DNA of 64,000 nt from Trichoplax sp. H2 (taxonomy: Eukaryota): NCBI GenBank assembly GCA_003344405.1, contig NOWV01000141.1:124001-188000 (forward strand). Direction: 5' to 3'. Within the stretch, counting starts at the first letter, position 1. Every line of letters starts with the position of its first letter. Positions 1 to 64,000 of this stretch are shown here, piece after piece. The position numbers and the translations under genes were made by a program. The notes beneath the pieces are model-generated. The model did no database searches and was not told the origin of the DNA. It worked only from the letters and a program-made list of their open reading frames with translations.

Positions 1-338
1 AAATCATCGGCTAGAAATTGCGTTGACAAAGTAAGACAAGAAAGGCTCCTCTTGCCTCTGTAAAATTCCATTTTGTCATTATTGTTGATTTCTACCTATT
101 TATATACGGACTATTGAAAGAAAAATAATGACAACTACAGTAGTAAAATTAAAAATAGAGTTAAGGAATAGCTCATGGTAGCAAATCATCGGCTAGAAAT
201 TGCGTTGACAAAGTAAGACAAAAATGGCTCCTCTTGCCTCCGTAACATTCCATTTTATCATTATTGTTGATTTCTACCTATTTATTTACGGACTATTGAA
301 AGAAAAATAATAACAACTACTGTAGTAAAATTAAAAAT
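1..338. repeat. Tandem duplication, period 182 bp (2 copies, first may be cut by window edge)
   Basis: aaatcatcggctagaaattgcgttgacaaagtaagacaa starts at 1 and 183; ~155 bp nearly identical. Confidence 0.95.
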
Positions 339-404
339 GGGGTTTTAGCCTGATGAAACTGACTATAGTGATATCATTTTCTACAGTCAGTTCGATTGCA
401 GTAA

Positions 405-1465
405 ATAGAAAGCAGTTAGTCGATGATGGCTACAACAAAGTCACGTTGGAAGAGAAAATGAGCTCATTATTATTGCAAAATATCCGATCGTAGTCGAGTT
501 CTTTCTTTTCTTGTTCTAGCGGTGAGCTTAGATTCATAACAATGTCTAATTGCAGTATAGTAGTAGATTTTTTGCTCGGATAAAAACAGTTCATCGTTAC
601 CTAATTTTGAATTAGATTATATAGAAAATAGTACGTGCATGACGAGCTATAACGACAGTATAATGGAATAGGTCAGGTTGGAAGAGAAAATTAAATTATT
701 ACTATTGCAATATATCCGATCGTAATTGAGTTCTTTCTTCTCTTGTTCTGTCGATGAGCTCAGCTTAATCACAATGACCAATTGCAGTAGTAGAATGTTT
801 GTTGTGATGAAAATAGTTCATGGCTGTCTGATCGGTAGAGCATCTAAATTTGAATTAGATTATACTCGTATATAGCAAACAGTATTTCGATGATGAGCCA
901 CCACTTATAATGTAACAAGACAGGTTGGAAGAGAAAATTAAATCGTTTCTGTTCTGAAATATCCGATCGCAATTGAGTTCTTTCTTCTCTTGTTCTATCG
1001 ATGAGCTCAGGTTAATAATATTGACAAATTGCAGTATATGCTGTCGTAGAATTTTTTTTGTGATGAAAATAGTTCATCGTTACCTGATCGGCACAGCATC
1101 TCATTTCGAATTAGATTATGTCGAAAATGGTATGTCGATGATGAGCTGCAACTACAGTACAACGTAACAAGTCATATCGGAAAAAAATTAAATTATTGCT
1201 CTTACAAAAATATCCGATCATAGTCTTGTTCTTTCTTCTCTTGTTCTGTCGATGAGCTCTGATCCATTACAAATTGCAAAATCGAACTTCTTGTTCCGTT
1301 GAAAACAATTTGTAGTTTTCTATTTTTGAATTAGATTATATAGCAACGCAGTTATCTATCGATGATGGCTATGTTGTACAAGAAAATTAGATTATTTACT
1401 GTTACAAAATGTCCGATCATAGTCAAGTTCTTTCTTCTCCTGATAATTAGCTCAGGTTAATAACG
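405..1465. repeat. Degenerate tandem repeat, ~200-250 bp unit, ~5 copies
   Basis: Motif atatccgatc..gagttctttcttctcttgttct recurs at ~480, 712, 960, 1210, 1410, and tttgaattagattat at ~607, 849, 1106, 1326. Confidence 0.85.
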
Positions 1466-1534
1466 TGATGAACCTTTTCTAAACATGAATCTCATTTTTT
1501 CCAGGGGAGACTCAGCAATTCATAAATAATCCAC

Positions 1535-4500
1535 ATGGATGATAGCGATCAAGTTCAAGAGCAAGGCTCCGTTTTCTGCTGCTGTTTTACTCTATCCAAT
1601 AAGGTAACTTTGATAAGCACCTTGAAGTATGACTACTGAGCTAGAAGAGAATACTGTAGGATATTTTTCTGCCTTTATTGATTGATTTAATGAATACGCC
1701 ATTGAAATACTCGTATGCTGACCTTTGTGCAGTATGCTATGGCTATAGGATATCATTTCCTTGCAGGCCAGATACTTTATGGATGCCAACAGCAGATTGT
1801 GCCATGATGGCGCTATCGTAATAAAAGAATGAAATTTAATCATGACATGTCGTGATTACCCTTCCATAGGGCAAGCACATTGCTCTGCCTATGGCGCAGT
1901 AGAGTAATCTCTTTGCAGTACAGGCTTAAGTCAATAATTAAATAATTATTTAAGAGTATATAATTAATCGATGTTATTGATATCAGCAAATTCCTCCTTA
2001 AGTACTTTGGCAGATTGCTATCGAAAAGTAATTGACAAGTGTATTATCGTACTTTATGCTATACGAGCAAGTTAATACCTTGGCTAGCAAATGATTCTGT
2101 TTAATTAAACGTGAGATTAAATGATAGAACTTACTGTTGTTTCGTCGAAAAAGAATGATTTTGCTAAAGGCCACCGTTTATTAATTGTCAAAAGAGAGCG
2201 ATTGCAAATTGATATCACGTCAAAATGGGCACTTCCAGAGAGTTCATCAAATATAAGACTTACAACAGTAGGAAAAATTTTGTGATGTAGTACTACTGTA
2301 AATTGTACTAAGATTGCCTGCTGCAATAGGAAGAATTCTCGAATGTTGTCAATAGTTGTTCATTGAATAAGACCTGCTACAGTAGAAAGAATTCTCTTGC
2401 TAGAAGCCGTAATTCTACATTTTACCAAGATAGCAAATTGTAATGCGCTATCTACAGCACGTCGATAAATCGTTCCAAGCTACTGCAGAAAATGATTAAT
2501 CATTCCCCTCTACGCCGCAGCCTTCAAACTCAATACTTTACTTACAGTAGAATAGGTAATGCTTATAATAATGGGTTGCTTTAAATTCATTGGTATATTC
2601 TTTGGGAAAGTGATTTCATAACAATTTTTTGCCATTCTCAGTAGAACATAGCAATGCTCATATTTTATTCTTTTCGATCAATACTGTACTGAGAATGGAC
2701 TACTGTAACTCTGATATTATTAGGTTGTGCATCAAACTTTCTGCCATTAATACTGCATTATCATACAACGTATTCTAAAATTCAATCAATTCTTCTTCTT
2801 AAACTCGTTACAAAATACTACAGCTAAACGATATATTCAGAGACCAGTAAAAGAGAGCACTATTTACTTTGAGCAACACGTATAAGTCGATCTTTTAGAC
2901 TTTCTACTAATTTAGAATGCTTGTAGCTCTTCGTTCAGATAGGATCAAGGAAATGTCCTCCATCAAAGTCTTTGATTTCAGTCATCCGCACAAAATCTAA
3001 CCTTATCTTACTTGAGCCTGATGTTGAAAATCTTGGCATTACTACAGTATTGATAATTAATGTAAACTACTTTCAAGAGATTAGTGATATAATGTAGCTT
3101 AACGTAGATCAAAGTGAGTATCATCAGCGAACATGACTTGAAATGGACTAATAGTTTAGAGATTTGATCATCGATTCCTTAAGCCTGTTCTGTGCACTCG
3201 TAAATTGCATTCTGGTTGGAAGCAGTTTGAGCCCATGAAATTGTTGAATTATACACAATAGCTCACTGAATCTGCCTTATCCTAGTCTTGGATCATTTCA
3301 TTTAATCAGCGTACCTTATCTTAATCTTAGATTTCTAGAAAGAACAGTTGCAGTAGTCATAAAGGTGGAAAAGTTCTTGTGTACAGCCTATTCTGCGTGT
3401 TGTTCAATAGCAATCTGATCAAAAGCAATTTGGGCACGATTTTACTGAATCATAGACAGGGTCTTATTTAATCTACCTTATCCTTCTACAGTATTAACTT
3501 GACGATCAATCCATTTATATTATAGAATCCTGAGCAAATTGGTGAAAGAACCAGACTATTGACTGCTCAACCTGTACCCTCCAATCTTCTTGGACAAAAT
3601 GAAAATAATCAGGAAAAGAATGATCCCGCTACGTTAGAAAATACCTCTCCGGAAAATCCATCTCTATCAACTCATCATAGCAGAACTAGCGATGAATCAG
3701 TCACCACTGCTTCTTCTAGAAGTTCATCTCTATCTCAGATCTCAGATCGTCTAGATGGTCAGATCGAGACTAGAGAAGAAATAAATAACGTTAGCCTGTT
3801 TAAGGTTAGTAAGAATTTCATCTTCAACGAAAAGATGGGAAATACAACGGTCGAGATTTGCCTGCGAGTATTTCCTATCGTATTCTCCTATTATATAGAG
3901 CCAGTGTTTGTCATTCAAAACTGATTACTCGTTATAATTATGCATGATCTCAATTTGATTTGCAAAACTTCTGACCAATTTGACGTGTATCTTGACATAA
4001 TTATTGAGAAAGATATTGAGTCACTGTGCACTAATTTCAAAAACTCTCTTGAAGCAATTAGATTATATAGTATCAACATATTTACCGTACAGCATCATCT
4101 TAGCTACTCAACTCATAAATAACCGAAAGAATAATCTTTATCTTATCATTTTAAATATCACCATGATGGTATTTAAGGGTAATCGGTTAAACTCTCTTTC
4201 CAGTTGATTCTTGACGCCCTTAAATTACCACAAAATGAAGGCTACTTTGGTAAAACTTGTACTGGTATTGAACATCGTAATCGACGTTATGTATTTAAGC
4301 AATGGAATTATCAGGTTGTAAAGAAGTAACTCAGCTGTTGAAATGCAATTCTAATTACTTATAGCCATGTATTCATACCTGAATTATCCAATAGAGTAAT
4401 AAATAGACCATCGACTTAGAGACATTCATTTGGTTTGTAATAACACAAATTTTTACCGTGCTAATTCTTCAGATTGTTCTTAAAGCGAAGCAACCACTTG

Positions 4501-6465
4501 AAGAAGGTGCAAGGATTTTAGCAGGGTAACCTCATTTATAGATAGATTTACTATTGCTATCAGGCATTTCGAATTAAAATTTAAACATTAAAGATGTTCA
4601 TAACTATTTTTCGTGATTGAAGATTAAAACATAGGAATGTAATCAAGGTGCTAGGATTTTATAAAGAACTGAATGGAGTTTTAGAGGAATGGGGTGTTGA
4701 AAGCTTAAGTGATCGAATGATGGAAACGGTAAATAATAGCTTCTTTATATCGTTCCAGTCGTGCAATAAATTTTATCTACTGAAAGCTTTTCTTCATCTA
4801 GCAATCAATATTAATATATTTAGATGATAGTTGAGGCGAAAGACTATTCGCTAGACTTCTATTGGAATTCATTTTTTTATCTGAACTTATATTTAAATTA
4901 TGCTCTACATTGTACATTATAGGACAACAGTAGGGTATTAGAATGCTTTCAACGCCACAAAATACTTTGTGATGTTGTGGAAGGATTATATTATTTACAC
5001 TCAAAATCAGTAGTTCATAACAATTTAACTGGGTAAATATTGAAAAATAGCATAACAGTTACTTGTACCTTACACCGATTAACTCTCTTCGCCTTCTTTT
5101 CTAGCAATAATATAATTATAACTAAGGATGGGACAGCTAAAGTAGCTCATGGTGGCTATTACACAGTCTTTCCTAAAGCAAAGTCCAGTATCAATTTGGA
5201 TAGTTTTAAAAATTTTCGTCATAAACTTGGTTACTACAGTTCTAGGGCATTAGGAGGAATACCTGAAATACCCAATGATATTTTCAGTTTAGGAGCTGTA
5301 AGTCATACAGAATTCTTTAAATTTACTATTTTGGATTGTGTGCTAGAAAAGGTATCGCAAAATGGTACTTGTCAATATGGTGACAAAGGAGAATATGTGT
5401 TGTAACAAATATTGATAGCTGTCAATTTTCGTCTTGAAGGTTATTCTATTACTTGTGACTGGCAAGGAACCATATGGTGAAAACGATGAATACGTATTTG
5501 CTGTAAGTTGCTCTCCAAACCGAACAGATTTACTTCTGTAATCTAGATAGATCGAATATCGTATACTAAGCTTCAGACAACGTTGTCTAGATTATATTGG
5601 TAAATAATTCTTCAAAGCATTCTGGAATTGAAATTGTCAATTAGTTAATGATATTGCTTCATACTTTGCCTTGTTACTCTTTATTCTTACCCTTACGCCT
5701 TTAAATTTCTGTCATTTCACTTGCTAATGAACTGACATAAACTAAATTAATTTTATGGTGCGAAATTATACGATTTAAATATACCTCGCAGTTTACTAAT
5801 AACTCACAGCTGAACCATTGCTCTTTCCATGTGCATACTGTATTGATAATAGCACAGTTGTAAAATTTAGTTTACTTTAGTCAAACCAATGATTATGATT
5901 ACATTCGTATACAGACCAGTAGATTATACTTTAATGCAACGTCATTGAATGATACACTGATTAATTATAATTGATTGTATAGAAATTTTTACTTGAGGAT
6001 ACGTCGAAATGGCATAAATTAAAAGATGAAAGAATAGTATGGGTAAAGAGACGATCTCAGTTTTCTAGTAAGACATTCAGGAAGGCCTTGCTTAAAATTG
6101 CTAAAGATTGCATGAAAGAGAAAACTAACGATAGACCGACCTTAAATAAGGTTTGACATGCTATAGAATTTTAAAATGTACAGTTTTATTATACCCGATT
6201 TAATTCCGCGTAATTGCCATTGCAGTCTTTAATAGCTATTTTGATAATACAAGTATTAGCTCTGCTGATGTTGATTATAAGTATCGTAGGAGCTTTGTTA
6301 TCTTATGACATGCTACTTTGTAACCATCTTGAATAGATTAAAGGCAAGCTAGAGCGCTATAAGACAGCGTATTTTACCTTTGATTATAATATTCCAAATG
6401 AACACATAGAAAGCGGCGAAGATAATAAAGATGAAGAGAGTGATACATCGTCTTGTACTTTTTAA
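1535..6465 (+). CDS. PK1: Pelle/IRAK-like pseudokinase, ~426 aa, N-terminal Cys-Cys-Cys, no death domain
   Basis: Phase-consistent GT-AG exons 1535-1603, 3526-3804, 4204-4314, 4473-4525, 4623-4728, 4923-5032, 5105-5297, 5440-5502, 5983-6150, 6337-6465. Motifs: EGYFGKT, YVFK, LKHRNV, EGLYYLH, VHNNLTGNN (HRD site), KVAHGG (DFG site), DIFSLG, CMKE..DRP. Exon 1 (MDDSDQVQEQGSVFCCCFTLSNK) is supported by homology to PK2 exon 1. Confidence 0.88.
1629..1965 (+). pseudogene. Possible decayed diadenylate cyclase (DAC/DisA_N)-like relic inside PK1 intron 1
   Basis: One frame with ~6 stops reads ...ARYFMDANSRLCHDGAIVIKE*NLIMTCRDYPSIGQAHCSAYGAVE*SLCSTGLSQ*LNNYLRVYN. This echoes the DAC motifs HDGAxxI, GxRHRxAxG and SEE in the correct order, but may be chance. 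Confidence 0.3.
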
Positions 6466-6925
6466 AAATTTAAATGTTATATGAAAATATTGGACCTGAT
6501 ATACTTATACAAAACCTTTCATATGTCCTTGAAAATGGACAACATTGAATTTATAGAATAGATACATAAAGTAAACTCCAAAACAATTGTTTTAAGTAAT
6601 GTTATCTAATAGCTCTATTGGCATCCTTTCAAGTGAAATCTAAACAACAGTATGCTATCCAATTCACGATTCAGTAAATATTTCGTTCTTTGTTCCTTCG
6701 ATTACGCTATTTGTGCCTTCATGGTAAAAAGAAGTCTTTTGATCTTGGCACGATAAATTCTATAAAGTTATACAATGTACACAGCACATTTCCTGGAAAA
6801 CTGCGCTGGCTACAGAATATTTATCTGCGATACATGAAGTAACAATACCGTTGGATAATTTTTTTCATCTTTAGCACCCGCATTGTTAAGGTCTGATTTT
6901 TGATTAGCAGGCATTTGTTGCATAC

Positions 6926-8309
6926 GTATTCATATGTTATAGGTAATGGTAATGTTTCAAGTATGCATTCTTTGCCATAATGCAGGTGCTGATATAAAAT
7001 TATACTATTTAAACAACATCCTGATATTATCCATTTCGTTAATACTTGTAGAAGATTGTAAAAAATGCTACATGTAGCAGAAAGCTGGCTAAATTTTTGG
7101 AGCCTAATATAAAGCCAGCTTTCTATCTCTATGCATATAATTTCAAAAAATCAGAATTTCTACGTATTCTTCCTTATTGATAGCTCCAGAATAGTCCATT
7201 TACGAAGAAATGGTATTGCTATATCAGAAGCTGATCGTTTTGAGTACCGCTTGTATTTTTTAAATGGATAGCGTGTAACTTTGATCTCAAATGTAATATC
7301 TATATTCGCAGTTCTATCTATCTATCCTTTGTTTGCCATTTCTAGGAATAAAAGTTATTATAACAAAAAATTTCATGTATTCATCAGTATGCTGCCTACA
7401 TATTTAACTTTTCTGTTTTAATAATTTTCGAAGTAATACCGGAGCCATAGCAGTGCTGCACAATTTGAGCCTATTAATTACGATCTCCATCATGGATGAC
7501 AATATTACGAAAGGAATTATTAAAAAGGATAGTTAGGACCTAAGTTTAGTCTTCAATCAGGGCATTTTATTTCATTCTGATGATATATTTCTTTAACATC
7601 AAGCGAAATTTCCAGAATATTTCTAGTCTAGCACTGATATTCATTATTCTTTCTGTGTAATTAAATGTGGATATGAATCATTGCAATGCAGTTTTATGTC
7701 TAGTATGAGCTTGATCGAGGCAGAAAGATGATACAACGTAGCTATATGAGTGTAAATAGATCCAGCGAAAGGACCACTGTCAGTTAACTCACCCTCAATT
7801 AGAAGTTATCCTGAAATATTAATTTTTATATTAAATCTATAGAGTATCACAATTATCATAATCATGTTAAAAAAATCACCACACCAGATCAACTTTTCCT
7901 GTGATAAATTTGCATAACCATACACTTATGTCTCCATTCTTGTCATTGCTAGCTTGATTACCTACCTAAGAATCTAATTTTCAATTTAATAACTTTATTC
8001 TGATCCATATGTTCTTTTCAGCAAGATTACCTGTAAAACTATTTACAATAATGATGAGCAAATTATAGCTGAAGGTACTATTGAGTAAGCGATGAAACTC
8101 GCAGTATGCCTCTACTTCACATTTCCGTCCTAAATCGACAACCTTGTGATTTACTAAAGAATTTTATTTACTTTTAAAATAATATATCAACAAAACAGGT
8201 TTTCTATCCATTTCTTATAGGCATTTTGTCAGCCATGATGTCATCTTTAAGATGTAATTCGTTGATGGATTGTCCAGTTACGATAAATCAATGAAGGCCA
8301 AATATTTCA
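6926..8309 (-). pseudogene. Probable multi-exon pseudogene of unknown family
   Basis: AG/GT-bounded segments, several phase-compatible, e.g. *LLIEGELTDSGPFAGSIYTHIAT|KNNEYQC*TRNILEISLDVKEIYHQNEIKCPD*; AQIVQHCYGSGITSKIIKTEK|NGKQRIDR[extra GATA frameshift ~7320]TANIDITFEIKVTRYP..KNT|LQKFSQLSATCSIFYNLLQ|HLHYGKECILETLP. Boundaries approximate. Confidence 0.4.
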
Positions 8310-9149
8310 TATTTATCTTAACTAGATATTCAATAGATAGGATACAAAGTATATGAAATAATGAATCAAATGATTGGGCTATCAAATTCAAATTAAATCG
8401 CTAAAATACGGCAAAATATAAGATCGAACATGTGTATGCCCTCGTAGAAATCGCTGTAAATTGTTACTTGAGGTATCAGTTCGTTTTTTATTCACTAGCA
8501 TCAATAAGAAGATGTCTATATCAAAAATATAATAAGGAAACTACTGATAATTAATTGTCGATTATTAGCAATCCATTTTACATTAAATTTATGTGTAACA
8601 AACTTAATTAGCAACCCATTCCATATTTAATTTATAGGTAAACAGGCTTAATGAATGCATAAATCGAAAATACTACAATGACATTTATTCATAACAATTT
8701 TCGATGATTAGCTATCCATTCCATATTTAATTTATACGCAAACGGGCTCGGTGAGTGCATCGAAGTGGTATAATAATTAAACTGTATTCATAAGCATATA
8801 AACAGAAATTAGTCATTTCAACATCCTATTTTGATTAGATCGAGGCTAAATGTATACAGTACTAATGCTATAACAGACAGTGCTCCCTAGAAATCCTAGT
8901 ATTATTGTCAATATATTTACTCGTATTCTTTCTTTTTCTTCTCTTACATTCATTCTTTACTATTATTTTTACGGCGTAAAATAAGTTTATTTTATCTATA
9001 TCCCATTCTCCAGCCTTTACTTTAATTCCGCCTTTTTCATAGTTTTGTAGCGCCATAGCAAGATTGCCAAAATTGATTAAAAGTAAATCAAATTAATACT
9101 ATTTCATATCAGCAGTCAGCTTACCGGATCAACAGAGAAGTCATAAAAT

Positions 9150-12100
9150 ATGGCTAACAACGATCAAGCTAAGACGCAAAACTCCTTTATCAGGACATGT
9201 TGCTGCTTCTATAATGGAGAGAACAAGGTATGCTGGAACCTATCTGAGATTAGAATAATGAATATAGGTGAAATTGTTGGTTAAGGCTGCTTTAGTAAAT
9301 AGCAGTCAAGATGTTTGTACGTGATGTACCAGTAAAGTACTTTTTTAGCTGTATGCACTGTACGCAGATTACTATAATTAAATCGAGAATATCACAGAAA
9401 AAGCAATTAATTATTCATTGGTGATCCGTAGCTCAAGATGATTACTTTGATGCCAATAAATCGTCTATATGTCGGAATAAATTATATTACAGTAAAAGCA
9501 ATTATTAATTCATGCATCGTAGTAGTAAGTCTACAAAGTTAATAGCGGTGAACGTATATTGTCCATATCTGACAATAAATCGTCTTACAGTAAAAAGTAA
9601 TAATTAATTTTGGTATCGCGATAGTAAGTCTACGAGGTTACTAGAAGTTGGATATGTGATATGACAAAGAATTGAATTGCTCCTTTTATACATTGATAGA
9701 TCAAATGCTTGCACAGCCATAGGCATAACCATTTTAGACGCTGTAATTTATTATTTTTGCTAGTATTCCAACAAAAAATGCTAAATTTCCATGTCCTATT
9801 GGTTAATTAATCGGTTATACTGCTGTAGAAAATCATCATCTGCTTGGAAGCGTATATTCGTATTGTTATCCTACTTATGATAACCCATTCTCTCTACGAA
9901 TGCAAAATCACGGTAGACCGTCCCGGGCTTCTCTAAATGTCTTAATATCATTAGTGGTAGATACCTTGAGAGTTATTTCTACTTTTTGATCTTGAACGTT
10001 AAATATGCCGATAACTTATTTATATATTCTCAGTCACCACTGCCCTTGATTTCCAATACACGTATATAGATATAAAGCCATACCTACAGCTGGATGCTGT
10101 CGGGTAGAAATAGGGCTAAGAGAGAAACTAACAATCCTTAAATAGAACCATTTTGTACTTTACTCTATGTATATTTGTCACGGTACGAATTACCGTGAAG
10201 AAATAGCCATCTAAATTTGGTTAATATAATATAGTGATAATATATTACAACTAGTTACTTACAGTAGGAATTACTCTAATTATAAATGTGTTACAATAAA
10301 TCTAATGCTGTGCTGTAATGTGTACTGATATGATTCTGTGAATGAACATATTGTAGCCTGACTGTGAAAAATTAGTAAGTAGATGTTCTCACCTAAGTAT
10401 TTTTATAAGATGACTCGTGAATGTTAGCTGCTGTAGAAGGGTATATAAGCCCATCAGATAGTTGAAATAAAGCAGTTCTCAATTGTATAGTTGTTTTAAC
10501 GTAGAAGCAAAGGCGTCTAAATTCTTGTGAGGTAGTTAAGGGATACTGAATCCCGGAGACTATAGTAATTTGGAGATTTGTTTTACGTTATCCTTGTCAC
10601 GAAGCTGGTTTGTGAAAATATTATACCTGTATGCAAGGTTGAAAGNNNNNNNNNNNNNNNNNNNNTATAGTGATAATATATTACAACTAGTTACTTACAG
10701 TAGGAATTACTCTAATTATAAATGTGTTACAGTAAATCTAATGCTGTGCTGTAATGTGTACTGAAATGATTCTGTGAATGGACATATTGTAGTCTGACTG
10801 TAAAAAATTAGTTAGTAGATGTTCTCACCTAAGTATTTTAATTGTATAGTTGTTTTAAGGTAGAAGCAAAGGCGTCTAAGTTCTTGTGAGGTAGTTAAGG
10901 GATACTGAATCCCGGAGACTATAGTAATTTGGAGATTTGTTTTACGTTATCCTTGTCACGAAGCTGGTTTGTGACAATATTATACCTGTATGCAAGGTTG
11001 AAAGGTACAAAGCCACAGGAATAGAAAGTGATGGTATAGAATTAACCCTATCACAGTAAAATGAATCATCATGTTGCATGAATAATTCTATAACTTCCTG
11101 TTACATAGAATATACCTAACTACTATTCACTAGTTTACTGAGAATCGCAGCATCTTATGCTCTCTAATTGATCAATCGCGTAATGTTAGAAAATAAAAAT
11201 CTCCTCGATAATAGAAGCAACGCTCTGATACGTATGATGATAACTTGAAATTCGTATTTCTGGTTTGATAAACCATACTATGCAACACATAATAACGATA
11301 TGTATCACAGTAAATTAATTCGAGCAGGTTAGTCTCTTAAGATCTCTTAGGCAGACGATCATATTTATATCATGCTTACAGGATAAATTAGTCAGTTATA
11401 CTGAAGGTTGGGGTAGAAAATTCCACCCTCAGTCAAAATTTCTGCTGCTAAACACTAAAGGTAAATCAGATGAGCACAAAAACCAGCAAAATTAACACTA
11501 TAGTAAGATTGATTGAATAGACCACTGTATAGCCTGATCCACTAAGATGGATTACATCGAATCTATCAGGATATAACAATTCTTTTCAGCTGGGAACTAC
11601 TGTAGTTTTGCCTATTGGATGAAATGGCCAAGGCAATTTGCAACTCATATAACATGTACATGAATTTTTAAGACATATCTTCCATAGCATACTAGGTCTA
11701 TTTTGTCATTTTATTAAAATCAATTAATAGGGAGATAATGGAAACCGCAAAAACTACGACAACGAGGGAAGCTATTATCGAACTGATGTAGACCATGAGA
11801 AATCTCTATATCAAAATAAATGTGTAGTAAAATCCATCACCAACTCTTTCGCTTATTGTTCATGGCCGTCTATAAACGAAGATCCTCTAGTGGATCAAGA
11901 TTCCAGTGAAGGTGCAAGCGACTTTGTTGAGTCTGGTCTTTATCAGGTTAGCATTGATACTATCATCGATGAAATTAAGAATGAAATGTAAAATGTCTTT
12001 AATGTAACTTGTAAATATAATTTACTTGATAAACCCAATCCTTAACCGGCTTGGTTTCTTACGAAATAACTTTATTGAATTTACAGATATAGAATGAACG

Positions 12101-14590
12101 TATAAGCTTGTTTCGATCTTCTACTCTTCTTGTAGGCTGAATTATTCGGCCGAGACTTTGCTTACCTATTACAAGTTATTACTCTTGAAACGGATCATTA
12201 TTTAAATAAATTTTAGCCTGTTTTAGAGCACTTGCAGCGACAATATCTCTTTTAAAATTCGATATCTACGTTGTTCGATAAGCATTGCTTTAACTTTCCC
12301 TATAGGCTATCCGTAAGTCCCTCACGTTGCCACAGCCAGAAGGCTATTTTGGCAAAACCTGTGTTGGAATTAAATATTTAAATCAATGTTTCGTTTTCAA
12401 ACAGTGGCATTATCAGGTTGGTCATGACTAATGCATCTAGTCTAGTACAATTTAAGCATCGTTAACCTAATGCCTAAGCTTAAATAATCCTGATCACTTC
12501 GTATCAATTCATTCTTGTGATTACAAATAATGTATCATCTGAAATCTGACTCAGATCGTAATTAAAGCTAGAAAAAATCTTCGACAAGGAGCAATGCGTT
12601 TATCTAAGTATATCTTTAACTTGATCCAGTTTTTAAATAATCTTTTATAACTGTAAAGATAGTTTTCCATTTTAGATCACCAGCATATTAACACCCGTTG
12701 GTTATCTCTGTTAAAGATTAGAGCATAGAAATGTTATCAGGGTACTACAATTCTATCTAGAATTCAACGGAGTTGTAGAGGAATCTGGAGCTGAAAGTTT
12801 AAGTGATCGTATGATTGATATGGTAAAGACTAATTTCAAATTTAATGCGAGCCCCATCATGACAGTTAATTAAAAGAAAATCAATCCATTACCATCTATT
12901 CTAGTATATAGCACTTTAAGGACCATTTTAGGACAGATTATATACACACCTGTTGATGAGGATTGGATTAAGTTTCATTGGAACTTTGTTCTTAAGCTAT
13001 GCTCTACCCATTCCATTGCAGAATCCAAACAGATTATTAGGGTGCTACCAACGTCATGTAATCCTTTCCAATGTGGTTGAAGGATTATCCTACCTACATT
13101 CGAAAGAAATCGTTCATAACAACCTAACAGGGTAAATTTCATTAAAGCCAATCATCGAATAAATGACCGTTATAGAGACTTATATTCTCAATTATGAATT
13201 GATTATAGGAAAAATATAATTCTCACCAGTGATGGCACCGCTAAAATAACTCATGGTGGCTATTATACGGTCTTTCCAGAAGCAATATCTAATATCAAAG
13301 TAGATGGATTTAAAAATTCTCAGAACAAACTAGGTTATTACAGTTCCAACGCATACAATGGAATAGTTGAAAAATCCAATGACATATTCAGTCTAGGGGC
13401 GGTAAGTCCTTCATTCTTCTTTCTATTCAATACTTCTTCAATTTTTATCCTACATATGTTGTTACTGCAAGCGATTGCCATTAAAATAGGCTAATGTGAA
13501 TCGTATTGGTAGCCAGTCTTGATAACATTTGAATACTTTAATTTTGGAAGGTAATCTTTCTGCTGTTATGTGGGAAAGAGCCATATTTGTGTACTGAAAA
13601 CGGAAAAGATGTTGATGCGGTAGGTTACTCTCCAAGCTAAAATGGATTCCTTATAACTGCTTTAAAAAAAATTTGTTCCTACCATTCCTAGTTACTTTAG
13701 ATTCAATCTATTGAATACCTATCGATCATAATATGATTTTCATATAGAAATTTCCTCAACTATGTCACAGTCTACAAATCAACTTACAATAACTACTTTA
13801 AATGTTTTCAAGTCAAGGATATTTAACTATATCTTAAGAATCTGGATCTGTCATCTTGTTTCTTAAAATGTACAGCTAAAATAGATATCAAGCGCTTGTA
13901 GATCTATTAGTGAATTCGCGATAGCATTCTAAAATTAGTTCGTCTAGTCAGCGATTATTTCATATAAAATATTACCTTTCAATTATGATCTATCGCTAGA
14001 CTGCGATAGTTTATTTTAGCGTAAGCCATAAATTGTCGATATGTTAGCATGCAATAACAGGCCATAAATACTCGCCTTTTAATTTAGCATCTGTATGAAA
14101 AAATTATTCCCTTTTGACATGTTATGAATTCTCGTTGATCATCATAGAGATCAATACTTCAAGACAAGAAAAAGCGAAAAACTCTAAAAGATAAACGGAT
14201 CAAATGGGCGAAAAATCCCCAACTTTCTACTACTACATATAGAAAATGTTTAGTATCAATCGCTAAAAATTGTATGAAGGAAAAATTAAGCGAAAGACTA
14301 AGTATTTATCAGGTAAAGATATACAAACTATCAGTAAATTTCAGTTTTTAGTTGATTGAAAGCATTCATGTCTGCTATGGTGATGGATATACATCTTGAT
14401 GATATCCGTCGCTACCTTGTCGATTTTAGTCAAGAGTAGCGCTAGAAATATTCAACCTTATGTTGTAACCTTTGATGACCTTCAATAGATCAAGAAAACA
14501 CTGCGAAGCTGTTTGGATATTTATTTCAGCGGTACTGATGATATGCTAACTACAGGATATGTATCAGTGAACGATTGTGATGATGAATAA
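9150..14590 (+). CDS. PK2: Pelle/IRAK-like pseudokinase, ~400 aa, close paralog of PK1
   Basis: Exons 9150-9227 (MANNDQAKTQNSFIRTCCCFYNGENK), 11731-11946, 12306-12416, 12555-12607, 12717-12822, 13022-13131, 13209-13401, 13551-13619, 14148-14312, 14489-14590. Five kinase exons have the same lengths as in PK1 (111/53/106/110/193). Motifs EGYFGKT, FVFK, VHNNLTGKN, KITHGGYY, DIFSLG. Confidence 0.88.
10176..10976 (+). mobile_element. Solo-LTR-like element (~440 bp) in PK2 intron 1, represented twice across an assembly gap
   Basis: TGTCAC...GTGACA termini, TATATAA ~10442 then AATAAA 10466, flanking 5-bp direct repeat ATATT (10171-10175 / 10977-10981). Second copy, inverted, at 58515-58955. Confidence 0.75.
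10646..10665. other. Assembly gap (20 N) with duplicated overlap on either side
   Basis: 10666-11003 repeats ~10231-10645, including the unique flank atattatacctgtatgcaaggttgaaag, with SNPs and a ~75-bp deletion. Confidence 0.9.
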
Positions 14591-15614
14591 TCCCTTTCCT
14601 GTCGTTCATGAAAGATTCGGAAAATAAAAATGATCATACGAGTAAACTGTTAGCTAGAAGGTATAGCCATTCTTTAATCGTTATCTATAGAATATGTACA
14701 CTTTAAATCTTAATGGTTGGGAATTGACGCATTCTTGCTTAAATGATTCAGTAGTTTGCATATTACATTAATATGACATACGAAGGTCCATAAAGGTATA
14801 CCTGCATGCAAAGGATCATAGCGTTCTAATAGTTTTACAAGAATTGGCAATATAAAACACAGTTACTTGTTCACATGATTAAGCATAACCTTAATTTATA
14901 TATAGTACAAAATATGCACAATTACAGCTGCTTTGTATAGTTTATTTGCCATTTATAACAATAAAGCCAGTTTATAATTAATTATAATCATAGATTTTAA
15001 TTAACAATATCCGATTCGCCCTGCTGATATATTTTTTAGCTTGATTAATCAGGTGCAATTTCAGTTTATAGTTTCTTGACTTTTAGAGATATTGGACTAA
15101 ACCAGACTGAATACAAATATTCATACACGATATCCTTAATTAATTATACAAATATTTTCAAATATTTAAGGACTCAGAATAAGTAGATAAACATTATACC
15201 AGCGTAAATACAAATAAATATGTATAGAGAGGTTCAGATTATGTGAATTAATTCATATTATGAAAAAAGGTAAATCGTGAAATAAATCGATCGGAATTTT
15301 AAGACAGAATTGCATTATTTCTTAACTAAGGTTATGAATCACATGAAATTTAATGGACTCTATCATTTACAATCTATTTGCTATATGGAAGCAGAGTTCA
15401 GTCAATGATAAGTAAAGTATTACAAGATTATTGACACAATTTCGATTGGTGAAATTTTAGTAAACTAATAAATTAATTTTCAACGAAATAATGATTGTTA
15501 ATAAGGACACGATGCTAAGTTTTGAACAGCATCTACCGTAACAGATTGACAACTACTTCAAGTTCCCGTCATAATTTTATCGTTTAGGTTTTATTTCCTA
15601 TTTAAATCCTAGTA

Positions 15615-18600
15615 TTAATTTGGAGGATCTGCGAGGAAATTCTTAATCTCTAACAAGGTTCTGTAGCACTGAAAACAGAATAAAAACACTTTAAGTTGCT
15701 ACGCAAGATTACATGTAGTACCGAATACCGAGAATTTCAAGAAGTGAGATAAATAGTGTATTCAGCATTTAGGACATAAAATAAAATCAAGGCTCAGATT
15801 AAAAAATTTCCAATATTTTTAAATCGTTTTATCGATAGATTATTTTTATCAAGACTTGAGCTCTAAATAGTTCAATATTACAGTATTTTATAAAGAATGT
15901 GATTGACTGTTTACTTCAGGAAGTAAAAGTTGATATAAAACTTGTCGAGAGCTTTTAAAAGTTTTAAGGTCATTAGCATATACTAGGATAGCTTATGAAA
16001 TGAAAATGCAATGGCAAAGTTAAACAGTATTGTTGCCATTTACTTCACTCATCGTTGGACGTTCAAGACGATCCTTTTTCAGGCATTCATATGCAATTTC
16101 TTGCATTTCTTCTGATGAAAAGACGTATTCATTGCTTGGCCACTCAATATCTTCGTCACAATAAAATAACATTTCCGGATTTCCACAGCATTGCAAGAAA
16201 TGATCACCCTATCAAAGATTAATATTTATTAGCGTAATGAGTGACACCAAATATTTATGTATTAGAATAGAAGAAATATTTATGTACATCACAACTAAAG
16301 TAAAAGAATGAAAATTTTATTTGTATACTATATGGTCAAGCGCTCGGGCGATGAATTTCTTAATTAAATTGTAATTTTAATGTTACACAAAATATCTATG
16401 AGGTTTAATACCTATAATTAATAAAGCAGTAAGTGTAATATTTGTATTAGAATGTTGATACATATTTTAATAGAATATCGTATCCAAGATATTCTTATAC
16501 GATCGATCGTTTCCATTAACAAAAACTCTTCTCAAGAAGTATACCATTAATAACACCTGGATAATGCTGAGCGTAGGATAACTTATCCTAAAATCTGTTT
16601 TCTTCAGTCTTATTCTAGACCATGTATAGAATTGATATAATAACTTTACTACATATGCATAAGTTGAAATATTATATTGATTCTTAGATATCTATTGAGT
16701 TTTGGCTAAACTCATCACATAGACTACATCAAGTTAATCTGCCGAGCAAATAGTATTGTAATATGATCAATAGAAGACGCTAATAAATATCCCTAACGAT
16801 CGAGAATCTGATTTTTTAGTATTCCTCTTGAAACCGAAGAGTAGAGTGCTCATATATTGGTATGCATATGCTTACTAGATAGACAGGCTTGTCGGCTGAT
16901 GGAACTGAAATATCCGGTTTGTAGCTAGATAAGCCAGAAACAATTTCTAGGACAATCTTAATAATAAATAACATTTAGAATTCCGTCAGCACTTCAGTAA
17001 GTTATGGAAATGCAGAAAATTTAAATCTGAAATATGCGGTGTAATTTAGATATAAAAACTATATTATTGGTATAAGAACTTACAATTCCATAGCTATAGG
17101 AATCAAATTTACCAGATGCGATTCCACTATCAAGATCGGGCGGCATGTAACCTTTCAAATATTTTTGACGTTCTGTTGGGGTTGGGCTATAATATATTTC
17201 TTGTAAATCAATTGGCTTCAGTAGTCCATAATCGGACAACTTGGGTTCCAAAGCTTGATTTAGTAGAACATTGTTGCTATTAAGTAGCAGATGCATTTTA
17301 TTCTTGCAAAATGCATCATGTAAGTAAGCTAAACCACTTGCAATTCCCATTAATACTTTAATACGTATATCAAAGGATAAAGGCTTAGTCTATGATTTAG
17401 ACGTCGATTATTCCGATTCATGTTTATGAAAGCCAGTTTAAAAGGAGGATAAGAAAAACAGCTTGTGAGTAACAATAGATACAACGACACAATTCAAAGC
17501 ATAGATTTGAATATGAACGCAAATTTAAATAGCGGAAAAGAAAAGTACTGTTAAAGCAATAGTAGATACAGCAAGGTAATTCAAAAGATGCATTCTAAAT
17601 TTGGTATCATTTGCTCTATTGCAATTCCATGCCACTGATAGTACGTTTTTGGACATGATGGTAGGCTATTATACCAGAACTGAATTTTAAAGCAGGTCAT
17701 GTACATTGCACTGATATAAATAATTCCGAAAGAGGGTATTTCTACTCCGTACTAAATAGAAAAACTGCTTGATGTTGTTTGCCATATTGATATTTACCTT
17801 ATCTTCTAATTTTTTTCGTAGATTTTCATTATCGATAAACTGAGTTAAAACGCACCACTGTCGGTCAATTTTGAGTAATGCAATCGGTTTGACAATATTA
17901 ATATGATTGTAGCTGTTAAATAAGAGTGGATTAAAACGTGAATACATAGTATTTTATTCAAGCTTAACTTTCAAAGGAAATTTGTAAGATAATTACATTT
18001 GTAGCTATAATATTTAGAACTATTTTATTATCGTCTTACTCGATAAGTCCGGCAAAGGTAGGTAATAATTCTGCATACTATATTGGTCATAAAAAAATAC
18101 CTTAGTCGTTACACTAGACAAAATTATCTCGATATAATACAAAAATTGATATTCGTCCAAAGCGGCCGATGTAATATGGATAGAGTAGGATGATTTATAA
18201 TAAATGAAAAGTATTACAGCGGAATACAGCAGTAAAATATAATCCAGCTAGTTGCAATAGAGTAATTTCACATGCCTCTACTTTATCTCTATAGGCCTAG
18301 TATGTGCATTGTAACAGCTGGAATGAGAGCTAAGTAATCCAGTCTCATGAGATAGTAAATTATATATTCTTGTTTGATGTCGTATACTGGTACGATATAT
18401 CGCTTGGCTAGTCATTGATGCAGATTGTTTTACTTACTTTTATAGGATACGAAAATGCAATAATAAAACATAATTCAGTTAATTGCAATAAAAAGAATGT
18501 TATATTCTACTACTTTGCCTTTATAGGATACGTAAATTATAAATAGCAAGAATGGGAGCTAAATAATCTAGTATCATGAGATATAAAATGTCTATTCTAC

Positions 18601-20799
18601 GCTGATGTTTAATATTAGTCGCTATATCACATGGCCAGTCATTAATAAAGATAATTTTTAGATAATTTTATAAGATACGTATATTATACGTATCCTACTC
18701 AGATGTTTCATACTGCCAAATTAAATGGCCAGCAATTAATTCTTGATTGTTCCTACATTTAATTGGATCATCATTCAAAAGGGAAAAAATGCGTCAAACC
18801 CTAAACCAGAAGTTCATAGCTATGAAAAACTAATTCACTATTTTCACAATGTGTCACAGAATGATTGTAAAGCACCAATTTGGTAGTTTCCTCTGTTGAT
18901 AATACTACATCATCATATCTTTCTGAGTATAAAAATATCATCAACTCCTCTATAACAACTATGAAGCTCATCCTACTCTGTCATTTCAGTATTAGCATCG
19001 AGTATTATCTTGCTAGAAAATTGATCCGGAAGCATGAGTTTAGAATCCTTAATACTACAATTAATAACCTCCAGATTCAGCTTTCTAATGGCAACAGCTC
19101 CTAGCTTTCGAATTTCAGCTTTAAAAACTTGACCAAATTCACCCTCACCGAGATAGGCTGGATAATTAATTTCGCTTGACGTAATAATGTCCTTTAACGC
19201 CATCATAATATAACAAGTATCCATTTAGATATTGCATCCGCTATACAATTTATGCTATCACATTATCTTTTACCGATCTGAGTATTCGATGAGGATTGAC
19301 TGGCTGCGATATGAAAAATAACCATAATTTGATTAATAGCGTAGTATACGATATAATTGAGGTCTTAATGGTTCCAAGCTAGCTATATGTAATTACAATT
19401 CCTTTAAAATTATCCACAAGCTTAAGGGTGGTTCAACTGCAATACAATTATTCAATTTAATGTATGATTATCAGTACAGTAACTTCGATTTATCCACAGT
19501 ATCTTTAGGATCGTAAAGCATCTATGTAAAGATTCAATAAAGACTAGAAATAAATATGTAAATAGATAACTAAATACTTTGCCAATAAATAAAAGTAAAT
19601 CAATATAATTGTTATGGGACGATATTGGCCAAAAACGATAGACACAATTTAAAAAATTCCTTGTTAGTTACTTCAATATTTATGATCTAAGCACGAATTA
19701 ATCTAAGTGCAACATGAATAATAAAGCTAGAATCATCGAATCGGATATCTATATTCAGTCCTAGAAATCTTACAAACTAGATATCTATATTAACTGCTCA
19801 AACAGTCTTATTTTCAAACAGGTAAACATTCAATATGAATATCCTACTGGATATTGAACCAAACAGAAACCCCAAAACCAAGAACTATTTTTCCATAACT
19901 TCAGAACTCAGGTCTAAAGTAAAATTCAATCTTGTGTTATTTAAACTAAGATTTTGGAATACTGAAATAGCGTATTAACTGAAATTAATCTTTAGTTGTG
20001 GTAAATTAGTTTCAACCAGCTATTTCATTAAATTAGTATCAGTGATCAAATATAAATGATGATGTTGGCATTGATCTTGAAAGCTTAAATGGATAATAAA
20101 TAAGATTAAATGGTAGACATAGATGAATTAAAAGTGACCATGCCACAAACATCAAAATTTTGCTCCATATAAACGAATTAGTTTTGGTGGATGTGACATT
20201 CAATATCGCATTCTAGTCAACAGGGTTAATAGTGATATCATATTGCGAATAGGTGCCTAAGATATATACTTAGAGAAGTAAAGGTTTATGCTAATATGAT
20301 TTACAGATCTGTTATGACATTATTTAGATAGAATAGGCCTCATGTTGAGTGTTAGGTGGCTACCATTTTAAATCTTGAATAAAGGTAGCGTAATTAGCTT
20401 TAATTAGAGAGAATAAGCGATTGATCAGTTAGCTTTAAATTAATATATTTTATAGAGGGATACTATAAAAGTAGACAATCTATATCGAAGACCGTTGAAA
20501 AAATTTGAGTGTCAGTACGCCTGAAGTAAGATAGCATGATTAGCATCTAGAAATTGAAAAATTGAACGTTAATCTTGGATATCAATTCAAAATTGTACCC
20601 ATGGAAAATAAATCAAGGAAATGGACACAAATTTCGCGAACTAATCACTTTTACCACACAAATAAATAATCCTACAACTGAAAACTACGACTAATGGAGT
20701 AATCGCAGTGATTATCTTTTCAAGTAAGATTAGCACTCCTACTGCATTTTGCATTACCTTGAATATAGGAGTTGATGGTTTCTTGCACGCGTTTCCCAT
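15615..20799 (-). CDS. PK3: predicted N-myristoylated Pelle/IRAK-like pseudokinase, ~317 aa, kinase domain only
   Basis: Minus-strand exons 20758-20799 (MGNACKKPSTPIFK), 19274-19303, 19069-19191 (LGEGEFGQVFK..VAIRK), 18040-18077, 17798-17912 (YNHINIV), 17084-17389 (GIASGLAYLH..MHLLLNSNNVLL..KLSDYG..GYMPPD..DSYSYG), 16876-16956, 16044-16208 (ECL..ERP), 15615-15668. All phases join. Confidence 0.87.
18290..18690. repeat. Degenerate duplication (~230 bp period) in a PK3 intron
   Basis: gagctaa.taatc.agt.tcatgagata at ~18327 and ~18556; ttataggatacg/ttataagatacg at ~18440, 18521, 18668. Confidence 0.65.
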
Positions 20800-21619
20800 T
20801 GGATCTCAGCAATGATGGATAGTGCAATTAGAAGGAGAACTTTTAATAGAAATTTCTGATTTCTTTCGTTCAAATTGAATGGCTATCACAGTTTATAATG
20901 GTGCTTTGAGTGGAGAAGATTAGACAGCGTCCGTAGCAAAATACTTGATCGAGTCTGTCAATAAAAAGATGCAATTTTCATGCAGTCAATTGGCTAGCAG
21001 AGTGATAATACAACCGATAAATCAAATAGAGTGAAATATTGTCCGTTGTACAACCAACCAATATGGCGACGTAAGCAATGAAAAGTAATCATCAAATGAC
21101 ATCATTTAGCGTTATTAGCTCTTTAAGTCTTGGCGTCCTATAGGAAGTAGATCAGACGTCATTAAACCTTTACTACGGACAATAAAGTCAATCGAGTTTG
21201 TTTGCTAGCCCATATGACGGAGAGTTTACGTTCTTGCAATGAATAACCTTCATCATTTGCTACCATATGGTTCAAGAATCTCTCTATTCCACCCGTGGAA
21301 AACTTTTATTCTGGGCTACGGACAAACAACCACTTAATAAAGCAATTATGATGGGGATGTTTCTCATTCAACCTAATATAGCTATAAATCCAATTTAGGT
21401 TTTGGCAATCAAGTTATTTTCTAATTTGTTGATTACCGTGATTTAGCCATCAATTTAATCGATCATATAACACTTTTCTAATATGATGGAGATTTTCACA
21501 ACTTTTTACTTCGAGTTCCAATTCCGTAATATTGACATAGCATATTGTAACACTAATGTTATCCCTAATTTGAATTTATCGCCGGTAAAGATCATGCAGC
21601 ACAGTCGAAATATTGACAT

Positions 21620-22830
21620 ATTAATAATAAACTGAATAGAAAAGGGAACTATCAATCGCCAGTAAATTGTAAATTGGATCGATTAATTTAATCTAAAATA
21701 GTTTATTCCTATTCGCCATAGCGATAAGATAGGAGAAGCCGTACTTGTCTACCGTAATAATTATGATCTGGTCCAGCTTATATTAATCTCTTAGCTTCAA
21801 GTTTTAATGGGAATTAGCTCATAGGTAGAAATTATTTATTAATAGGCCTTTTCTAAACACTGATGAAAAAATGCTTGACTCATTTTCTTCTCTGTATGAT
21901 CTTCCGCGTTTTAAACAGTAGGTATCACGCTATTAGATCACTTTATAATGATGGCAGCTTATTTCTTAATCCATACAATCATGATCTATAATTTCCCTCC
22001 CTGAATTAAAATCGTAGACTTTATAACGCTTTACTATAGTAATAAACTGAATAGAAAAAATGACTATCGATTGCCAGCAAATGGTGTATTATATCGACTA
22101 ATTTAATTTGAAAAAAGTTCACCTCTATTCGCCAAGGCGATTAGATAGGAACATAAATACACATATACTGTAATGTTTATGTTCTGATCCTAATCATATT
22201 AATCTTTTAGCTTTAATTAAACTGTGATAAGAATTAGCTCGCAGGCTGAATTTAAGAGACCCTTTTAAACCTACTGATGAAAAGGTTCTTGTCTCATTTT
22301 CTTCTCTAAATGATCTTCTACTTTTTAATCGTGGGTATCATGATATTAAGATTATTTTATAGTTGAGGGTAGCTTTATTTCCATACTCCATAGAATGATG
22401 ATCTATGATCCCTTCCCTGTATTAAAATTATTGACATTGCAATACTTTGCTATAAATAATAAACTGAATAGAAAAGGTAGTAATCAATCGGCAGTCAACT
22501 GTACATTGAATTGATTAATTGAACTTAAAAAGTTCACCCCTGCTGGTCATGGCAAAAAGTTGCGTCGAGCAGAAGAACACATCTACTAAATAATTATAAT
22601 CTGGTCCTGCTTCTGATCTCTTAGCGTTCAGTTTTGATGAGAATTAGCTCTCAGACTGAAAATATTTAAAAGACCTATTCTAAACCTACTGATGAAATTG
22701 CTTTTCTCATTTTCTTCTCCAAACAATTTTCTACTTTTTAATCCTGGGTATCATACTACTAAGATCACTTTATAGCCTATAGTAGCTTTGCCTTCCTACT
22801 TCATAGGATTATCGGTGATCCCCTATATCA
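21620..22830. repeat. Degenerate tandem triplication, ~415-bp unit
   Basis: aataaactgaatagaaaa at ~21626, 22041, 22458; ctcattttcttctc at ~21879, 22293, 22706. Confidence 0.9.
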
Positions 22831-24404
22831 GACATTACATTACTTTGCTACTTTTCAAGGCCAATTACAAATTTTCTCATTTCGACAATAAATACAGTAT
22901 TGCTGATACTATATTTAATAATATAATTCTTACACTAATAAATTATCTGCCATAATCTGATAATATTGCAGACAATATAACCCTATTTTCCATTTAATTC
23001 TCATTTCTAATCGACATAATTATCATGAACTCGTATTTAGACTTTAGACAGAAAACTACCAACACTTATTTTTACAAATCTCCATCTCATTTTTATTCTA
23101 GAGAGTGATAGTTTCCCAGGTAAGAAATCAAAGATACTATTTTTGCGGAGTAGATTTACTTGATACAGGGCATAAAAATATCACTATCCTGACTGCCATA
23201 ATAGATACATCAAGATCCAGTTATTGCAGCTTAGCTGGGAAGGACAAAGGATAGCAATCAGATTTAGAGCAAAGCAGGAGATCAAAGATACTATTTTGTG
23301 AAGTAGATTCCTTTATCCTCATCAATTTCTAATGATGATCGATAATACTAACGATATCGAAGCATACTTATGGCATGATTTTCTCCAGTGCACAGATAAG
23401 TCCTTAGTGATGGTGATTTATTTATGGTTAACACCTGTATAGAATGACGAAAGCTATTCAATTCTTAGCTTTTAAGAAAAGGATTAAAGATTGGATAGCT
23501 AGGTATGTCTCCATTTTCTCAACCGTGTGGATAAAAACTTCATAACGGCAATTGAATCAAAGTTCATAAAATTTGTATAGAATGACGACAACTATTCAAA
23601 GCTTAACTTTTTGCAAAAGGATTAGGCAATCGGTAGCGAAAACGATCATATATTGTAGTGAATCTAATACAGGCAGAAGTAAAAGAAAATCATTTGTATA
23701 GCTCGTTTCTAATAGTCTCCTTAATTTTCAATTAAGCGAGAAAGGCTTACCGGTAGTAATTCTTAGTAGTCGTGGCTATATTTTCGAATTAAAGGAATTT
23801 GCTGAACATGACCGATGAGTAGGGTTGTTATGATCTGACTGCTTTTAGAGACGATAACAAGTTTGGCATCGTTGAAAGCAATTTCTATTCTTGACTGATA
23901 TTACGGCTCAGATGTAACTAATTTTTATTCAACGCAAGGACTGACTATTTATTGCCACTTTCCATAAAGATATGCGAAATTAAAACGTCTTGAAATAAGA
24001 GAATATTCGCTACTTTCCAAATAGACTGTTTAACTGGGATGTATGTCTGCTGTCATGATGAATGATACAGTAAAAGTATTACATAGAAGCAGGTACCTAA
24101 GGTTTTTAAGACTTGCTTTCGAACAAAGATGCTCTGGAAATGTAGATACCACTGCAGGTGTCAAAATTCTTTTAGTTATAGTATTAAGCCATAATAAAAA
24201 TTGTTGTACAGTACACGAGGATGTGTCTTAATCTTAATACTGTAGAAGCAGCCTATATGCTAGTAACCGGGGTGCTAGAGTTAAGTAAATAATAATAATA
24301 TTAAGATTTGTTTAAGTAGAGGAACTGGGCTGCAATCGTTAAATTCAAGTCCTTCGTCACTAATGCAATTGTAATCTCTCTGATTTATACATCGTTGTAT
24401 CCTT

Positions 24405-25025
24405 CTAAGAGAAAATCGGGAATAACAGGGATAGTGGATTGACTAATACTCATTCTTCGCTTGGTCAAGAAATGGTATGGAATGTTCTGTCGATCCATAT
24501 CCAATAGTTAAAAATTTGAAAGTGCTAATTTGTTGCATTTAGTTTATTCATCGATGTTAGAATCATAAGCTAGTCTTTTAATCCTGATTTCAAGATCTTG
24601 ACGTTCTTTGAAGCGAAAATCAGGAACAACAGGGATAATGGATTGATAACTGCTCATTCTTTGCTTGATCAAGAAATTGTAGGTATGCTCTATCGATCTG
24701 TGTCCAAAGTTCTTCGTAGAGGAAATCAAGAATAACTGGGAAAATGGGTTGATCATTGCTCATTCTTCGCTTTGTCAAGAATGCTATAGAGAATGCGATC
24801 TCGATCTATGCCCAATGGTTGAAGATGCTAATTTGATGCATTCAATTCTTTCGTCGATATTAGAATCGTAATCGAGTCTTTTAACCTATCCAACTTCAAG
24901 ATCTCTAGGACCTTCCAAGAGAAAATCGGGAATAACGGGGATAGTAGATTGATAAATACCCATTTTTCGCTTGGTCTGGAAATCTTAGGCTAAGCTATGT
25001 CGATCTATGTCTAATAGTTGAAGGT
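24405..25025. repeat. Degenerate tandem repeat, ~205-bp full unit plus a ~105-bp partial unit
   Basis: gaaaatc.ggaa.aac.gggata.tggattga..ctcattctt.gcttg.tcaagaa at ~24411, 24615, 24722, 24921. Confidence 0.85.
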
Positions 25026-25409
25026 GTTAATATCCAACGCTCGATATGATTCATTCGAAAGCTGAAAGCATTTCTCGGTATGCTGCTGATTTCTGGCTAT
25101 CAAAATCATGACAAGACGAGAATTAGGGTTTCAATTCCCTGGAGAGAATTAATTTTCGCCACAACAAACCAAGGTCCACTACCAACTATGTCCTATACTA
25201 TAATTCAGTCTGGAGATTGATATTAATGCCTGGCAGAACCAATTCCATTAATGGAGTATTCGTAGTAGACCACAAGTAATCAAGAAGGGTAAATAAGTAT
25301 CACTGAAGCAGTAGTATAAAATCTTTCAGTAAAGGATGTGATTTAATCGCTTATTAAATAATAAGCAACAAGGGTAGAATATCCAAACAAACAGATGACT
25401 AGTATATAG

Positions 25410-26600
25410 GATGTTATCATCGAGCTGTAGTTATAGCTATTAATTGGAAAATTATACCGGTAAATAATTTTTTCCTCTAGTAATATATTGTGAATCCTAT
25501 AAATTACATTTATGCCTTACTATACACGTCTTTTTTAATAGGTACTATTAGACCGGATGCTGTATATTGTATGATTACTACCGGATCAGCTATCTGTAAA
25601 TTAATAAACGATATTTACGGCAGTTTTTATATCTAGTACCAATTATCATCTCTGTCATGGTGTACTTTAGTCGATTATTGAAGTAAAATAATATAGACAG
25701 AGTATTAAGCAAAGTTATATTATGACGATAGATGAAATGATCTGGAGATCAATTAGATAAATCTTCTCTTGAGTCTACGAAGCTTCTAATGCTTTATGTA
25801 AAGCCAGGGGTTCCGTTACTATTTTTGAACACTAGCATATAGCTGCTATTAGAAAAATTACACCTGTATGCACTTTTTCCTCCAGTAATATGTTGTAGAT
25901 CTTATCAATTAAATTTATGCTTTTATTATTTAAACATTTTTTAAAAGTACCTTTAGACCTATTGCCATATCTTGTATTAGTACTACTGGATCAGCCTGTA
26001 AATTAATAAATGACATTTACGGCAGTTTTTGTATATATTTAGGACCAATTGTCATGCGGTAATGGTGTGAATTAGTCGGTTATTAAAAATTAAACAATAC
26101 AGGCAGGGTATTAAACAAAATTATTTCATGGTGATAGGTGATAATTATTTAGATAGCTATTAGATAAATCTTCTTTCGAGTTTATGAAGCATTTAATTCT
26201 TCATGTAAAGCTAAGGATTTTGTAACTCTTCATAGACAGCAGCCTATAGCTATTATTACTAAATCATATCGGTTATGTTTTGTTTTCTCTACTAATTTTG
26301 TATGGATCTTCCAATCCTATTTATGCGTATATACGCCTTTTTTGTTTATGTATCTTATGAAAGTAACAATACACCTGTTGATTGTTGCTATATCTTGTAT
26401 AAGTAGTACTACTACTGGATCAACTACTTGTAAATTAATGAACGACATTTATGGCAGTTTTTATATGTAATTAGGATCAATTATTATCTCAGTAATGGTG
26501 TAAATTAGTCGGTTATTAAAGTAAAGCAAGATATTAAAAACAAAATTACGAGGACTGCTATCTATGACTGTAGCTAGAAACGATTATTTGGCAACCATAA
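25410..26600. repeat. Degenerate tandem triplication, ~405-430-bp unit
   Basis: tgtaaattaat.aa.gac/gatattta.ggcagttttt at ~25595, 25997, 26430; ttagataaatcttct at ~25753, 26160. Confidence 0.88.
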
Positions 26601-29600
26601 GTGTTTTTTTCTCTAGTACCTATCATGACTCATGTCATACATATTGAAGCCTTAATATAAAAGTGCAGTTCTATCAGACCAGCTACTAGTGCATTAATGA
26701 ACAAAAATTTCGTAACAAAGATATCATAACTTTGTATTAATGGAATTAGCATTGGATAGAAAAGTTTACTCATGGAACTGGCAGTTGATCAGCTTTCAAT
26801 TTTTTAAATTAAACAGATCTTGTCTCAATATTCAATTCTTATTTTTAAATTGCCCTGATTAGATATTTACATTAACATATCATCAAAGCTCATTTTTGGA
26901 TACTTTGTATGAAGATGATTTAATTATAGTAATCTTGGCAAAGTTCTAGACCGTAGGCTAATCGTTTTATGCACTACTGATATAAAATTTCAAATGTAGG
27001 GCAATCATAGGGCACAAGGTAAGGCCAATACATAAACTTCTTCTAATCTACCGAGTTTTCATTTCATCGTCAATCATGATAACTCGATAGACGTAAGCGA
27101 AAGAAGAAAGTTATATCTAACATTTAAATGCTTGCCTTGTTCATTGATAAAATAATTCTGAACGATGGCTCTATTCTAAATCCAATCGTTCGATCAAATT
27201 ATCATTAAAAAGAGAGAAAATGATGAAAGATAGCTTTTGAGTTGTATTTGCTTATTCTTAATCTCTTGTCATTCTTTTTCTGTATTCAATCATAAACCAA
27301 TTAATTGCTTGTAACTTCCAATAGCCATTTTAGTGATCGAATTGCCATCAAAGAAATTATTGTCTAGCCGACGATGTTATTCATTCAAAAACTTTGATTT
27401 AAAAGCAATAGCTTAGGTGCTGAATAGATGGGAAGCCAGTCAAGGATTGTTTTCACTCTATTGATGGACTAATTCAATAATAGTCATCATTCTGCAAGTT
27501 AATTACCATTTGATTAACTCATGGATATGTAAGGGCAAAAACTTTTGTAATCTAAACAATACGTAATAGCCAACAACAAGCCTTTACGTTTACAATAAGT
27601 TGCTTTAAATACAATATATACTAGATCATTGTCTCTTTCTGGCCGATAAACAAGGTGTTAGTGAAATCCTGAGGGAACTTTTAATATTTGTTTTACTTTT
27701 TCTATCTTCGTCTGATTCGATTCCAAGATAGAATAAGATAGTTGTTGCACAACAGTGTTCCCTTTTGCTTTATTATTAGATTACTTATATCTCGGTAATA
27801 ATAATTTATTACTGATGAAGCTAATTTAATACTTGTATTCATCTGGCTATCTGCAGAGAATCATCTTTATCTAATGCTATCCTTGGTTAAACAAGGAGCG
27901 CAATCAACATTTTAGATTCGGTAAATAAAATCAAGTAAAAGTGTCATTTTTCACCCTCATTCGATGTATTTGTACTAATTAGATTAGGAAGAACTTTCAT
28001 CATTGCTATGAGATGGATTCTAATCATCGCTGACGTTTACCTTTGTGTCTGATTTTAAAATTTTGACAGATAAAGCTAATCAGAAATTGTGGTGTGGTCA
28101 TCAGAATTGTAAATTTTAAAAACCAGCGCCTATAGTCGCGGCTAATCACCAATATACAGGTGCGATAATCATTTATCTGGTACTGGCAGTCAGAAAAAAT
28201 TAGATTATCGGAGCTTTACTATGCATACCTACAAATTGATTTCATTTTATCTAAATAGTATGCAAAGCTAAATAATCTATAGAGTTATTCATAGCTAAAT
28301 TCCGTGAAAAGGTACACTCATAATCTCATTCTGTCATAAAAATTATTCTAGCCAAGTAAAACCCTTTTAGCGCATATTAATGCTTGCGATGTATTCTATT
28401 TAGATAAACTTCGTATTCAGATGGGGTCCTAAGTTAGTTTATTATAATTACCCATATCTTAGTGGCATAACCCAATTAGTAACTATGTAGTCCTCGGTAC
28501 TAGCCTATAAAAGCTGACAATTTGTAAGTTAGGTCGTCCCGTGAAGAATATTTTAGTCAACTTTTTTTAACTGATATTGATTTTCAGGAATACTATACCA
28601 AAGCCTGTTTCAGTAAAGCAAGCATCGAGAAAGAATAAATTATTATGACTCGCGTGATCTTGTAGCTATAATACTGCTCAAAATTAGCCATTGTAAAAAC
28701 TTCTATATAAATACTACATAAACAATGACGGAATTATATTATTAGAAACCTCAAGGGAGGAGAGAAATCCCGAAGCGCTGATATTGATTTCCTGAGCATA
28801 CACACAGAACTAAAGTACTACTCTTAGCAGTTAGAATAGTAAAGTAGATAATTGTTATTTTCTGATATAATCTTATAGCAAGATAGTGCAAATTATTCAG
28901 CATTAACTGTTATGATATAGCATAGTAATAGTGAAATCAATAACAGTACGCGTTATTTTTGAAGACTAGCAAATTGGAAGAAATTATGAGCAGTAGCTAT
29001 TGATTTCTAAAGTATATTATTGCTAAAAATACAATTTTTAAACATAATAATGCTAGATTAGTTTGCATGGATTTGTCATAATGTAATACGCAGCTGATCA
29101 TAATTAGCAAACATTTGGTTATATAAAATATTAAAGTGCTATAAATTAATTAAATTATGCCATGGTGAACTCAGTAGTTGCAGTAAGATTTTTACCACCA
29201 AATTAAAATTAGCTGCATTCAAAGTTAAAATTTTAAAAGGGTATGGCATACTTCTTTCCGATCTTGTTACGTAAATAAGACAGAGTGCGGGTATAATGGA
29301 TTAATTCTTGTAAATATTAATGAATTATTATAGTTTACTTTTCTTCTCTTGCACGACAATATTAAAATTGAGATCTTATTTTCAATATAGTTTTAAGTTT
29401 AGCAAATTAGCGCACATAACGTGGGTTAGAATCCCCTTTAGATTTAAGAATTGGCAATTCTGAAAATTTTTCGACCTTATCTGCTGTGTACACTTTCATC
29501 TTACAGATTATTCAATTTATTCTGATGTGTCTTTATTAGATTGTGCAATAATTATTATATGTAAAAATCCTAATGCACGAATATGATTCCAATGAGTAAA

Positions 29601-29986
29601 ATAGTTGCTAGTCTTTTTTTAATTTTTTATCTTCACGTATTTTAAAGTTTATTCTTTATCGATCGATATTAGACTTTTGCGATGATCATTACTGTATATC
29701 ATTCCTGATGTACGATATGACAGTATTAAAAAATTACTAACAGCGGGACATTTTCTAAATGTTTCTTATATATTTTCAATTAGATGAGATTGCTAACTGA
29801 GCCAATGCTGAAGTAGTCTGCGTCTGTTATAGAAATCTTTTACGACAAATAATTTTTAAAAATTATTTACTTCACTGATACAGCTTGTACTCTTTTGTTA
29901 CTTTAAAGATTATCTGTCGCTCTATCTATCAGATGTACTTATCTAGTCACAATCAAGTCAAGAATTTTTTTTTTGATTGAAATAGG

Positions 29987-32900
29987 ATGGTGGAGAAATT
30001 ATTATACCGCTTATCTGAATTCGCTAATAATTTTACATGTTGCGGGGTATTAAGTTATAGCAATATAGAACTAATAGCAGTTGAAAATTGATATCCTATT
30101 ATCAATCTCACTTGTTGTAATTCTGCTTATATACTGTAGCTAAATACGATAACTCAATCTTATGTTATTGTACAGTGTTACCTAAGTTACGTTGCTTCAA
30201 ATCGTACGATCCTATTAGGTACTAAGTAAGCCTGAAAAAAGGCGAGAGAGTCAAGCAGAAGAAGTAATGTTGCTTCGTCCAAGAAGTGCAAGTAGAAGTT
30301 CTAGTGTTGATACGTTGAATGAAATAGATGATTATCCACCGCAGACGGTAACCTAATTAAAAATCATTTATTTTTTGCGGTTAAAATAAGATTAGCGATT
30401 CATTTGTTTGTTATCATAGAACATTCGCTAAAAAGGATTCATATTCTATTTCGATTATCACTCTACGTAGGAAATTACTCTAGTTTATAATAAAGTAGGC
30501 AAGAAACAATGTGACGGCCATTATAGCCAAAATTTGATCATACGCTACGATGGGAAAGCCTTTGTTTATAAAGTGTGGAATTTTCGTGTACGTATAACAT
30601 ATGATATTTAGCTGAATCTCAGGCTGTTTTAGGAGTAACCAAAAGACGTAATAAGTTCTTGCTCCTGATATTCATTATATTTCAATATGACTATCTAATA
30701 TTTTTATGCGGCGAATGTTTAATACTAATAAATTGAGATTAATATCATGCTAATGAAATTAAAGAATGCAGAAAAACTGAGATAAATATTGCTTTTACAG
30801 CTAGATGATTGCAAAGAGACGAGAACAGCCGTTAGGAAGCTGATTAGGTAATAAATTATCCGTCGCTATAAGTTATGGCTTTTGTTTTATTGCAGCTGCT
30901 GTTTTTATCTGAATATACAGGCTAAAACATGATAATATTTTAAAATCCTATCGGTACTATCGCTATCCTGGAGGCGTATTGGAGTGTTATTTCGAACATA
31001 CTTTAAGAGATCATATTAAGGCTCAGGTATGTCATAATAATAATAGTGCCATAAAGTGCCAATTTTAATACTCTGTAGTAATTGCCATTTCCTTCATCTT
31101 GACTTTAGCAATCAAAAAAAATCTTCCTAAATTCACAACAACGCTATCAAGTTCTTACCGATATATTAAATGGCTTGGAATATTTACATGATCATGGTAT
31201 TGTTCATGAAAACTTAACCACGTAGGTGTAGGATTGATTTAAATCTGTCATAATTCGTTGTAGAAGTCCATATGATAAGAAGTCGAAGTTTTTGTTTTAA
31301 GGTGGTTTGAAATCAAAATTATCGCTAAATAATTCATTCCCATCTAGACCAAATTAGCTAATCGTATACCTTTAGATATGTTGCATGACTGCAAAATATT
31401 TTATAACGATAAAATCATAATTGCATTAGGTACTATAAATCCGCCTTGCTCTATCTGTATAAATTACTCAAATTCCATTTTATTCTATCTTAATTGTTTG
31501 TAGAAAGAATATTTTGATTACGAACACTGGAGAAGCCAAATTAAGCGATTTTGGATATGTTAGCTTATTTCAAACGAAGTTAGCACTATCCAAGAAAGCA
31601 TTATATCACCATCATAAAATTGCTTATATGTGCCAGGATGCTCTAAATGGCCACGTTGGCAAGAAAAATGATATTTATAGCTTTGCAATTGTATGTTTTT
31701 GATTTTTGCAATTGTTACTGTATAGTCATTTCAATTATTTTAGCTTAGAATTATAAGAAACACTTTATTAAAATTAAAAATTTAATATTAAAAGTTTAGC
31801 GTTAAATTGATTAATAGGTTGCCACCGAAGTTATATCAGGAAAGCAAGCTTACGATGCCTTTAGGATCCCCCAATATCTGGTATGTAAGAGATTATACTT
31901 AAATCATACAGCCGATAATCATAATTGTATGATGTACCGAACGAGACAGTTCTACAGAATTTCTTTAACTGCTTTAGTAGATAGTTGAGTTTAAAACGTA
32001 AAGTAAAAATAATAATTAATATAAAATATGGCAAATATGATTAATATCAGTACTAATAATGGCTCAATATCAGTAATGTTGGCAGTGCAACATTAATATT
32101 GTTTATAATTTATGGACTGAGAAAACAGTCAGTTCAAAGGAGATAAAATTATTTCGTTCACTAAGAATTTTATGTAGTGCCACTCTAGAAAATATTATAA
32201 TTCATTTAAATAAGGATGAATCTTAAATCTAGCTAAAAAAAACTATGTAAAATATTAATTTTGAATTAAATCTAGCCTTAGCTAGCTATCTAGTTTTCAT
32301 TTTTTTATCGATCACATGACGAAATTTATAAACAGCAAACTAATTATGTTCACTGTTAGCTTGTTCAACTTGACTGAATTTTTATTGAGTAATCAAGTTA
32401 CCCAAGTTTGGAATGATTACAATGTTAACATTCATCAATATTAAATAATCTGGAGTTTACAAAATATTTATATCTTAACTTAATAGCGTGATTGGCTAGC
32501 TAACGAAAAATACTGGAAACATCTGAACGATAAACGTCTTGGCTCACGTCATCAGGAGAAAAAGTTGTTTTCCACTTCTATTTCTGGCAAAACTTTTCGG
32601 GTTGAATTGCTAGAAATTTGTAATAAATGTTGCAGTGAACATGCTACGAATAGGCCTTCGCTGGTGGAAGTAAGATACCGAATTCATATTTAATTAATCG
32701 ATTAATCTTAATTCTCTCTATTTAGTGAAAAGTGTTGACTTACCTATGCTATCTATACATATATTCTATAATACCGTACACTGTAAATGACGCAATGATT
32801 AGAAATGATAATAATGATAAATACTTTGCTTTGTAGAAAAGAAAATTTAGCTAACTTCACTCACTTGCATCCTTTCAAAATGCAATGCCTTATTAGTTAA

Positions 32901-33168
32901 TAGTATTTAGAATCATACTATATTTTAGGTATTTGTGAGAACTTCATCTAAGTTGAAACACACTCTTAAATCTAGCTTCCAATGTGAGATCAATAGGGCG
33001 ACGAAAATTATAGAGGTATTAAGTTTAATAATTTATCATTTGTAATAGGTTAAGACCGGTTTTGCTTTACTCAAGATGAAGTATACCAAAGGCAAGCAAC
33101 CTTTGGTACTTTATGAGAAATGGGAAGGGATGAGAACTAAACTAAATCACGTCCTAGGACGACAATGA
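29987..33168 (+). CDS. PK4: Pelle/IRAK-like pseudokinase, ~370 aa, N-terminal Cys-Cys
   Basis: Exons 29987-30046 (MVEKLLYRLSEFANNFTCCG), 30231-30347, 30471-30587 (CDGHYSQ; FVYK), 30801-30847, 30921-31026 (LKHDNI), 31109-31221 (GLEYLH..VHENLTT), 31504-31690 (KNILI..KLSDFG..DIYSFA), 31818-31880, 32487-32669 (CC..NRP), 33049-33168. The first two exons are less certain. Confidence 0.85.
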
Positions 33169-35654
33169 GTACATAAGCTTATAGGATGACGGATAATTAT
33201 ATATAAACTAATAATAAATTATATTTTAAATTGTTTATTTGAGAAATCAATTAAATATTTTTATGTACTGATCGTAGGTAGAACAATATAAATTGATAAC
33301 GACTACTTTTCTAGCCAAGCTAGAAGCTAAAATATGTGCTATAGTATCGGTCAGACGGCACTTAACCAATTGATTAATCATGCTTATTATAGTACCGTTT
33401 CTATACGATCATAAATGATCAGAACTTCGGAGGAGATAGAAAGTTTTCGTTTTATTAACATTCATTTCTATAGACTGTCTTGGCTCCTCGTGTATTAGAA
33501 CTTTCCATAAGATGGTAAAAATGTTAAAAATTTTATTTCTATAATATAGCATATAGGTGTTTCCCTTTTTATACTAGAAATTATTTATGATTTTGATATC
33601 CTTTAAAGATGCTAACGATAACAGTACTAATTTATACGTACAGTATCATCGAAAAACAGATGCAATTTCCCCATACTTTCACTGTGTTGGATGTTTAGAT
33701 TGACTTTACATTTTATTGATGGACGTGCAAATTAAAACTTCAAAGTGGATGCTGTAACAAATGTGAGAGTTAATACAATATTTGATTTTATCATTAGAAG
33801 CCGTGGACTTCTTTAAAAGTCTATCTGTGAATTCATTACTGATCTTTACATGATCGCATACTTCCGCTTGGAACTACTTATCTTCATACCCTAGTTGTAC
33901 GTACGAGTATTACGCTTAAATTTTATTACTAAAATATAATTTTTGGGGGGGTGTATCCAGTATTTATAAGTACAGCATTTATACTCGTTATATAACTATT
34001 ATTTACAATCCGTACATAAATATATATAATTTTTTCATAATTTTAAACTATTTCACGGTACTTACTCATCAATGAATGAGTTCATTCTATCTATGCACCC
34101 ATGATATGATCTTTATGCAACAGTAAATGTGGATTTTATTTACATCTTTCTATATCTGTAACTTATTAGCTGACAAGCAGGTATCAATAAATAGCGTTTA
34201 GTTTTTAAATAGTGTTTTGTTGATATTAAAAGCATTGCCAAATGAATACGTACTGTTTATAGTATTTATGATAAAGGCTTGTTATCACACTGAGAAAACA
34301 ACGCGAATAATATGAAAGATCATATGGTAGATTAAAATTTCCTGCTGTTAATTGTACGTATGTTTACTAATGTCTCTAGTATAGTATACCGTATATGCTT
34401 AGTTTTTACTGGCTTTGGATTAAGAAAGTTGATATCTTAGAATTAATCGATATTCCACTTAAAAAATTAATCCTAGCTAGTAGGATGGAGTCGTTATCAA
34501 ATCTGCACTATTTAGGGTAATTGTAGATTGCATGAATTTTGGCTAAGATCGTACTTTATTCAAGCTTATAAATAGGTAAGTCATAGAAATATGAATTGAG
34601 ACAAGATTTAGGTATGATTCTTAAATTAATTTTTGATTAAGAGCTTTCAGGGATATACTCTATTTATATGTTTAACGAACAAAACGATAGTGCAAAGAAT
34701 GTCTGTATAAAACATAAATTGATATGGAATCCAGCGTATACGTTACTGAGCCTTACTCTAAGAACCAATGATTTGAAGTAAAGCTGAACACTATTACAGG
34801 ACTGTTAACCACAGTATGCAGCCTATTGATTATCTGTTCAAGAGATCAATGATTCTAAAGCTAGTAGAACTATGTAAATGCATATAAGGCATATTGAAAT
34901 CAAATATCCTATTCCTCAGAGGCTTTTTAGAATTCTATAACCATATTCTATCAGAATTTTCAATTGCTGTAAATATTGGTGCCATTTAACGTTTAAAGTT
35001 AAAATCAATGTTCCAACAAAATGGTAAATAAAAGGTTATAATTTGATTCAAAGCAACTTAATTACACGATAAACAGGTGTTATGGAATTTAAAATATCCA
35101 TTTCCTGTTGCTTAAAATATTCCAATATTGCTGCAAGTGTTGCACCAGTAAAACTTATCCTTTAAGCTCAGTCAATCTGTAATTATAATTAATACTAAAG
35201 ATCTTAGCACATTATTGCTGAAGGACTCTTTCAATAATTAAATATAATATCATGAATTTTCACTGTTAGTTGGTATGTTTCAAATATTATACCATAAATT
35301 CCGATCAAATAAGTTAATGATACAGTAACGAACCAGTCTAATATTTAGATTAAAATAACATCATACAAAAAGATCTTTTCCTAGCAACTTCAAATGCTAT
35401 GTGAAATGATACCAGTCAAATAAACTGGATTGCAGTAATTCTTATCTGCAAATAGTTGATTTCTTCAATCCATGATTTAATGCGCAGCATAAACACATCA
35501 ATTTATAAGTTTAGTATCTATTTTGAACATCATTTTTAGTTATAGAAGGTAGATTTAATGTTAGCAATTTATTTTACGTCATGATGTTTGCTGATTAGAA
35601 GTCAAAATTTAGATGTAAATGTAGAGATAAAAGACGGGTTTGCACGTTAGCAGA

Positions 35655-37928
35655 TTAGACATCTGTAGTATACAGTGCAAGATCTGGTGATTCTCCTGGT
35701 GTCATCGGACTCGTTTGTCCTGCTGATTTAGTGTCATTCGTTGATGCTTTATCTTGAACTTTGGCGGAATTTTTATTTATAGCATTTTTCTCTTTAATAG
35801 ATTTAGCATCATCCGTAGGTGATTTATCTTGTACTTTCGTGGAGATTTGATCATCTATGAAAAAAATCTTTAATTGGCTCTTTTCAGGAGGTTTAGCATC
35901 TATATTTATATTTTTTGCTGTAACAGGCGCCGAAGCCGGCCGGCGTTGTTTTTTGCTTGATGGTTTCGTAGGTCTAATATTAACTGTATCATCTTTTAGA
36001 ACGATAACCTTCTTTAAGTTTTTATTTTCGTCCTGTTGTGTAAAGGATGTAGTGGAAGAATCTTTACTCAATTTATCAACATCCAAGTGCTTGATGAAAA
36101 CCTCTAAATCTTCACGTATCTATTGAGATTAAATAATATCATGAAAAGGCTGTTACTTAAAAAATTTGGCATAGGTACTTATAAGCGATGGCTATATTAC
36201 TATACCTCATCGATGTAAGGTCTATTACTTTTGATATGTAAACATTTTTCTGCAATTTCCAATAATCCTGATACACATTTGGCTGGCCATTTAATCTTCT
36301 TATCCGATGGAAATGGAAGTTTTCTTTCTTTCTTTTGAAAGTAAATATCACTCTACAATTTGTTAACGTTCAATTCGAAAGTAAAATTTGATGCAGTAGA
36401 TCTGATAATGTTAAAAGGATTGAATAGGCTACATAATAGCTAATTTACCAGCATATGAGGTGATCTCTTGGTTGAATATGGCAGAAGAATTGATATAATT
36501 TCCAGTACCAGCTAAGTGCATAATAAAAGGACACAGCAATCATTATGTTAGTAAGTTTAATTTTAGTACAGTATAGTGGTGATATTATCTTAACTCTAGT
36601 ACAATTGAAACATAGTAAACAATTGATGGTAAGTAATACTTACAACACCAAATCCGTAGACATCATACTTTCTGGAAACTACTCCATATTTGGCTTCAGG
36701 TGGCATATAACCATGAGTACCACAAGCTTTGAAGGCAGTAGCACAAATCGACTCTCTTTCTATGACTTGAACTGATCGTGCTAATCCAAAATCAGATATT
36801 TTCGCCTTACGATTTTTATCGAGAAGGACATTTCCACTAGGATAGCAATTTTATGTGTTTAGTAATGAAATTTGGGGGAATATTTAATTTATATAGCCTA
36901 CAACATAAAATATTACGATCTATATCATGAAAATTTTGGTACCTGCTGATATCTCGATGAACTAATGCCTTTGAAAACGCAGTATGCAAATATTCTAAAC
37001 CTTTAGCGGTACCTAATATTATATCTATTCTTTGTGTAGCAGTAAGAATCTCGTCGGCCTCCTATAGTTAATATTTGAAGTTACTGAGATAGACTGCTAT
37101 TGAAAGAGCTTAACTTTATGATTCTCGTACCGTAGCTTCCAACGAATTTCTCAAGGGACCCAATGCTGCAAATTCTAAGACCAGGCAAACGTTTTTCCGA
37201 TTATAGCCATATAATCGAATTAAGTTTTCATGTTGGAATCTACGTAAATCGTATTCAAGGGTGTTTAATTTTATCAAGACGAATAGTCTAGTAGAGTAGC
37301 CGTGACAGTCTGCAATGAAGGCAATCATCTTACCGTACGAGGGAAGACAGTTCTTTCTTAATGACTGCAGCAAACTATAAAAAATAGCAATATGAGAATA
37401 AATAAATTTAATTCATTAAGCAAATAATACAACATCGGCATTCTAATAACGTTAGTTTTGCAATATTAGCCATATTCGTAATTATCCTATGGAGGTATCT
37501 GTAGCAGACAATTTCTAAGGTGTATTGTGATAAAGGAGCTAACAGGACAGATTGATTTCAAACAAGCTGGCACTAGAATCAGGGACTATTGCTGGAATGA
37601 TGTCGGTTATTAAACATTTGTGCATGCAAGATGAATACTTACTTCAGGTTTTAAGAATTTAATGGCTACGATTGTGTCTTTCAATTTTCCACGATATACT
37701 ATTCCAAAAGAGCCTTTACCAAGGAAGTTAGCCTCACTACGATTGTTTGTAGCCATCTCAATATCCTAGGGGATTCAAAGATACTTGATTACTTGTCATA
37801 TTGGCAACGATAACAAAACTTTACATAAGGTCTTATTGATTTTCTCCATATGATTCCAGCAAATACCTTACCACCAGAATTAATACTTACTTCGTCACAG
37901 ACTTGTAAATCTTTATCTAGGCTACCTT
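35655..37928 (-). CDS. K5: catalytically intact Pelle/IRAK-like Ser/Thr kinase with a long low-complexity C-tail (5' end unresolved)
   Basis: Minus-strand exons 37891-37928, 37643-37765 ([24 protein letters not shown]), 37334-37374 (KKELSSL), 37131-37239 ([12 protein letters not shown]), 36943-37061 ([17 protein letters not shown]), 36644-36836 ([30 protein letters not shown]), 36449-36511, 36206-36352, 35655-36119. ATNN and GTxGYMPPE are typical of Pelle/IRAK/RLK kinases. Confidence 0.9.
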
Positions 37929-40304
37929 CTAAACGTTGCAATGATAATTTTGCAAAGAACTAGAGTGGGCAAAAATAGACTGTTTCAGCTATCGTTACAA
38001 ATTGAATGTATCTAGCATATCGGAAACTTTTGCTCGCATGCTATTAATGCTTATTGTATTCTATGACAGAATTTGAAGGAAACCACAACCTTTCGGAAAT
38101 AGTCTGCCATGATCAAATCCTTGTATGTTGTATTTGTTGATTTCTGATAAACTCAAAATAGAATCGCCGTTTTATCCAACCGATGTTAATCCAACTTGAG
38201 TGTCAATGATATTTGACTTCACGTCTAGATAGAAACAAAATTACAACACAGATTAAGATAGAATCAATTCAACTCCTTCCTCTAGCCTCTACAAAATCCA
38301 TCATTTGACTAGAATTGTACTTTAATTAAATGCTTGATTAATCACCATAACAACATTTAATTCAAGATTTTGGTAACATAAGGACGTGATAAGGTTATAC
38401 TCTTCTTTGCTCTTATGTGTGGATCTAACTTTCAATAGCAACGCAATATAGATTGCTGTACAGTCTATATTTTCATCCAATAATAGGTATTTTATAGATT
38501 TACTGATAGTGTACGTAGGAAAGCGTAAGAAAGTCAAAAACTGCATTTAAAGGCAGAAAAAAAGTTGAACTGTTGTTTTGCTAGTCTATCATATCAAATT
38601 GATTCTGTTGAGGATAGCAACTGTATATTGGGCAAATATTATCATTAAAAAAAATTAATTTTTTCTTAGAAACGGTAGCAATATTGCGATATACGACGCG
38701 AATATTTTTTGTCAAGCATCGACGATAGACATGATAAAGACTGGGTTTGATTTGATGTTTGATGGCCTAATACCGTATAAATGTAGCCATAACATTTACG
38801 ATCATAGTATCCATCAATTATTCGCCAACCTGTCACGAATAGAATATAGAAAACCAATGGAGTACAAACACACTGGCCTCATAAACAAATTGGCAATAGC
38901 TGCTAAGTATGCATACTTATCACCGGTAGATTACCATGTTTTTTAATTTCAGGCACAAACAATTATACAACACTGTATTGGACTCGTGTAATATATAATT
39001 ATTTGCTTTCTAGCCTTTAAAGTAGTATCTACGGCAACTAAAGGATATCTTTCCGAAGGCAAAGCCTACGTCATGAAACAATGGCCAATTTCTCAAGTGC
39101 CACCTTATTTAAGGTACTTTGGTATTTTTTCCCGATATTGAAGATAGCATGGACTACACCTGAAATGTTCTCTTTCTGAAAGTAAAGGCTAGCTATGTCA
39201 ACCTTAATAAATGCAAGGAATTTTTTCTACCACTGCCTTATTGGGATTGGTTTACTGGCATAAATATTGATGTATCTGCATGATCTACTACGTAACAAAC
39301 TACGTTAAGTTTGAGGCAAGTATCCATTATTAAGTTAGTCTTTTGTTGGTAGAATCAGCGCGTGTATTGCTTTCTTCCACATAGAGTCAACATTTTTTTT
39401 CTACTATATTGCTAACGATCTTAATTGTTGTTGTTTATTTTCAAGTGGTATGACTATGAAGTCCTCGTACTGGATAATAACAGCAGCAAATCAATTGCTA
39501 TTTATTTGGCAAAATTGTTATTCTGCTTGCGTTGGGTTAACGACGATCGCTAATATCATATGATTCATTCTTAGCTAACAGCGATAATTCAATTGTTGAT
39601 TTCATTAGTAAAGAGTCACTGTGAATCACGATGGGAATTTCTGACAGTTTTGTTCGAACGAGAATGATGAAGGAATCATTTTTAATCATCCAGTACTGTC
39701 GTGAAAAATGCGATTGACATGATCATTTAGTATAGAGTACCGTGGAGAATGGTATCAAGTGTATCATCGTGACTAATTGCATATAAATAAATAATATTGG
39801 TTAAAGTCGATAAGCCATAGAGCAAAAGAGTTGTTGATTTCAGTGCTGAGAAATACGGTCAAAACGTGCATAAAATATGAGACAGGCAATGTCCTTCAAA
39901 GTGTACCAAGCATAGTATTTGCTATGGAAAATTTAATTTTTTCCTCGTAGAAATTCTTTTCTAAACAAATTGAAATCATCAAAGTAGTGTTATGGCGATT
40001 TTTTCAGCAATAACGGTAAGCACATTAAATCAATTTTTTTCCGGTGTTGGATCATTTTTTTGCATAGTATAACTTTACAGGCATATTGATCCAATTTTAC
40101 CCGTACTGTCCATGCAAGAATCGTCAAAGTGCATCGCAATCATATCGATATACTTTGCCATGCAATCATGTGAAAAATGACGAAACACATGGTAGATTGT
40201 CGTTGGTATTACATATTCTACGCTTGTTATTGACTATCCTATACACTGTACAGTATAGCATAAGTTCTTTTATCTTTCTTTTTCAACCTTGAACAGTCAG
40301 TAGT

Positions 40305-40945
40305 AAAGTAACTTCTATTTCAATTAGGAATAACTAGCAATGGATACTACTATCCAAGTCGAGTGCGATGGTCGTTGAGCAATCAAGCCAAAAAATCATC
40401 AAAAACAACCGTTGAACTAGATTGCGAACGATCCAATCATAACATGGAGTTGTTATGATCAGACCCTTGCAACATAAGATATTATGGATGGGATATTGCG
40501 ATCACAGTGATTTCTATTTCAATTAGAAATAACTAGCAGTGGATACTATTATCCAAGTTCAATTTAGGAATAACTAGCAATGGATACGATTATCCAAGTT
40601 GAATGCGATGGTCGTTGAGCAATCAAGTCAAGAAATCATCAAAAACAATCGTTGAACTAGATTACGATCGATCCAATCATAACATGGAGTTGTTATGATC
40701 AGACCCTTGCAACATAAGATATTATGGATGGAATATTGCGATCACAGTAACTTCTATTTCAATTAGGAATAACTAGCAGAGGATACTATTATCCAAGTCG
40801 AATGCGATGGTTGTTGAGAAATCAAGGCAAGAAATCATCAAAAACAATCGTTGAACTAGATTACGATCGATCCAATCATAACATGGAGTTGTTATGATCA
40901 GACCCTTGCAACATAGGATATTATGGATGGAATATTACGATCACA
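40305..40945. repeat. Young tandem repeat: 3 x ~199-bp units plus a 41-bp partial duplication
   Basis: aacatggagttgttatgatcagacccttgcaacat at 40441, 40681, 40880; units nearly identical. Confidence 0.95.
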
Positions 40946-42689
40946 AACGAGATTAATCGACATTACCGAATGGCTGGCTCTTCCAACTTGAAGCAAGGTA
41001 AAAAGGCAGAAAAGAAGAGCAATCTTAATCGGCGATGTGGTTAATTTCAATTTTAAGCATGTCCTTTTAGTCCTTGTTTAGACTGCTTTTAGGCGAAGAA
41101 GAAAAAAGTCCAATGGGTCAAGCTTGATCCTCCCTGCAGGTTATTCCAGCGTTCTCCTACTATCCTCTTTCACGTATTGCTTGTTTCCGCTACCTTACTC
41201 TGTCTTGACCGCGTGTCCAAGCAAGACAAGGAGAATAATTAATGTAAACAGTCGAAGTAGGACAATTGGGGTTGGGCTACCGTGCCAGGGCAACTGAACC
41301 ACTTAGACCATTGTACAGTACTGTACTTGTCCCTGCTTGGACGATGTACACAATGATATTGTAGGTAAAGGGTGGAAAATGGGGGCCTGTTTACCCCCCC
41401 CCCCCCGCATGTCGGACCGACAATGGCTTGCACGAGATAGGATTTCTTTTTCCTGATGTCCCTTATGTTGTACAAGTTGTACATGTTGTACAATGTACAG
41501 ACAGTGGAGTGTATATATAGTTGGCGATGCCTTTCTACATGTTATGTTGACAGATGTACTGATGATGGTGCAAACTAATCATGAAAATGGCGTCTTCAAC
41601 CAATGCATTGGTTGCGCTGGATAAATCGATAGCGCGACGGTTTCCGATTGCTGTGCACATCGGACTAATCAATCAATCAATCCATCATGACTATCCCAGT
41701 CCAATAAAACTGCATTGGGCTTTCCGGTCTACAGATATCATCGCCAACAACAATGTAGAATGAATCGACAAGAGGATGAAAAAGATGTTGTTGCCTTGAT
41801 GTGGCTTGCAGGTGCGAGCTTCCAACATTGTACATCGCTGATCAAGTTACCCTTGGCATCGGGAAATCACTGCCTATGCAAGTGTTGGACATTATCAGCC
41901 ATGAATCAATACTGAAAAGGACTGGGCAATGTCTCTGTTTACGCGCTGGCGTCAATTCTATTCGCCATAAATGAGTAATTGAATAAATTGAATTGCACAG
42001 CTCAAACTAGCTAGTCATGGATAGCAGCTGTACTATACGCTCCATGAGTAGTTTACACGATGAGCGGTGTATTCATAGTGTTTTTCGAGTAGTCTATGCT
42101 ACAGTACATGTCATAATTTAGACTTACACTGGTGGACAATTCAATATTATGCAATGGAGTGCTAGAAAATTGTCGTTTCCAATTTCTGCAAGAGGTATTC
42201 CTCTCATGACAGTCGCAATCCCTCTTATTACAGTACCACTATCGACATGCGCTATCTCCGCCATCCCCACCACCCGCCCCCATACCATCCCCATCACCCG
42301 CCCCATACCAACACAGTGAAATCCCTCCCATAGTACTGTATGAGTCAGCAATTGAATACAGTATACTGTACAGTAGTAACAGCACAGTCAATGGTTAATG
42401 ACAGTTATCGACACGGACTTGTAGAAATAGACAAGACTACCAGTACAGTACAAAATGAACTCTGTAAGTTGGCCTAGCGGAAGGCCTCGAGTGTAAACGG
42501 TGCTAAATTCCTTACTAAAAGCTACAAAAATGAACAAAAAATGAGCTTAAAATGAGCTGAAAATGTCGTCAACATCAGTTAACCTCTCAACACAACCTTG
42601 GTAAACAATTCCAAATAAACAATCGTCTACAGTACTATATACTGTGCTTTACAATGATATTTATTTCTGCACTGTAGCGAAACCGGATA

Positions 42690-42815
42690 CACGTGACAGT
42701 TGCACGTGACACCAACACACGCAGCTGATACGCTTGTCCAACGCAGCTGATAGTGAATGACAAGGACTACTGAAACGATAGCAAATTGCTACAATATCAG
42801 TATGCAGTTCACGTG
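42690..42815. promoter_or_regulatory. E-box cluster upstream of CDT1
   Basis: CACGTG at 42690, 42703, 42810; CAGCTG at 42722, 42744; about 200-320 bp before the CDT1 ATG. Confidence 0.45.
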
Positions 42816-43009
42816 GCTTGAATGGGATAAAAGAGTAGCGTCCCTGGATCGATGCTGATAGGACGAACTGCAAGGCTACCGGAAAAATCAATCAACCTGA
42901 TGTAAAAGCTAGTTAATCGTCGCCATGTCGGATTGAATTTCTTGAAATACTCTCCATTATACAAGCTTATCTGTCTACTGGTGTACTGCATCCAATAGGA
43001 ACTAGTCCA

Positions 43010-46000
43010 ATGTCTGGAAAACAGAAATTAGTAAATCAATATTGGACAGCAAGAAGAAATTATCGCCGTATAGCCACCAAGGAAAGGTAACGGATTGAGT
43101 TAATAGCTTGTAAATACTCCACCAGATGTTGGTTTAGTTATAGTATCAATAATCCTTCTTAAATAGTAAATACTGTCTGAATGACTGGATGAAGAACTTC
43201 AGACTGTCGGTAGATGGCAAATAATGACAGATCTGTGTCGGTAGTTGGAACACTTTAACCGATGCCTTCATCGATTCGTACTCTTAACACCTACATAGAG
43301 GACGAATGAACGACAGTTCATGATAACGCGTGTATTGATCTTCCAATGCAGACATGTGCAGCGGGTTTGCTCATAACTGTTATTGATCGGCAGAAGCAGT
43401 CTTTTCAAGTGACTGTAACAGCAATGCTAATAAGGTGCAACGACAGTACGATCAGGGATTAAAATCGTCCTTTTCCTACTTTTTCCACCGGTAGGACTAA
43501 GCACATTCCTTGTTCAAATCTCGTCAAACAAGAGAGATCATTTCTCTGTCATAATCTCGCGAATTTGTAACCAAACATTGCACCAATTTTATGATAGAGA
43601 AAATGTACATGTGAATTCTTATTGCAACAGTAGCTTGAGCTTGATCATGGCCATCTTTGCATCGCATGCTTGACAAAGTTAAAACTCAGGACACCTTTGT
43701 AACATCATGATCCATGCGATGATGACAGCCTTATTAGGGTAGTATCAATTTGTCAATTGCGATTGAATACGATCAACAAGTTGGAATCAATTAAACTGTT
43801 GTTTACCATCTCTTCATGATTTAATATGCCACACTCTACAATGAATTATCAATTTTGGGCTTTGATATGTTAAAATGGATAGAATATTACACTTGTAGTT
43901 AGGTATTAGATAATAAACACCTTCGTTAAAAGCTAGGGCAAAGCCTAAATATCTTAGTGCTCAATTTTTCATGCTTTATGTGCAATAGAATCTATAACGA
44001 AGATAATACAGCACCTATACAGGATCGTTCTGAAAGTAAACGTCCATCAACTCGTTCAACGGTATCCGTAAAATTAACCACTAATGATAATATAAATGAT
44101 CAAAGGAATGAATCAAAGTGCCAAACCACCTCAGATGTTATAAACCAGCAACCAGAGAAGGCAACAGCGGAATCGCCATTGAATTCCCCAGGTCAAAAGC
44201 GAAAACTGCAAAGCTCGTCATTATCAAATAATACCGAGACAAAAACTAAGGTAATAACTTTATATTTCCTCTAAATATCCTATTGAATAGTCTCGAAATT
44301 TTACAGCTTGACCATGCTTACGCACGAAAATTAAATTCAAAACTTTTTAAAATATAGCGCCAGCGCAAGGATGATATCAGTGGTGCTGCTGTTGAAGCGA
44401 ATTCCAATAAATCTACTGAAAGCAAACAAGATGTTAGTCGTTCACGTGGACGGTTATTAGCTAGTTCTACAAGGTTAGCTGCACGTATGATTGATAACAC
44501 AATTACTGTACTGCATCATCATACGTACTTACAGTATCCTATAGGTCATAAGGAATCATTATGATCTGGTCAAGCAATGCCTGATTTCTACTACTTCTTC
44601 ATAGACTAGTGCTTCAGTTGCTAATAATTTTAGAATTAGTGAATTCTTGAATTGAAAAAGTCTATATTTTCATACAAGTTGCATACTAACGAAACTGGTT
44701 AATAAATAAGCTTTTGGTTATGATATAGGATTCTGATTAGGTGAAATTTGTTAACAGTGCTATGAAAACGTATTTCTATTTGCAGTAAAAGTATTCCAGC
44801 ATATAAAAAATACCAAAATCTCATTACTCCTGAGCCAGCAGATGCTTCATTACCAATACCAAGCAAGTTCAGTGATCTGTATGAAATTTTTCATAGTATC
44901 GACACCGTTGTCAATCTATTGCATAATAGAAATGAAGTTTGTACATTTAGCAAGCTTAAACCGGCGGTACAAAGATTTTGTAAAAAGTAAGTATTAAATA
45001 AGGATGAAATTGGCTGTTGAAATTGTACTTTTTTCCTTATGAACTGTAAACTAACAGCGCATTTACAGTAAAAATTAAATATATTATTATTACTTTTATT
45101 GACTCACGCTTTTGTAATATTCTTTTCTTTTGAATCAACAGAAACTTTGACTTGAAGCATTTAGCTCAGATTAAGACGGTTTATCCGAAGGCTTACGTCT
45201 TCGAACAGGAAAGAGGATTAGCAAAAGATAAGACACAGAACACGAATACATCATCTAGTTACGACCTGACCATTAACTTTGGCTCCGAAGACGCTAGTCA
45301 TGGGTCTCAATCTAGTAATTTTCTAGCCATAATATTAAATTTCATTTATACGAGTACACTGACACCGATGTTTGTATATGTGTACGTGTACAGATGCAGT
45401 GTGTGTTATGAAAATCTCTAAATTACATAATCTATCTTTACTTTCGCATTTATAGCAAGGGGAAGAGAAATCATTAGCAAGATTACTGTATCAACGCTAA
45501 TTCAAAGGCAGACAACATTTCGAGACAATTTAATAAGGATTGTAAAAGATCATCATAAAGTATGTGACACGCTGACAAAGTATTGTTGACACATAAGACA
45601 TAATTTATCTTTCAACTGTATAGTAATAATTATGTAATACGAGTGCATCCTGTCAAAATTTTCTAATCATGCGTAATTTCTTGATTCAGAAATTCCTTCA
45701 TAACATCAATCCAGCGCTATCGGCAATAACCGATATCAAGAGATGGCATCCAAGTTTTAAGCTTGATAAGGTTCCCGATATATGTGAGGCTGAATTACCA
45801 AGCCCACCGAAAGTAGAAACTTATAATACGGCGAAAGACGTTCTCAAGAAAGCTCGTAGCTTCCTACAGCCAAAAGTGAGACTACTGACATGATGCCGGC
45901 TTGAAGTTGTATTATCCGAGTTGCGATTCAACTTGGATTTCATATTATCTTTCTACTTAATTAGGCGATTTCGGCTTTAGAAAAACTCTCTTGTGGTAAA

Positions 46001-46878
46001 GACATTAACGCAGAGACTCCTATCGAGGATAGTTACTGTAGCAAAAATGCAGGAGAACTCGCCGATACTAATGTTAGCAAAACTAAGCTAATTTAATATG
46101 GGATAGTCATTGAATTAAAGATTATTTTATCTTGTTTATTGTCGTCTGCCTCGCACTAACTTGATTTTATTTGTCCGCAATTGTTGAATACAACTTACCA
46201 CATTCTTTGCATACACAGAATGATAGCCGTCATCTATCAAAAATCCTTAAGGGTGTACCACAATCCTTAATTGATAAGGTTCTTCCGAAATTTCCACTCT
46301 GTGTACATATGCGAACGAAATTAACTTTACTAATCCGTGACTTGTAAACGTAGATTAGAGAAAAGGAAGTCCAGAATATGAAAGAGCAACTCACTCGATC
46401 TCCGAGCGAGCAGAAAAAGTTTGAAATGTTAGGACGACTGCCAAATATATGTAACATAATTAAAAAGTAAGTATGTAACAATTACGTTGTATAAGCGTAT
46501 TTATCCACTGGACTTTATCCTGAAAATGTATTCTAATATTGGTAATAGTCACTTTCTTATCGAACGGAAAATTGCTATGCCTGTACCTGCGGTTTGTGAA
46601 AAGGTATCCGAAAGTTACAGTCCAAGTTTGTCTGCAGGTGACTACATCAACATAACTACTGGAATATTATCGTAACATATGAGTATATCTTTCTTATCGC
46701 AAACTTTTATTACAATTTTATTACAGATGCTGTAGAATCACATTTAAGGCTACTTACGGAAATTACAACGGATTGGCTATTTATTCTTAGTACTAGTAAA
46801 GGTGAATATTGTAAAATTAATAAAAATTCTAATATTAAAGACGCAATTGAAAAAATACAGCATCACCTTAATAAATGA
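43010..46878 (+). CDS. CDT1: DNA replication licensing factor Cdt1
   Basis: Exons 43010-43086 (MSGKQKLVNQYWTARR), 43989-44250, 44358-44473, 44786-44986 (PAYKKYQNL..LPIPSKF..FHSIDTVVNLLHNRNEVCTFSKLK), ~45142-45314 (LAQIKTVYP..FEQER), ~45456-45559, ~45690-45875 (RWHPSFKLDKVPDI), then exons with LKGVPQSLIDKIREKE and RLP, last exon 46727-46878. These match geminin-binding and C-terminal winged-helix signatures of animal Cdt1. Confidence 0.95.
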
Positions 46879-48842
46879 AACGTCAATACTTTGTAATTAC
46901 AAAAAAGTGAAAAAATATTATAGTTCACCTGAACACGATGTACGTATATACTATATTCTTTCACTTTCGTATGAAAGTGTGCTGTAATTAGTTGTTTAAT
47001 ATTTATTCTACCATTTTATATTTTATAAGTTATTTCTACGGGTAGCAAGTACGATCTTTGCGCCATGATTGAATAATTTCTATGAAATTTGTACTCGGAA
47101 ATACTCAAATATTTTGTTTCTTCAACTCACAGTAGCAATTTTAAGAACTATTCGTATTTCGTAAGATCAAGTGAATCTGATAGAAAGTATTTTGAGATGA
47201 TACTATTTTTAGCGTACTTTTGATGTCATGTCTGATCTGTTCACAAGATTAAAATGATTACGAAGAGTTCAATTATTACGACTTGTTCCAAAATGGTAAA
47301 TGACAAGGCAGCTATTGCCTGTATTTTGTAATTACTGGAATACATTTGCTGCAGCCAAATTTGTTAAAAAATGTCAATAATAAAAACTTTTGAAAATAAA
47401 ATTTTAAAATGATTTGCAGAATGGAAAACCCTTAAATCTACTTTCTGAAAGCATATGTTACCAAAGTGTCCAGTGAAATTTTGATTCGTTCGATCAGATA
47501 ATTCTTATCTCAAAACAAATTACGATAGATATATGCGTCATTTGTGAGTGACACATTCTGATAGCTAGACTTCATGTTACTATGCATTTTAAGCTTCTAA
47601 ATTTGTTTAAAATTTTTAGACACTTTCGTAAAATTGTACTACATTTTAATAAGTAATTACACGAAAGGTAATCATTTCAGCATATTTTGATCGAATAATT
47701 TGTGAGTTTTAACTTCTCGTGATCTTTTATGTTCATGAAAGTTCGTACCATTCTTTCATTGTCGCTAAAACCTCATTTTAAAAAGACTGATGTAGTTCAT
47801 AACAACAGACACCCTGGTAAGCGGATTTCGCTTGATTATAATTATTTATAGTAGACTTTTAAATTAGTTATGAGATGTCTATCTTACTGTATAGACAATA
47901 CTGCAAGATATTAATATTGCGCTCGCTTATTAATTATCCCTATTCAGTTTATTTCTATACATTATCGATATTTACCTGTAATATCGTAAGTTACGAAGGC
48001 GAATGACAGTTATCCAATCATTTTGATGAATATATCTTCAACTTAAAGAAATAGGTATACTGTGGTTTGTAAAGCTATCCCAGCGAATAAAGTTAATCAA
48101 TTACATTTTGATTTTTATATGAGCAAAATATTTTTAGTAGCCGTAGCTTTATGACATTGCTATTAAAAAGTACCTATCCAAAATACAGTTAATTCAACAT
48201 ATTTATGATGAAGCAATTTCAGATTTCATCTGGTGTCTAACGCTTCAATTTTATGAAAGTGAACATGCGTTTTGTACTAGTTTTATCAAATAAGCTTCGT
48301 CCCAAAAGATCTAGGTTAAGCACGTAAATAAAGGATCCTGGCAAGTAGATTACATCTGGCTATGTCTCTTAAGCTCTGTTAAGGATCTCTAAATATCACA
48401 CCAGCATATAATCTAGCCTTTGAGAAGTGCTAACTCAAAATTAAGTCATTTCGGCTTTATTTTTGATTGAGTAATTATTGCTTCTACATTTTTTATATCA
48501 TCAAATAATACTGTCCGACATTGTTTAACTTTTAATTCTATCAATACGCGCCATAGGTCGCTAATTATTAGAAACCCGTTAGTCATTCCAGTTAACATTC
48601 ATGCCATCAGAAAGCGACAGCTTGACCTTTTTCTGTTCTATCACAAATGATTTCTTATCAAAATTTCAATTAATGACCCTTAAATATATCAGTAAAGTCT
48701 AACAAGATTTCTACTATACGTGTAGCAGTATTACTTAGTGATATCTAGCTTTGGTTCTAATGTCACTAATTGAGAATAGAGTATAAAGTATTATTTTTTT
48801 TAGCCTATAAGTTAATCATTTAGTAATCAAAAGATTGCAAGT

Positions 48843-49200
48843 TAAATATAGGAATGAGCATATAGTAATAATTAAATTAACTAAATCTTAACACACCGGA
48901 CTTAATAGCGACAATTATTGTGTTTCAATCAACGTTGGTATCACGCTTTTATGCAGAGCGCTTTTAAGTCATGATTAATAGAATTTCGAATTATCTACTC
49001 AAATTACAGCTAGTAAATATAGGAACGAGTGTTTAGTAATAATTAATTAAATTAACTGAATCTTAACACACTGGACCTAATGGCCATCATTGTTGCGCAC
49101 CAGTTAACGTTTTGTATCATACAGTACTTATAAGTAGAGCGCATTTAAATCATGATCAATAGCATTTCTGATTATCAACTCAAATTACAGCTAGTAAATA
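48843..49200. repeat. Tandem duplication, ~170-185 bp unit
   Basis: taaatataggaa.gag at ~48843 and ~49014; actcaaattacagctagtaaata at ~48997 and ~49178. Confidence 0.85.
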
Positions 49201-52200
49201 ATAGCTATAATTGTCTATGAACAAGTTTAATTCAATTATGTCAGCAAATATTGTAAACGTCACAAAATTGACGTAATAATTTCATTCTAAGCTTGTAGAG
49301 TTACTAAACAAATACTATTAGGTTATGGTGTTCTCATAGCTACAATACATCATATACTGTTTATTGAAGGCAATATAGGCTAAAATATATAAAGGTCTAA
49401 ATAATTAATTAATATTGGGAACACAACCAGACATATTTAAAGAGCATCAACTTTAACCGTTTTTCTCAGATCTATTTCGTCATATCAACGATACATTCAA
49501 AATGGTAGACATCAAGTCCGTACGGATGCTAACGCAAATACTATCAAATCATTTACTTTCTCTTGTTAATATTATGGCATTTTACTTTAGAAAAATTTGC
49601 AACCCAATTGTATAGATCGTTTATTCAACGAACGATACTATAATAACCGTATGAAAGCAAATTCGCTATTTTAAATTTAATAACTGCTTAGACTTTAAAG
49701 TATGAATAGTTATAGATTTATAGACTCACTCACATACTGTAAAATGTAGTGCAGTTTCACCAGCCTTAACTCTTACGACTTGCTATAAGCCTATTTATGA
49801 TACACATACATAATGTGGATTGTTTCTTTTATTCATTAAATGTACAAATTTATAGTAGGCAAAAATATCGTACGACAGACTGAGTATTTATCACATCAGA
49901 CAATTATTATAAATTAATAAAATTCTATTCAAAGCTATATATCAAAGAATTACCTAAATAAGTAACATCCTGTAAAACCGATCTACGTAGCATTAGTCGT
50001 CTTTTAATATTTATTAGCATGATACATATATAAAATTTAATGGAAGATTACTGCTGAGTCTTTCAATGTGTAGATAGATTTTACTGGTAAATGGCTAATA
50101 TTAGATCAAGCAATAATTTTCCTTGTTGATTATTTTTTTAGGATCGGAAATATATATTGAATCAGCTAATTTAGTTGGGTTAGAGTACTTTAATTATTGA
50201 TATTTTATTATATTTTATTCTGTAAGATATCCAGTACATTTAATTCTAAAATCTTTTAATACCGGAATGACCTAGTATTGTCTAATGTTACCGTTAATTT
50301 TCATCGCCATATTTCGGAAGCTGTCGACAAACAACCGTAGATGAATTAGGTTAGCTAATTTACAAAATTAGTCTCAATAGTAACCGTAAATCTTTTTCGA
50401 AACTTATACATACGAATACAATAGATTGGGATGAAATTATTTTAATAAAATTCGTTTTAAAGGATGTAAGACTGTAGAAGAAAGCTGAATTTTGCAGGGA
50501 AGGCACATGTTTGTCAAGTAATGCCACTACCTGTACTTGAGAGAGTAATCGTGAGTTAAAATTATGGAGACGACAGCAGGTTTTCTTTCTATCATTATAT
50601 TCCTCAATTACAACGCTGCAATTTAAACTACATTCATCGTGGCTACATATGTAAAATCTATCGATGCTATAAATTTAAATTGGTGGCCATTACAGAAATC
50701 TATAATTTTTATTAACCACAGTATTCTATCTATCAATTTTTTCCTAAATCCACTCTTAAAACAATTGATATCATAATAAATCATAATGCTCACATAAATT
50801 GCCCTCATATTTGTTAGAAAGATGTTTTTTATTACTATATTTAATTCAATTTGATAATTTATAAAAATAATTTGCCTAGATCAGACGTAAATTATTTTGT
50901 CTGTATTTACTAATTATTAATCTTGAACACTGCAATGATTCAATCGATAACATAAAATCCACTTCATCATAAGCTTAACAGTTCCAAACGTTGGCTCAAT
51001 TTTATTGTACTGTATAGATATGAAATAAATTTTTTCTGATGACACAATGTTGCATATTGCAAATTATGAATAACATAAAATTCTAGGAGATAAGAGTTAT
51101 TGGATAAAATATTCAACAAATTTGTATTAGCATTTGAATTTACTAATGATATTCCTATATGGATTAGATATTTCAACGATCCAGGTGACGATAACTATGA
51201 CTCATTTATCACTTCGCTATATGCTTGGAAACATTTGTAGAGGATAAATTAAATATATTTAGCCCATTTGAGTCATCTAAAATTAAGTAAAATTAAAGAA
51301 AAATTAACGAAACAGATGATGCAGTCATGAATAGAACCTATTGGTATATTATGATATTGTATTCATATATCTGATTCTTTCCTTAATGAGAACATGAATA
51401 CGAAATTTTAACCTTTAATTGATTTCTTCTATAACATATATTATATCCTTGTATTTTGTCATTTTTTGTAAGCAATGATGTAAAACTTTTAAATTCTATT
51501 ACCTATATAAAAGGCAACATAAATTATAAATAAATCGATTTTATTTCTATTCTATGCAAGATACAATTTAATGTAAGATTTAAAATCATTGTTTTGAATT
51601 TACGCTATCTTCTGACCTCTTCTTTCTATAATCTACAAGATCTATTCATATTTTATTGGAGACTCAAAAATCTATTGTTATTCATTAATAACTTCTATTC
51701 AATATCATGATTAGAAGCTAGCATGATGCTATAATTATTTTTACTTACCCAAACATTAACTACCGTATCATTTATTAGGCGGACCTATCTTATTAAAAAT
51801 ACTGTGCAAGGAGTATATAACCTAAAATAAGCGGATACCTACAGTATAATCCCGTAACTTGATTCGTCGATTGTAAGTGTTATTTGCTTCCTTCCAGTTT
51901 AAATTTTGTCTAAGCTTATTTACTTTGCTGACGATCTTTCTTAATATTTAGTTCAACGGCTATTTAGACCGAATAATTTGCAGTTTGACTAAGTAATTAG
52001 CCATTATTAACTTCAAGACATTATAGCTAATAGGCTATTACCTACTCTATTCGGCTTTATCCATCCATTCTGTCTCTGTGATAAATTAATTTAATCGATA
52101 ACGCTGCTGCAGGTCAAGTAATTGGTTAGGAGAATTATATGAGGAAATAGAATTCTAAGAAAGTTTCGTGGCGCTTTCAATTACACACAACCATCATTAA

Positions 52201-53099
52201 AATTTATTAGTTGCCATTACTTGGTATTAACCTGCTTCCATTTCTATTGGAAGACAAATTTTCATTTGGTTAATAATTTATATCTATAAGTCTAATCATT
52301 GAGCTATTAGGATACAAGTAAATCAAATAGATAATTGTTTCAGAATCAAATAAGTACCGGCAGAGGTTACATAATTCGCAGTCGCTTTGAAAAATTTGGA
52401 AGCTTGATAGCATTAATTCAATTTGGTCAAGAATATTCAAAAATTCGAAATTCTATCTAGCAATCGTTAAATATCAAATGATATACTGCTGTTGCTCAGT
52501 CGAATCGATATTATGGCTATTAATTAACAAGCAATGATAATTTTACTATCAAGTAATACATCAAGTCCTTTTAACAGGAATCGATATCGATGTAAGCCAA
52601 TTTGGTTGTCTATTATAGGTAAAGATTAGTAATGAATATTTCTAGAAAATTTATACGCTTATAAGACATTCAATTACCTAAAGTTAGTAAACTAAAACGA
52701 AATTTTTTCATTAGAGTTGCTATCTTTAAACATTCTAAAAAGCTGCTATCGGTATTAGGAGTAATTATAAAAATTTCTAAACCATCATTCCCGAGATTGG
52801 CGTGTACATGTTAGACCTATCTATATCATTGCAAGCTTAAATTTACCAATTATATTTTAAAATATCTAAGAATATTATTTGAATTGATTACAGTCACTAA
52901 GCGACTATAAAATCCCTTGATCGTTGACAAGCATTCTCTCAAAATATTCAAGATTGATCAAGATCGTTAGTTAAAATATTCCGTTTCCTAGTTTTGCTTT
53001 ACTTAATATATAAAATTTTTCTTTATTCCTTTTTAAAATATGAAAAGAAATATGGTAGTTATTCATTAATCAGATCGTCTGGCATAAGTTCAATATCAA

Positions 53100-54173
53100 A
53101 TGGAATCGAAGAATTATAGTAATCAGGCCCAGTCGAATTCAAGCAGCCTCGAATTTCAACATGGGTTATGGGGGAGTATCGGTGTGATGACATTGTTAAC
53201 AAATATCTTTCTGTTTTCAATGATTGTCAGTTGTAAACGCCTACGTATAATATCGAATTATATCATAGCCAGCATGTGTTTTGTTGGTATTTTAATAGCA
53301 TTACTTTATTTACTACCACGTTGGACCATCCCAATCTTTTATCGAGATCCATTTCTATGCCAAATTTTACCTGCTCTTGGTCAGGGCTTGTTATTAAATT
53401 TAAATTTTCATGTTTGTTTAGTTAGTTTAGAACGTTATATTATCATCTTATATCCATTTTGGCATCGTCAATATTGCTGTAAAAAAGTACTATCTTGGAT
53501 TTTATTGACAGTATGGTTTTTTACGGTATCATTTCCATTTATTCCGTTAATGACTTATCAACCTATACGTCAACATGGCTGTAATAATTACATAGTAGTA
53601 GATAAAGCACCTAACTTGATTATGTATTATATCTATTTTTCAGTTTTTTTCTTCTTCCCTGTAGCTATTTTAATTTCAACTTATACATGTATATTTTCTA
53701 AAATAATGTCAGGTGAATCTAAGGTTAGTAAAACCAATAGTCCATTTGTTCGTAAGCGTAAAACATTATGTCATATTAGCATTATTGTTGGTTTGTTTAT
53801 TATAACATGGTTGCCGTTTGTTATTGCATTTTTTGCCTTACAATTGAGAGAGAAAACTCAAGCGCAATTAGATGTTTTGACAGTAACTCAGTATATCTCT
53901 TTCTCTTATCCTGCTATCAATCCTCTTCTCTATACTTATTACACCAACAGTATTCGAGAGGAAATCATCTTTAATATTAAAATATTGCTTATCAAATGTG
54001 GCTTTGATATTCGAATTGATGAGCCGAATGGTGTACCAACTCGGACAGTTATTTACATGCATAGCCGACAATTATCAGCCAAGAAGTTATTTAATAATGA
54101 TAATCAATCGAACAAAGTTGCTACAGAAATTTCCTATATGGCCTCCTCAAAAAGTAAAAGTACTTTGGTATAA
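53100..54173 (+). CDS. Intronless class A (rhodopsin-like) GPCR, 357 aa, orphan
   Basis: Seven hydrophobic segments; TM1 N, TM3 C..SLERY, TM4 W, TM5 P..Y, TM6 FxxTWLPF, TM7 NPLLY; N-terminal NYS/NSS sequons. Confidence 0.95.
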   Translation: MESKNYSNQAQSNSSSLEFQHGLWGSIGVMTLLTNIFLFSMIVSCKRLRIISNYIIASMCFVGILIALLYLLPRWTIPIFYRDPFLCQILPALGQGLLLNLNFHVCLVSLERYIIILYPFWHRQYCCKKVLSWILLTVWFFTVSFPFIPLMTYQPIRQHGCNNYIVVDKAPNLIMYYIYFSVFFFFPVAILISTYTCIFSKIMSGESKVSKTNSPFVRKRKTLCHISIIVGLFIITWLPFVIAFFALQLREKTQAQLDVLTVTQYISFSYPAINPLLYTYYTNSIREEIIFNIKILLIKCGFDIRIDEPNGVPTRTVIYMHSRQLSAKKLFNNDNQSNKVATEISYMASSKSKSTLV

Positions 54174-57100
54174 ACAACACGATTTCGTAGTAACAATTTT
54201 CCTTATTGATTAGTCGTTAAGGTAATTATCACCTTTCAAATTACAATGAATATAGAATGTATATTTAAATTGATCTACAGTATTTCGACACTCATCTATT
54301 GCTTTGTCAAAAATTTAAAATATAGCTACATGATGATACGATTGTACGTGTAAATTTAAAATCAAAAATTATATTCGTATAAACGATATGATCACGTCTT
54401 GATTTTCTCATCAACCTGTAATTAGAAATTTTATGGCATATTACGTCATTAATTATTGATAGATTTTAAATTTATTCAATCTAATCAAGCGTAACAGTGT
54501 TGTTTACTAGATCATATAATATTACTTTCACTTATTTTAAATCTGATATTGCTTCTATATATCGTGATAATGACCACCCTGCTATACTGCATTGTAATCG
54601 GTATATGGTTCGCAATAAATTTATGTAAGCAAGCAGTGAAGTACAGTATAAGTAATTGCAATCTTCAATATAATTTCATATTTTAATGTAATATGAACAT
54701 TATTATTCCATAATCAAACATTATTGATAATGTGTAGGGGCTAAATAGATGATATAAATCAATAGTAAATTATTCTATTCGCAATTTAATAGATTGAATT
54801 CAATTATGCCAGATTTTTATAGTAAATAATGCGAATATGCTATAGTAGTATCATGACAATCATGGTTTGTTGCATTTCCCCCTTTATTGTTATTTAAACT
54901 AAATTATATTATTATTAACGATATCTCATCTAATTAAAAGTAGTTACAAACGGAGATACGCTGCTGCTAACTACGGTAAAATAAATAACAAAGTAATATT
55001 GTATATGCAATCAAATTTCTAGTTCTAGCATTCTTAATCAATTATAGTATACTGTCTGTACACCGTATGAATTGAAATCAACAGTGTCCTTTTTTTGGAT
55101 TATCTCCATTTTAAGCTACTTCAGTAAGCTGTAAGATGATGTCAGGAAAAATTTTCAGCTAGCAATATAGATGATTCAGTAAACATAGTAAGGTGTGGGA
55201 ATAGATCCTTACAAATGTATAGATAATTATGCGTACATTAAAAGTAAAAGGATGATCAATCAAATATACTAGTAACTTCAATTCTAATGTAACATGCAAA
55301 GCAGTAAAGGAGTATATACGGTGCTTAATAGAATAATAATGAGATATTGTAACGATATCGGTTCTTTATTATAATAATCATAACTATTGATGCATCTCAA
55401 GCATGAATAATTATAAACAGTTACACATACTGTATATAATTAAAAATGTAGCTGTCTAGCAGATAATTCAATTTCTAGCTGAATATGCAGGACGGATGAT
55501 ATTGTAAATAAACAAAGCTTGAATTTGTTACTAGTCATGTTCAGTCAGTTGACTATTTCAACTTGCCATTGTTCATTCATTGTGCAGTATTCCTGATTTT
55601 GTTTGTCATATAAAACAAATACTACATTCAGAATGTGGATATTTTTCCGCTATTAAATTGATACATGATACTGAAACAGGTTTTGATTACGTTCCAATAG
55701 TCAATATGAGGAAGAACTCTAATAAATTTTCTTTATAGTTCGTTTTTAATTATAAATAAGAAGGGATGAATCACATCGTGCAATGCAGATGTGAAAGATT
55801 ATTACCTAAATTGCTTTCCATTTCATTAAATTATTAAATTGGTCTCTAATATTGTATTATCATTATTTCGGTACTATTAAGGTGGAAGCGATAAGTATTT
55901 TGTGTCTCTCCATCTATTATTACTTACATTCTGAACTGTAGCAGTAATTAAATTAAAGCACGTATAAAAATGGCAATGTTTTTAAGTAAACATTGCGAAA
56001 ATGTATTTATCCTATTGCTAATATAATGATGAATTTATTGAGTGTCTTTTTTCTAAATAACATCCAATGGCCTTGGAAAAAGTAGATATTAGCAAAATTG
56101 TACAGAATATAGATTATCACCAATCATGCATAACTTAATTTAATATATAGCCATAATTCTCTACTGCTACAATAAGTAGGTAAATCAATTTATTAAAGGA
56201 CTTTCATCGAGCTTTGTTATTGATGTCTCGATTTATCTCTATTAAGCTTATGTTCAATTTCTGTCAACAGATGTTATTCCAATCAAACTAGATCACAATG
56301 TTTTTACAATTTATTCAGGAATGTTCTACAATATAAAACGCACATTATAAACCAGAATATATTATTTTTGTTTACGTTAGAAAATTCAATGTTCATTTAA
56401 CAATCATTACAGTATTGTATTATCTGTCTGTAAAAGTAAGGAGCAGTGTCTACTTCTTAGGCTATACAGTATAAAATCCTCAGACTTATCAAACTGACAA
56501 AATAATATTTCATTGCAGTAGAATGATGCGATTGAGTGCAATAATAAAGACTAGCATGAATCAATTATCAACTTTATGCATCTTAATTAGTTGCATAAAA
56601 GAATGCCTTGATTCAACAATAATTTTTTGATAGTACTAAAATAAATCCTGCAAATAAAATTTTGCAAGCAAGGAGATTGTATCATTCTATATTTCTGCCA
56701 GCATCTTGAACACTATGCTCCATCTTGATATATAATAATTTAATACCACAATTTTTTAATAAAATTTATTAATTAATAGCCTTTATAATTGTTATTTATG
56801 CTAATGTATTTATGAAATCTTAAATGTGAGTCGTATTCAAATATTTTCTCTAACACTACTGGTTGTGAAGGCCTGTAAATACATATTTATGAATTTAATA
56901 TTGAAATCAATTTTGTGTAATTAAAACAAATGCATATTTGTTTTCTGTAAACATTTGGTTACTAATAAACACGTTAATACAACTGATCTCGATCATTTCC
57001 TAGCCAGGTGAGTGCATTGAGATTTGAGAATTCATAATTGCTACTATTACAATCAGATTTTTATAGCTGCCGATAAGTGACCAATATTTTATCTACATAT

Positions 57101-58514
57101 TTATCATATACTGGTACCGATATACAAGCTCTTATTTTAAATCAAATTTGAATCCAGTTAGAATATCAAATAATGTTTAATAATTAAATATAATACATTC
57201 CAATACCAATTAAAGCATTCAAACTTGAATTGTAAAATGCCTCCCTTTATTTTTAAAGTTTAAATGGATCGACTAGCTATCGTATCCTTCCACAAAAATA
57301 AGGCATTCAACTGATAAATTATCTGATTAATTAATTATAATTTTATAAGTGTTCGGTAGAAAGCATCATTATTTAGTTCACTTTAAAGCTATTCTTTTGT
57401 AGCTGTTGAATTCTTTATAATCAAAGTATGAAATAATAATTGTAGTAATCCATACAAAATAGATCCCAGCTTAGTTAATGTAATGACGTTTTAGATACTA
57501 ATTCAGGAATAAAATTTTGTAGTGACCTCTATTTTTATTTATTTTCATACGTTGTTTACCGGTAACTAAATATTATAATTATCAGAGTAGAGAAATTTCC
57601 CTCGGAATTTCAGCAATAAATATGAAATAAAAATCCTTAACCTCTTACCGTTTACCTTGCTATTTAGTAAACGGGAAACAAGACACAGCTACCTAGTTAA
57701 AAGTACACGGTTCAAATTAATAGCAATATCCGGAATAATATCTTTATGCGGTACTTCTAAAATTTTTTTGCTTAAAAATCTTTAGATCTAAAAGGTTTTC
57801 AGGAAACTTTTGTATCTGGTCATAATTAAAGTCTGAACGTGCAATTACAGCGATATTATCGGAAATATTTTATCGGAATGTATATGCAACATAATTTACT
57901 CTATAATTTGTAAGAGGTAGTGAATGATCATTATTAATACTGCACTTGATTCTACAATTTTAATTCAATGTTCTATTTTTCTTCAAAAAATTCGTATTAT
58001 ATTTTACCCTAAACTAGTATATTTAATTAAAAGATTTACTATTGGCTAATTTAAGTGTTATATATGTTTCTGCTATTTCAGCGAATTTTCAGCCTTAAGA
58101 CTGGTGCACATGTGTAAATATGTTTATATAAATACAGCATAATTTTGATAGTGATATTTTACTAATTTTATTTCAAGTTGTTTTGTTCCGGTAATCTCAA
58201 GGATAGTAAAAAAACCTGGATAGGATAGCTGACTACTTCACGATAATTCAATTTTTATATAAAAAACGTTGACTTTCGTCCTATTGTATTTCAGTCCTAG
58301 AAATTAAGCGCTTGATTAGCGTTTATTGATCACATTCTACTATTTTAAGTGCTAGATGATGATAAATAAAGTACACTTTATTTAAAATTACCATAGCAGT
58401 AAAGTGATTATATCAGTTTGATACAATCCAGTAGAAACATAGACTACCATATTTATGTCAGAAACTATTCTACGATCGAATATCATTGTTATATATTTAT
58501 TTAAGTTTACCTGC

Positions 58515-58955
58515 TGTCACAAACCAGCTTCGTGACAAGGATAACGTAAAACAAATCTCTAAATTACTATAGTCTCCGGGATTCAGTATCCCTTAACTAC
58601 CTCACAAGAATTTAGACGCCTTTGCTTCTACCTTAAAACAACTATACAATTGAGAACTGCTTTATTCAACTATCTGACGGGTTTATATACCCTTCTAAAG
58701 CAGCTAACATTCACAAGTCATCTTATAAAAATACTTGGGTGAGAACATCTACTAACTAGTTTTTCACAGTCGGACTACAATATGTCCATTCACAGAATCA
58801 TTTCAGCACACGTTACAGCACAGCAATAAATTTACTGTAACACATTTATAATTAGAGTAATTCCTATTGTAAGTAACTAGTTGTAATATAATATCACTAT
58901 ATTATATTAACCAAATTTAGATATCTATTTCTTCACGGTAGTTCGCACCGTGACA
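58515..58955 (-). mobile_element. Solo-LTR-like element, second copy (441 bp)
   Basis: Reverse complement of 10176-10617 with high identity; TG...CA termini; flanks CCTGC / CCTGT (4/5 target-site duplication). Confidence 0.8.
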
Positions 58956-61589
58956 CCTGTCTACAAGATCATTCTCACTGCAATGCTTCATTACTATTTG
59001 CAACAACATCCTATCAATCTCATCTACCTCAGATATTACTTCAACTCATAGCATGCGAGTAAAAAATTGCGTGTTAATTCTCGTATAAGTCAGAAATTTC
59101 ATAAAATGTCGTGCTGTCGCGAGCTTTGAATAATGGGCGCCTGTGCTAGGTAAATTTAGAGAATAAACGGATAGAAGAAACCTTTATGTCCTGGTATAAT
59201 AAGAAGACTGTTAATATTGCCAGCGGGCTCTGCTCTACAGTAATTCATTGTCATTGTTATTTAGTTCTCTAAATTGGAAGTGGTGAACTATTCACTACAG
59301 TATCCTTACCAATATTTTCCTTTGTTCCCAACTACATCATTGCAAGCATTTAAGCTATTTTGCTGCTCGATTGTATTCTAATACACCAATTTAGTTGCAA
59401 TTTTTCAGATTGTTGATTTAAACAATACGTCAAACACCTGCTTTGGCTAATATTATTTGCAGGAGTAACGGCGTAAAATAATTACTGTAAAGTAATTCGC
59501 ATTTTAGAAATTGATGACCTTCATGAATTATTGAAATCGATCTTATTATTCGTACTAGAATAAATAACGTATAATCTAGTAGCTCAAAATTAAAGGATAC
59601 CTATTCTATTGAAAAGATTTACAATATCGAAATTTATAGTACGGTTTTAATCAGTTATAAACACAGTTTGTTTTATCTCGTTAACTATGCCCGAATCATT
59701 TCTTATACTAAGAATAATTTCATCCTCTTTAATACCTCCTGAGCACATTGTTGTAGATTATTCCATCTAGAGGTTTGTAAAGTATACTTCTGAAATGAAT
59801 CTGCTTCTTTGAATCCTTCAAAAATTCTAATCAAAGACGATTGGTAGTAAAACAGTTTATTACGAGACTTAATTTAACAAAATCTCTTTAGATACAGATT
59901 ACAATTTCAAGTATGAAGAAGACAACCTCTATAACTACTGGTATCTTTAATTTGTTTACAATCTGAAAATCATAAAAATGAATTATTGAATGACATCTAT
60001 TAATTTACTATAGTATAAAAAAAAAAACTTACGATTGCTAGAGTTTCACACGAAACTATAACTGGCGTATCCTTCCTACTAACAACATGATCATACTTGG
60101 ACTTGTCATTGCTAGCGGTAAATAAACTGTAATTTAGGCAACAGCTTCATTGAACAAATTACTATTATCTAATGTAATTTAGTATTAAATTATAGATTAA
60201 TATCCATGCTTAGTTTGATGTGCGATAGTGTAGGTTTCTATAATTATTATAAGCCTTATTTAGTAGCTCATAGCTGTAGGATGTAATCAAAGATTCTATT
60301 TTAAGCTAGTACCGATGATTATATGCAGTAGAGAGTTGAATCACTATTGGTTTTCGAAGTAAAAGTAGAATGGCCATTCATATGTTACGGCCATTCCCAA
60401 GAATGATTTTGTTCTTAAGATAACACATATATTAGGATAGGGTTAGTCCATAGTACTTTAGCTGGCTGAAATATTTTCAAAATAAATACTATAGCTTTGC
60501 CATATTGAATTATAGATAGTCCGCTGTAAAATGTAGTTACTAATAATAATCTGAATAAGTGTAGAGTACGGTAATGTGCGCGTAATCAAGTCCTTTTCGC
60601 TAAATTAATAAAGCCAGATCTACAGCTTCTTGTAAACTTGACTTTATTGCGTGAGTTATGTACGCCTAACAGCTATCAATGACTATCTAGCTACAATCGG
60701 ACCATCACTAGGCTATCTAAATTATTACAGAAATATTCATGATTTATATGGAATTAGTTACAGAACGGTTTTTATTTATTGTCATTTAAGTCGCAAGATC
60801 AGATCTAAATTTACTATCGCGCTTCTAAATAAAGCGTCAAAATACAAATCGCATAGTACTGACTGACATTCTCTATGCAAGCTGTATATATATCAGAATC
60901 TCAATCATCTAAATATAATAATAATCTACTACAATTAGGCATTTACGTAATTTGCAATCTCGTTTACAATTGCTCTCTTTTCGTATAATCTAACAATTTT
61001 ATTCTTAGATATATTTCAGACCGTACCATAAGGTGAAGTGTTGCTATACTAATCGTACCTTGAAATATTACGAAAAGTATTTAAGCAGGCAAATTTACAT
61101 TATTCAGTAGTACTTTTTAGAACCATTTTCAGCAATTGTATTCAACTAGAGTAGAGCTGCATGTAGATCATCTTTGTATAAAGATCTAATAAAGTTCTAA
61201 TTTTCTACAAATTTTGAAACTTCGTAAACAGTTCTATCACTTAAGCCAACACGATTACAATTTCAAAACGATCAGATCACTAAGCGAAACGTTAATTTAA
61301 TCTTCGTTGATGATGAAGCGTAAAACACTGGTATTATATAATATATAATCACATCATACTGTGGTAAATGGACATTGTGAAAGGAATATCTGCTAAGAAA
61401 TAGAGAAATTGCTTAACTGTTAATAAGAGAGCTTTTTAAGCTTGCGATAAAATACTTGTAGTGGTTTATGAAGTGATAACAGAAAAATTGAAAGATTTAT
61501 TCTGGTTAATCATGCAGCATTTACGGAGTGAGTAACAATTAAAGTGTACATTAAAGCTAGTAATCAAGTAAGAGTATCTCTCATAAATA

Positions 61590-62000
61590 TTACTAATCCA
61601 ATAGCTAGATTTATTAGTTAACTGGATTGATTTCTTAATTACATGAGTTAAACTGCTACACAGGCAATCTAAATCCTCATTCCCTAGTTTTGAAGCCTCG
61701 GAGGGAAATCTTTTATCATCCCTCACAAATTGTACTAATGCAATGCTTAGATTGTTCAGTTAACCTAGATTAAGTTCTTAAATAGATGTGCTAAATTACT
61801 ACAGTAGCAATCTAAATCCTGGTTGTGTAGTTGATTAAGCCTCCTAAGGAAATATTTTATTATCGGTTACAAATTTTGCTAATGCAATTGCTAGATTTTT
61901 TATTCATCTAGATTAAGTTCTAAAATAGATGAGCTAATATACTACATTGACTATCTAAATCCTAATGGGGTAGTTGTTTTGAAGCCTCCAAAGGAATCTA
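61590..62000. repeat. Degenerate tandem repeat, ~140-147 bp unit, ~3 copies
   Basis: atctaaatcct...aagcctc at ~61667, 61810, 61953. Confidence 0.8.
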
Positions 62001-64000
62001 TTACTTTAAAATTTTTAGTCAGTATTCTTTACAATCCTTGTGCCTACTATCCAACTTGTCATAGTAGGTTTTTATTAATAGAATTAGCGCAGCTCAATAC
62101 GAATATACAATATTAAATTTCAAATTCTAATTGCATTGATATTTTTAAATTCAGCTGTATTTATAATAATAACATAAATATAATACCAAGCAAGGCCACA
62201 TTTTGATAGTTATGCATATGCATAATTATGTCAGTATTTGAATGCATTCCCATACTTAATGCACATAGAGAATGTTATACTGCTTCAGAAATTCAGATAA
62301 TAATAATACACATAGACTATCGTATCTGTTATGAGCATTATGATATTAAAATTGAATGAGCATCAGTATTAGTTAATTGAGTACCATAGTGCGATGTCAT
62401 AATCCCATGGCGCTACTATAAGATAACAGATATGACCATAAGCGTAAAAATAATGTACAGTAAACAAGGAAAGCAAAATAAATCTACAGGAATAAGCCAT
62501 TCATGGTGGGCTTAAACTAAGACTCCATGCCATTATAGCTATTGCGCTTATTACAATAATTTGTTATTATTTATAGCTTTTGTAAACTATTTCAATAAAA
62601 AAACACTTACTAAATGCGGTTTATTTCTTTCCTGCAAATCTCAAACGCTATTATTACACAGTAGTAAGGATCCTCAATTTAAACTATAATATCTCTAATC
62701 TATTAATTAAGCAAATACAAGCATTACTGCTATAAAAAGTCCTTTCCTAGCAGATCTATGGATGCAAAACAAACTATCAGCTTAAAACCCAGCAAGCTTC
62801 TTCATTAATCGGTTAATTAATTTATTTAAAAAGTAGGATATGATGCAAGTAAGTATCGTACTCCAATTTAAATTGGCTAGATCCAAAATACTATAAAATG
62901 GAAAGAACTATATCATTATATCATTGATGTGGCCTAGAGCCTTTTAGCTTTCACAATAAGTAAGTACATTTCCTAATTATCGGCGACTTCAATTTTTCTT
63001 AGATATGTCCGTAAAACATTTAATTTGTCAAGCAAGAACTTAATTGCAGTCAATCATATATTTTACCTATAGCTTAATTTTAGGCAGACAATAATATAGA
63101 ATCAACGAAATAGAATAATATAATATAGTGTCAGAAGTGAATCTATGTATCAAGAATGTCTTAAAACAATTCGAATGAATATCAGTAGATGTCTTTAAAC
63201 GTTGCTCAGAAAATAGATTTTTTACTACTACCGTTAAATTAACAATAGATTTGTATCGGCATCAAGTATTATAAAACTAAAATTCAAGCTTAAGCAGTTA
63301 TAATAACATAATTATAATTTAATCATAAGTAGTAACCGTTCAAAGTTAACTGCTGCAGTAGATGCCATTATATCTACCCACTTTTTTTGATATCTGTTTA
63401 CTCCTAAAGTGTCTAGATATTAGTAAGGTCTTGACAATACATTAAAAAGATAAGCACAAACTATCTTGAGTACGTGCATGTGATAACATTCAATAGCCAA
63501 GCAAGAAACTGGTGATATTTACGGTATATCATTCTATTATCCATGTTATCATCCAAAAACCGAAATTTTTATTTAAGTAGCGGCTGTCTAATCTACGTAC
63601 TTTTAATATCTGATTACCGCTAAAGCATCTGGATATTAGAAAGATCATAACTATATTTACAGCGTAGGCCAAAACTATCTTAAGTACGTACATCTGACAA
63701 CGTGTGATAGTCACTTGAGAACAAGGCAATATTTATGTAGTTCTAATATCCCTTAAATTATGCAACTTTCCGGCAACAATTTACCGTTGTAAATCTGTCA
63801 ATGTTACAAATTATGAATCAAAACAGCTTAGCTATTCAAGTTTGGCTATCTATCAAACAAGTCCGATAGGATGATTATAAGTAATTTTTTGTTTTCTTAT
63901 AAAATTGACTAAAGTAAACAGTTTGTATTCGAACCGAATTTAGCTATCATGATAGTTAAGATATTATTTCCAGACATAGAATATTCTATTAATTAATATA

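Follow-up and report, generated by a model that had tools for sequence, protein, structure and literature searches.

A tandem cluster of death-domain-less IRAK/Pelle/RLK-type genes in Trichoplax sp. H2, comprising one catalytically complete kinase and four pseudokinases assigned by sequence

In the vertebrate IRAK family, the active kinases IRAK4 and IRAK1 are accompanied by the pseudokinases IRAK2 and IRAK3. The hallmark of the strict animal IRAK/Pelle family is an N-terminal death domain that binds MyD88 or Tube, and the IRAKs are further distinguished by a Tyr gatekeeper, as in IRAK4. Among plant RLCKs, any system of the ZED1/ZRK type includes an NLR that stands guard and a pathogen effector that targets the pseudokinase or its partner. 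A Met-Gly start with a nearby Cys, as well as N-terminal Cys clusters, are read as acylation signals, and some kinases in which the catalytic-loop Asp is replaced by Asn are known to retain weak activity.

A "tight genomic cluster" of IRAK-related, death-domain-less placozoan paralogs has been described in the main text of Kamm et al. 2019 (BMC Genomics, PMC6321704), which reports several IRAK-related placozoan kinases and places "many", not all, of them within the cluster. According to the same text, the IRAK-like kinases of placozoans and cnidarians lack the death domain through which they would associate with MyD88, so that Toll/IL-1-type signalling in these animals is an open point. The five genes analyzed herein, termed PK1 to PK4 and K5, lie in a window of 64,000 nucleotides (the whole stretch of DNA under study) and very probably represent the same locus; the two have in common the Trichoplax sp. 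H2 proteins RDD39268-39273, the IRAK-like character, the lack of a death domain, and the placozoan-specific tandem paralogy. The words pseudokinase, inactive, catalytic, myristoyl, and palmitoyl have zero occurrences in the main text of that paper, the supplementary tables of which may list the genes. New relative to that text are the 4:1 split between dead and active members, the distinction of two architectures, the estimates of selection, and the revised start of PK3, as well as the acylation-type N-terminal motifs predicted in all four pseudokinases and absent from K5. In the literature searches, no paper naming any of the five TRIADDRAFT identifiers or RDD39272 was found, none of the matches listed for Trichoplax and pseudokinase concerned these genes as judged from title or abstract start, and Kamm et al. 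2019 was the sole relevant paper found for Trichoplax and IRAK. The preliminary description had set the novelty of the locus too high, because the cluster had been published and annotations existed for all five genes; the cluster extends known biology, overturning nothing and revealing no new kind of system.

When ORF pieces from all six frames were scanned by HMM, kinase pieces lay at exactly five loci of the 64-kb window, the remaining matches having E > 0.9. These intron-rich genes, already annotated as TRIADDRAFT_56774-56778 / RDD39268-39273, fall within 37 kb; the span of 1535-37928 given at first does hold the cluster, except that K5 reaches 38110. The public protein models could be threaded on the window through GT/GC..AG introns with few mismatches (PK1, 0; PK2, 0; PK3, 2; PK4, 0; K5, 3), and with none for all five proteins when the Trichoplax sp. 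H2 versions were used. PK2 showed the most residue differences between H1 and H2 (7/400), the other four proteins showing 0-3. The genes identified beside the cluster were a CDT1-like gene and a 7tm_1 GPCR gene.

PK1 (TRIADDRAFT_56778 / RDD39270; 1535..6465, plus strand) encodes a 426-aa pseudokinase in 10 coding exons (1535-1603, 3526-3804, 4204-4314, 4473-4525, 4623-4728, 4923-5032, 5105-5297, 5440-5502, 5983-6150, and 6337-6465). All nine coding introns and one 5'UTR intron, which runs from a non-coding exon ending at 212 to the start of the first coding exon at 1505, were present as GT..AG joints in the RNA contigs of runs X5 and X6, which come from two studies, whereas run X1, which is DNA-like, had 0 of these joints. 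At 444 aa, the H2 model of PK1 contains an 18-residue insert, and was set aside since the 5297->5440 joints in both X5 and X6 favor the 426-aa form. In the AF2 model, a confident kinase domain (residues 110-399), whose nearest solved folds were those of IRAK4, was flanked by disordered stretches (1-109 and 400-426), the former having pLDDT < 50 and no secondary structure. PK2 (TRIADDRAFT_56777 / RDD39269; 9150..14590, plus strand) encodes a 400-aa pseudokinase, also in 10 exons (9150-9227, 11731-11946, 12306-12416, 12555-12607, 12717-12822, 13022-13131, 13209-13401, 13551-13619, 14148-14312, and 14489-14590). Its record RDD39269 carries the source name "Protein LYK5".

The gene model of PK3 (TRIADDRAFT_56776 / RDD39268; 15615..20799, minus strand) was revised to 317 aa in nine exons (20758-20799, 19274-19303, 19069-19191, 18040-18077, 17798-17912, 17084-17389, 16876-16956, 16044-16208, and 15615-15668). 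The annotated start at 19224 falls within an intron and was rejected in favor of 20799, the start supported by RNA. The joints 15668->16044 and 19190->19273 were present in RNA runs X5, X6, and X11, and the loose RNA ends at 19305 and 17798 corresponded to 20760-20789 and 17374-17389 of the window, respectively. The revised frame is open, all its introns are GT..AG, and a stop precedes the new ATG by two codons. PK4 (TRIADDRAFT_56775 / RDD39273; 29987..33168, plus strand) encodes a 374-aa pseudokinase in 10 exons (29987-30046, 30219-30347, 30471-30587, 30801-30847, 30921-31026, 31109-31221, 31504-31690, 31818-31880, 32487-32669, and 33049-33168). K5 (TRIADDRAFT_56774 / RDD39272; 35655..38110, minus strand) encodes 457 aa with every catalytic motif and a low-complexity C-terminal tail of ~150 aa in 10 exons (38090-38110, 37867-37959, 37643-37765, 37334-37374, 37131-37239, 36943-37061, 36644-36836, 36449-36511, 36206-36352, and 35655-36119), an exon of which matched TRIADDRAFT_56774 at 98%.

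A protein was classed as a pseudokinase by sequence when at least one of the beta3 Lys, the catalytic-loop Asp, and the DFG Asp was lost. PK1 and PK2 have each lost two of these residues (catalytic-loop Asp to Asn, DFG Asp to His), with HNN in place of HRD (5013-5030 and 13112-13129, respectively) and HGG in place of DFG (5145-5156 and 13249-13260). PK3 has likewise lost two (Lys to Arg, Asp to Leu), reading VAIR for VAIK (19081-19095), HLL for HRD (17279-17296), and DYG for DFG (17225-17236), and its alphaC column contains no Glu, one being found four residues upstream. PK4 has lost one (Asp to Asn; HEN at 31202-31219) and has a degenerate Gly loop (30498-30518) together with a retained beta3 Lys and DFG (31544-31555). 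K5 has lost none: the Gly loop GKGSFG (37703-37720), VAIK (37655-37669), the alphaC Glu (within 37348-37362), HRD (36945-36962), DFG (36785-36796), and PPE (36695-36706) were all found. The alignment agreed with the motif states initially listed for each gene, although the loss of the alphaC Glu, correctly assigned to PK3, had been given incompletely, PK1, PK2, and PK4 also being without Glu there. Together with the threading, it bore out the view of four pseudokinases with intact ORFs beside one catalytically complete paralog. PK1 to PK4 are pseudokinases by this definition, their inactivity being read from motifs, and K5 is not.

The five paralogs had been said to share intron positions and phases. 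Six kinase-domain introns are indeed common (alignment column/phase 264/2, 303-305/0, 343/2, 408/0, 435-437/0, and 501/0), with near-identical exon lengths, except that PK3 lacks 343/2 and has a fused 306-nt exon. From these shared positions, the paralogy of PK1 to PK4 with K5 was supported. In the tree, PK1 grouped with PK2 (99/97) and both with PK4 (100/100); without an outgroup, the five placozoan proteins formed one side of a branch (74/81), and ten plant sequences formed one side of another (92/97) that excluded all five. As to the family, all five proteins fell in the IRAK/Pelle/RLK branch of TKL by their structure matches. The best solved-structure match was IRAK4 or a plant receptor kinase in 5/5 proteins: IRAK4 for PK1 (4e-17; Pfam Pkinase 1.7e-22) and K5 (7e-39; Pfam kinase 3e-40), CERK1 followed by IRAK4 for PK3 (3e-23 and 4e-19), and a lectin receptor kinase, IRAK4, and then GCN2 for PK4 (7e-19, 1e-16, and 7e-16). 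The margin over the best match outside IRAK/Pelle/RLK amounted to ~15 (K5), 6 (PK1), and 10 (PK3) orders of magnitude; that of PK4 was < 3, and PK4 was tied to the family via PK1/PK2 (100/100) and the shared introns.

The label "Pelle/IRAK-like" thus stood for the kinase domain, in structure matches and fold, but not for the strict animal IRAK/Pelle family: no death domain was found in the five proteins (Pfam E <= 0.1, kinase-type families only), in agreement with the text of Kamm et al. 2019 (PMC6321704), and the pre-kinase parts span ~30-117 residues, those of PK1 and PK2 being 24% identical. Without a death domain, a Myddosome-type assembly is therefore not expected for these kinases. Nor was the Tyr gatekeeper present, the IRAK4 Tyr column being occupied by Leu (K5), Thr (PK3), Leu (PK4), Leu (PK1), and Val (PK2). 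As in the vertebrate IRAK family, active and dead paralogues occur side by side, and the kinase domains of the cluster are closest to IRAK4 by sequence and predicted fold. In contrast to the vertebrate family, the placozoan genes are tandemly arrayed and without death domain and Tyr gatekeeper, and the tree indicated that their pseudokinases arose independently within placozoans. With plant RLCKs, the proteins share a kinase-only RLK/Pelle-type build and strong matches to the CERK1, BRI1, BAK1, BIK1, and PBL2 structures. The likeness extends to short N-termini, candidate acylation motifs, and a pseudokinase-rich tandem cluster, as in the acylated RLCK-VII and the clustered ZED1/ZRK pseudokinases of RLCK-XII. 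Because the plant sequences group apart (92/97), this likeness is parallel rather than orthologous, and the tree showed no descent from plant RLCK lineages.

Two architectures were distinguished among the pseudokinases. In PK1, PK2, and PK4, a Cys-cluster mini-exon and a disordered Ser-rich linker precede a pseudokinase with the catalytic-loop Asp to Asn change, accompanied by HGG in PK1 and PK2. The cluster Phe-Cys-Cys-Cys-Phe in the first mini-exon of PK1 (residues 14-18; 1574..1588, plus strand) is a candidate S-palmitoylation site, and Cys-Cys pairs aligned with it in PK2 (9195-9209, plus) and PK4 (30032-30046, plus), Cys-Cys(-Cys) being conserved in exon 1 of all three. PK3 combines a pseudokinase bearing the beta3 Lys to Arg change and HLL with the RNA-supported N-terminus Met-Gly-Asn-Ala-Cys (20785..20799, minus strand), a candidate signal for N-myristoylation (Gly2) and palmitoylation (Cys5). 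K5 starts with Met-Ala-Asp, and its first Cys is residue 28, with none in the first 27. PK1 to PK4 thus appear to carry candidate N-terminal acylation motifs, and K5 none.

We favor, with a probability of about 0.6, the reading that this locus is a placozoan tandem cluster of death-domain-less IRAK/Pelle/RLK type in which K5 is catalytically complete and four old, expressed pseudokinases under constraint act non-catalytically. PK1 to PK4 would probably transfer no phosphate themselves and instead serve as docking or allosteric partners, or as substrates that accept phosphate. At roughly even odds, N-terminal acylation might hold them at membranes, with K5, lacking such a motif, being soluble. 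That K5 itself is the catalytic partner is rather doubtful. Equally tentative is the more specific module put forward in the preliminary description, in which PK1 to PK4 serve to regulate, or act as decoys for, their active neighbor K5. Adjacency within 37 kb with common descent, the position of K5 as the sole catalytically complete member in the window, and the apparent restriction of membrane-anchor motifs to the pseudokinases, which would fit the recruitment of a soluble kinase, speak for it; however, tandem arrays record duplication, not partnership, and it is by paralogy and adjacency that the pseudokinases are tied to K5. Moreover, other active paralogues may exist, because "many", not all, of the IRAK-related kinases are placed in the cluster in the text of Kamm et al. 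2019 (PMC6321704). A complex prediction with the kinase domains of PK3 and K5, run without controls, gave a score of 0.00 and a mark of 0.34 and thus weighs neither for nor against binding. Less likely still is the extension that, in animals whose IRAK-type kinases are without a death domain, the recruitment otherwise performed by the Myddosome falls to lipid-anchored pseudokinases of IRAK type, membrane-bound PK1 to PK4 bringing or allosterically switching soluble K5. If this were true, the cluster would be an independently arisen animal counterpart of plant RLCK signalling and a candidate missing link from TIR-domain receptors to NF-kB/MAPK signalling in placozoans. The analysis yields a wiring proposal that is concrete enough to test, together with a revised PK3 gene model. 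Pseudokinases have expanded repeatedly in the IRAK/Pelle/RLK family, and the cluster is a further case of this, from an early-branching animal.

It is improbable that some of PK1 to PK4 phosphorylate after all in an unconventional manner. PK4 has retained its beta3 Lys and DFG, PK3 its Gly loop and DYG, and both of them the catalytic-loop Asn, so that nucleotide binding or weak activity may be possible; nevertheless, the catalytic-loop Asp and the alphaC-column Glu are missing in each of the four, the metal-binding Asp in PK1 and PK2, and the beta3 Lys in PK3. Slightly more improbable is a function as guarded decoys of the plant ZED1/PBS1/PBL2 type, that is, mimics of microbial effector targets watched by sensors of the NLR or Apaf-1-like kind. 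Despite catalytic death, PK1 and PK2 show good conservation of the activation segment, the family is related to plant RLCKs, and placozoans possess intracellular bacteria and many NB-ARC/Apaf-1-like genes, as described in the text of Kamm et al. 2019 (PMC6321704). Against this, there is no effector, no guard gene stands in the window (the 64 kb contain no NB-ARC gene, and the neighbors are the CDT1-like and GPCR genes), and the kinase domain shows no diversifying selection (dN/dS 0.13).

In a read comparison that covered PK1 to PK3, transcripts of PK1 were found in RNA fully, those of PK3 mostly, and those of PK2 partly. PK2 depth was low (0-7.3 across bins), and in its RNA contigs (X5 record 17 and X6 record 21) the last piece began at 14487, 900 and 192 earlier letters, respectively, lying elsewhere. 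Run X11 gave no cover over 4003-6670 nor over PK2, which was not counted as absence of transcript. Word shares for PK4/K5 were 0.23-0.31 in three RNA runs and 0.41-0.45 in six probable RNA runs, and are not assignable to either gene. The kinase domains of PK1 and PK2 are 61% identical, and the two diverged while already dead, because both share HNN and HGG. Their dN/dS was 0.27 over 394 codons (bootstrap 0.15-0.39) and, in the kinase domain, 0.13 over 272 codons (bootstrap 0-0.22) with synonymous sites near saturation; the N-terminal linker (0.68, bootstrap 0.03-1.23) and the C-tail (2.5, 27 codons) showed no measurable constraint. The estimate was interpreted for this pair only, because NG86 dS was saturated (~2 or undefined) in every other pair. 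The introns of PK1 and PK2 aligned no better than shuffled sequence, and in a neutral simulation the ORF stayed intact in 1/2000 cases at 0.1 substitutions per site and 0/2000 at 0.25 or more. Between X1 and the window, PK1 (3310-6506) showed 3 differences in 1212 coding bases vs 18 in 1985 non-coding bases (Fisher p = 0.024), two of the three coding differences being synonymous and one lying in the C-tail. Purifying selection on the kinase fold was thus supported by these comparisons, and the earlier claims that the dead kinases splice into open frames and are not decayed were upheld by threading, RNA joints, dN/dS, and simulation. The opposite reading, that the duplicates decay under neutral drift and stay open only by chance, has the low RNA depth and seven H1/H2 residue changes of PK2 and the fast-evolving tails in its favor, but was rejected as having next to no likelihood given the spliced RNA, the four open frames with canonical splice sites, the kinase-domain dN/dS at near-saturated synonymous sites, and the simulation.

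In short-exon searches, no relatives of PK1, PK3, and PK4 were found outside Trichoplax: the PK1 exon returned two proteins, PK1 itself and PK2, from 42 candidates; the PK3 exon, one protein among 138 at E <= 1e-8; and the PK4 exon, compared with 1.84 billion representatives, eight matches at E <= 0.001 and PK4 alone at <= 1e-10. This absence is weak evidence, because the searches used short exons with word and length filters. A metagenome scan with the PK1/PK2 alignment gave 304 pattern matches, of which a single stretch was confirmed; it lies on an unrelated metagenome contig (L001) and is 38% identical across 69 residues. For K5 alone, a fragment of a probable orthologue was found elsewhere (P0002, 80% identity).

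The window was found to contain a catalytically complete kinase gene, K5 (35655-38110, minus strand), that adjoins four conserved pseudokinase genes of two architectures, PK1 (1535-6465, plus), PK2 (9150-14590, plus), PK3 (15615-20799, minus), and PK4 (29987-33168, plus), with transcription evidenced for PK1-PK3. The window is AT-rich (27-40% G+C), and its genes are intron-rich. Exact look-up showed all five kinase genes to be annotated already, in Trichoplax adhaerens (H1) as TRIADDRAFT_56774-56778 (K5, PK4, PK3, PK2, and PK1, respectively) and in Trichoplax sp. H2 as RDD39272, RDD39273, RDD39268, RDD39269, and RDD39270 in the same gene order. No residue difference was observed between the H2 proteins and the window translations of the five genes, and the H1 proteins differed at 3 (K5), 2 (PK3), 2 (PK4, over the shared parts), 0 (PK1), and 7 (PK2) residues; the K5 exon showed 98% identity to TRIADDRAFT_56774. 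A profile built from the five placozoan proteins and two IRAK4 sequences, searched against the six-frame ORF set of the window, recovered kinase pieces at exactly five loci, all remaining matches having E > 0.9. Together with the common introns, these five loci bear out the cluster of paralogs proposed in the preliminary description. Threading of the public proteins onto the window gave canonical introns throughout, with 10 exons each in PK1, PK2, PK4, and K5 and 7 in the public PK3 model. The proposal that all five genes share intron positions and phases held for six kinase-domain introns, with the exception that PK3 has lost one of them, leaving a fused 306-nt exon. Exon lengths were also nearly equal between genes, as in the DFG-to-APE exon (193/193/187/193 nt).

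A Pfam search of the five proteins returned kinase-type families only and no death domain, and the assignment to a Pelle/IRAK-like group was therefore upheld for the kinase domain alone, for which IRAK4 or plant receptor kinases were the best solved structures. For K5, IRAK4 (7e-39) ranked ahead of LysM receptor kinases, CERK1, SymRK, FERONIA, IRAK1, BAK1, and PBL2; PK1 matched IRAK4 (4e-17) and next B-Raf (2e-11); PK3 matched CERK1 (3e-23), IRAK4 (4e-19), and LIMK1 (1e-13); and PK4 matched a lectin receptor kinase (7e-19) and IRAK4 (1e-16), with GCN2 near at 7e-16. The AF2 model of PK1 had a mean pLDDT of 65.7. Values over residues 110-399 were mostly 74-97 but fell to about 50-70 across the activation segment (261-290) and again around 321-330; residues 1-109 and 400-426 scored below 50. 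Its nearest folds were IRAK4 structures (TM by target 0.71-0.80), toward which the model is biased because the input alignment included seven IRAK4 sequences. A maximum-likelihood tree was inferred for the kinase domains of 5 placozoan, 7 IRAK4, and 10 plant sequences, 22 in all; of 12 plant rows at the outset, two had been left out owing to truncation of the matched domain. In it, PK1 grouped with PK2 (99/97) and PK4 joined them (100/100). The branches of PK3, PK4, and K5 were long, and in this tree without an outgroup the five placozoan proteins formed one side of a branch with only 74/81 support. The locus is another pseudokinase-rich expansion of the IRAK/Pelle/RLK family. The existence of the cluster itself is very probably already in print (Kamm et al., 2019; PMC6321704), as a tight group of IRAK-like placozoan paralogs that lack a death domain, and the words pseudokinase, inactive, catalytic, myristoyl, and palmitoyl are absent from the main text of that article. 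No mention of the gene ids was found in the literature searched, and the papers listed there on Trichoplax with pseudokinase or IRAK yielded nothing further on these genes.

Alignment reproduced every motif state that had been read for PK1-PK4 and K5. PK1 and PK2 carry HNN and HGG; PK3 carries VAIR, HLL, and DYG and has no Glu in the alphaC column; PK4 has HEN and a degenerate Gly loop and retains the Lys and DFG; and K5 keeps the full catalytic motif set. In addition, the alphaC column holds Gly, Gly, and Ala in PK1, PK2, and PK4, so that the Glu is absent there too. The activation segments of PK1 and PK2 are conserved and rich in Tyr and Ser. The HNN and HGG common to PK1 and PK2 imply that the catalytic residues were lost before these genes duplicated. 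From these sequence features, PK1-PK4 would act without catalysis, a reading to which we assign a probability of roughly 0.7. Residual atypical kinase activity, in favour of which the Lys and DFG of PK4 could be cited, appears quite unlikely.

To follow transcription, four sequencing runs were placed on window 1-20000, which spans PK1, PK2, and most of PK3. X1 was DNA-like, with a depth of 77-124 in 28 of 30 bins and no intron joints in this interval; X5 and X6 came from separate studies, and X11 was a declared RNA library. The PK1 model passed the RNA splice check, all nine coding introns being joined at the modelled GT..AG sites within one contig in X5 and again in X6; X11 joined the first coding intron and the 5'UTR intron 212->1505, the latter being present in X5 and X6 as well. 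On the 5' side of PK1, two or more exons are non-coding (164-212 and 1505-1534), and a loose end at 164 indicates that its transcript continues into sequence absent from window 1-20000. The 1.3 kb skipped by the 212->1505 joint contains tandem repeats (period 182 at 1-338, with repeated units up to about 1450). The H2 model of PK1 (RDD39270, 444 aa) gains 18 residues through an alternative donor (window 5298-5351); this form was rejected, as the X5 and X6 RNA contigs take the 5297->5440 joint that gives the 426-aa T. adhaerens form.

For the other two genes, splicing was substantiated in part. Two PK3 joints, 15668->16044 and 19190->19273, were present in X5, X6, and X11, and the PK3 contig loose ends at 17798 and 19305 mapped to window 17374-17389 and 20760-20789, respectively. 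In X6 record 23, the 246 letters between two listed pieces equalled 165 + 81 nt of intervening PK3 exons, and the contig geometry fits the remaining PK3 exons. For PK2, where RNA depth was low, splicing was read from contig ends: the final piece of two RNA contigs begins at the predicted last acceptor, with the 900 and 192 preceding letters placed elsewhere.

The 19190->19273 joint places the public PK3 start inside a removed intron, and the annotated ATG at 19224, being excised, was discarded. RNA supported an added 30-nt exon (19274-19303, minus strand) and a first coding exon at 20758-20799 (minus strand). The revised PK3 is an open frame of 317 residues whose eight introns are all of the GT..AG type. 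A stop lies two codons 5' of the new ATG, and the N-terminus reads Met-Gly-Asn-Ala-Cys.

PK1, PK2, and PK4 open with a mini-exon of 60-78 nt encoding a Cys-Cys(-Cys) cluster with hydrophobic residues on either side, which we take to be a candidate palmitoylation signal. Likewise, the Met-Gly start of PK3 with Cys at position 5 is presumably a candidate myristoylation-plus-palmitoylation signal. K5 begins Met-Ala-Asp and has its first Cys at position 28, with none in residues 1-27. Judged from these N-termini, acylation might tether the pseudokinases to membranes, an idea we regard as evenly poised. That K5 would be the partner of the pseudokinases is doubtful, and that they serve as guarded decoys is very unlikely.

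That the pseudokinases are neutral relics is scarcely tenable, since the spliced RNA, the kinase-domain dN/dS of the PK1/PK2 pair, and a neutral simulation agree with the earlier view that they are not decayed. PK1/PK2 was the only interpretable pair, all others being saturated, and gave, for the divergence after duplication, dN 0.40, dS 1.51, and dN/dS 0.27 (bootstrap 0.15-0.39) over 394 codons. The ratio was 0.13 (0-0.22) in the kinase domain (272 codons), 0.68 (0.03-1.23) in the N-terminal linker, and 2.5 in the C-tail (27 codons); PK1 and PK2 introns aligned no better than shuffled sequence. Under neutral simulation, the PK1 frame stayed open in 1/2000 copies at 0.1 substitutions per site and in 0/2000 at 0.25 or more. 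Between X1 and the window, 3310-6506 showed 21 substitutions. Coding sequence (1212 bases) accounted for 3 of them and non-coding sequence (1985 bases) for the other 18 (Fisher p = 0.024), the PK1 coding differences being two synonymous changes and Ile408Val in the tail. P0002, a 150-aa database protein from a short assembly contig, matched the DFG-to-APE exon of K5 (36620-36829) at 80% identity before intron-like read-through; by sequence it is probably a K5 orthologue from another placozoan lineage, in which case K5 at least would be conserved beyond H1 and H2.

Several further features were observed around the kinase genes. The first intron of PK2 holds a high-copy repeat (10006-11339), in two tandem copies either side of an assembly gap (10646-10665), whose summed contig depth in X1 was 44,000-55,000 vs about 100 elsewhere and was high in the RNA runs too; a further copy lies on the opposite strand at 58435-59059, with translated pieces 80-100% identical. 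This repeat probably represents a mobile element. Diverged internal repeat blocks (21500-22800 and 24300-26600) occupy parts of the interval from the PK3 start to PK4, with no long ORF and, in the two pieces tested, no Pfam match. The H2 record RDD39271 has a number falling between those of the cluster genes. Tandem repeats at 40319-40945 and 42261-42310 (periods 199-240 and 41; 24-nt C-rich unit), between K5 and a CDT1-like gene, occupy the highest G+C part of the window (39-40%). The CDT1-like gene (DNA replication factor Cdt1; 45134-45893, plus strand), comprising two ORF pieces (Pfam CDT1, 4e-10 and 3e-7), is located just past the kinase cluster, and a GPCR gene at 53088-54173 (plus strand) is a single-exon ORF of 361 aa of the rhodopsin family (7tm_1, 4e-24).

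Follow-up and report, generated by a model that had tools for sequence, protein, structure and literature searches.

The question raised by the gene PK3, one of five IRAK-like kinase genes without a death domain in a 64,000-nt window (by which we mean the whole stretch of Trichoplax sp. H2 DNA that was analysed), is what such a kinase can do and by what means it might be recruited. To our knowledge, the placozoan host has downstream parts of the Toll pathway, but neither true TLRs nor a death-domain IRAK. Clustered IRAK-like Trichoplax kinases lacking this domain have already been published: Kamm et al. 2019 describe several of them, of which all are devoid of a death domain and many lie tightly clustered as paralogues specific to placozoans (PMC6321704). 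Since the death domain is what normally recruits such kinases, another route of recruitment would be needed. PK3 resembles the members of that cluster in being an IRAK-related kinase without a death domain among tandem placozoan paralogues. Going by Swiss-Prot names, it cannot be recognised in any of the ten IRAK-related locus tags listed in Table S2 of that paper, and CRK40, the NCBI name of the public protein P0002, is carried by none of these ten tags; in the main text, “myristoyl” occurs 0 times, and pseudokinases and N-terminal acylation are not mentioned there (PMC6321704). A sequence-only reading of the window had described PK3 as a minimal, myristoylated pseudokinase of convergent or ancestral plant RLCK-like design, and all the features which it had pointed out in the gene are present where it had placed them, on the minus strand.

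Based on RNA contigs from four runs belonging to four studies (X9, X5, X6 and X7), PK3 is an expressed, intact gene of nine minus-strand exons with GT..AG introns, joined by contigs in all four runs (Table 1). The eight joints within the gene read CT..AC on the plus strand (GT..AG on the minus strand), each of them being found in 4/4 runs, including the one at 19303/20758, which ties the MGNACKK exon to the remaining exons. A ninth joint (20954/21059), seen in X9 only, lies in the 5'UTR, and the consensus of loose ends at 20955 (X5, X6 and X7) is an exact match to 23752-23781. The coding sequence obtained from the nine joined exons is open over 954 nt (317 codons plus stop), running on the minus strand from the ATG at 20799, with GGA as its second codon, to the TAA at 15617-15615. 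In the same frame, a TGA precedes this ATG by 9 nt, stops occur in all three frames, and the 156 nt of exon A located 5' of it contain 0 ATGs, so the kinase reading frame cannot begin further 5'. The MGNACKK start proposed from the letters alone is thus borne out by the RNA joints and by the in-frame upstream TGA, and ATG 20799 is upheld against a start elsewhere. The public models of the gene (P0001 from T. adhaerens and P0002 from Trichoplax sp. H2) begin in an intron, with MDTCYIMMALK, and two coding exons are absent from them; compared with this annotation, the MGNACKK model is the better one. Residues 25-317 are identical to P0002 at 293/293 positions and to P0001 at 291/293.

Table 1. 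Exons of PK3 and associated features (positions in the window; joints are given as pairs of positions)
Feature	Span	Strand	Content	Joints, splice sites and limits
Exon A	20758..20954	-	5'UTR 20954-20800 and first 14 codons from ATG 20799	donor GTAATG after 20758; 19303/20758, 4/4 runs
Exon B	19274..19303	-	30 nt, 10 codons PVNPHRILRS; not in public gene models	19190/19273 (cut +1) and 19303/20758, 4/4 runs; AG / GTAAAA
Exon C	19069..19191	-	residues 25-65; N-terminal kinase extension, SSEI at TxxF place; Gly-rich loop GEGEFG 19149-19132; beta3 VAIRK with Arg60 19095-19081	
Exon D	18040..18077	-	38 nt (YAELLPTFAGLI + 2 nt); short Pro-containing alpha-C region	17912/18040 and 18077/19069, 4/4 runs
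Exon E	17798..17912	-	residues 78-116; beta4-beta5 and hinge; gatekeeper Thr101	
Exon F	17084..17389	-	residues 117-218; catalytic loop MHLLLNSNN 17296-17270 (HRD to HLL); SDYG 17236-17225; GYMPPD; DSYSYG	
Exon G	16876..16956	-	residues 219-245; alpha-F region IVLEIVSGL...	16207/16875 (cut +1) and 16956/17084, 4/4 runs
Exon H	16044..16208	-	residues 246-300; C-lobe to ...LERPTMSE	
Exon I	15400..15668	-	last 17 codons and stop (15668-15615), then 3'UTR extending past 15400	15668/16044, 4/4 runs; contigs reach 15400
Alternative upstream 5'UTR exon	23752..24006	-	short upstream ORFs	3' end 23752; upper limit approximate, set by a 255-letter loose end in X6
PK5 kinase-domain exons	36599..37740	-	TRIADDRAFT_56774, P0165; canonical VAIK/HRD/DFG	

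The protein encoded by these exons is, as had been proposed, a bare kinase domain with a short tail and a leader whose 24 residues are encoded by exon A (14) and exon B (10). Pfam PF07714 matches the 304-aa P0002 with an E of 1.2e-28 (residues 23-292, profile positions 5-258 of 258), and exon F alone with an E of 1e-9; mapped to the 317-aa PK3, the profile covers residues 36-305, with 35 residues before it and a tail of 12 residues. Pfam finds the kinase and no other domain in PK3, a death domain being absent, and no hydrophobic or transmembrane stretch was found (the maximum Kyte-Doolittle value of a 19-mer is 1.25). The leader is hydrophilic and Pro-rich, and in the alignment its last part falls on the N-terminal extension helix that RLK/Pelle kinases have, so that the free linker is shorter, with about 15 residues. 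In these kinases the extension helix goes with an ST motif, whose signature is TxxF, placed just before the Gly loop (PMC10916322); in our reading of the alignment, the TxxF place is occupied by S-S-E-I (S-x-x-I) in PK3 and by T-N-N-R in the neighbouring gene PK5.

The relationships of this domain were approached both by sequence and by structure. A PDB sequence search with PK3 returned CERK1 (85 bits), BRI1/BAK1 (74-77 bits), IRAK4 (72 bits), BIK1 (69 bits), IRAK3 (63.5 bits) and PBL2 (57 bits); the best 50 matches all belong to RLKs, RLCKs or IRAKs (85-57 bits) and the first other family is LIMK1, with 54 bits, the margin over other TKL families being therefore modest. Among named database entries, plant RLKs rank at the top together with a Capsaspora TKL/IRAK, and identity to anything outside placozoans is at most 33%. 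Of the full-length relatives, the neighbour PK5 comes closest, with 113 bits and 30% identity over 278 residues; its own top solved match is IRAK4 (137 bits, vs 89 bits for B-Raf). The best pairwise relative of PK3 is animal, and the top PDB sequence match of PK3 itself is the plant CERK1. An AF2 model of the kinase, in which the real upstream residues were not included, has a pLDDT of 78.7 and a pTM of 0.84, and the best 50 Foldseek matches listed for it are all IRAK4 (E about 4e-22, TM 0.72-0.76). Judged by these pairwise sequence and structure matches, PK3 is a predicted member of the IRAK/Pelle/RLK branch of the TKL group, the PDB sequence matches, Foldseek and the likeness to PK5 all supporting the placement originally suggested. 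Among the matches listed, IRAK4 is the best structural one, with 72 bits over the whole domain in the sequence comparison. IRAK4 is an active kinase that carries a death domain and has Tyr as its gatekeeper; PK3 differs from it in having Thr101 as gatekeeper, in lacking a death domain and in its R60 and HLL. In the gatekeeper column, the plant RLK matches have the Tyr of LVYE and PK5 has Leu.

A kinase fold is regarded as a pseudokinase when it is without at least one of the beta3 Lys, the HRD Asp and the DFG Asp. In PK3 the beta3 Lys is lost, since Arg60 of VAIRK aligns with the Lys of AIKK in CERK1 and of VAIK in PK5, and HRD is replaced by H149-L150-L151, with Leu in place of the catalytic Asp; PK5 and four more full-length sequences that are not orthologues have HRD at this place in 5/5 cases (in one of the five as HCD, with the Asp kept). 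Additionally, Asn153 stands at the position of the catalytic-loop Lys, and the alpha-C Glu is not clearly alignable (HMMER puts a Thr against the alpha-C Glu of CERK1, and MAFFT a gap). The Gly-rich loop GEGEFG (residues 39-44) is intact, the DFG place reads D169-Y170-G171 with its Asp retained, and Asn156, GYMPPD and the RP..M motif are retained as well. By motif loss (Arg60 for Lys and HLL for HRD), PK3 is a predicted pseudokinase, and each of the motif features first noted from the sequence (Arg60, HLL, DYG and the intact GEGEFG) is confirmed. PK3 may still bind nucleotide, having kept its Gly-rich loop intact as well as Asn156 and the Asp of DYG; together with the Arg at beta3, these retained elements leave room for nucleotide binding or for some unusual chemistry. 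Degeneration is also seen in PK1 and PK2, which neighbour PK3 in the cluster.

Two other interpretations of these motif losses have to be weighed. According to the first, PK3 would be an atypical active kinase, working through Arg60 and a displaced catalytic base, which would agree with the conservation of the Gly-rich loop, Asn156, the DYG Asp, GYMPPD and RP..M; nevertheless, Leu replaces the HRD Asp, Asn replaces the Lys of the catalytic loop, and the alpha-C Glu is not alignable. WNK kinases have a compensating Lys in the Gly loop, and a reading of the PK3 sequence reveals no WNK-like Lys after GxGxF. Activity of this kind is very improbable in our judgement. According to the second, PK3 would descend by duplication from an active kinase of the cluster and be decaying or neutral, being transcribed but serving no separate function, as its strong divergence from all relatives, the disappearance of several catalytic residues and the degeneration of PK1 and PK2 could indicate. 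Against such decay, the reading frame is intact over nine exons with canonical splice sites, the gene is expressed in 4/4 runs, the H1 and H2 proteins differ at only 2/293 residues and, among the 9 coding differences listed between the RNA contigs (which stem from near-identical Trichoplax lineages), 6 are synonymous and 3 conservative (S204G, V128I and L100I). Furthermore, P0020, a diverged relative found in a Logan contig of other source, is identical to PK3 at 74/93 positions (80%), maintains its frame open through the exon and has the same altered motifs, HLQL and DYG, and this recurrence indicates that PK3 is a retained pseudokinase. A decaying duplicate is, consequently, a reading to which we give very little weight.

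The likeness to plant RLCKs can now be addressed. PK3 resembles them in consisting of an RLK/Pelle-type kinase only, with a short leader and without an ectodomain or transmembrane helix, the relevant comparators being the acylated PBS1/BIK1-type (RLCK-VII) and the pseudokinase BSK/ZED1-type (RLCK-XII) proteins. Some plant RLCKs are pseudokinase scaffolds, and plant RLCKs as a whole lie inside the radiation of the plant RLKs. PK3 is unlike them in that its nearest relative is a neighbouring animal gene of IRAK4 type, and in that its position 6 is Lys, not Ser, Thr, Ala, Gly or Cys, its acylation being putative. From the “convergent or ancestral” design of the sequence-only reading, the ancestral part is unlikely, given the kinship with PK5 and IRAK4 and the lack of MG..C kin (PK5, the nearest full-length relative, is IRAK4-type and begins with MADYF, not MG), and the resemblance is at most convergent.

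This leaves the N-terminus, where PK3 could be dually acylated (Gly2 myristoyl and Cys5 palmitoyl) and constitutively membrane-bound as an RLCK-like pseudokinase, with the lipid anchor standing in for recruitment through a death domain and the Myddosome. Many plant RLCKs start with MG..C and are tethered to the membrane by myristate and palmitate, most of them being anchored by N-terminal myristoylation plus palmitoylation (PMC10317173), and two plant RLCK-type matches, P0171 and P0172, start with MGNC. In PK3, the verified start is Met-Gly, with Gly2 directly after the Met, and the hydrophilic, Pro-rich leader without a transmembrane segment also favours this possibility. The NMT motif M1-G-[^DEFRWY]-X-[^DEKR]-[ACGST]-[KR]7 (Castrec et al., quoted in PMC9018777) is fitted by N3, A4, C5 and K7, Asn3 and Cys5 being allowed and Lys7 favoured. 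K6 does not fit: it lies outside [ACGST], and PK3 therefore fails the motif at position 6. The PROSITE myristoylation pattern fails at the same position. The placement of Cys5 beside Lys6-Lys7 resembles palmitoylation/polybasic signals and counts for dual acylation. The combination of MG with a nearby Cys is no guarantee of myristoylation, as G-alpha-s exemplifies. Changes at position 6 mislocalise other proteins, with G-alpha-o Nt7 becoming largely cytosolic/nuclear when Ser6 is replaced by Arg, Asn, Phe or Val (PMC9018777), and Drosophila Wek S6N being mostly cytoplasmic (bioRxiv 10.64898/2026.02.18.706625). The window has 29 ATGGG starts that open an ORF of 8 codons or more; none of them is a credible MG..C first exon beside another kinase gene, and the four remaining kinase-like genes show no credible MG..C start. 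The comparison of Gly2, which covers only near-identical Trichoplax lineages, carries little weight and does not help dual acylation. The myristoylation originally claimed is thus not well supported, Lys6 breaking the published NMT motif; going by the residues present, N-myristoylation of PK3 is doubtful, and dual acylation with constitutive membrane binding is a tentative reading that we hold to be rather improbable. An off-consensus membrane anchor, lipid or electrostatic, made of Gly2 myristate and/or Cys5 palmitate together with Lys6-Lys7, is possible.

Taking these results together, we consider it probable that PK3 is a kinase of the IRAK-like cluster which has lost catalysis and acts as a non-catalytic scaffold, allosteric partner or decoy. 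It would have arisen among the IRAK-like kinases that form the placozoan tandem cluster and then lost catalysis, through the substitution of Arg for the beta3 Lys and of Leu-Leu for Arg-Asp and through the degeneration of alpha-C, and it would act without phosphotransfer, as a scaffold or as an allosteric partner or decoy of the adjoining active IRAK-like paralogues. The analogy is with vertebrate IRAK3 and IRAK2 and with the plant pseudokinase RLCKs. The scaffold role, the partners and any membrane anchoring are inferred. IRAK3 (IRAK-M) and IRAK2 are catalytically impaired IRAKs which act by binding active IRAKs; they have a death domain at the N-terminus and are extended at the C-terminus. 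PK3 has neither of these features, and its degeneration would be independent and internal to the placozoan cluster. A more specific proposal, in which PK3 is a dead, constitutively lipid-anchored platform (Gly2 myristate, Cys5 palmitate and Lys6-Lys7) bringing the cluster's active kinases together at the membrane, seems to us unlikely.

Among the deviations of the placozoan Toll-like pathway, Kamm et al. give most importance to the unclear orthology of IRAK (PMC6321704). The public models of PK3 in two Trichoplax genomes start in an intron, and screens of early-animal proteomes for kinases with an MG start would therefore have missed it; the corrected model reveals a retained pseudokinase with a possible membrane-anchor N-terminus. 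If the anchor is not real, PK3 is one more divergent pseudokinase of a known lineage-specific cluster. If the lipid-anchored platform is true, an animal would have evolved its own, independent counterpart of the plant BSK/RLCK scaffolds, and the platform would answer how IRAK-like kinases without a death domain get recruited. PK3 makes the recruitment and regulation of the placozoan IRAK-like kinases a testable question.

The sequence-only reading had placed the minus-strand kinase-like gene PK3 at 15615-20799 with the start MGNACKK, and both were confirmed by contigs from four sequencing runs of four studies (X9, recorded as RNA, and X5, X6 and X7, guessed to be RNA). Pieces of the kinase lie in stop-to-stop open reading frames, the largest at 17048-17389 (Pfam PF07714, E 1e-9), and the eight joints within the gene, each present in 4/4 runs and all GT..AG on the minus strand, define exons A to I. 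When the nine exons are joined by coordinates, the splice sites are canonical and the result is an open 954-nt coding sequence of 317 codons, which matches the proposed interval exactly, from stop to start. The joint 19303|20758 connects the MGNACKK exon (A) to exon B. Exon A carries an in-frame TGA 9 nt 5' of the ATG, stops in all three frames and no upstream ATG within its 156 nt; the kinase frame therefore cannot start further 5'.

Table. Features of PK3 and of the rest of the window (window-relative coordinates).
Feature	Coordinates	Strand	Evidence	Remarks
PK3 5'UTR region	20955-24006	-		
PK3 exon A	20954-20758	-	RNA joints	
PK3 exon B	19303-19274	-	RNA joints	30 nt; missing from public models
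Intron B/C	19192-19273	-		82 nt
PK3 exon C	19191-19069	-	RNA joints	carries Gly loop
PK3 exon D	18077-18040	-	RNA joints	
PK3 exon E	17912-17798	-	RNA joints	
PK3 exon F	17389-17084	-	RNA joints	
PK3 exon G	16956-16876	-	RNA joints	
PK3 exon H	16208-16044	-	RNA joints	
PK3 exon I	from 15668 downwards	-	RNA joints	
Direct repeat, intron C/D	18313-18360 / 18542-18589			48 nt, 81% identity, 229 nt apart
PK1	~3500-6150	+		tandem with PK2
PK2	~11700-14350	+		tandem with PK1
PK4	~31140-32690	+	PF07714, E 6e-6, one exon	
PK5	35658-37740	-		TRIADDRAFT_56774, P0165, 457 aa
Rhodopsin-family GPCR	53088-54170	+	PF00001, E 4e-24	single exon, 361-codon ORF
CDT1-like replication licensing factor exons	43930-45890	+	PF08839, E 4e-10, 3e-7	
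Island	40000-44000			GC 0.39 vs about 0.30
Tandem repeat in island	40319-40945			199-240 bp
Pro/His-coding repeat in island	42261-42310			24 bp
Dispersed repeat, copy 1	10396-10587	-		adjoins 20-N run (gap 10646-10665)
Dispersed repeat, copy 2	58563-58739	+		
Tandem repeat	1-338			182 bp
Three similar ORFs	433-1073	-		repeating ...LSSS.EQEKKEL.YDRI...

Further upstream, only X9 shows a 5'UTR exon joined at 21059 (20954|21059). A second such exon, containing short upstream reading frames, terminates 3' at 23752; the loose ends of X5, X6 and X7 equal 23752-23781 exactly. A variant in which exon C is read on to a GTAGGA donor (...VINCSIKD...TEMT) and spliced directly to E was ruled out by the joints 18077|19069 and 17912|18040. 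A direct repeat within intron C/D (991 nt) is spanned by low-depth contigs of X7.

The MGNACKK-start model corrects the public gene models. Queried with the exon at 17048-17389, the databases returned one protein, TRIADDRAFT_56776 of T. adhaerens (P0001, 304 aa), whose 90% cluster mate is the Trichoplax sp. H2 protein P0002 (source name 'Cysteine-rich receptor-like protein kinase 40'), which marks the window as placozoan. Residues 25-317 of PK3 are identical to P0002 at 293/293 positions and to P0001 at 291/293. Both models lack the two 5' coding exons (24 residues) and open with 11 intron-derived residues; their annotated start, MDTCYIMMALK, was ruled out because its codons are those of the intron between exons B and C.

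The product has a simple anatomy, with the 24 residues of exons A and B, a Pfam kinase profile spanning residues 36-305 of 317 and a 12-residue tail; no second domain or hydrophobic segment was found in its 317 aa. The claim that it is a pseudokinase is borne out by Arg60 in VAIRK, where CERK1, IRAK4-type and PK5 sequences carry the beta3 Lys, and by H149-L150-L151 in place of HRD. Additionally, Asn153 replaces the catalytic-loop Lys, D169-Y170-G171 stands at the DFG place, and the alpha-C region (exon D) is short, with a Pro, its Glu column being a Thr according to HMMER and a gap according to MAFFT. The glycine-rich loop GEGEFG (residues 39-44), Asn156 and the motifs GYMPPD, DSYSYG and RP..M are present, and Thr101 stands at the gatekeeper position. 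Modelled with AF2 from a 25-row alignment, P0002 reached a pLDDT of 78.7 and a pTM of 0.84. A helix and a TxxF motif ahead of the Gly loop have been proposed as an RLK/Pelle signature (PMC10916322). In the alignment the TxxF place of PK3 reads S-x-x-I only, and some of the 24 leader residues probably form this RLK/Pelle helix.

The assignment to the Pelle-type kinases is supported. Against solved structures, the first 50 sequence matches of PK3 are all plant RLKs/RLCKs and IRAKs, led by CERK1 (85 bits), then BRI1, BAK1, IRAK4 (72) and BIK1 (69), and including IRAK3 (63.5) and PBL2 (57), with the next family, LIMK1, at 54 bits; a Foldseek search with the model gave IRAK4 throughout the ranks listed (1-50). 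An exhaustive representative search yielded 23,722 matches at E up to 1e-3, and among ten that were looked up eight were named (seven plant proteins and one Capsaspora 'TKL/IRAK protein kinase'). Among full-length relatives, PK5 next to it scored best (113 bits, with 30% identity across 278 residues); PK5 has canonical VAIK, HRD and DFG motifs and a top solved relative in IRAK4 (137 bits vs 89 for B-Raf). By these comparisons PK3 belongs to a local IRAK-like cluster, as a degenerate and rapidly evolving member. The relevant passages of Kamm et al. 2019 (PMC6321704) describe several IRAK-like genes in Trichoplax, none with a death domain, many of them tightly clustered as paralogues specific to placozoans; PK3 and its neighbours agree with this death-domain-less cluster, and such placozoan clusters are thus already known.

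The remaining kinase-like genes lie in an AT-rich, eukaryotic window (GC about 0.27-0.40). Besides PK3 and PK5 there are three, two of them in tandem with HGG replacing DFG. These two, PK1 and PK2, read ...TAKVAHGGYY and ...TAKITHGGYY at that place and end in ...DRPTLNKV and ...ERLSIYQV, and Pfam found nothing at E<=0.01 on their exon reading frames; they are probably further pseudokinases. PK4 retains KLSDFG and has ...LIVCRKNILI at the expected HRD..N, and PK5, a canonical IRAK4-like kinase, has a long Lys/Ser-rich tail. Elsewhere, the GC-richer island has overlapping long reading frames on both strands and could represent a repeat or what remains of a transposon, and the two copies of the dispersed repeat encode a near-identical peptide (...ITIVSGIQYPLTTSQEFRRLCFY...).

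The likeness to plant RLCKs was the other part of the original claim. Plant RKs belong to the same family as Pelle/IRAK, and N-terminal myristate and palmitate anchor most RLCKs (PMC10317173). PK3 is like the RLCKs in architecture, and two plant matches from its searches start with MGNC; unlike theirs, its closest kin are animal IRAK-type neighbours, so that any such likeness would be convergent, and an ancestral RLCK design is unlikely.

The start is truly Met-Gly, so the refuting case of a true start elsewhere, named in the sequence-only reading, did not arise. Lys6, however, departs from the N-myristoyltransferase pattern M1-G-[^DEFRWY]-X-[^DEKR]-[ACGST]-[KR]7 of Castrec et al. (quoted in PMC9018777), which PK3 fits at positions 3, 4, 5 and 7. 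A G-alpha-o heptapeptide became largely cytosolic when Ser6 was changed to Arg, Asn, Phe or Val (PMC9018777), and myristoylated Wek was mostly cytoplasmic with S6N (2026 preprint, bioRxiv 10.64898/2026.02.18.706625). The myristoylation proposed for PK3 is doubtful overall, and we regard it as rather improbable. Exceptions at position 6 do exist. By analogy with GAP-43, palmitoylation of Cys5, which has two Lys beside it, could occur independently, and the chances that PK3 has some membrane affinity appear evenly balanced. The comparison of Gly2 covers near-identical Trichoplax lineages only: exon A is identical to the window in X5, differs solely at 20896, in the UTR, in X6 and X7, and shows one difference (position not listed) in X9. 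Among the 29 ATGGG sites of the window with a reading frame of at least 8 codons, 7 have a Cys in residues 3-7 and, 20799 aside, none is credibly placed as an MG..C first exon beside PK1, PK2, PK4 or PK5; MGNTTVE at 3835 was ruled out as a first exon, its Met being internal to a longer frame.

Regarding the possibility of a dying duplicate, the fragment P0020 (114 aa, from a Logan contig) is identical to PK3 at 74/93 positions over exon F and retains HLQL and DYG, the listed coding differences of the RNA contigs from the window sequence are synonymous in 6/9 cases and conservative in 3/9, and PK3 is expressed in 4/4 runs. With all nine exons intact as well, these findings favour a kept non-catalytic protein over a decaying duplicate. 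P0020, spanning one exon, was the single close fragment in the exhaustive representative search; a word-based protein search returned only 5 matches (the H1/H2 pair and distant plant and other proteins), and a metagenome-contig scan with P0002 gave 27 pattern matches, 0 confirmed. A comparable fragment of PK5, P0166 (83% identical), comes from an ENA contig.

Among the 12 papers listed, of 21 matching a literature search on pseudokinases in Trichoplax, no title or abstract concerned IRAK-like genes; a search on IRAK-like and myristoyl gave one plant review, and one combining myristoylation, IRAK/Pelle/RLCK and metazoa listed plant papers only; no printed report of the pseudokinase state or the MG..C..KK start of PK3 was found in them. 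IRAK3/IRAK2 and the plant pseudokinase RLCKs offer analogues for its role. By this analogy we moderately favour the idea that PK3 would act as a non-catalytic scaffold, or as an allosteric partner or decoy, of active kinases of the cluster, PK5 for example, and that it might still bind nucleotide.
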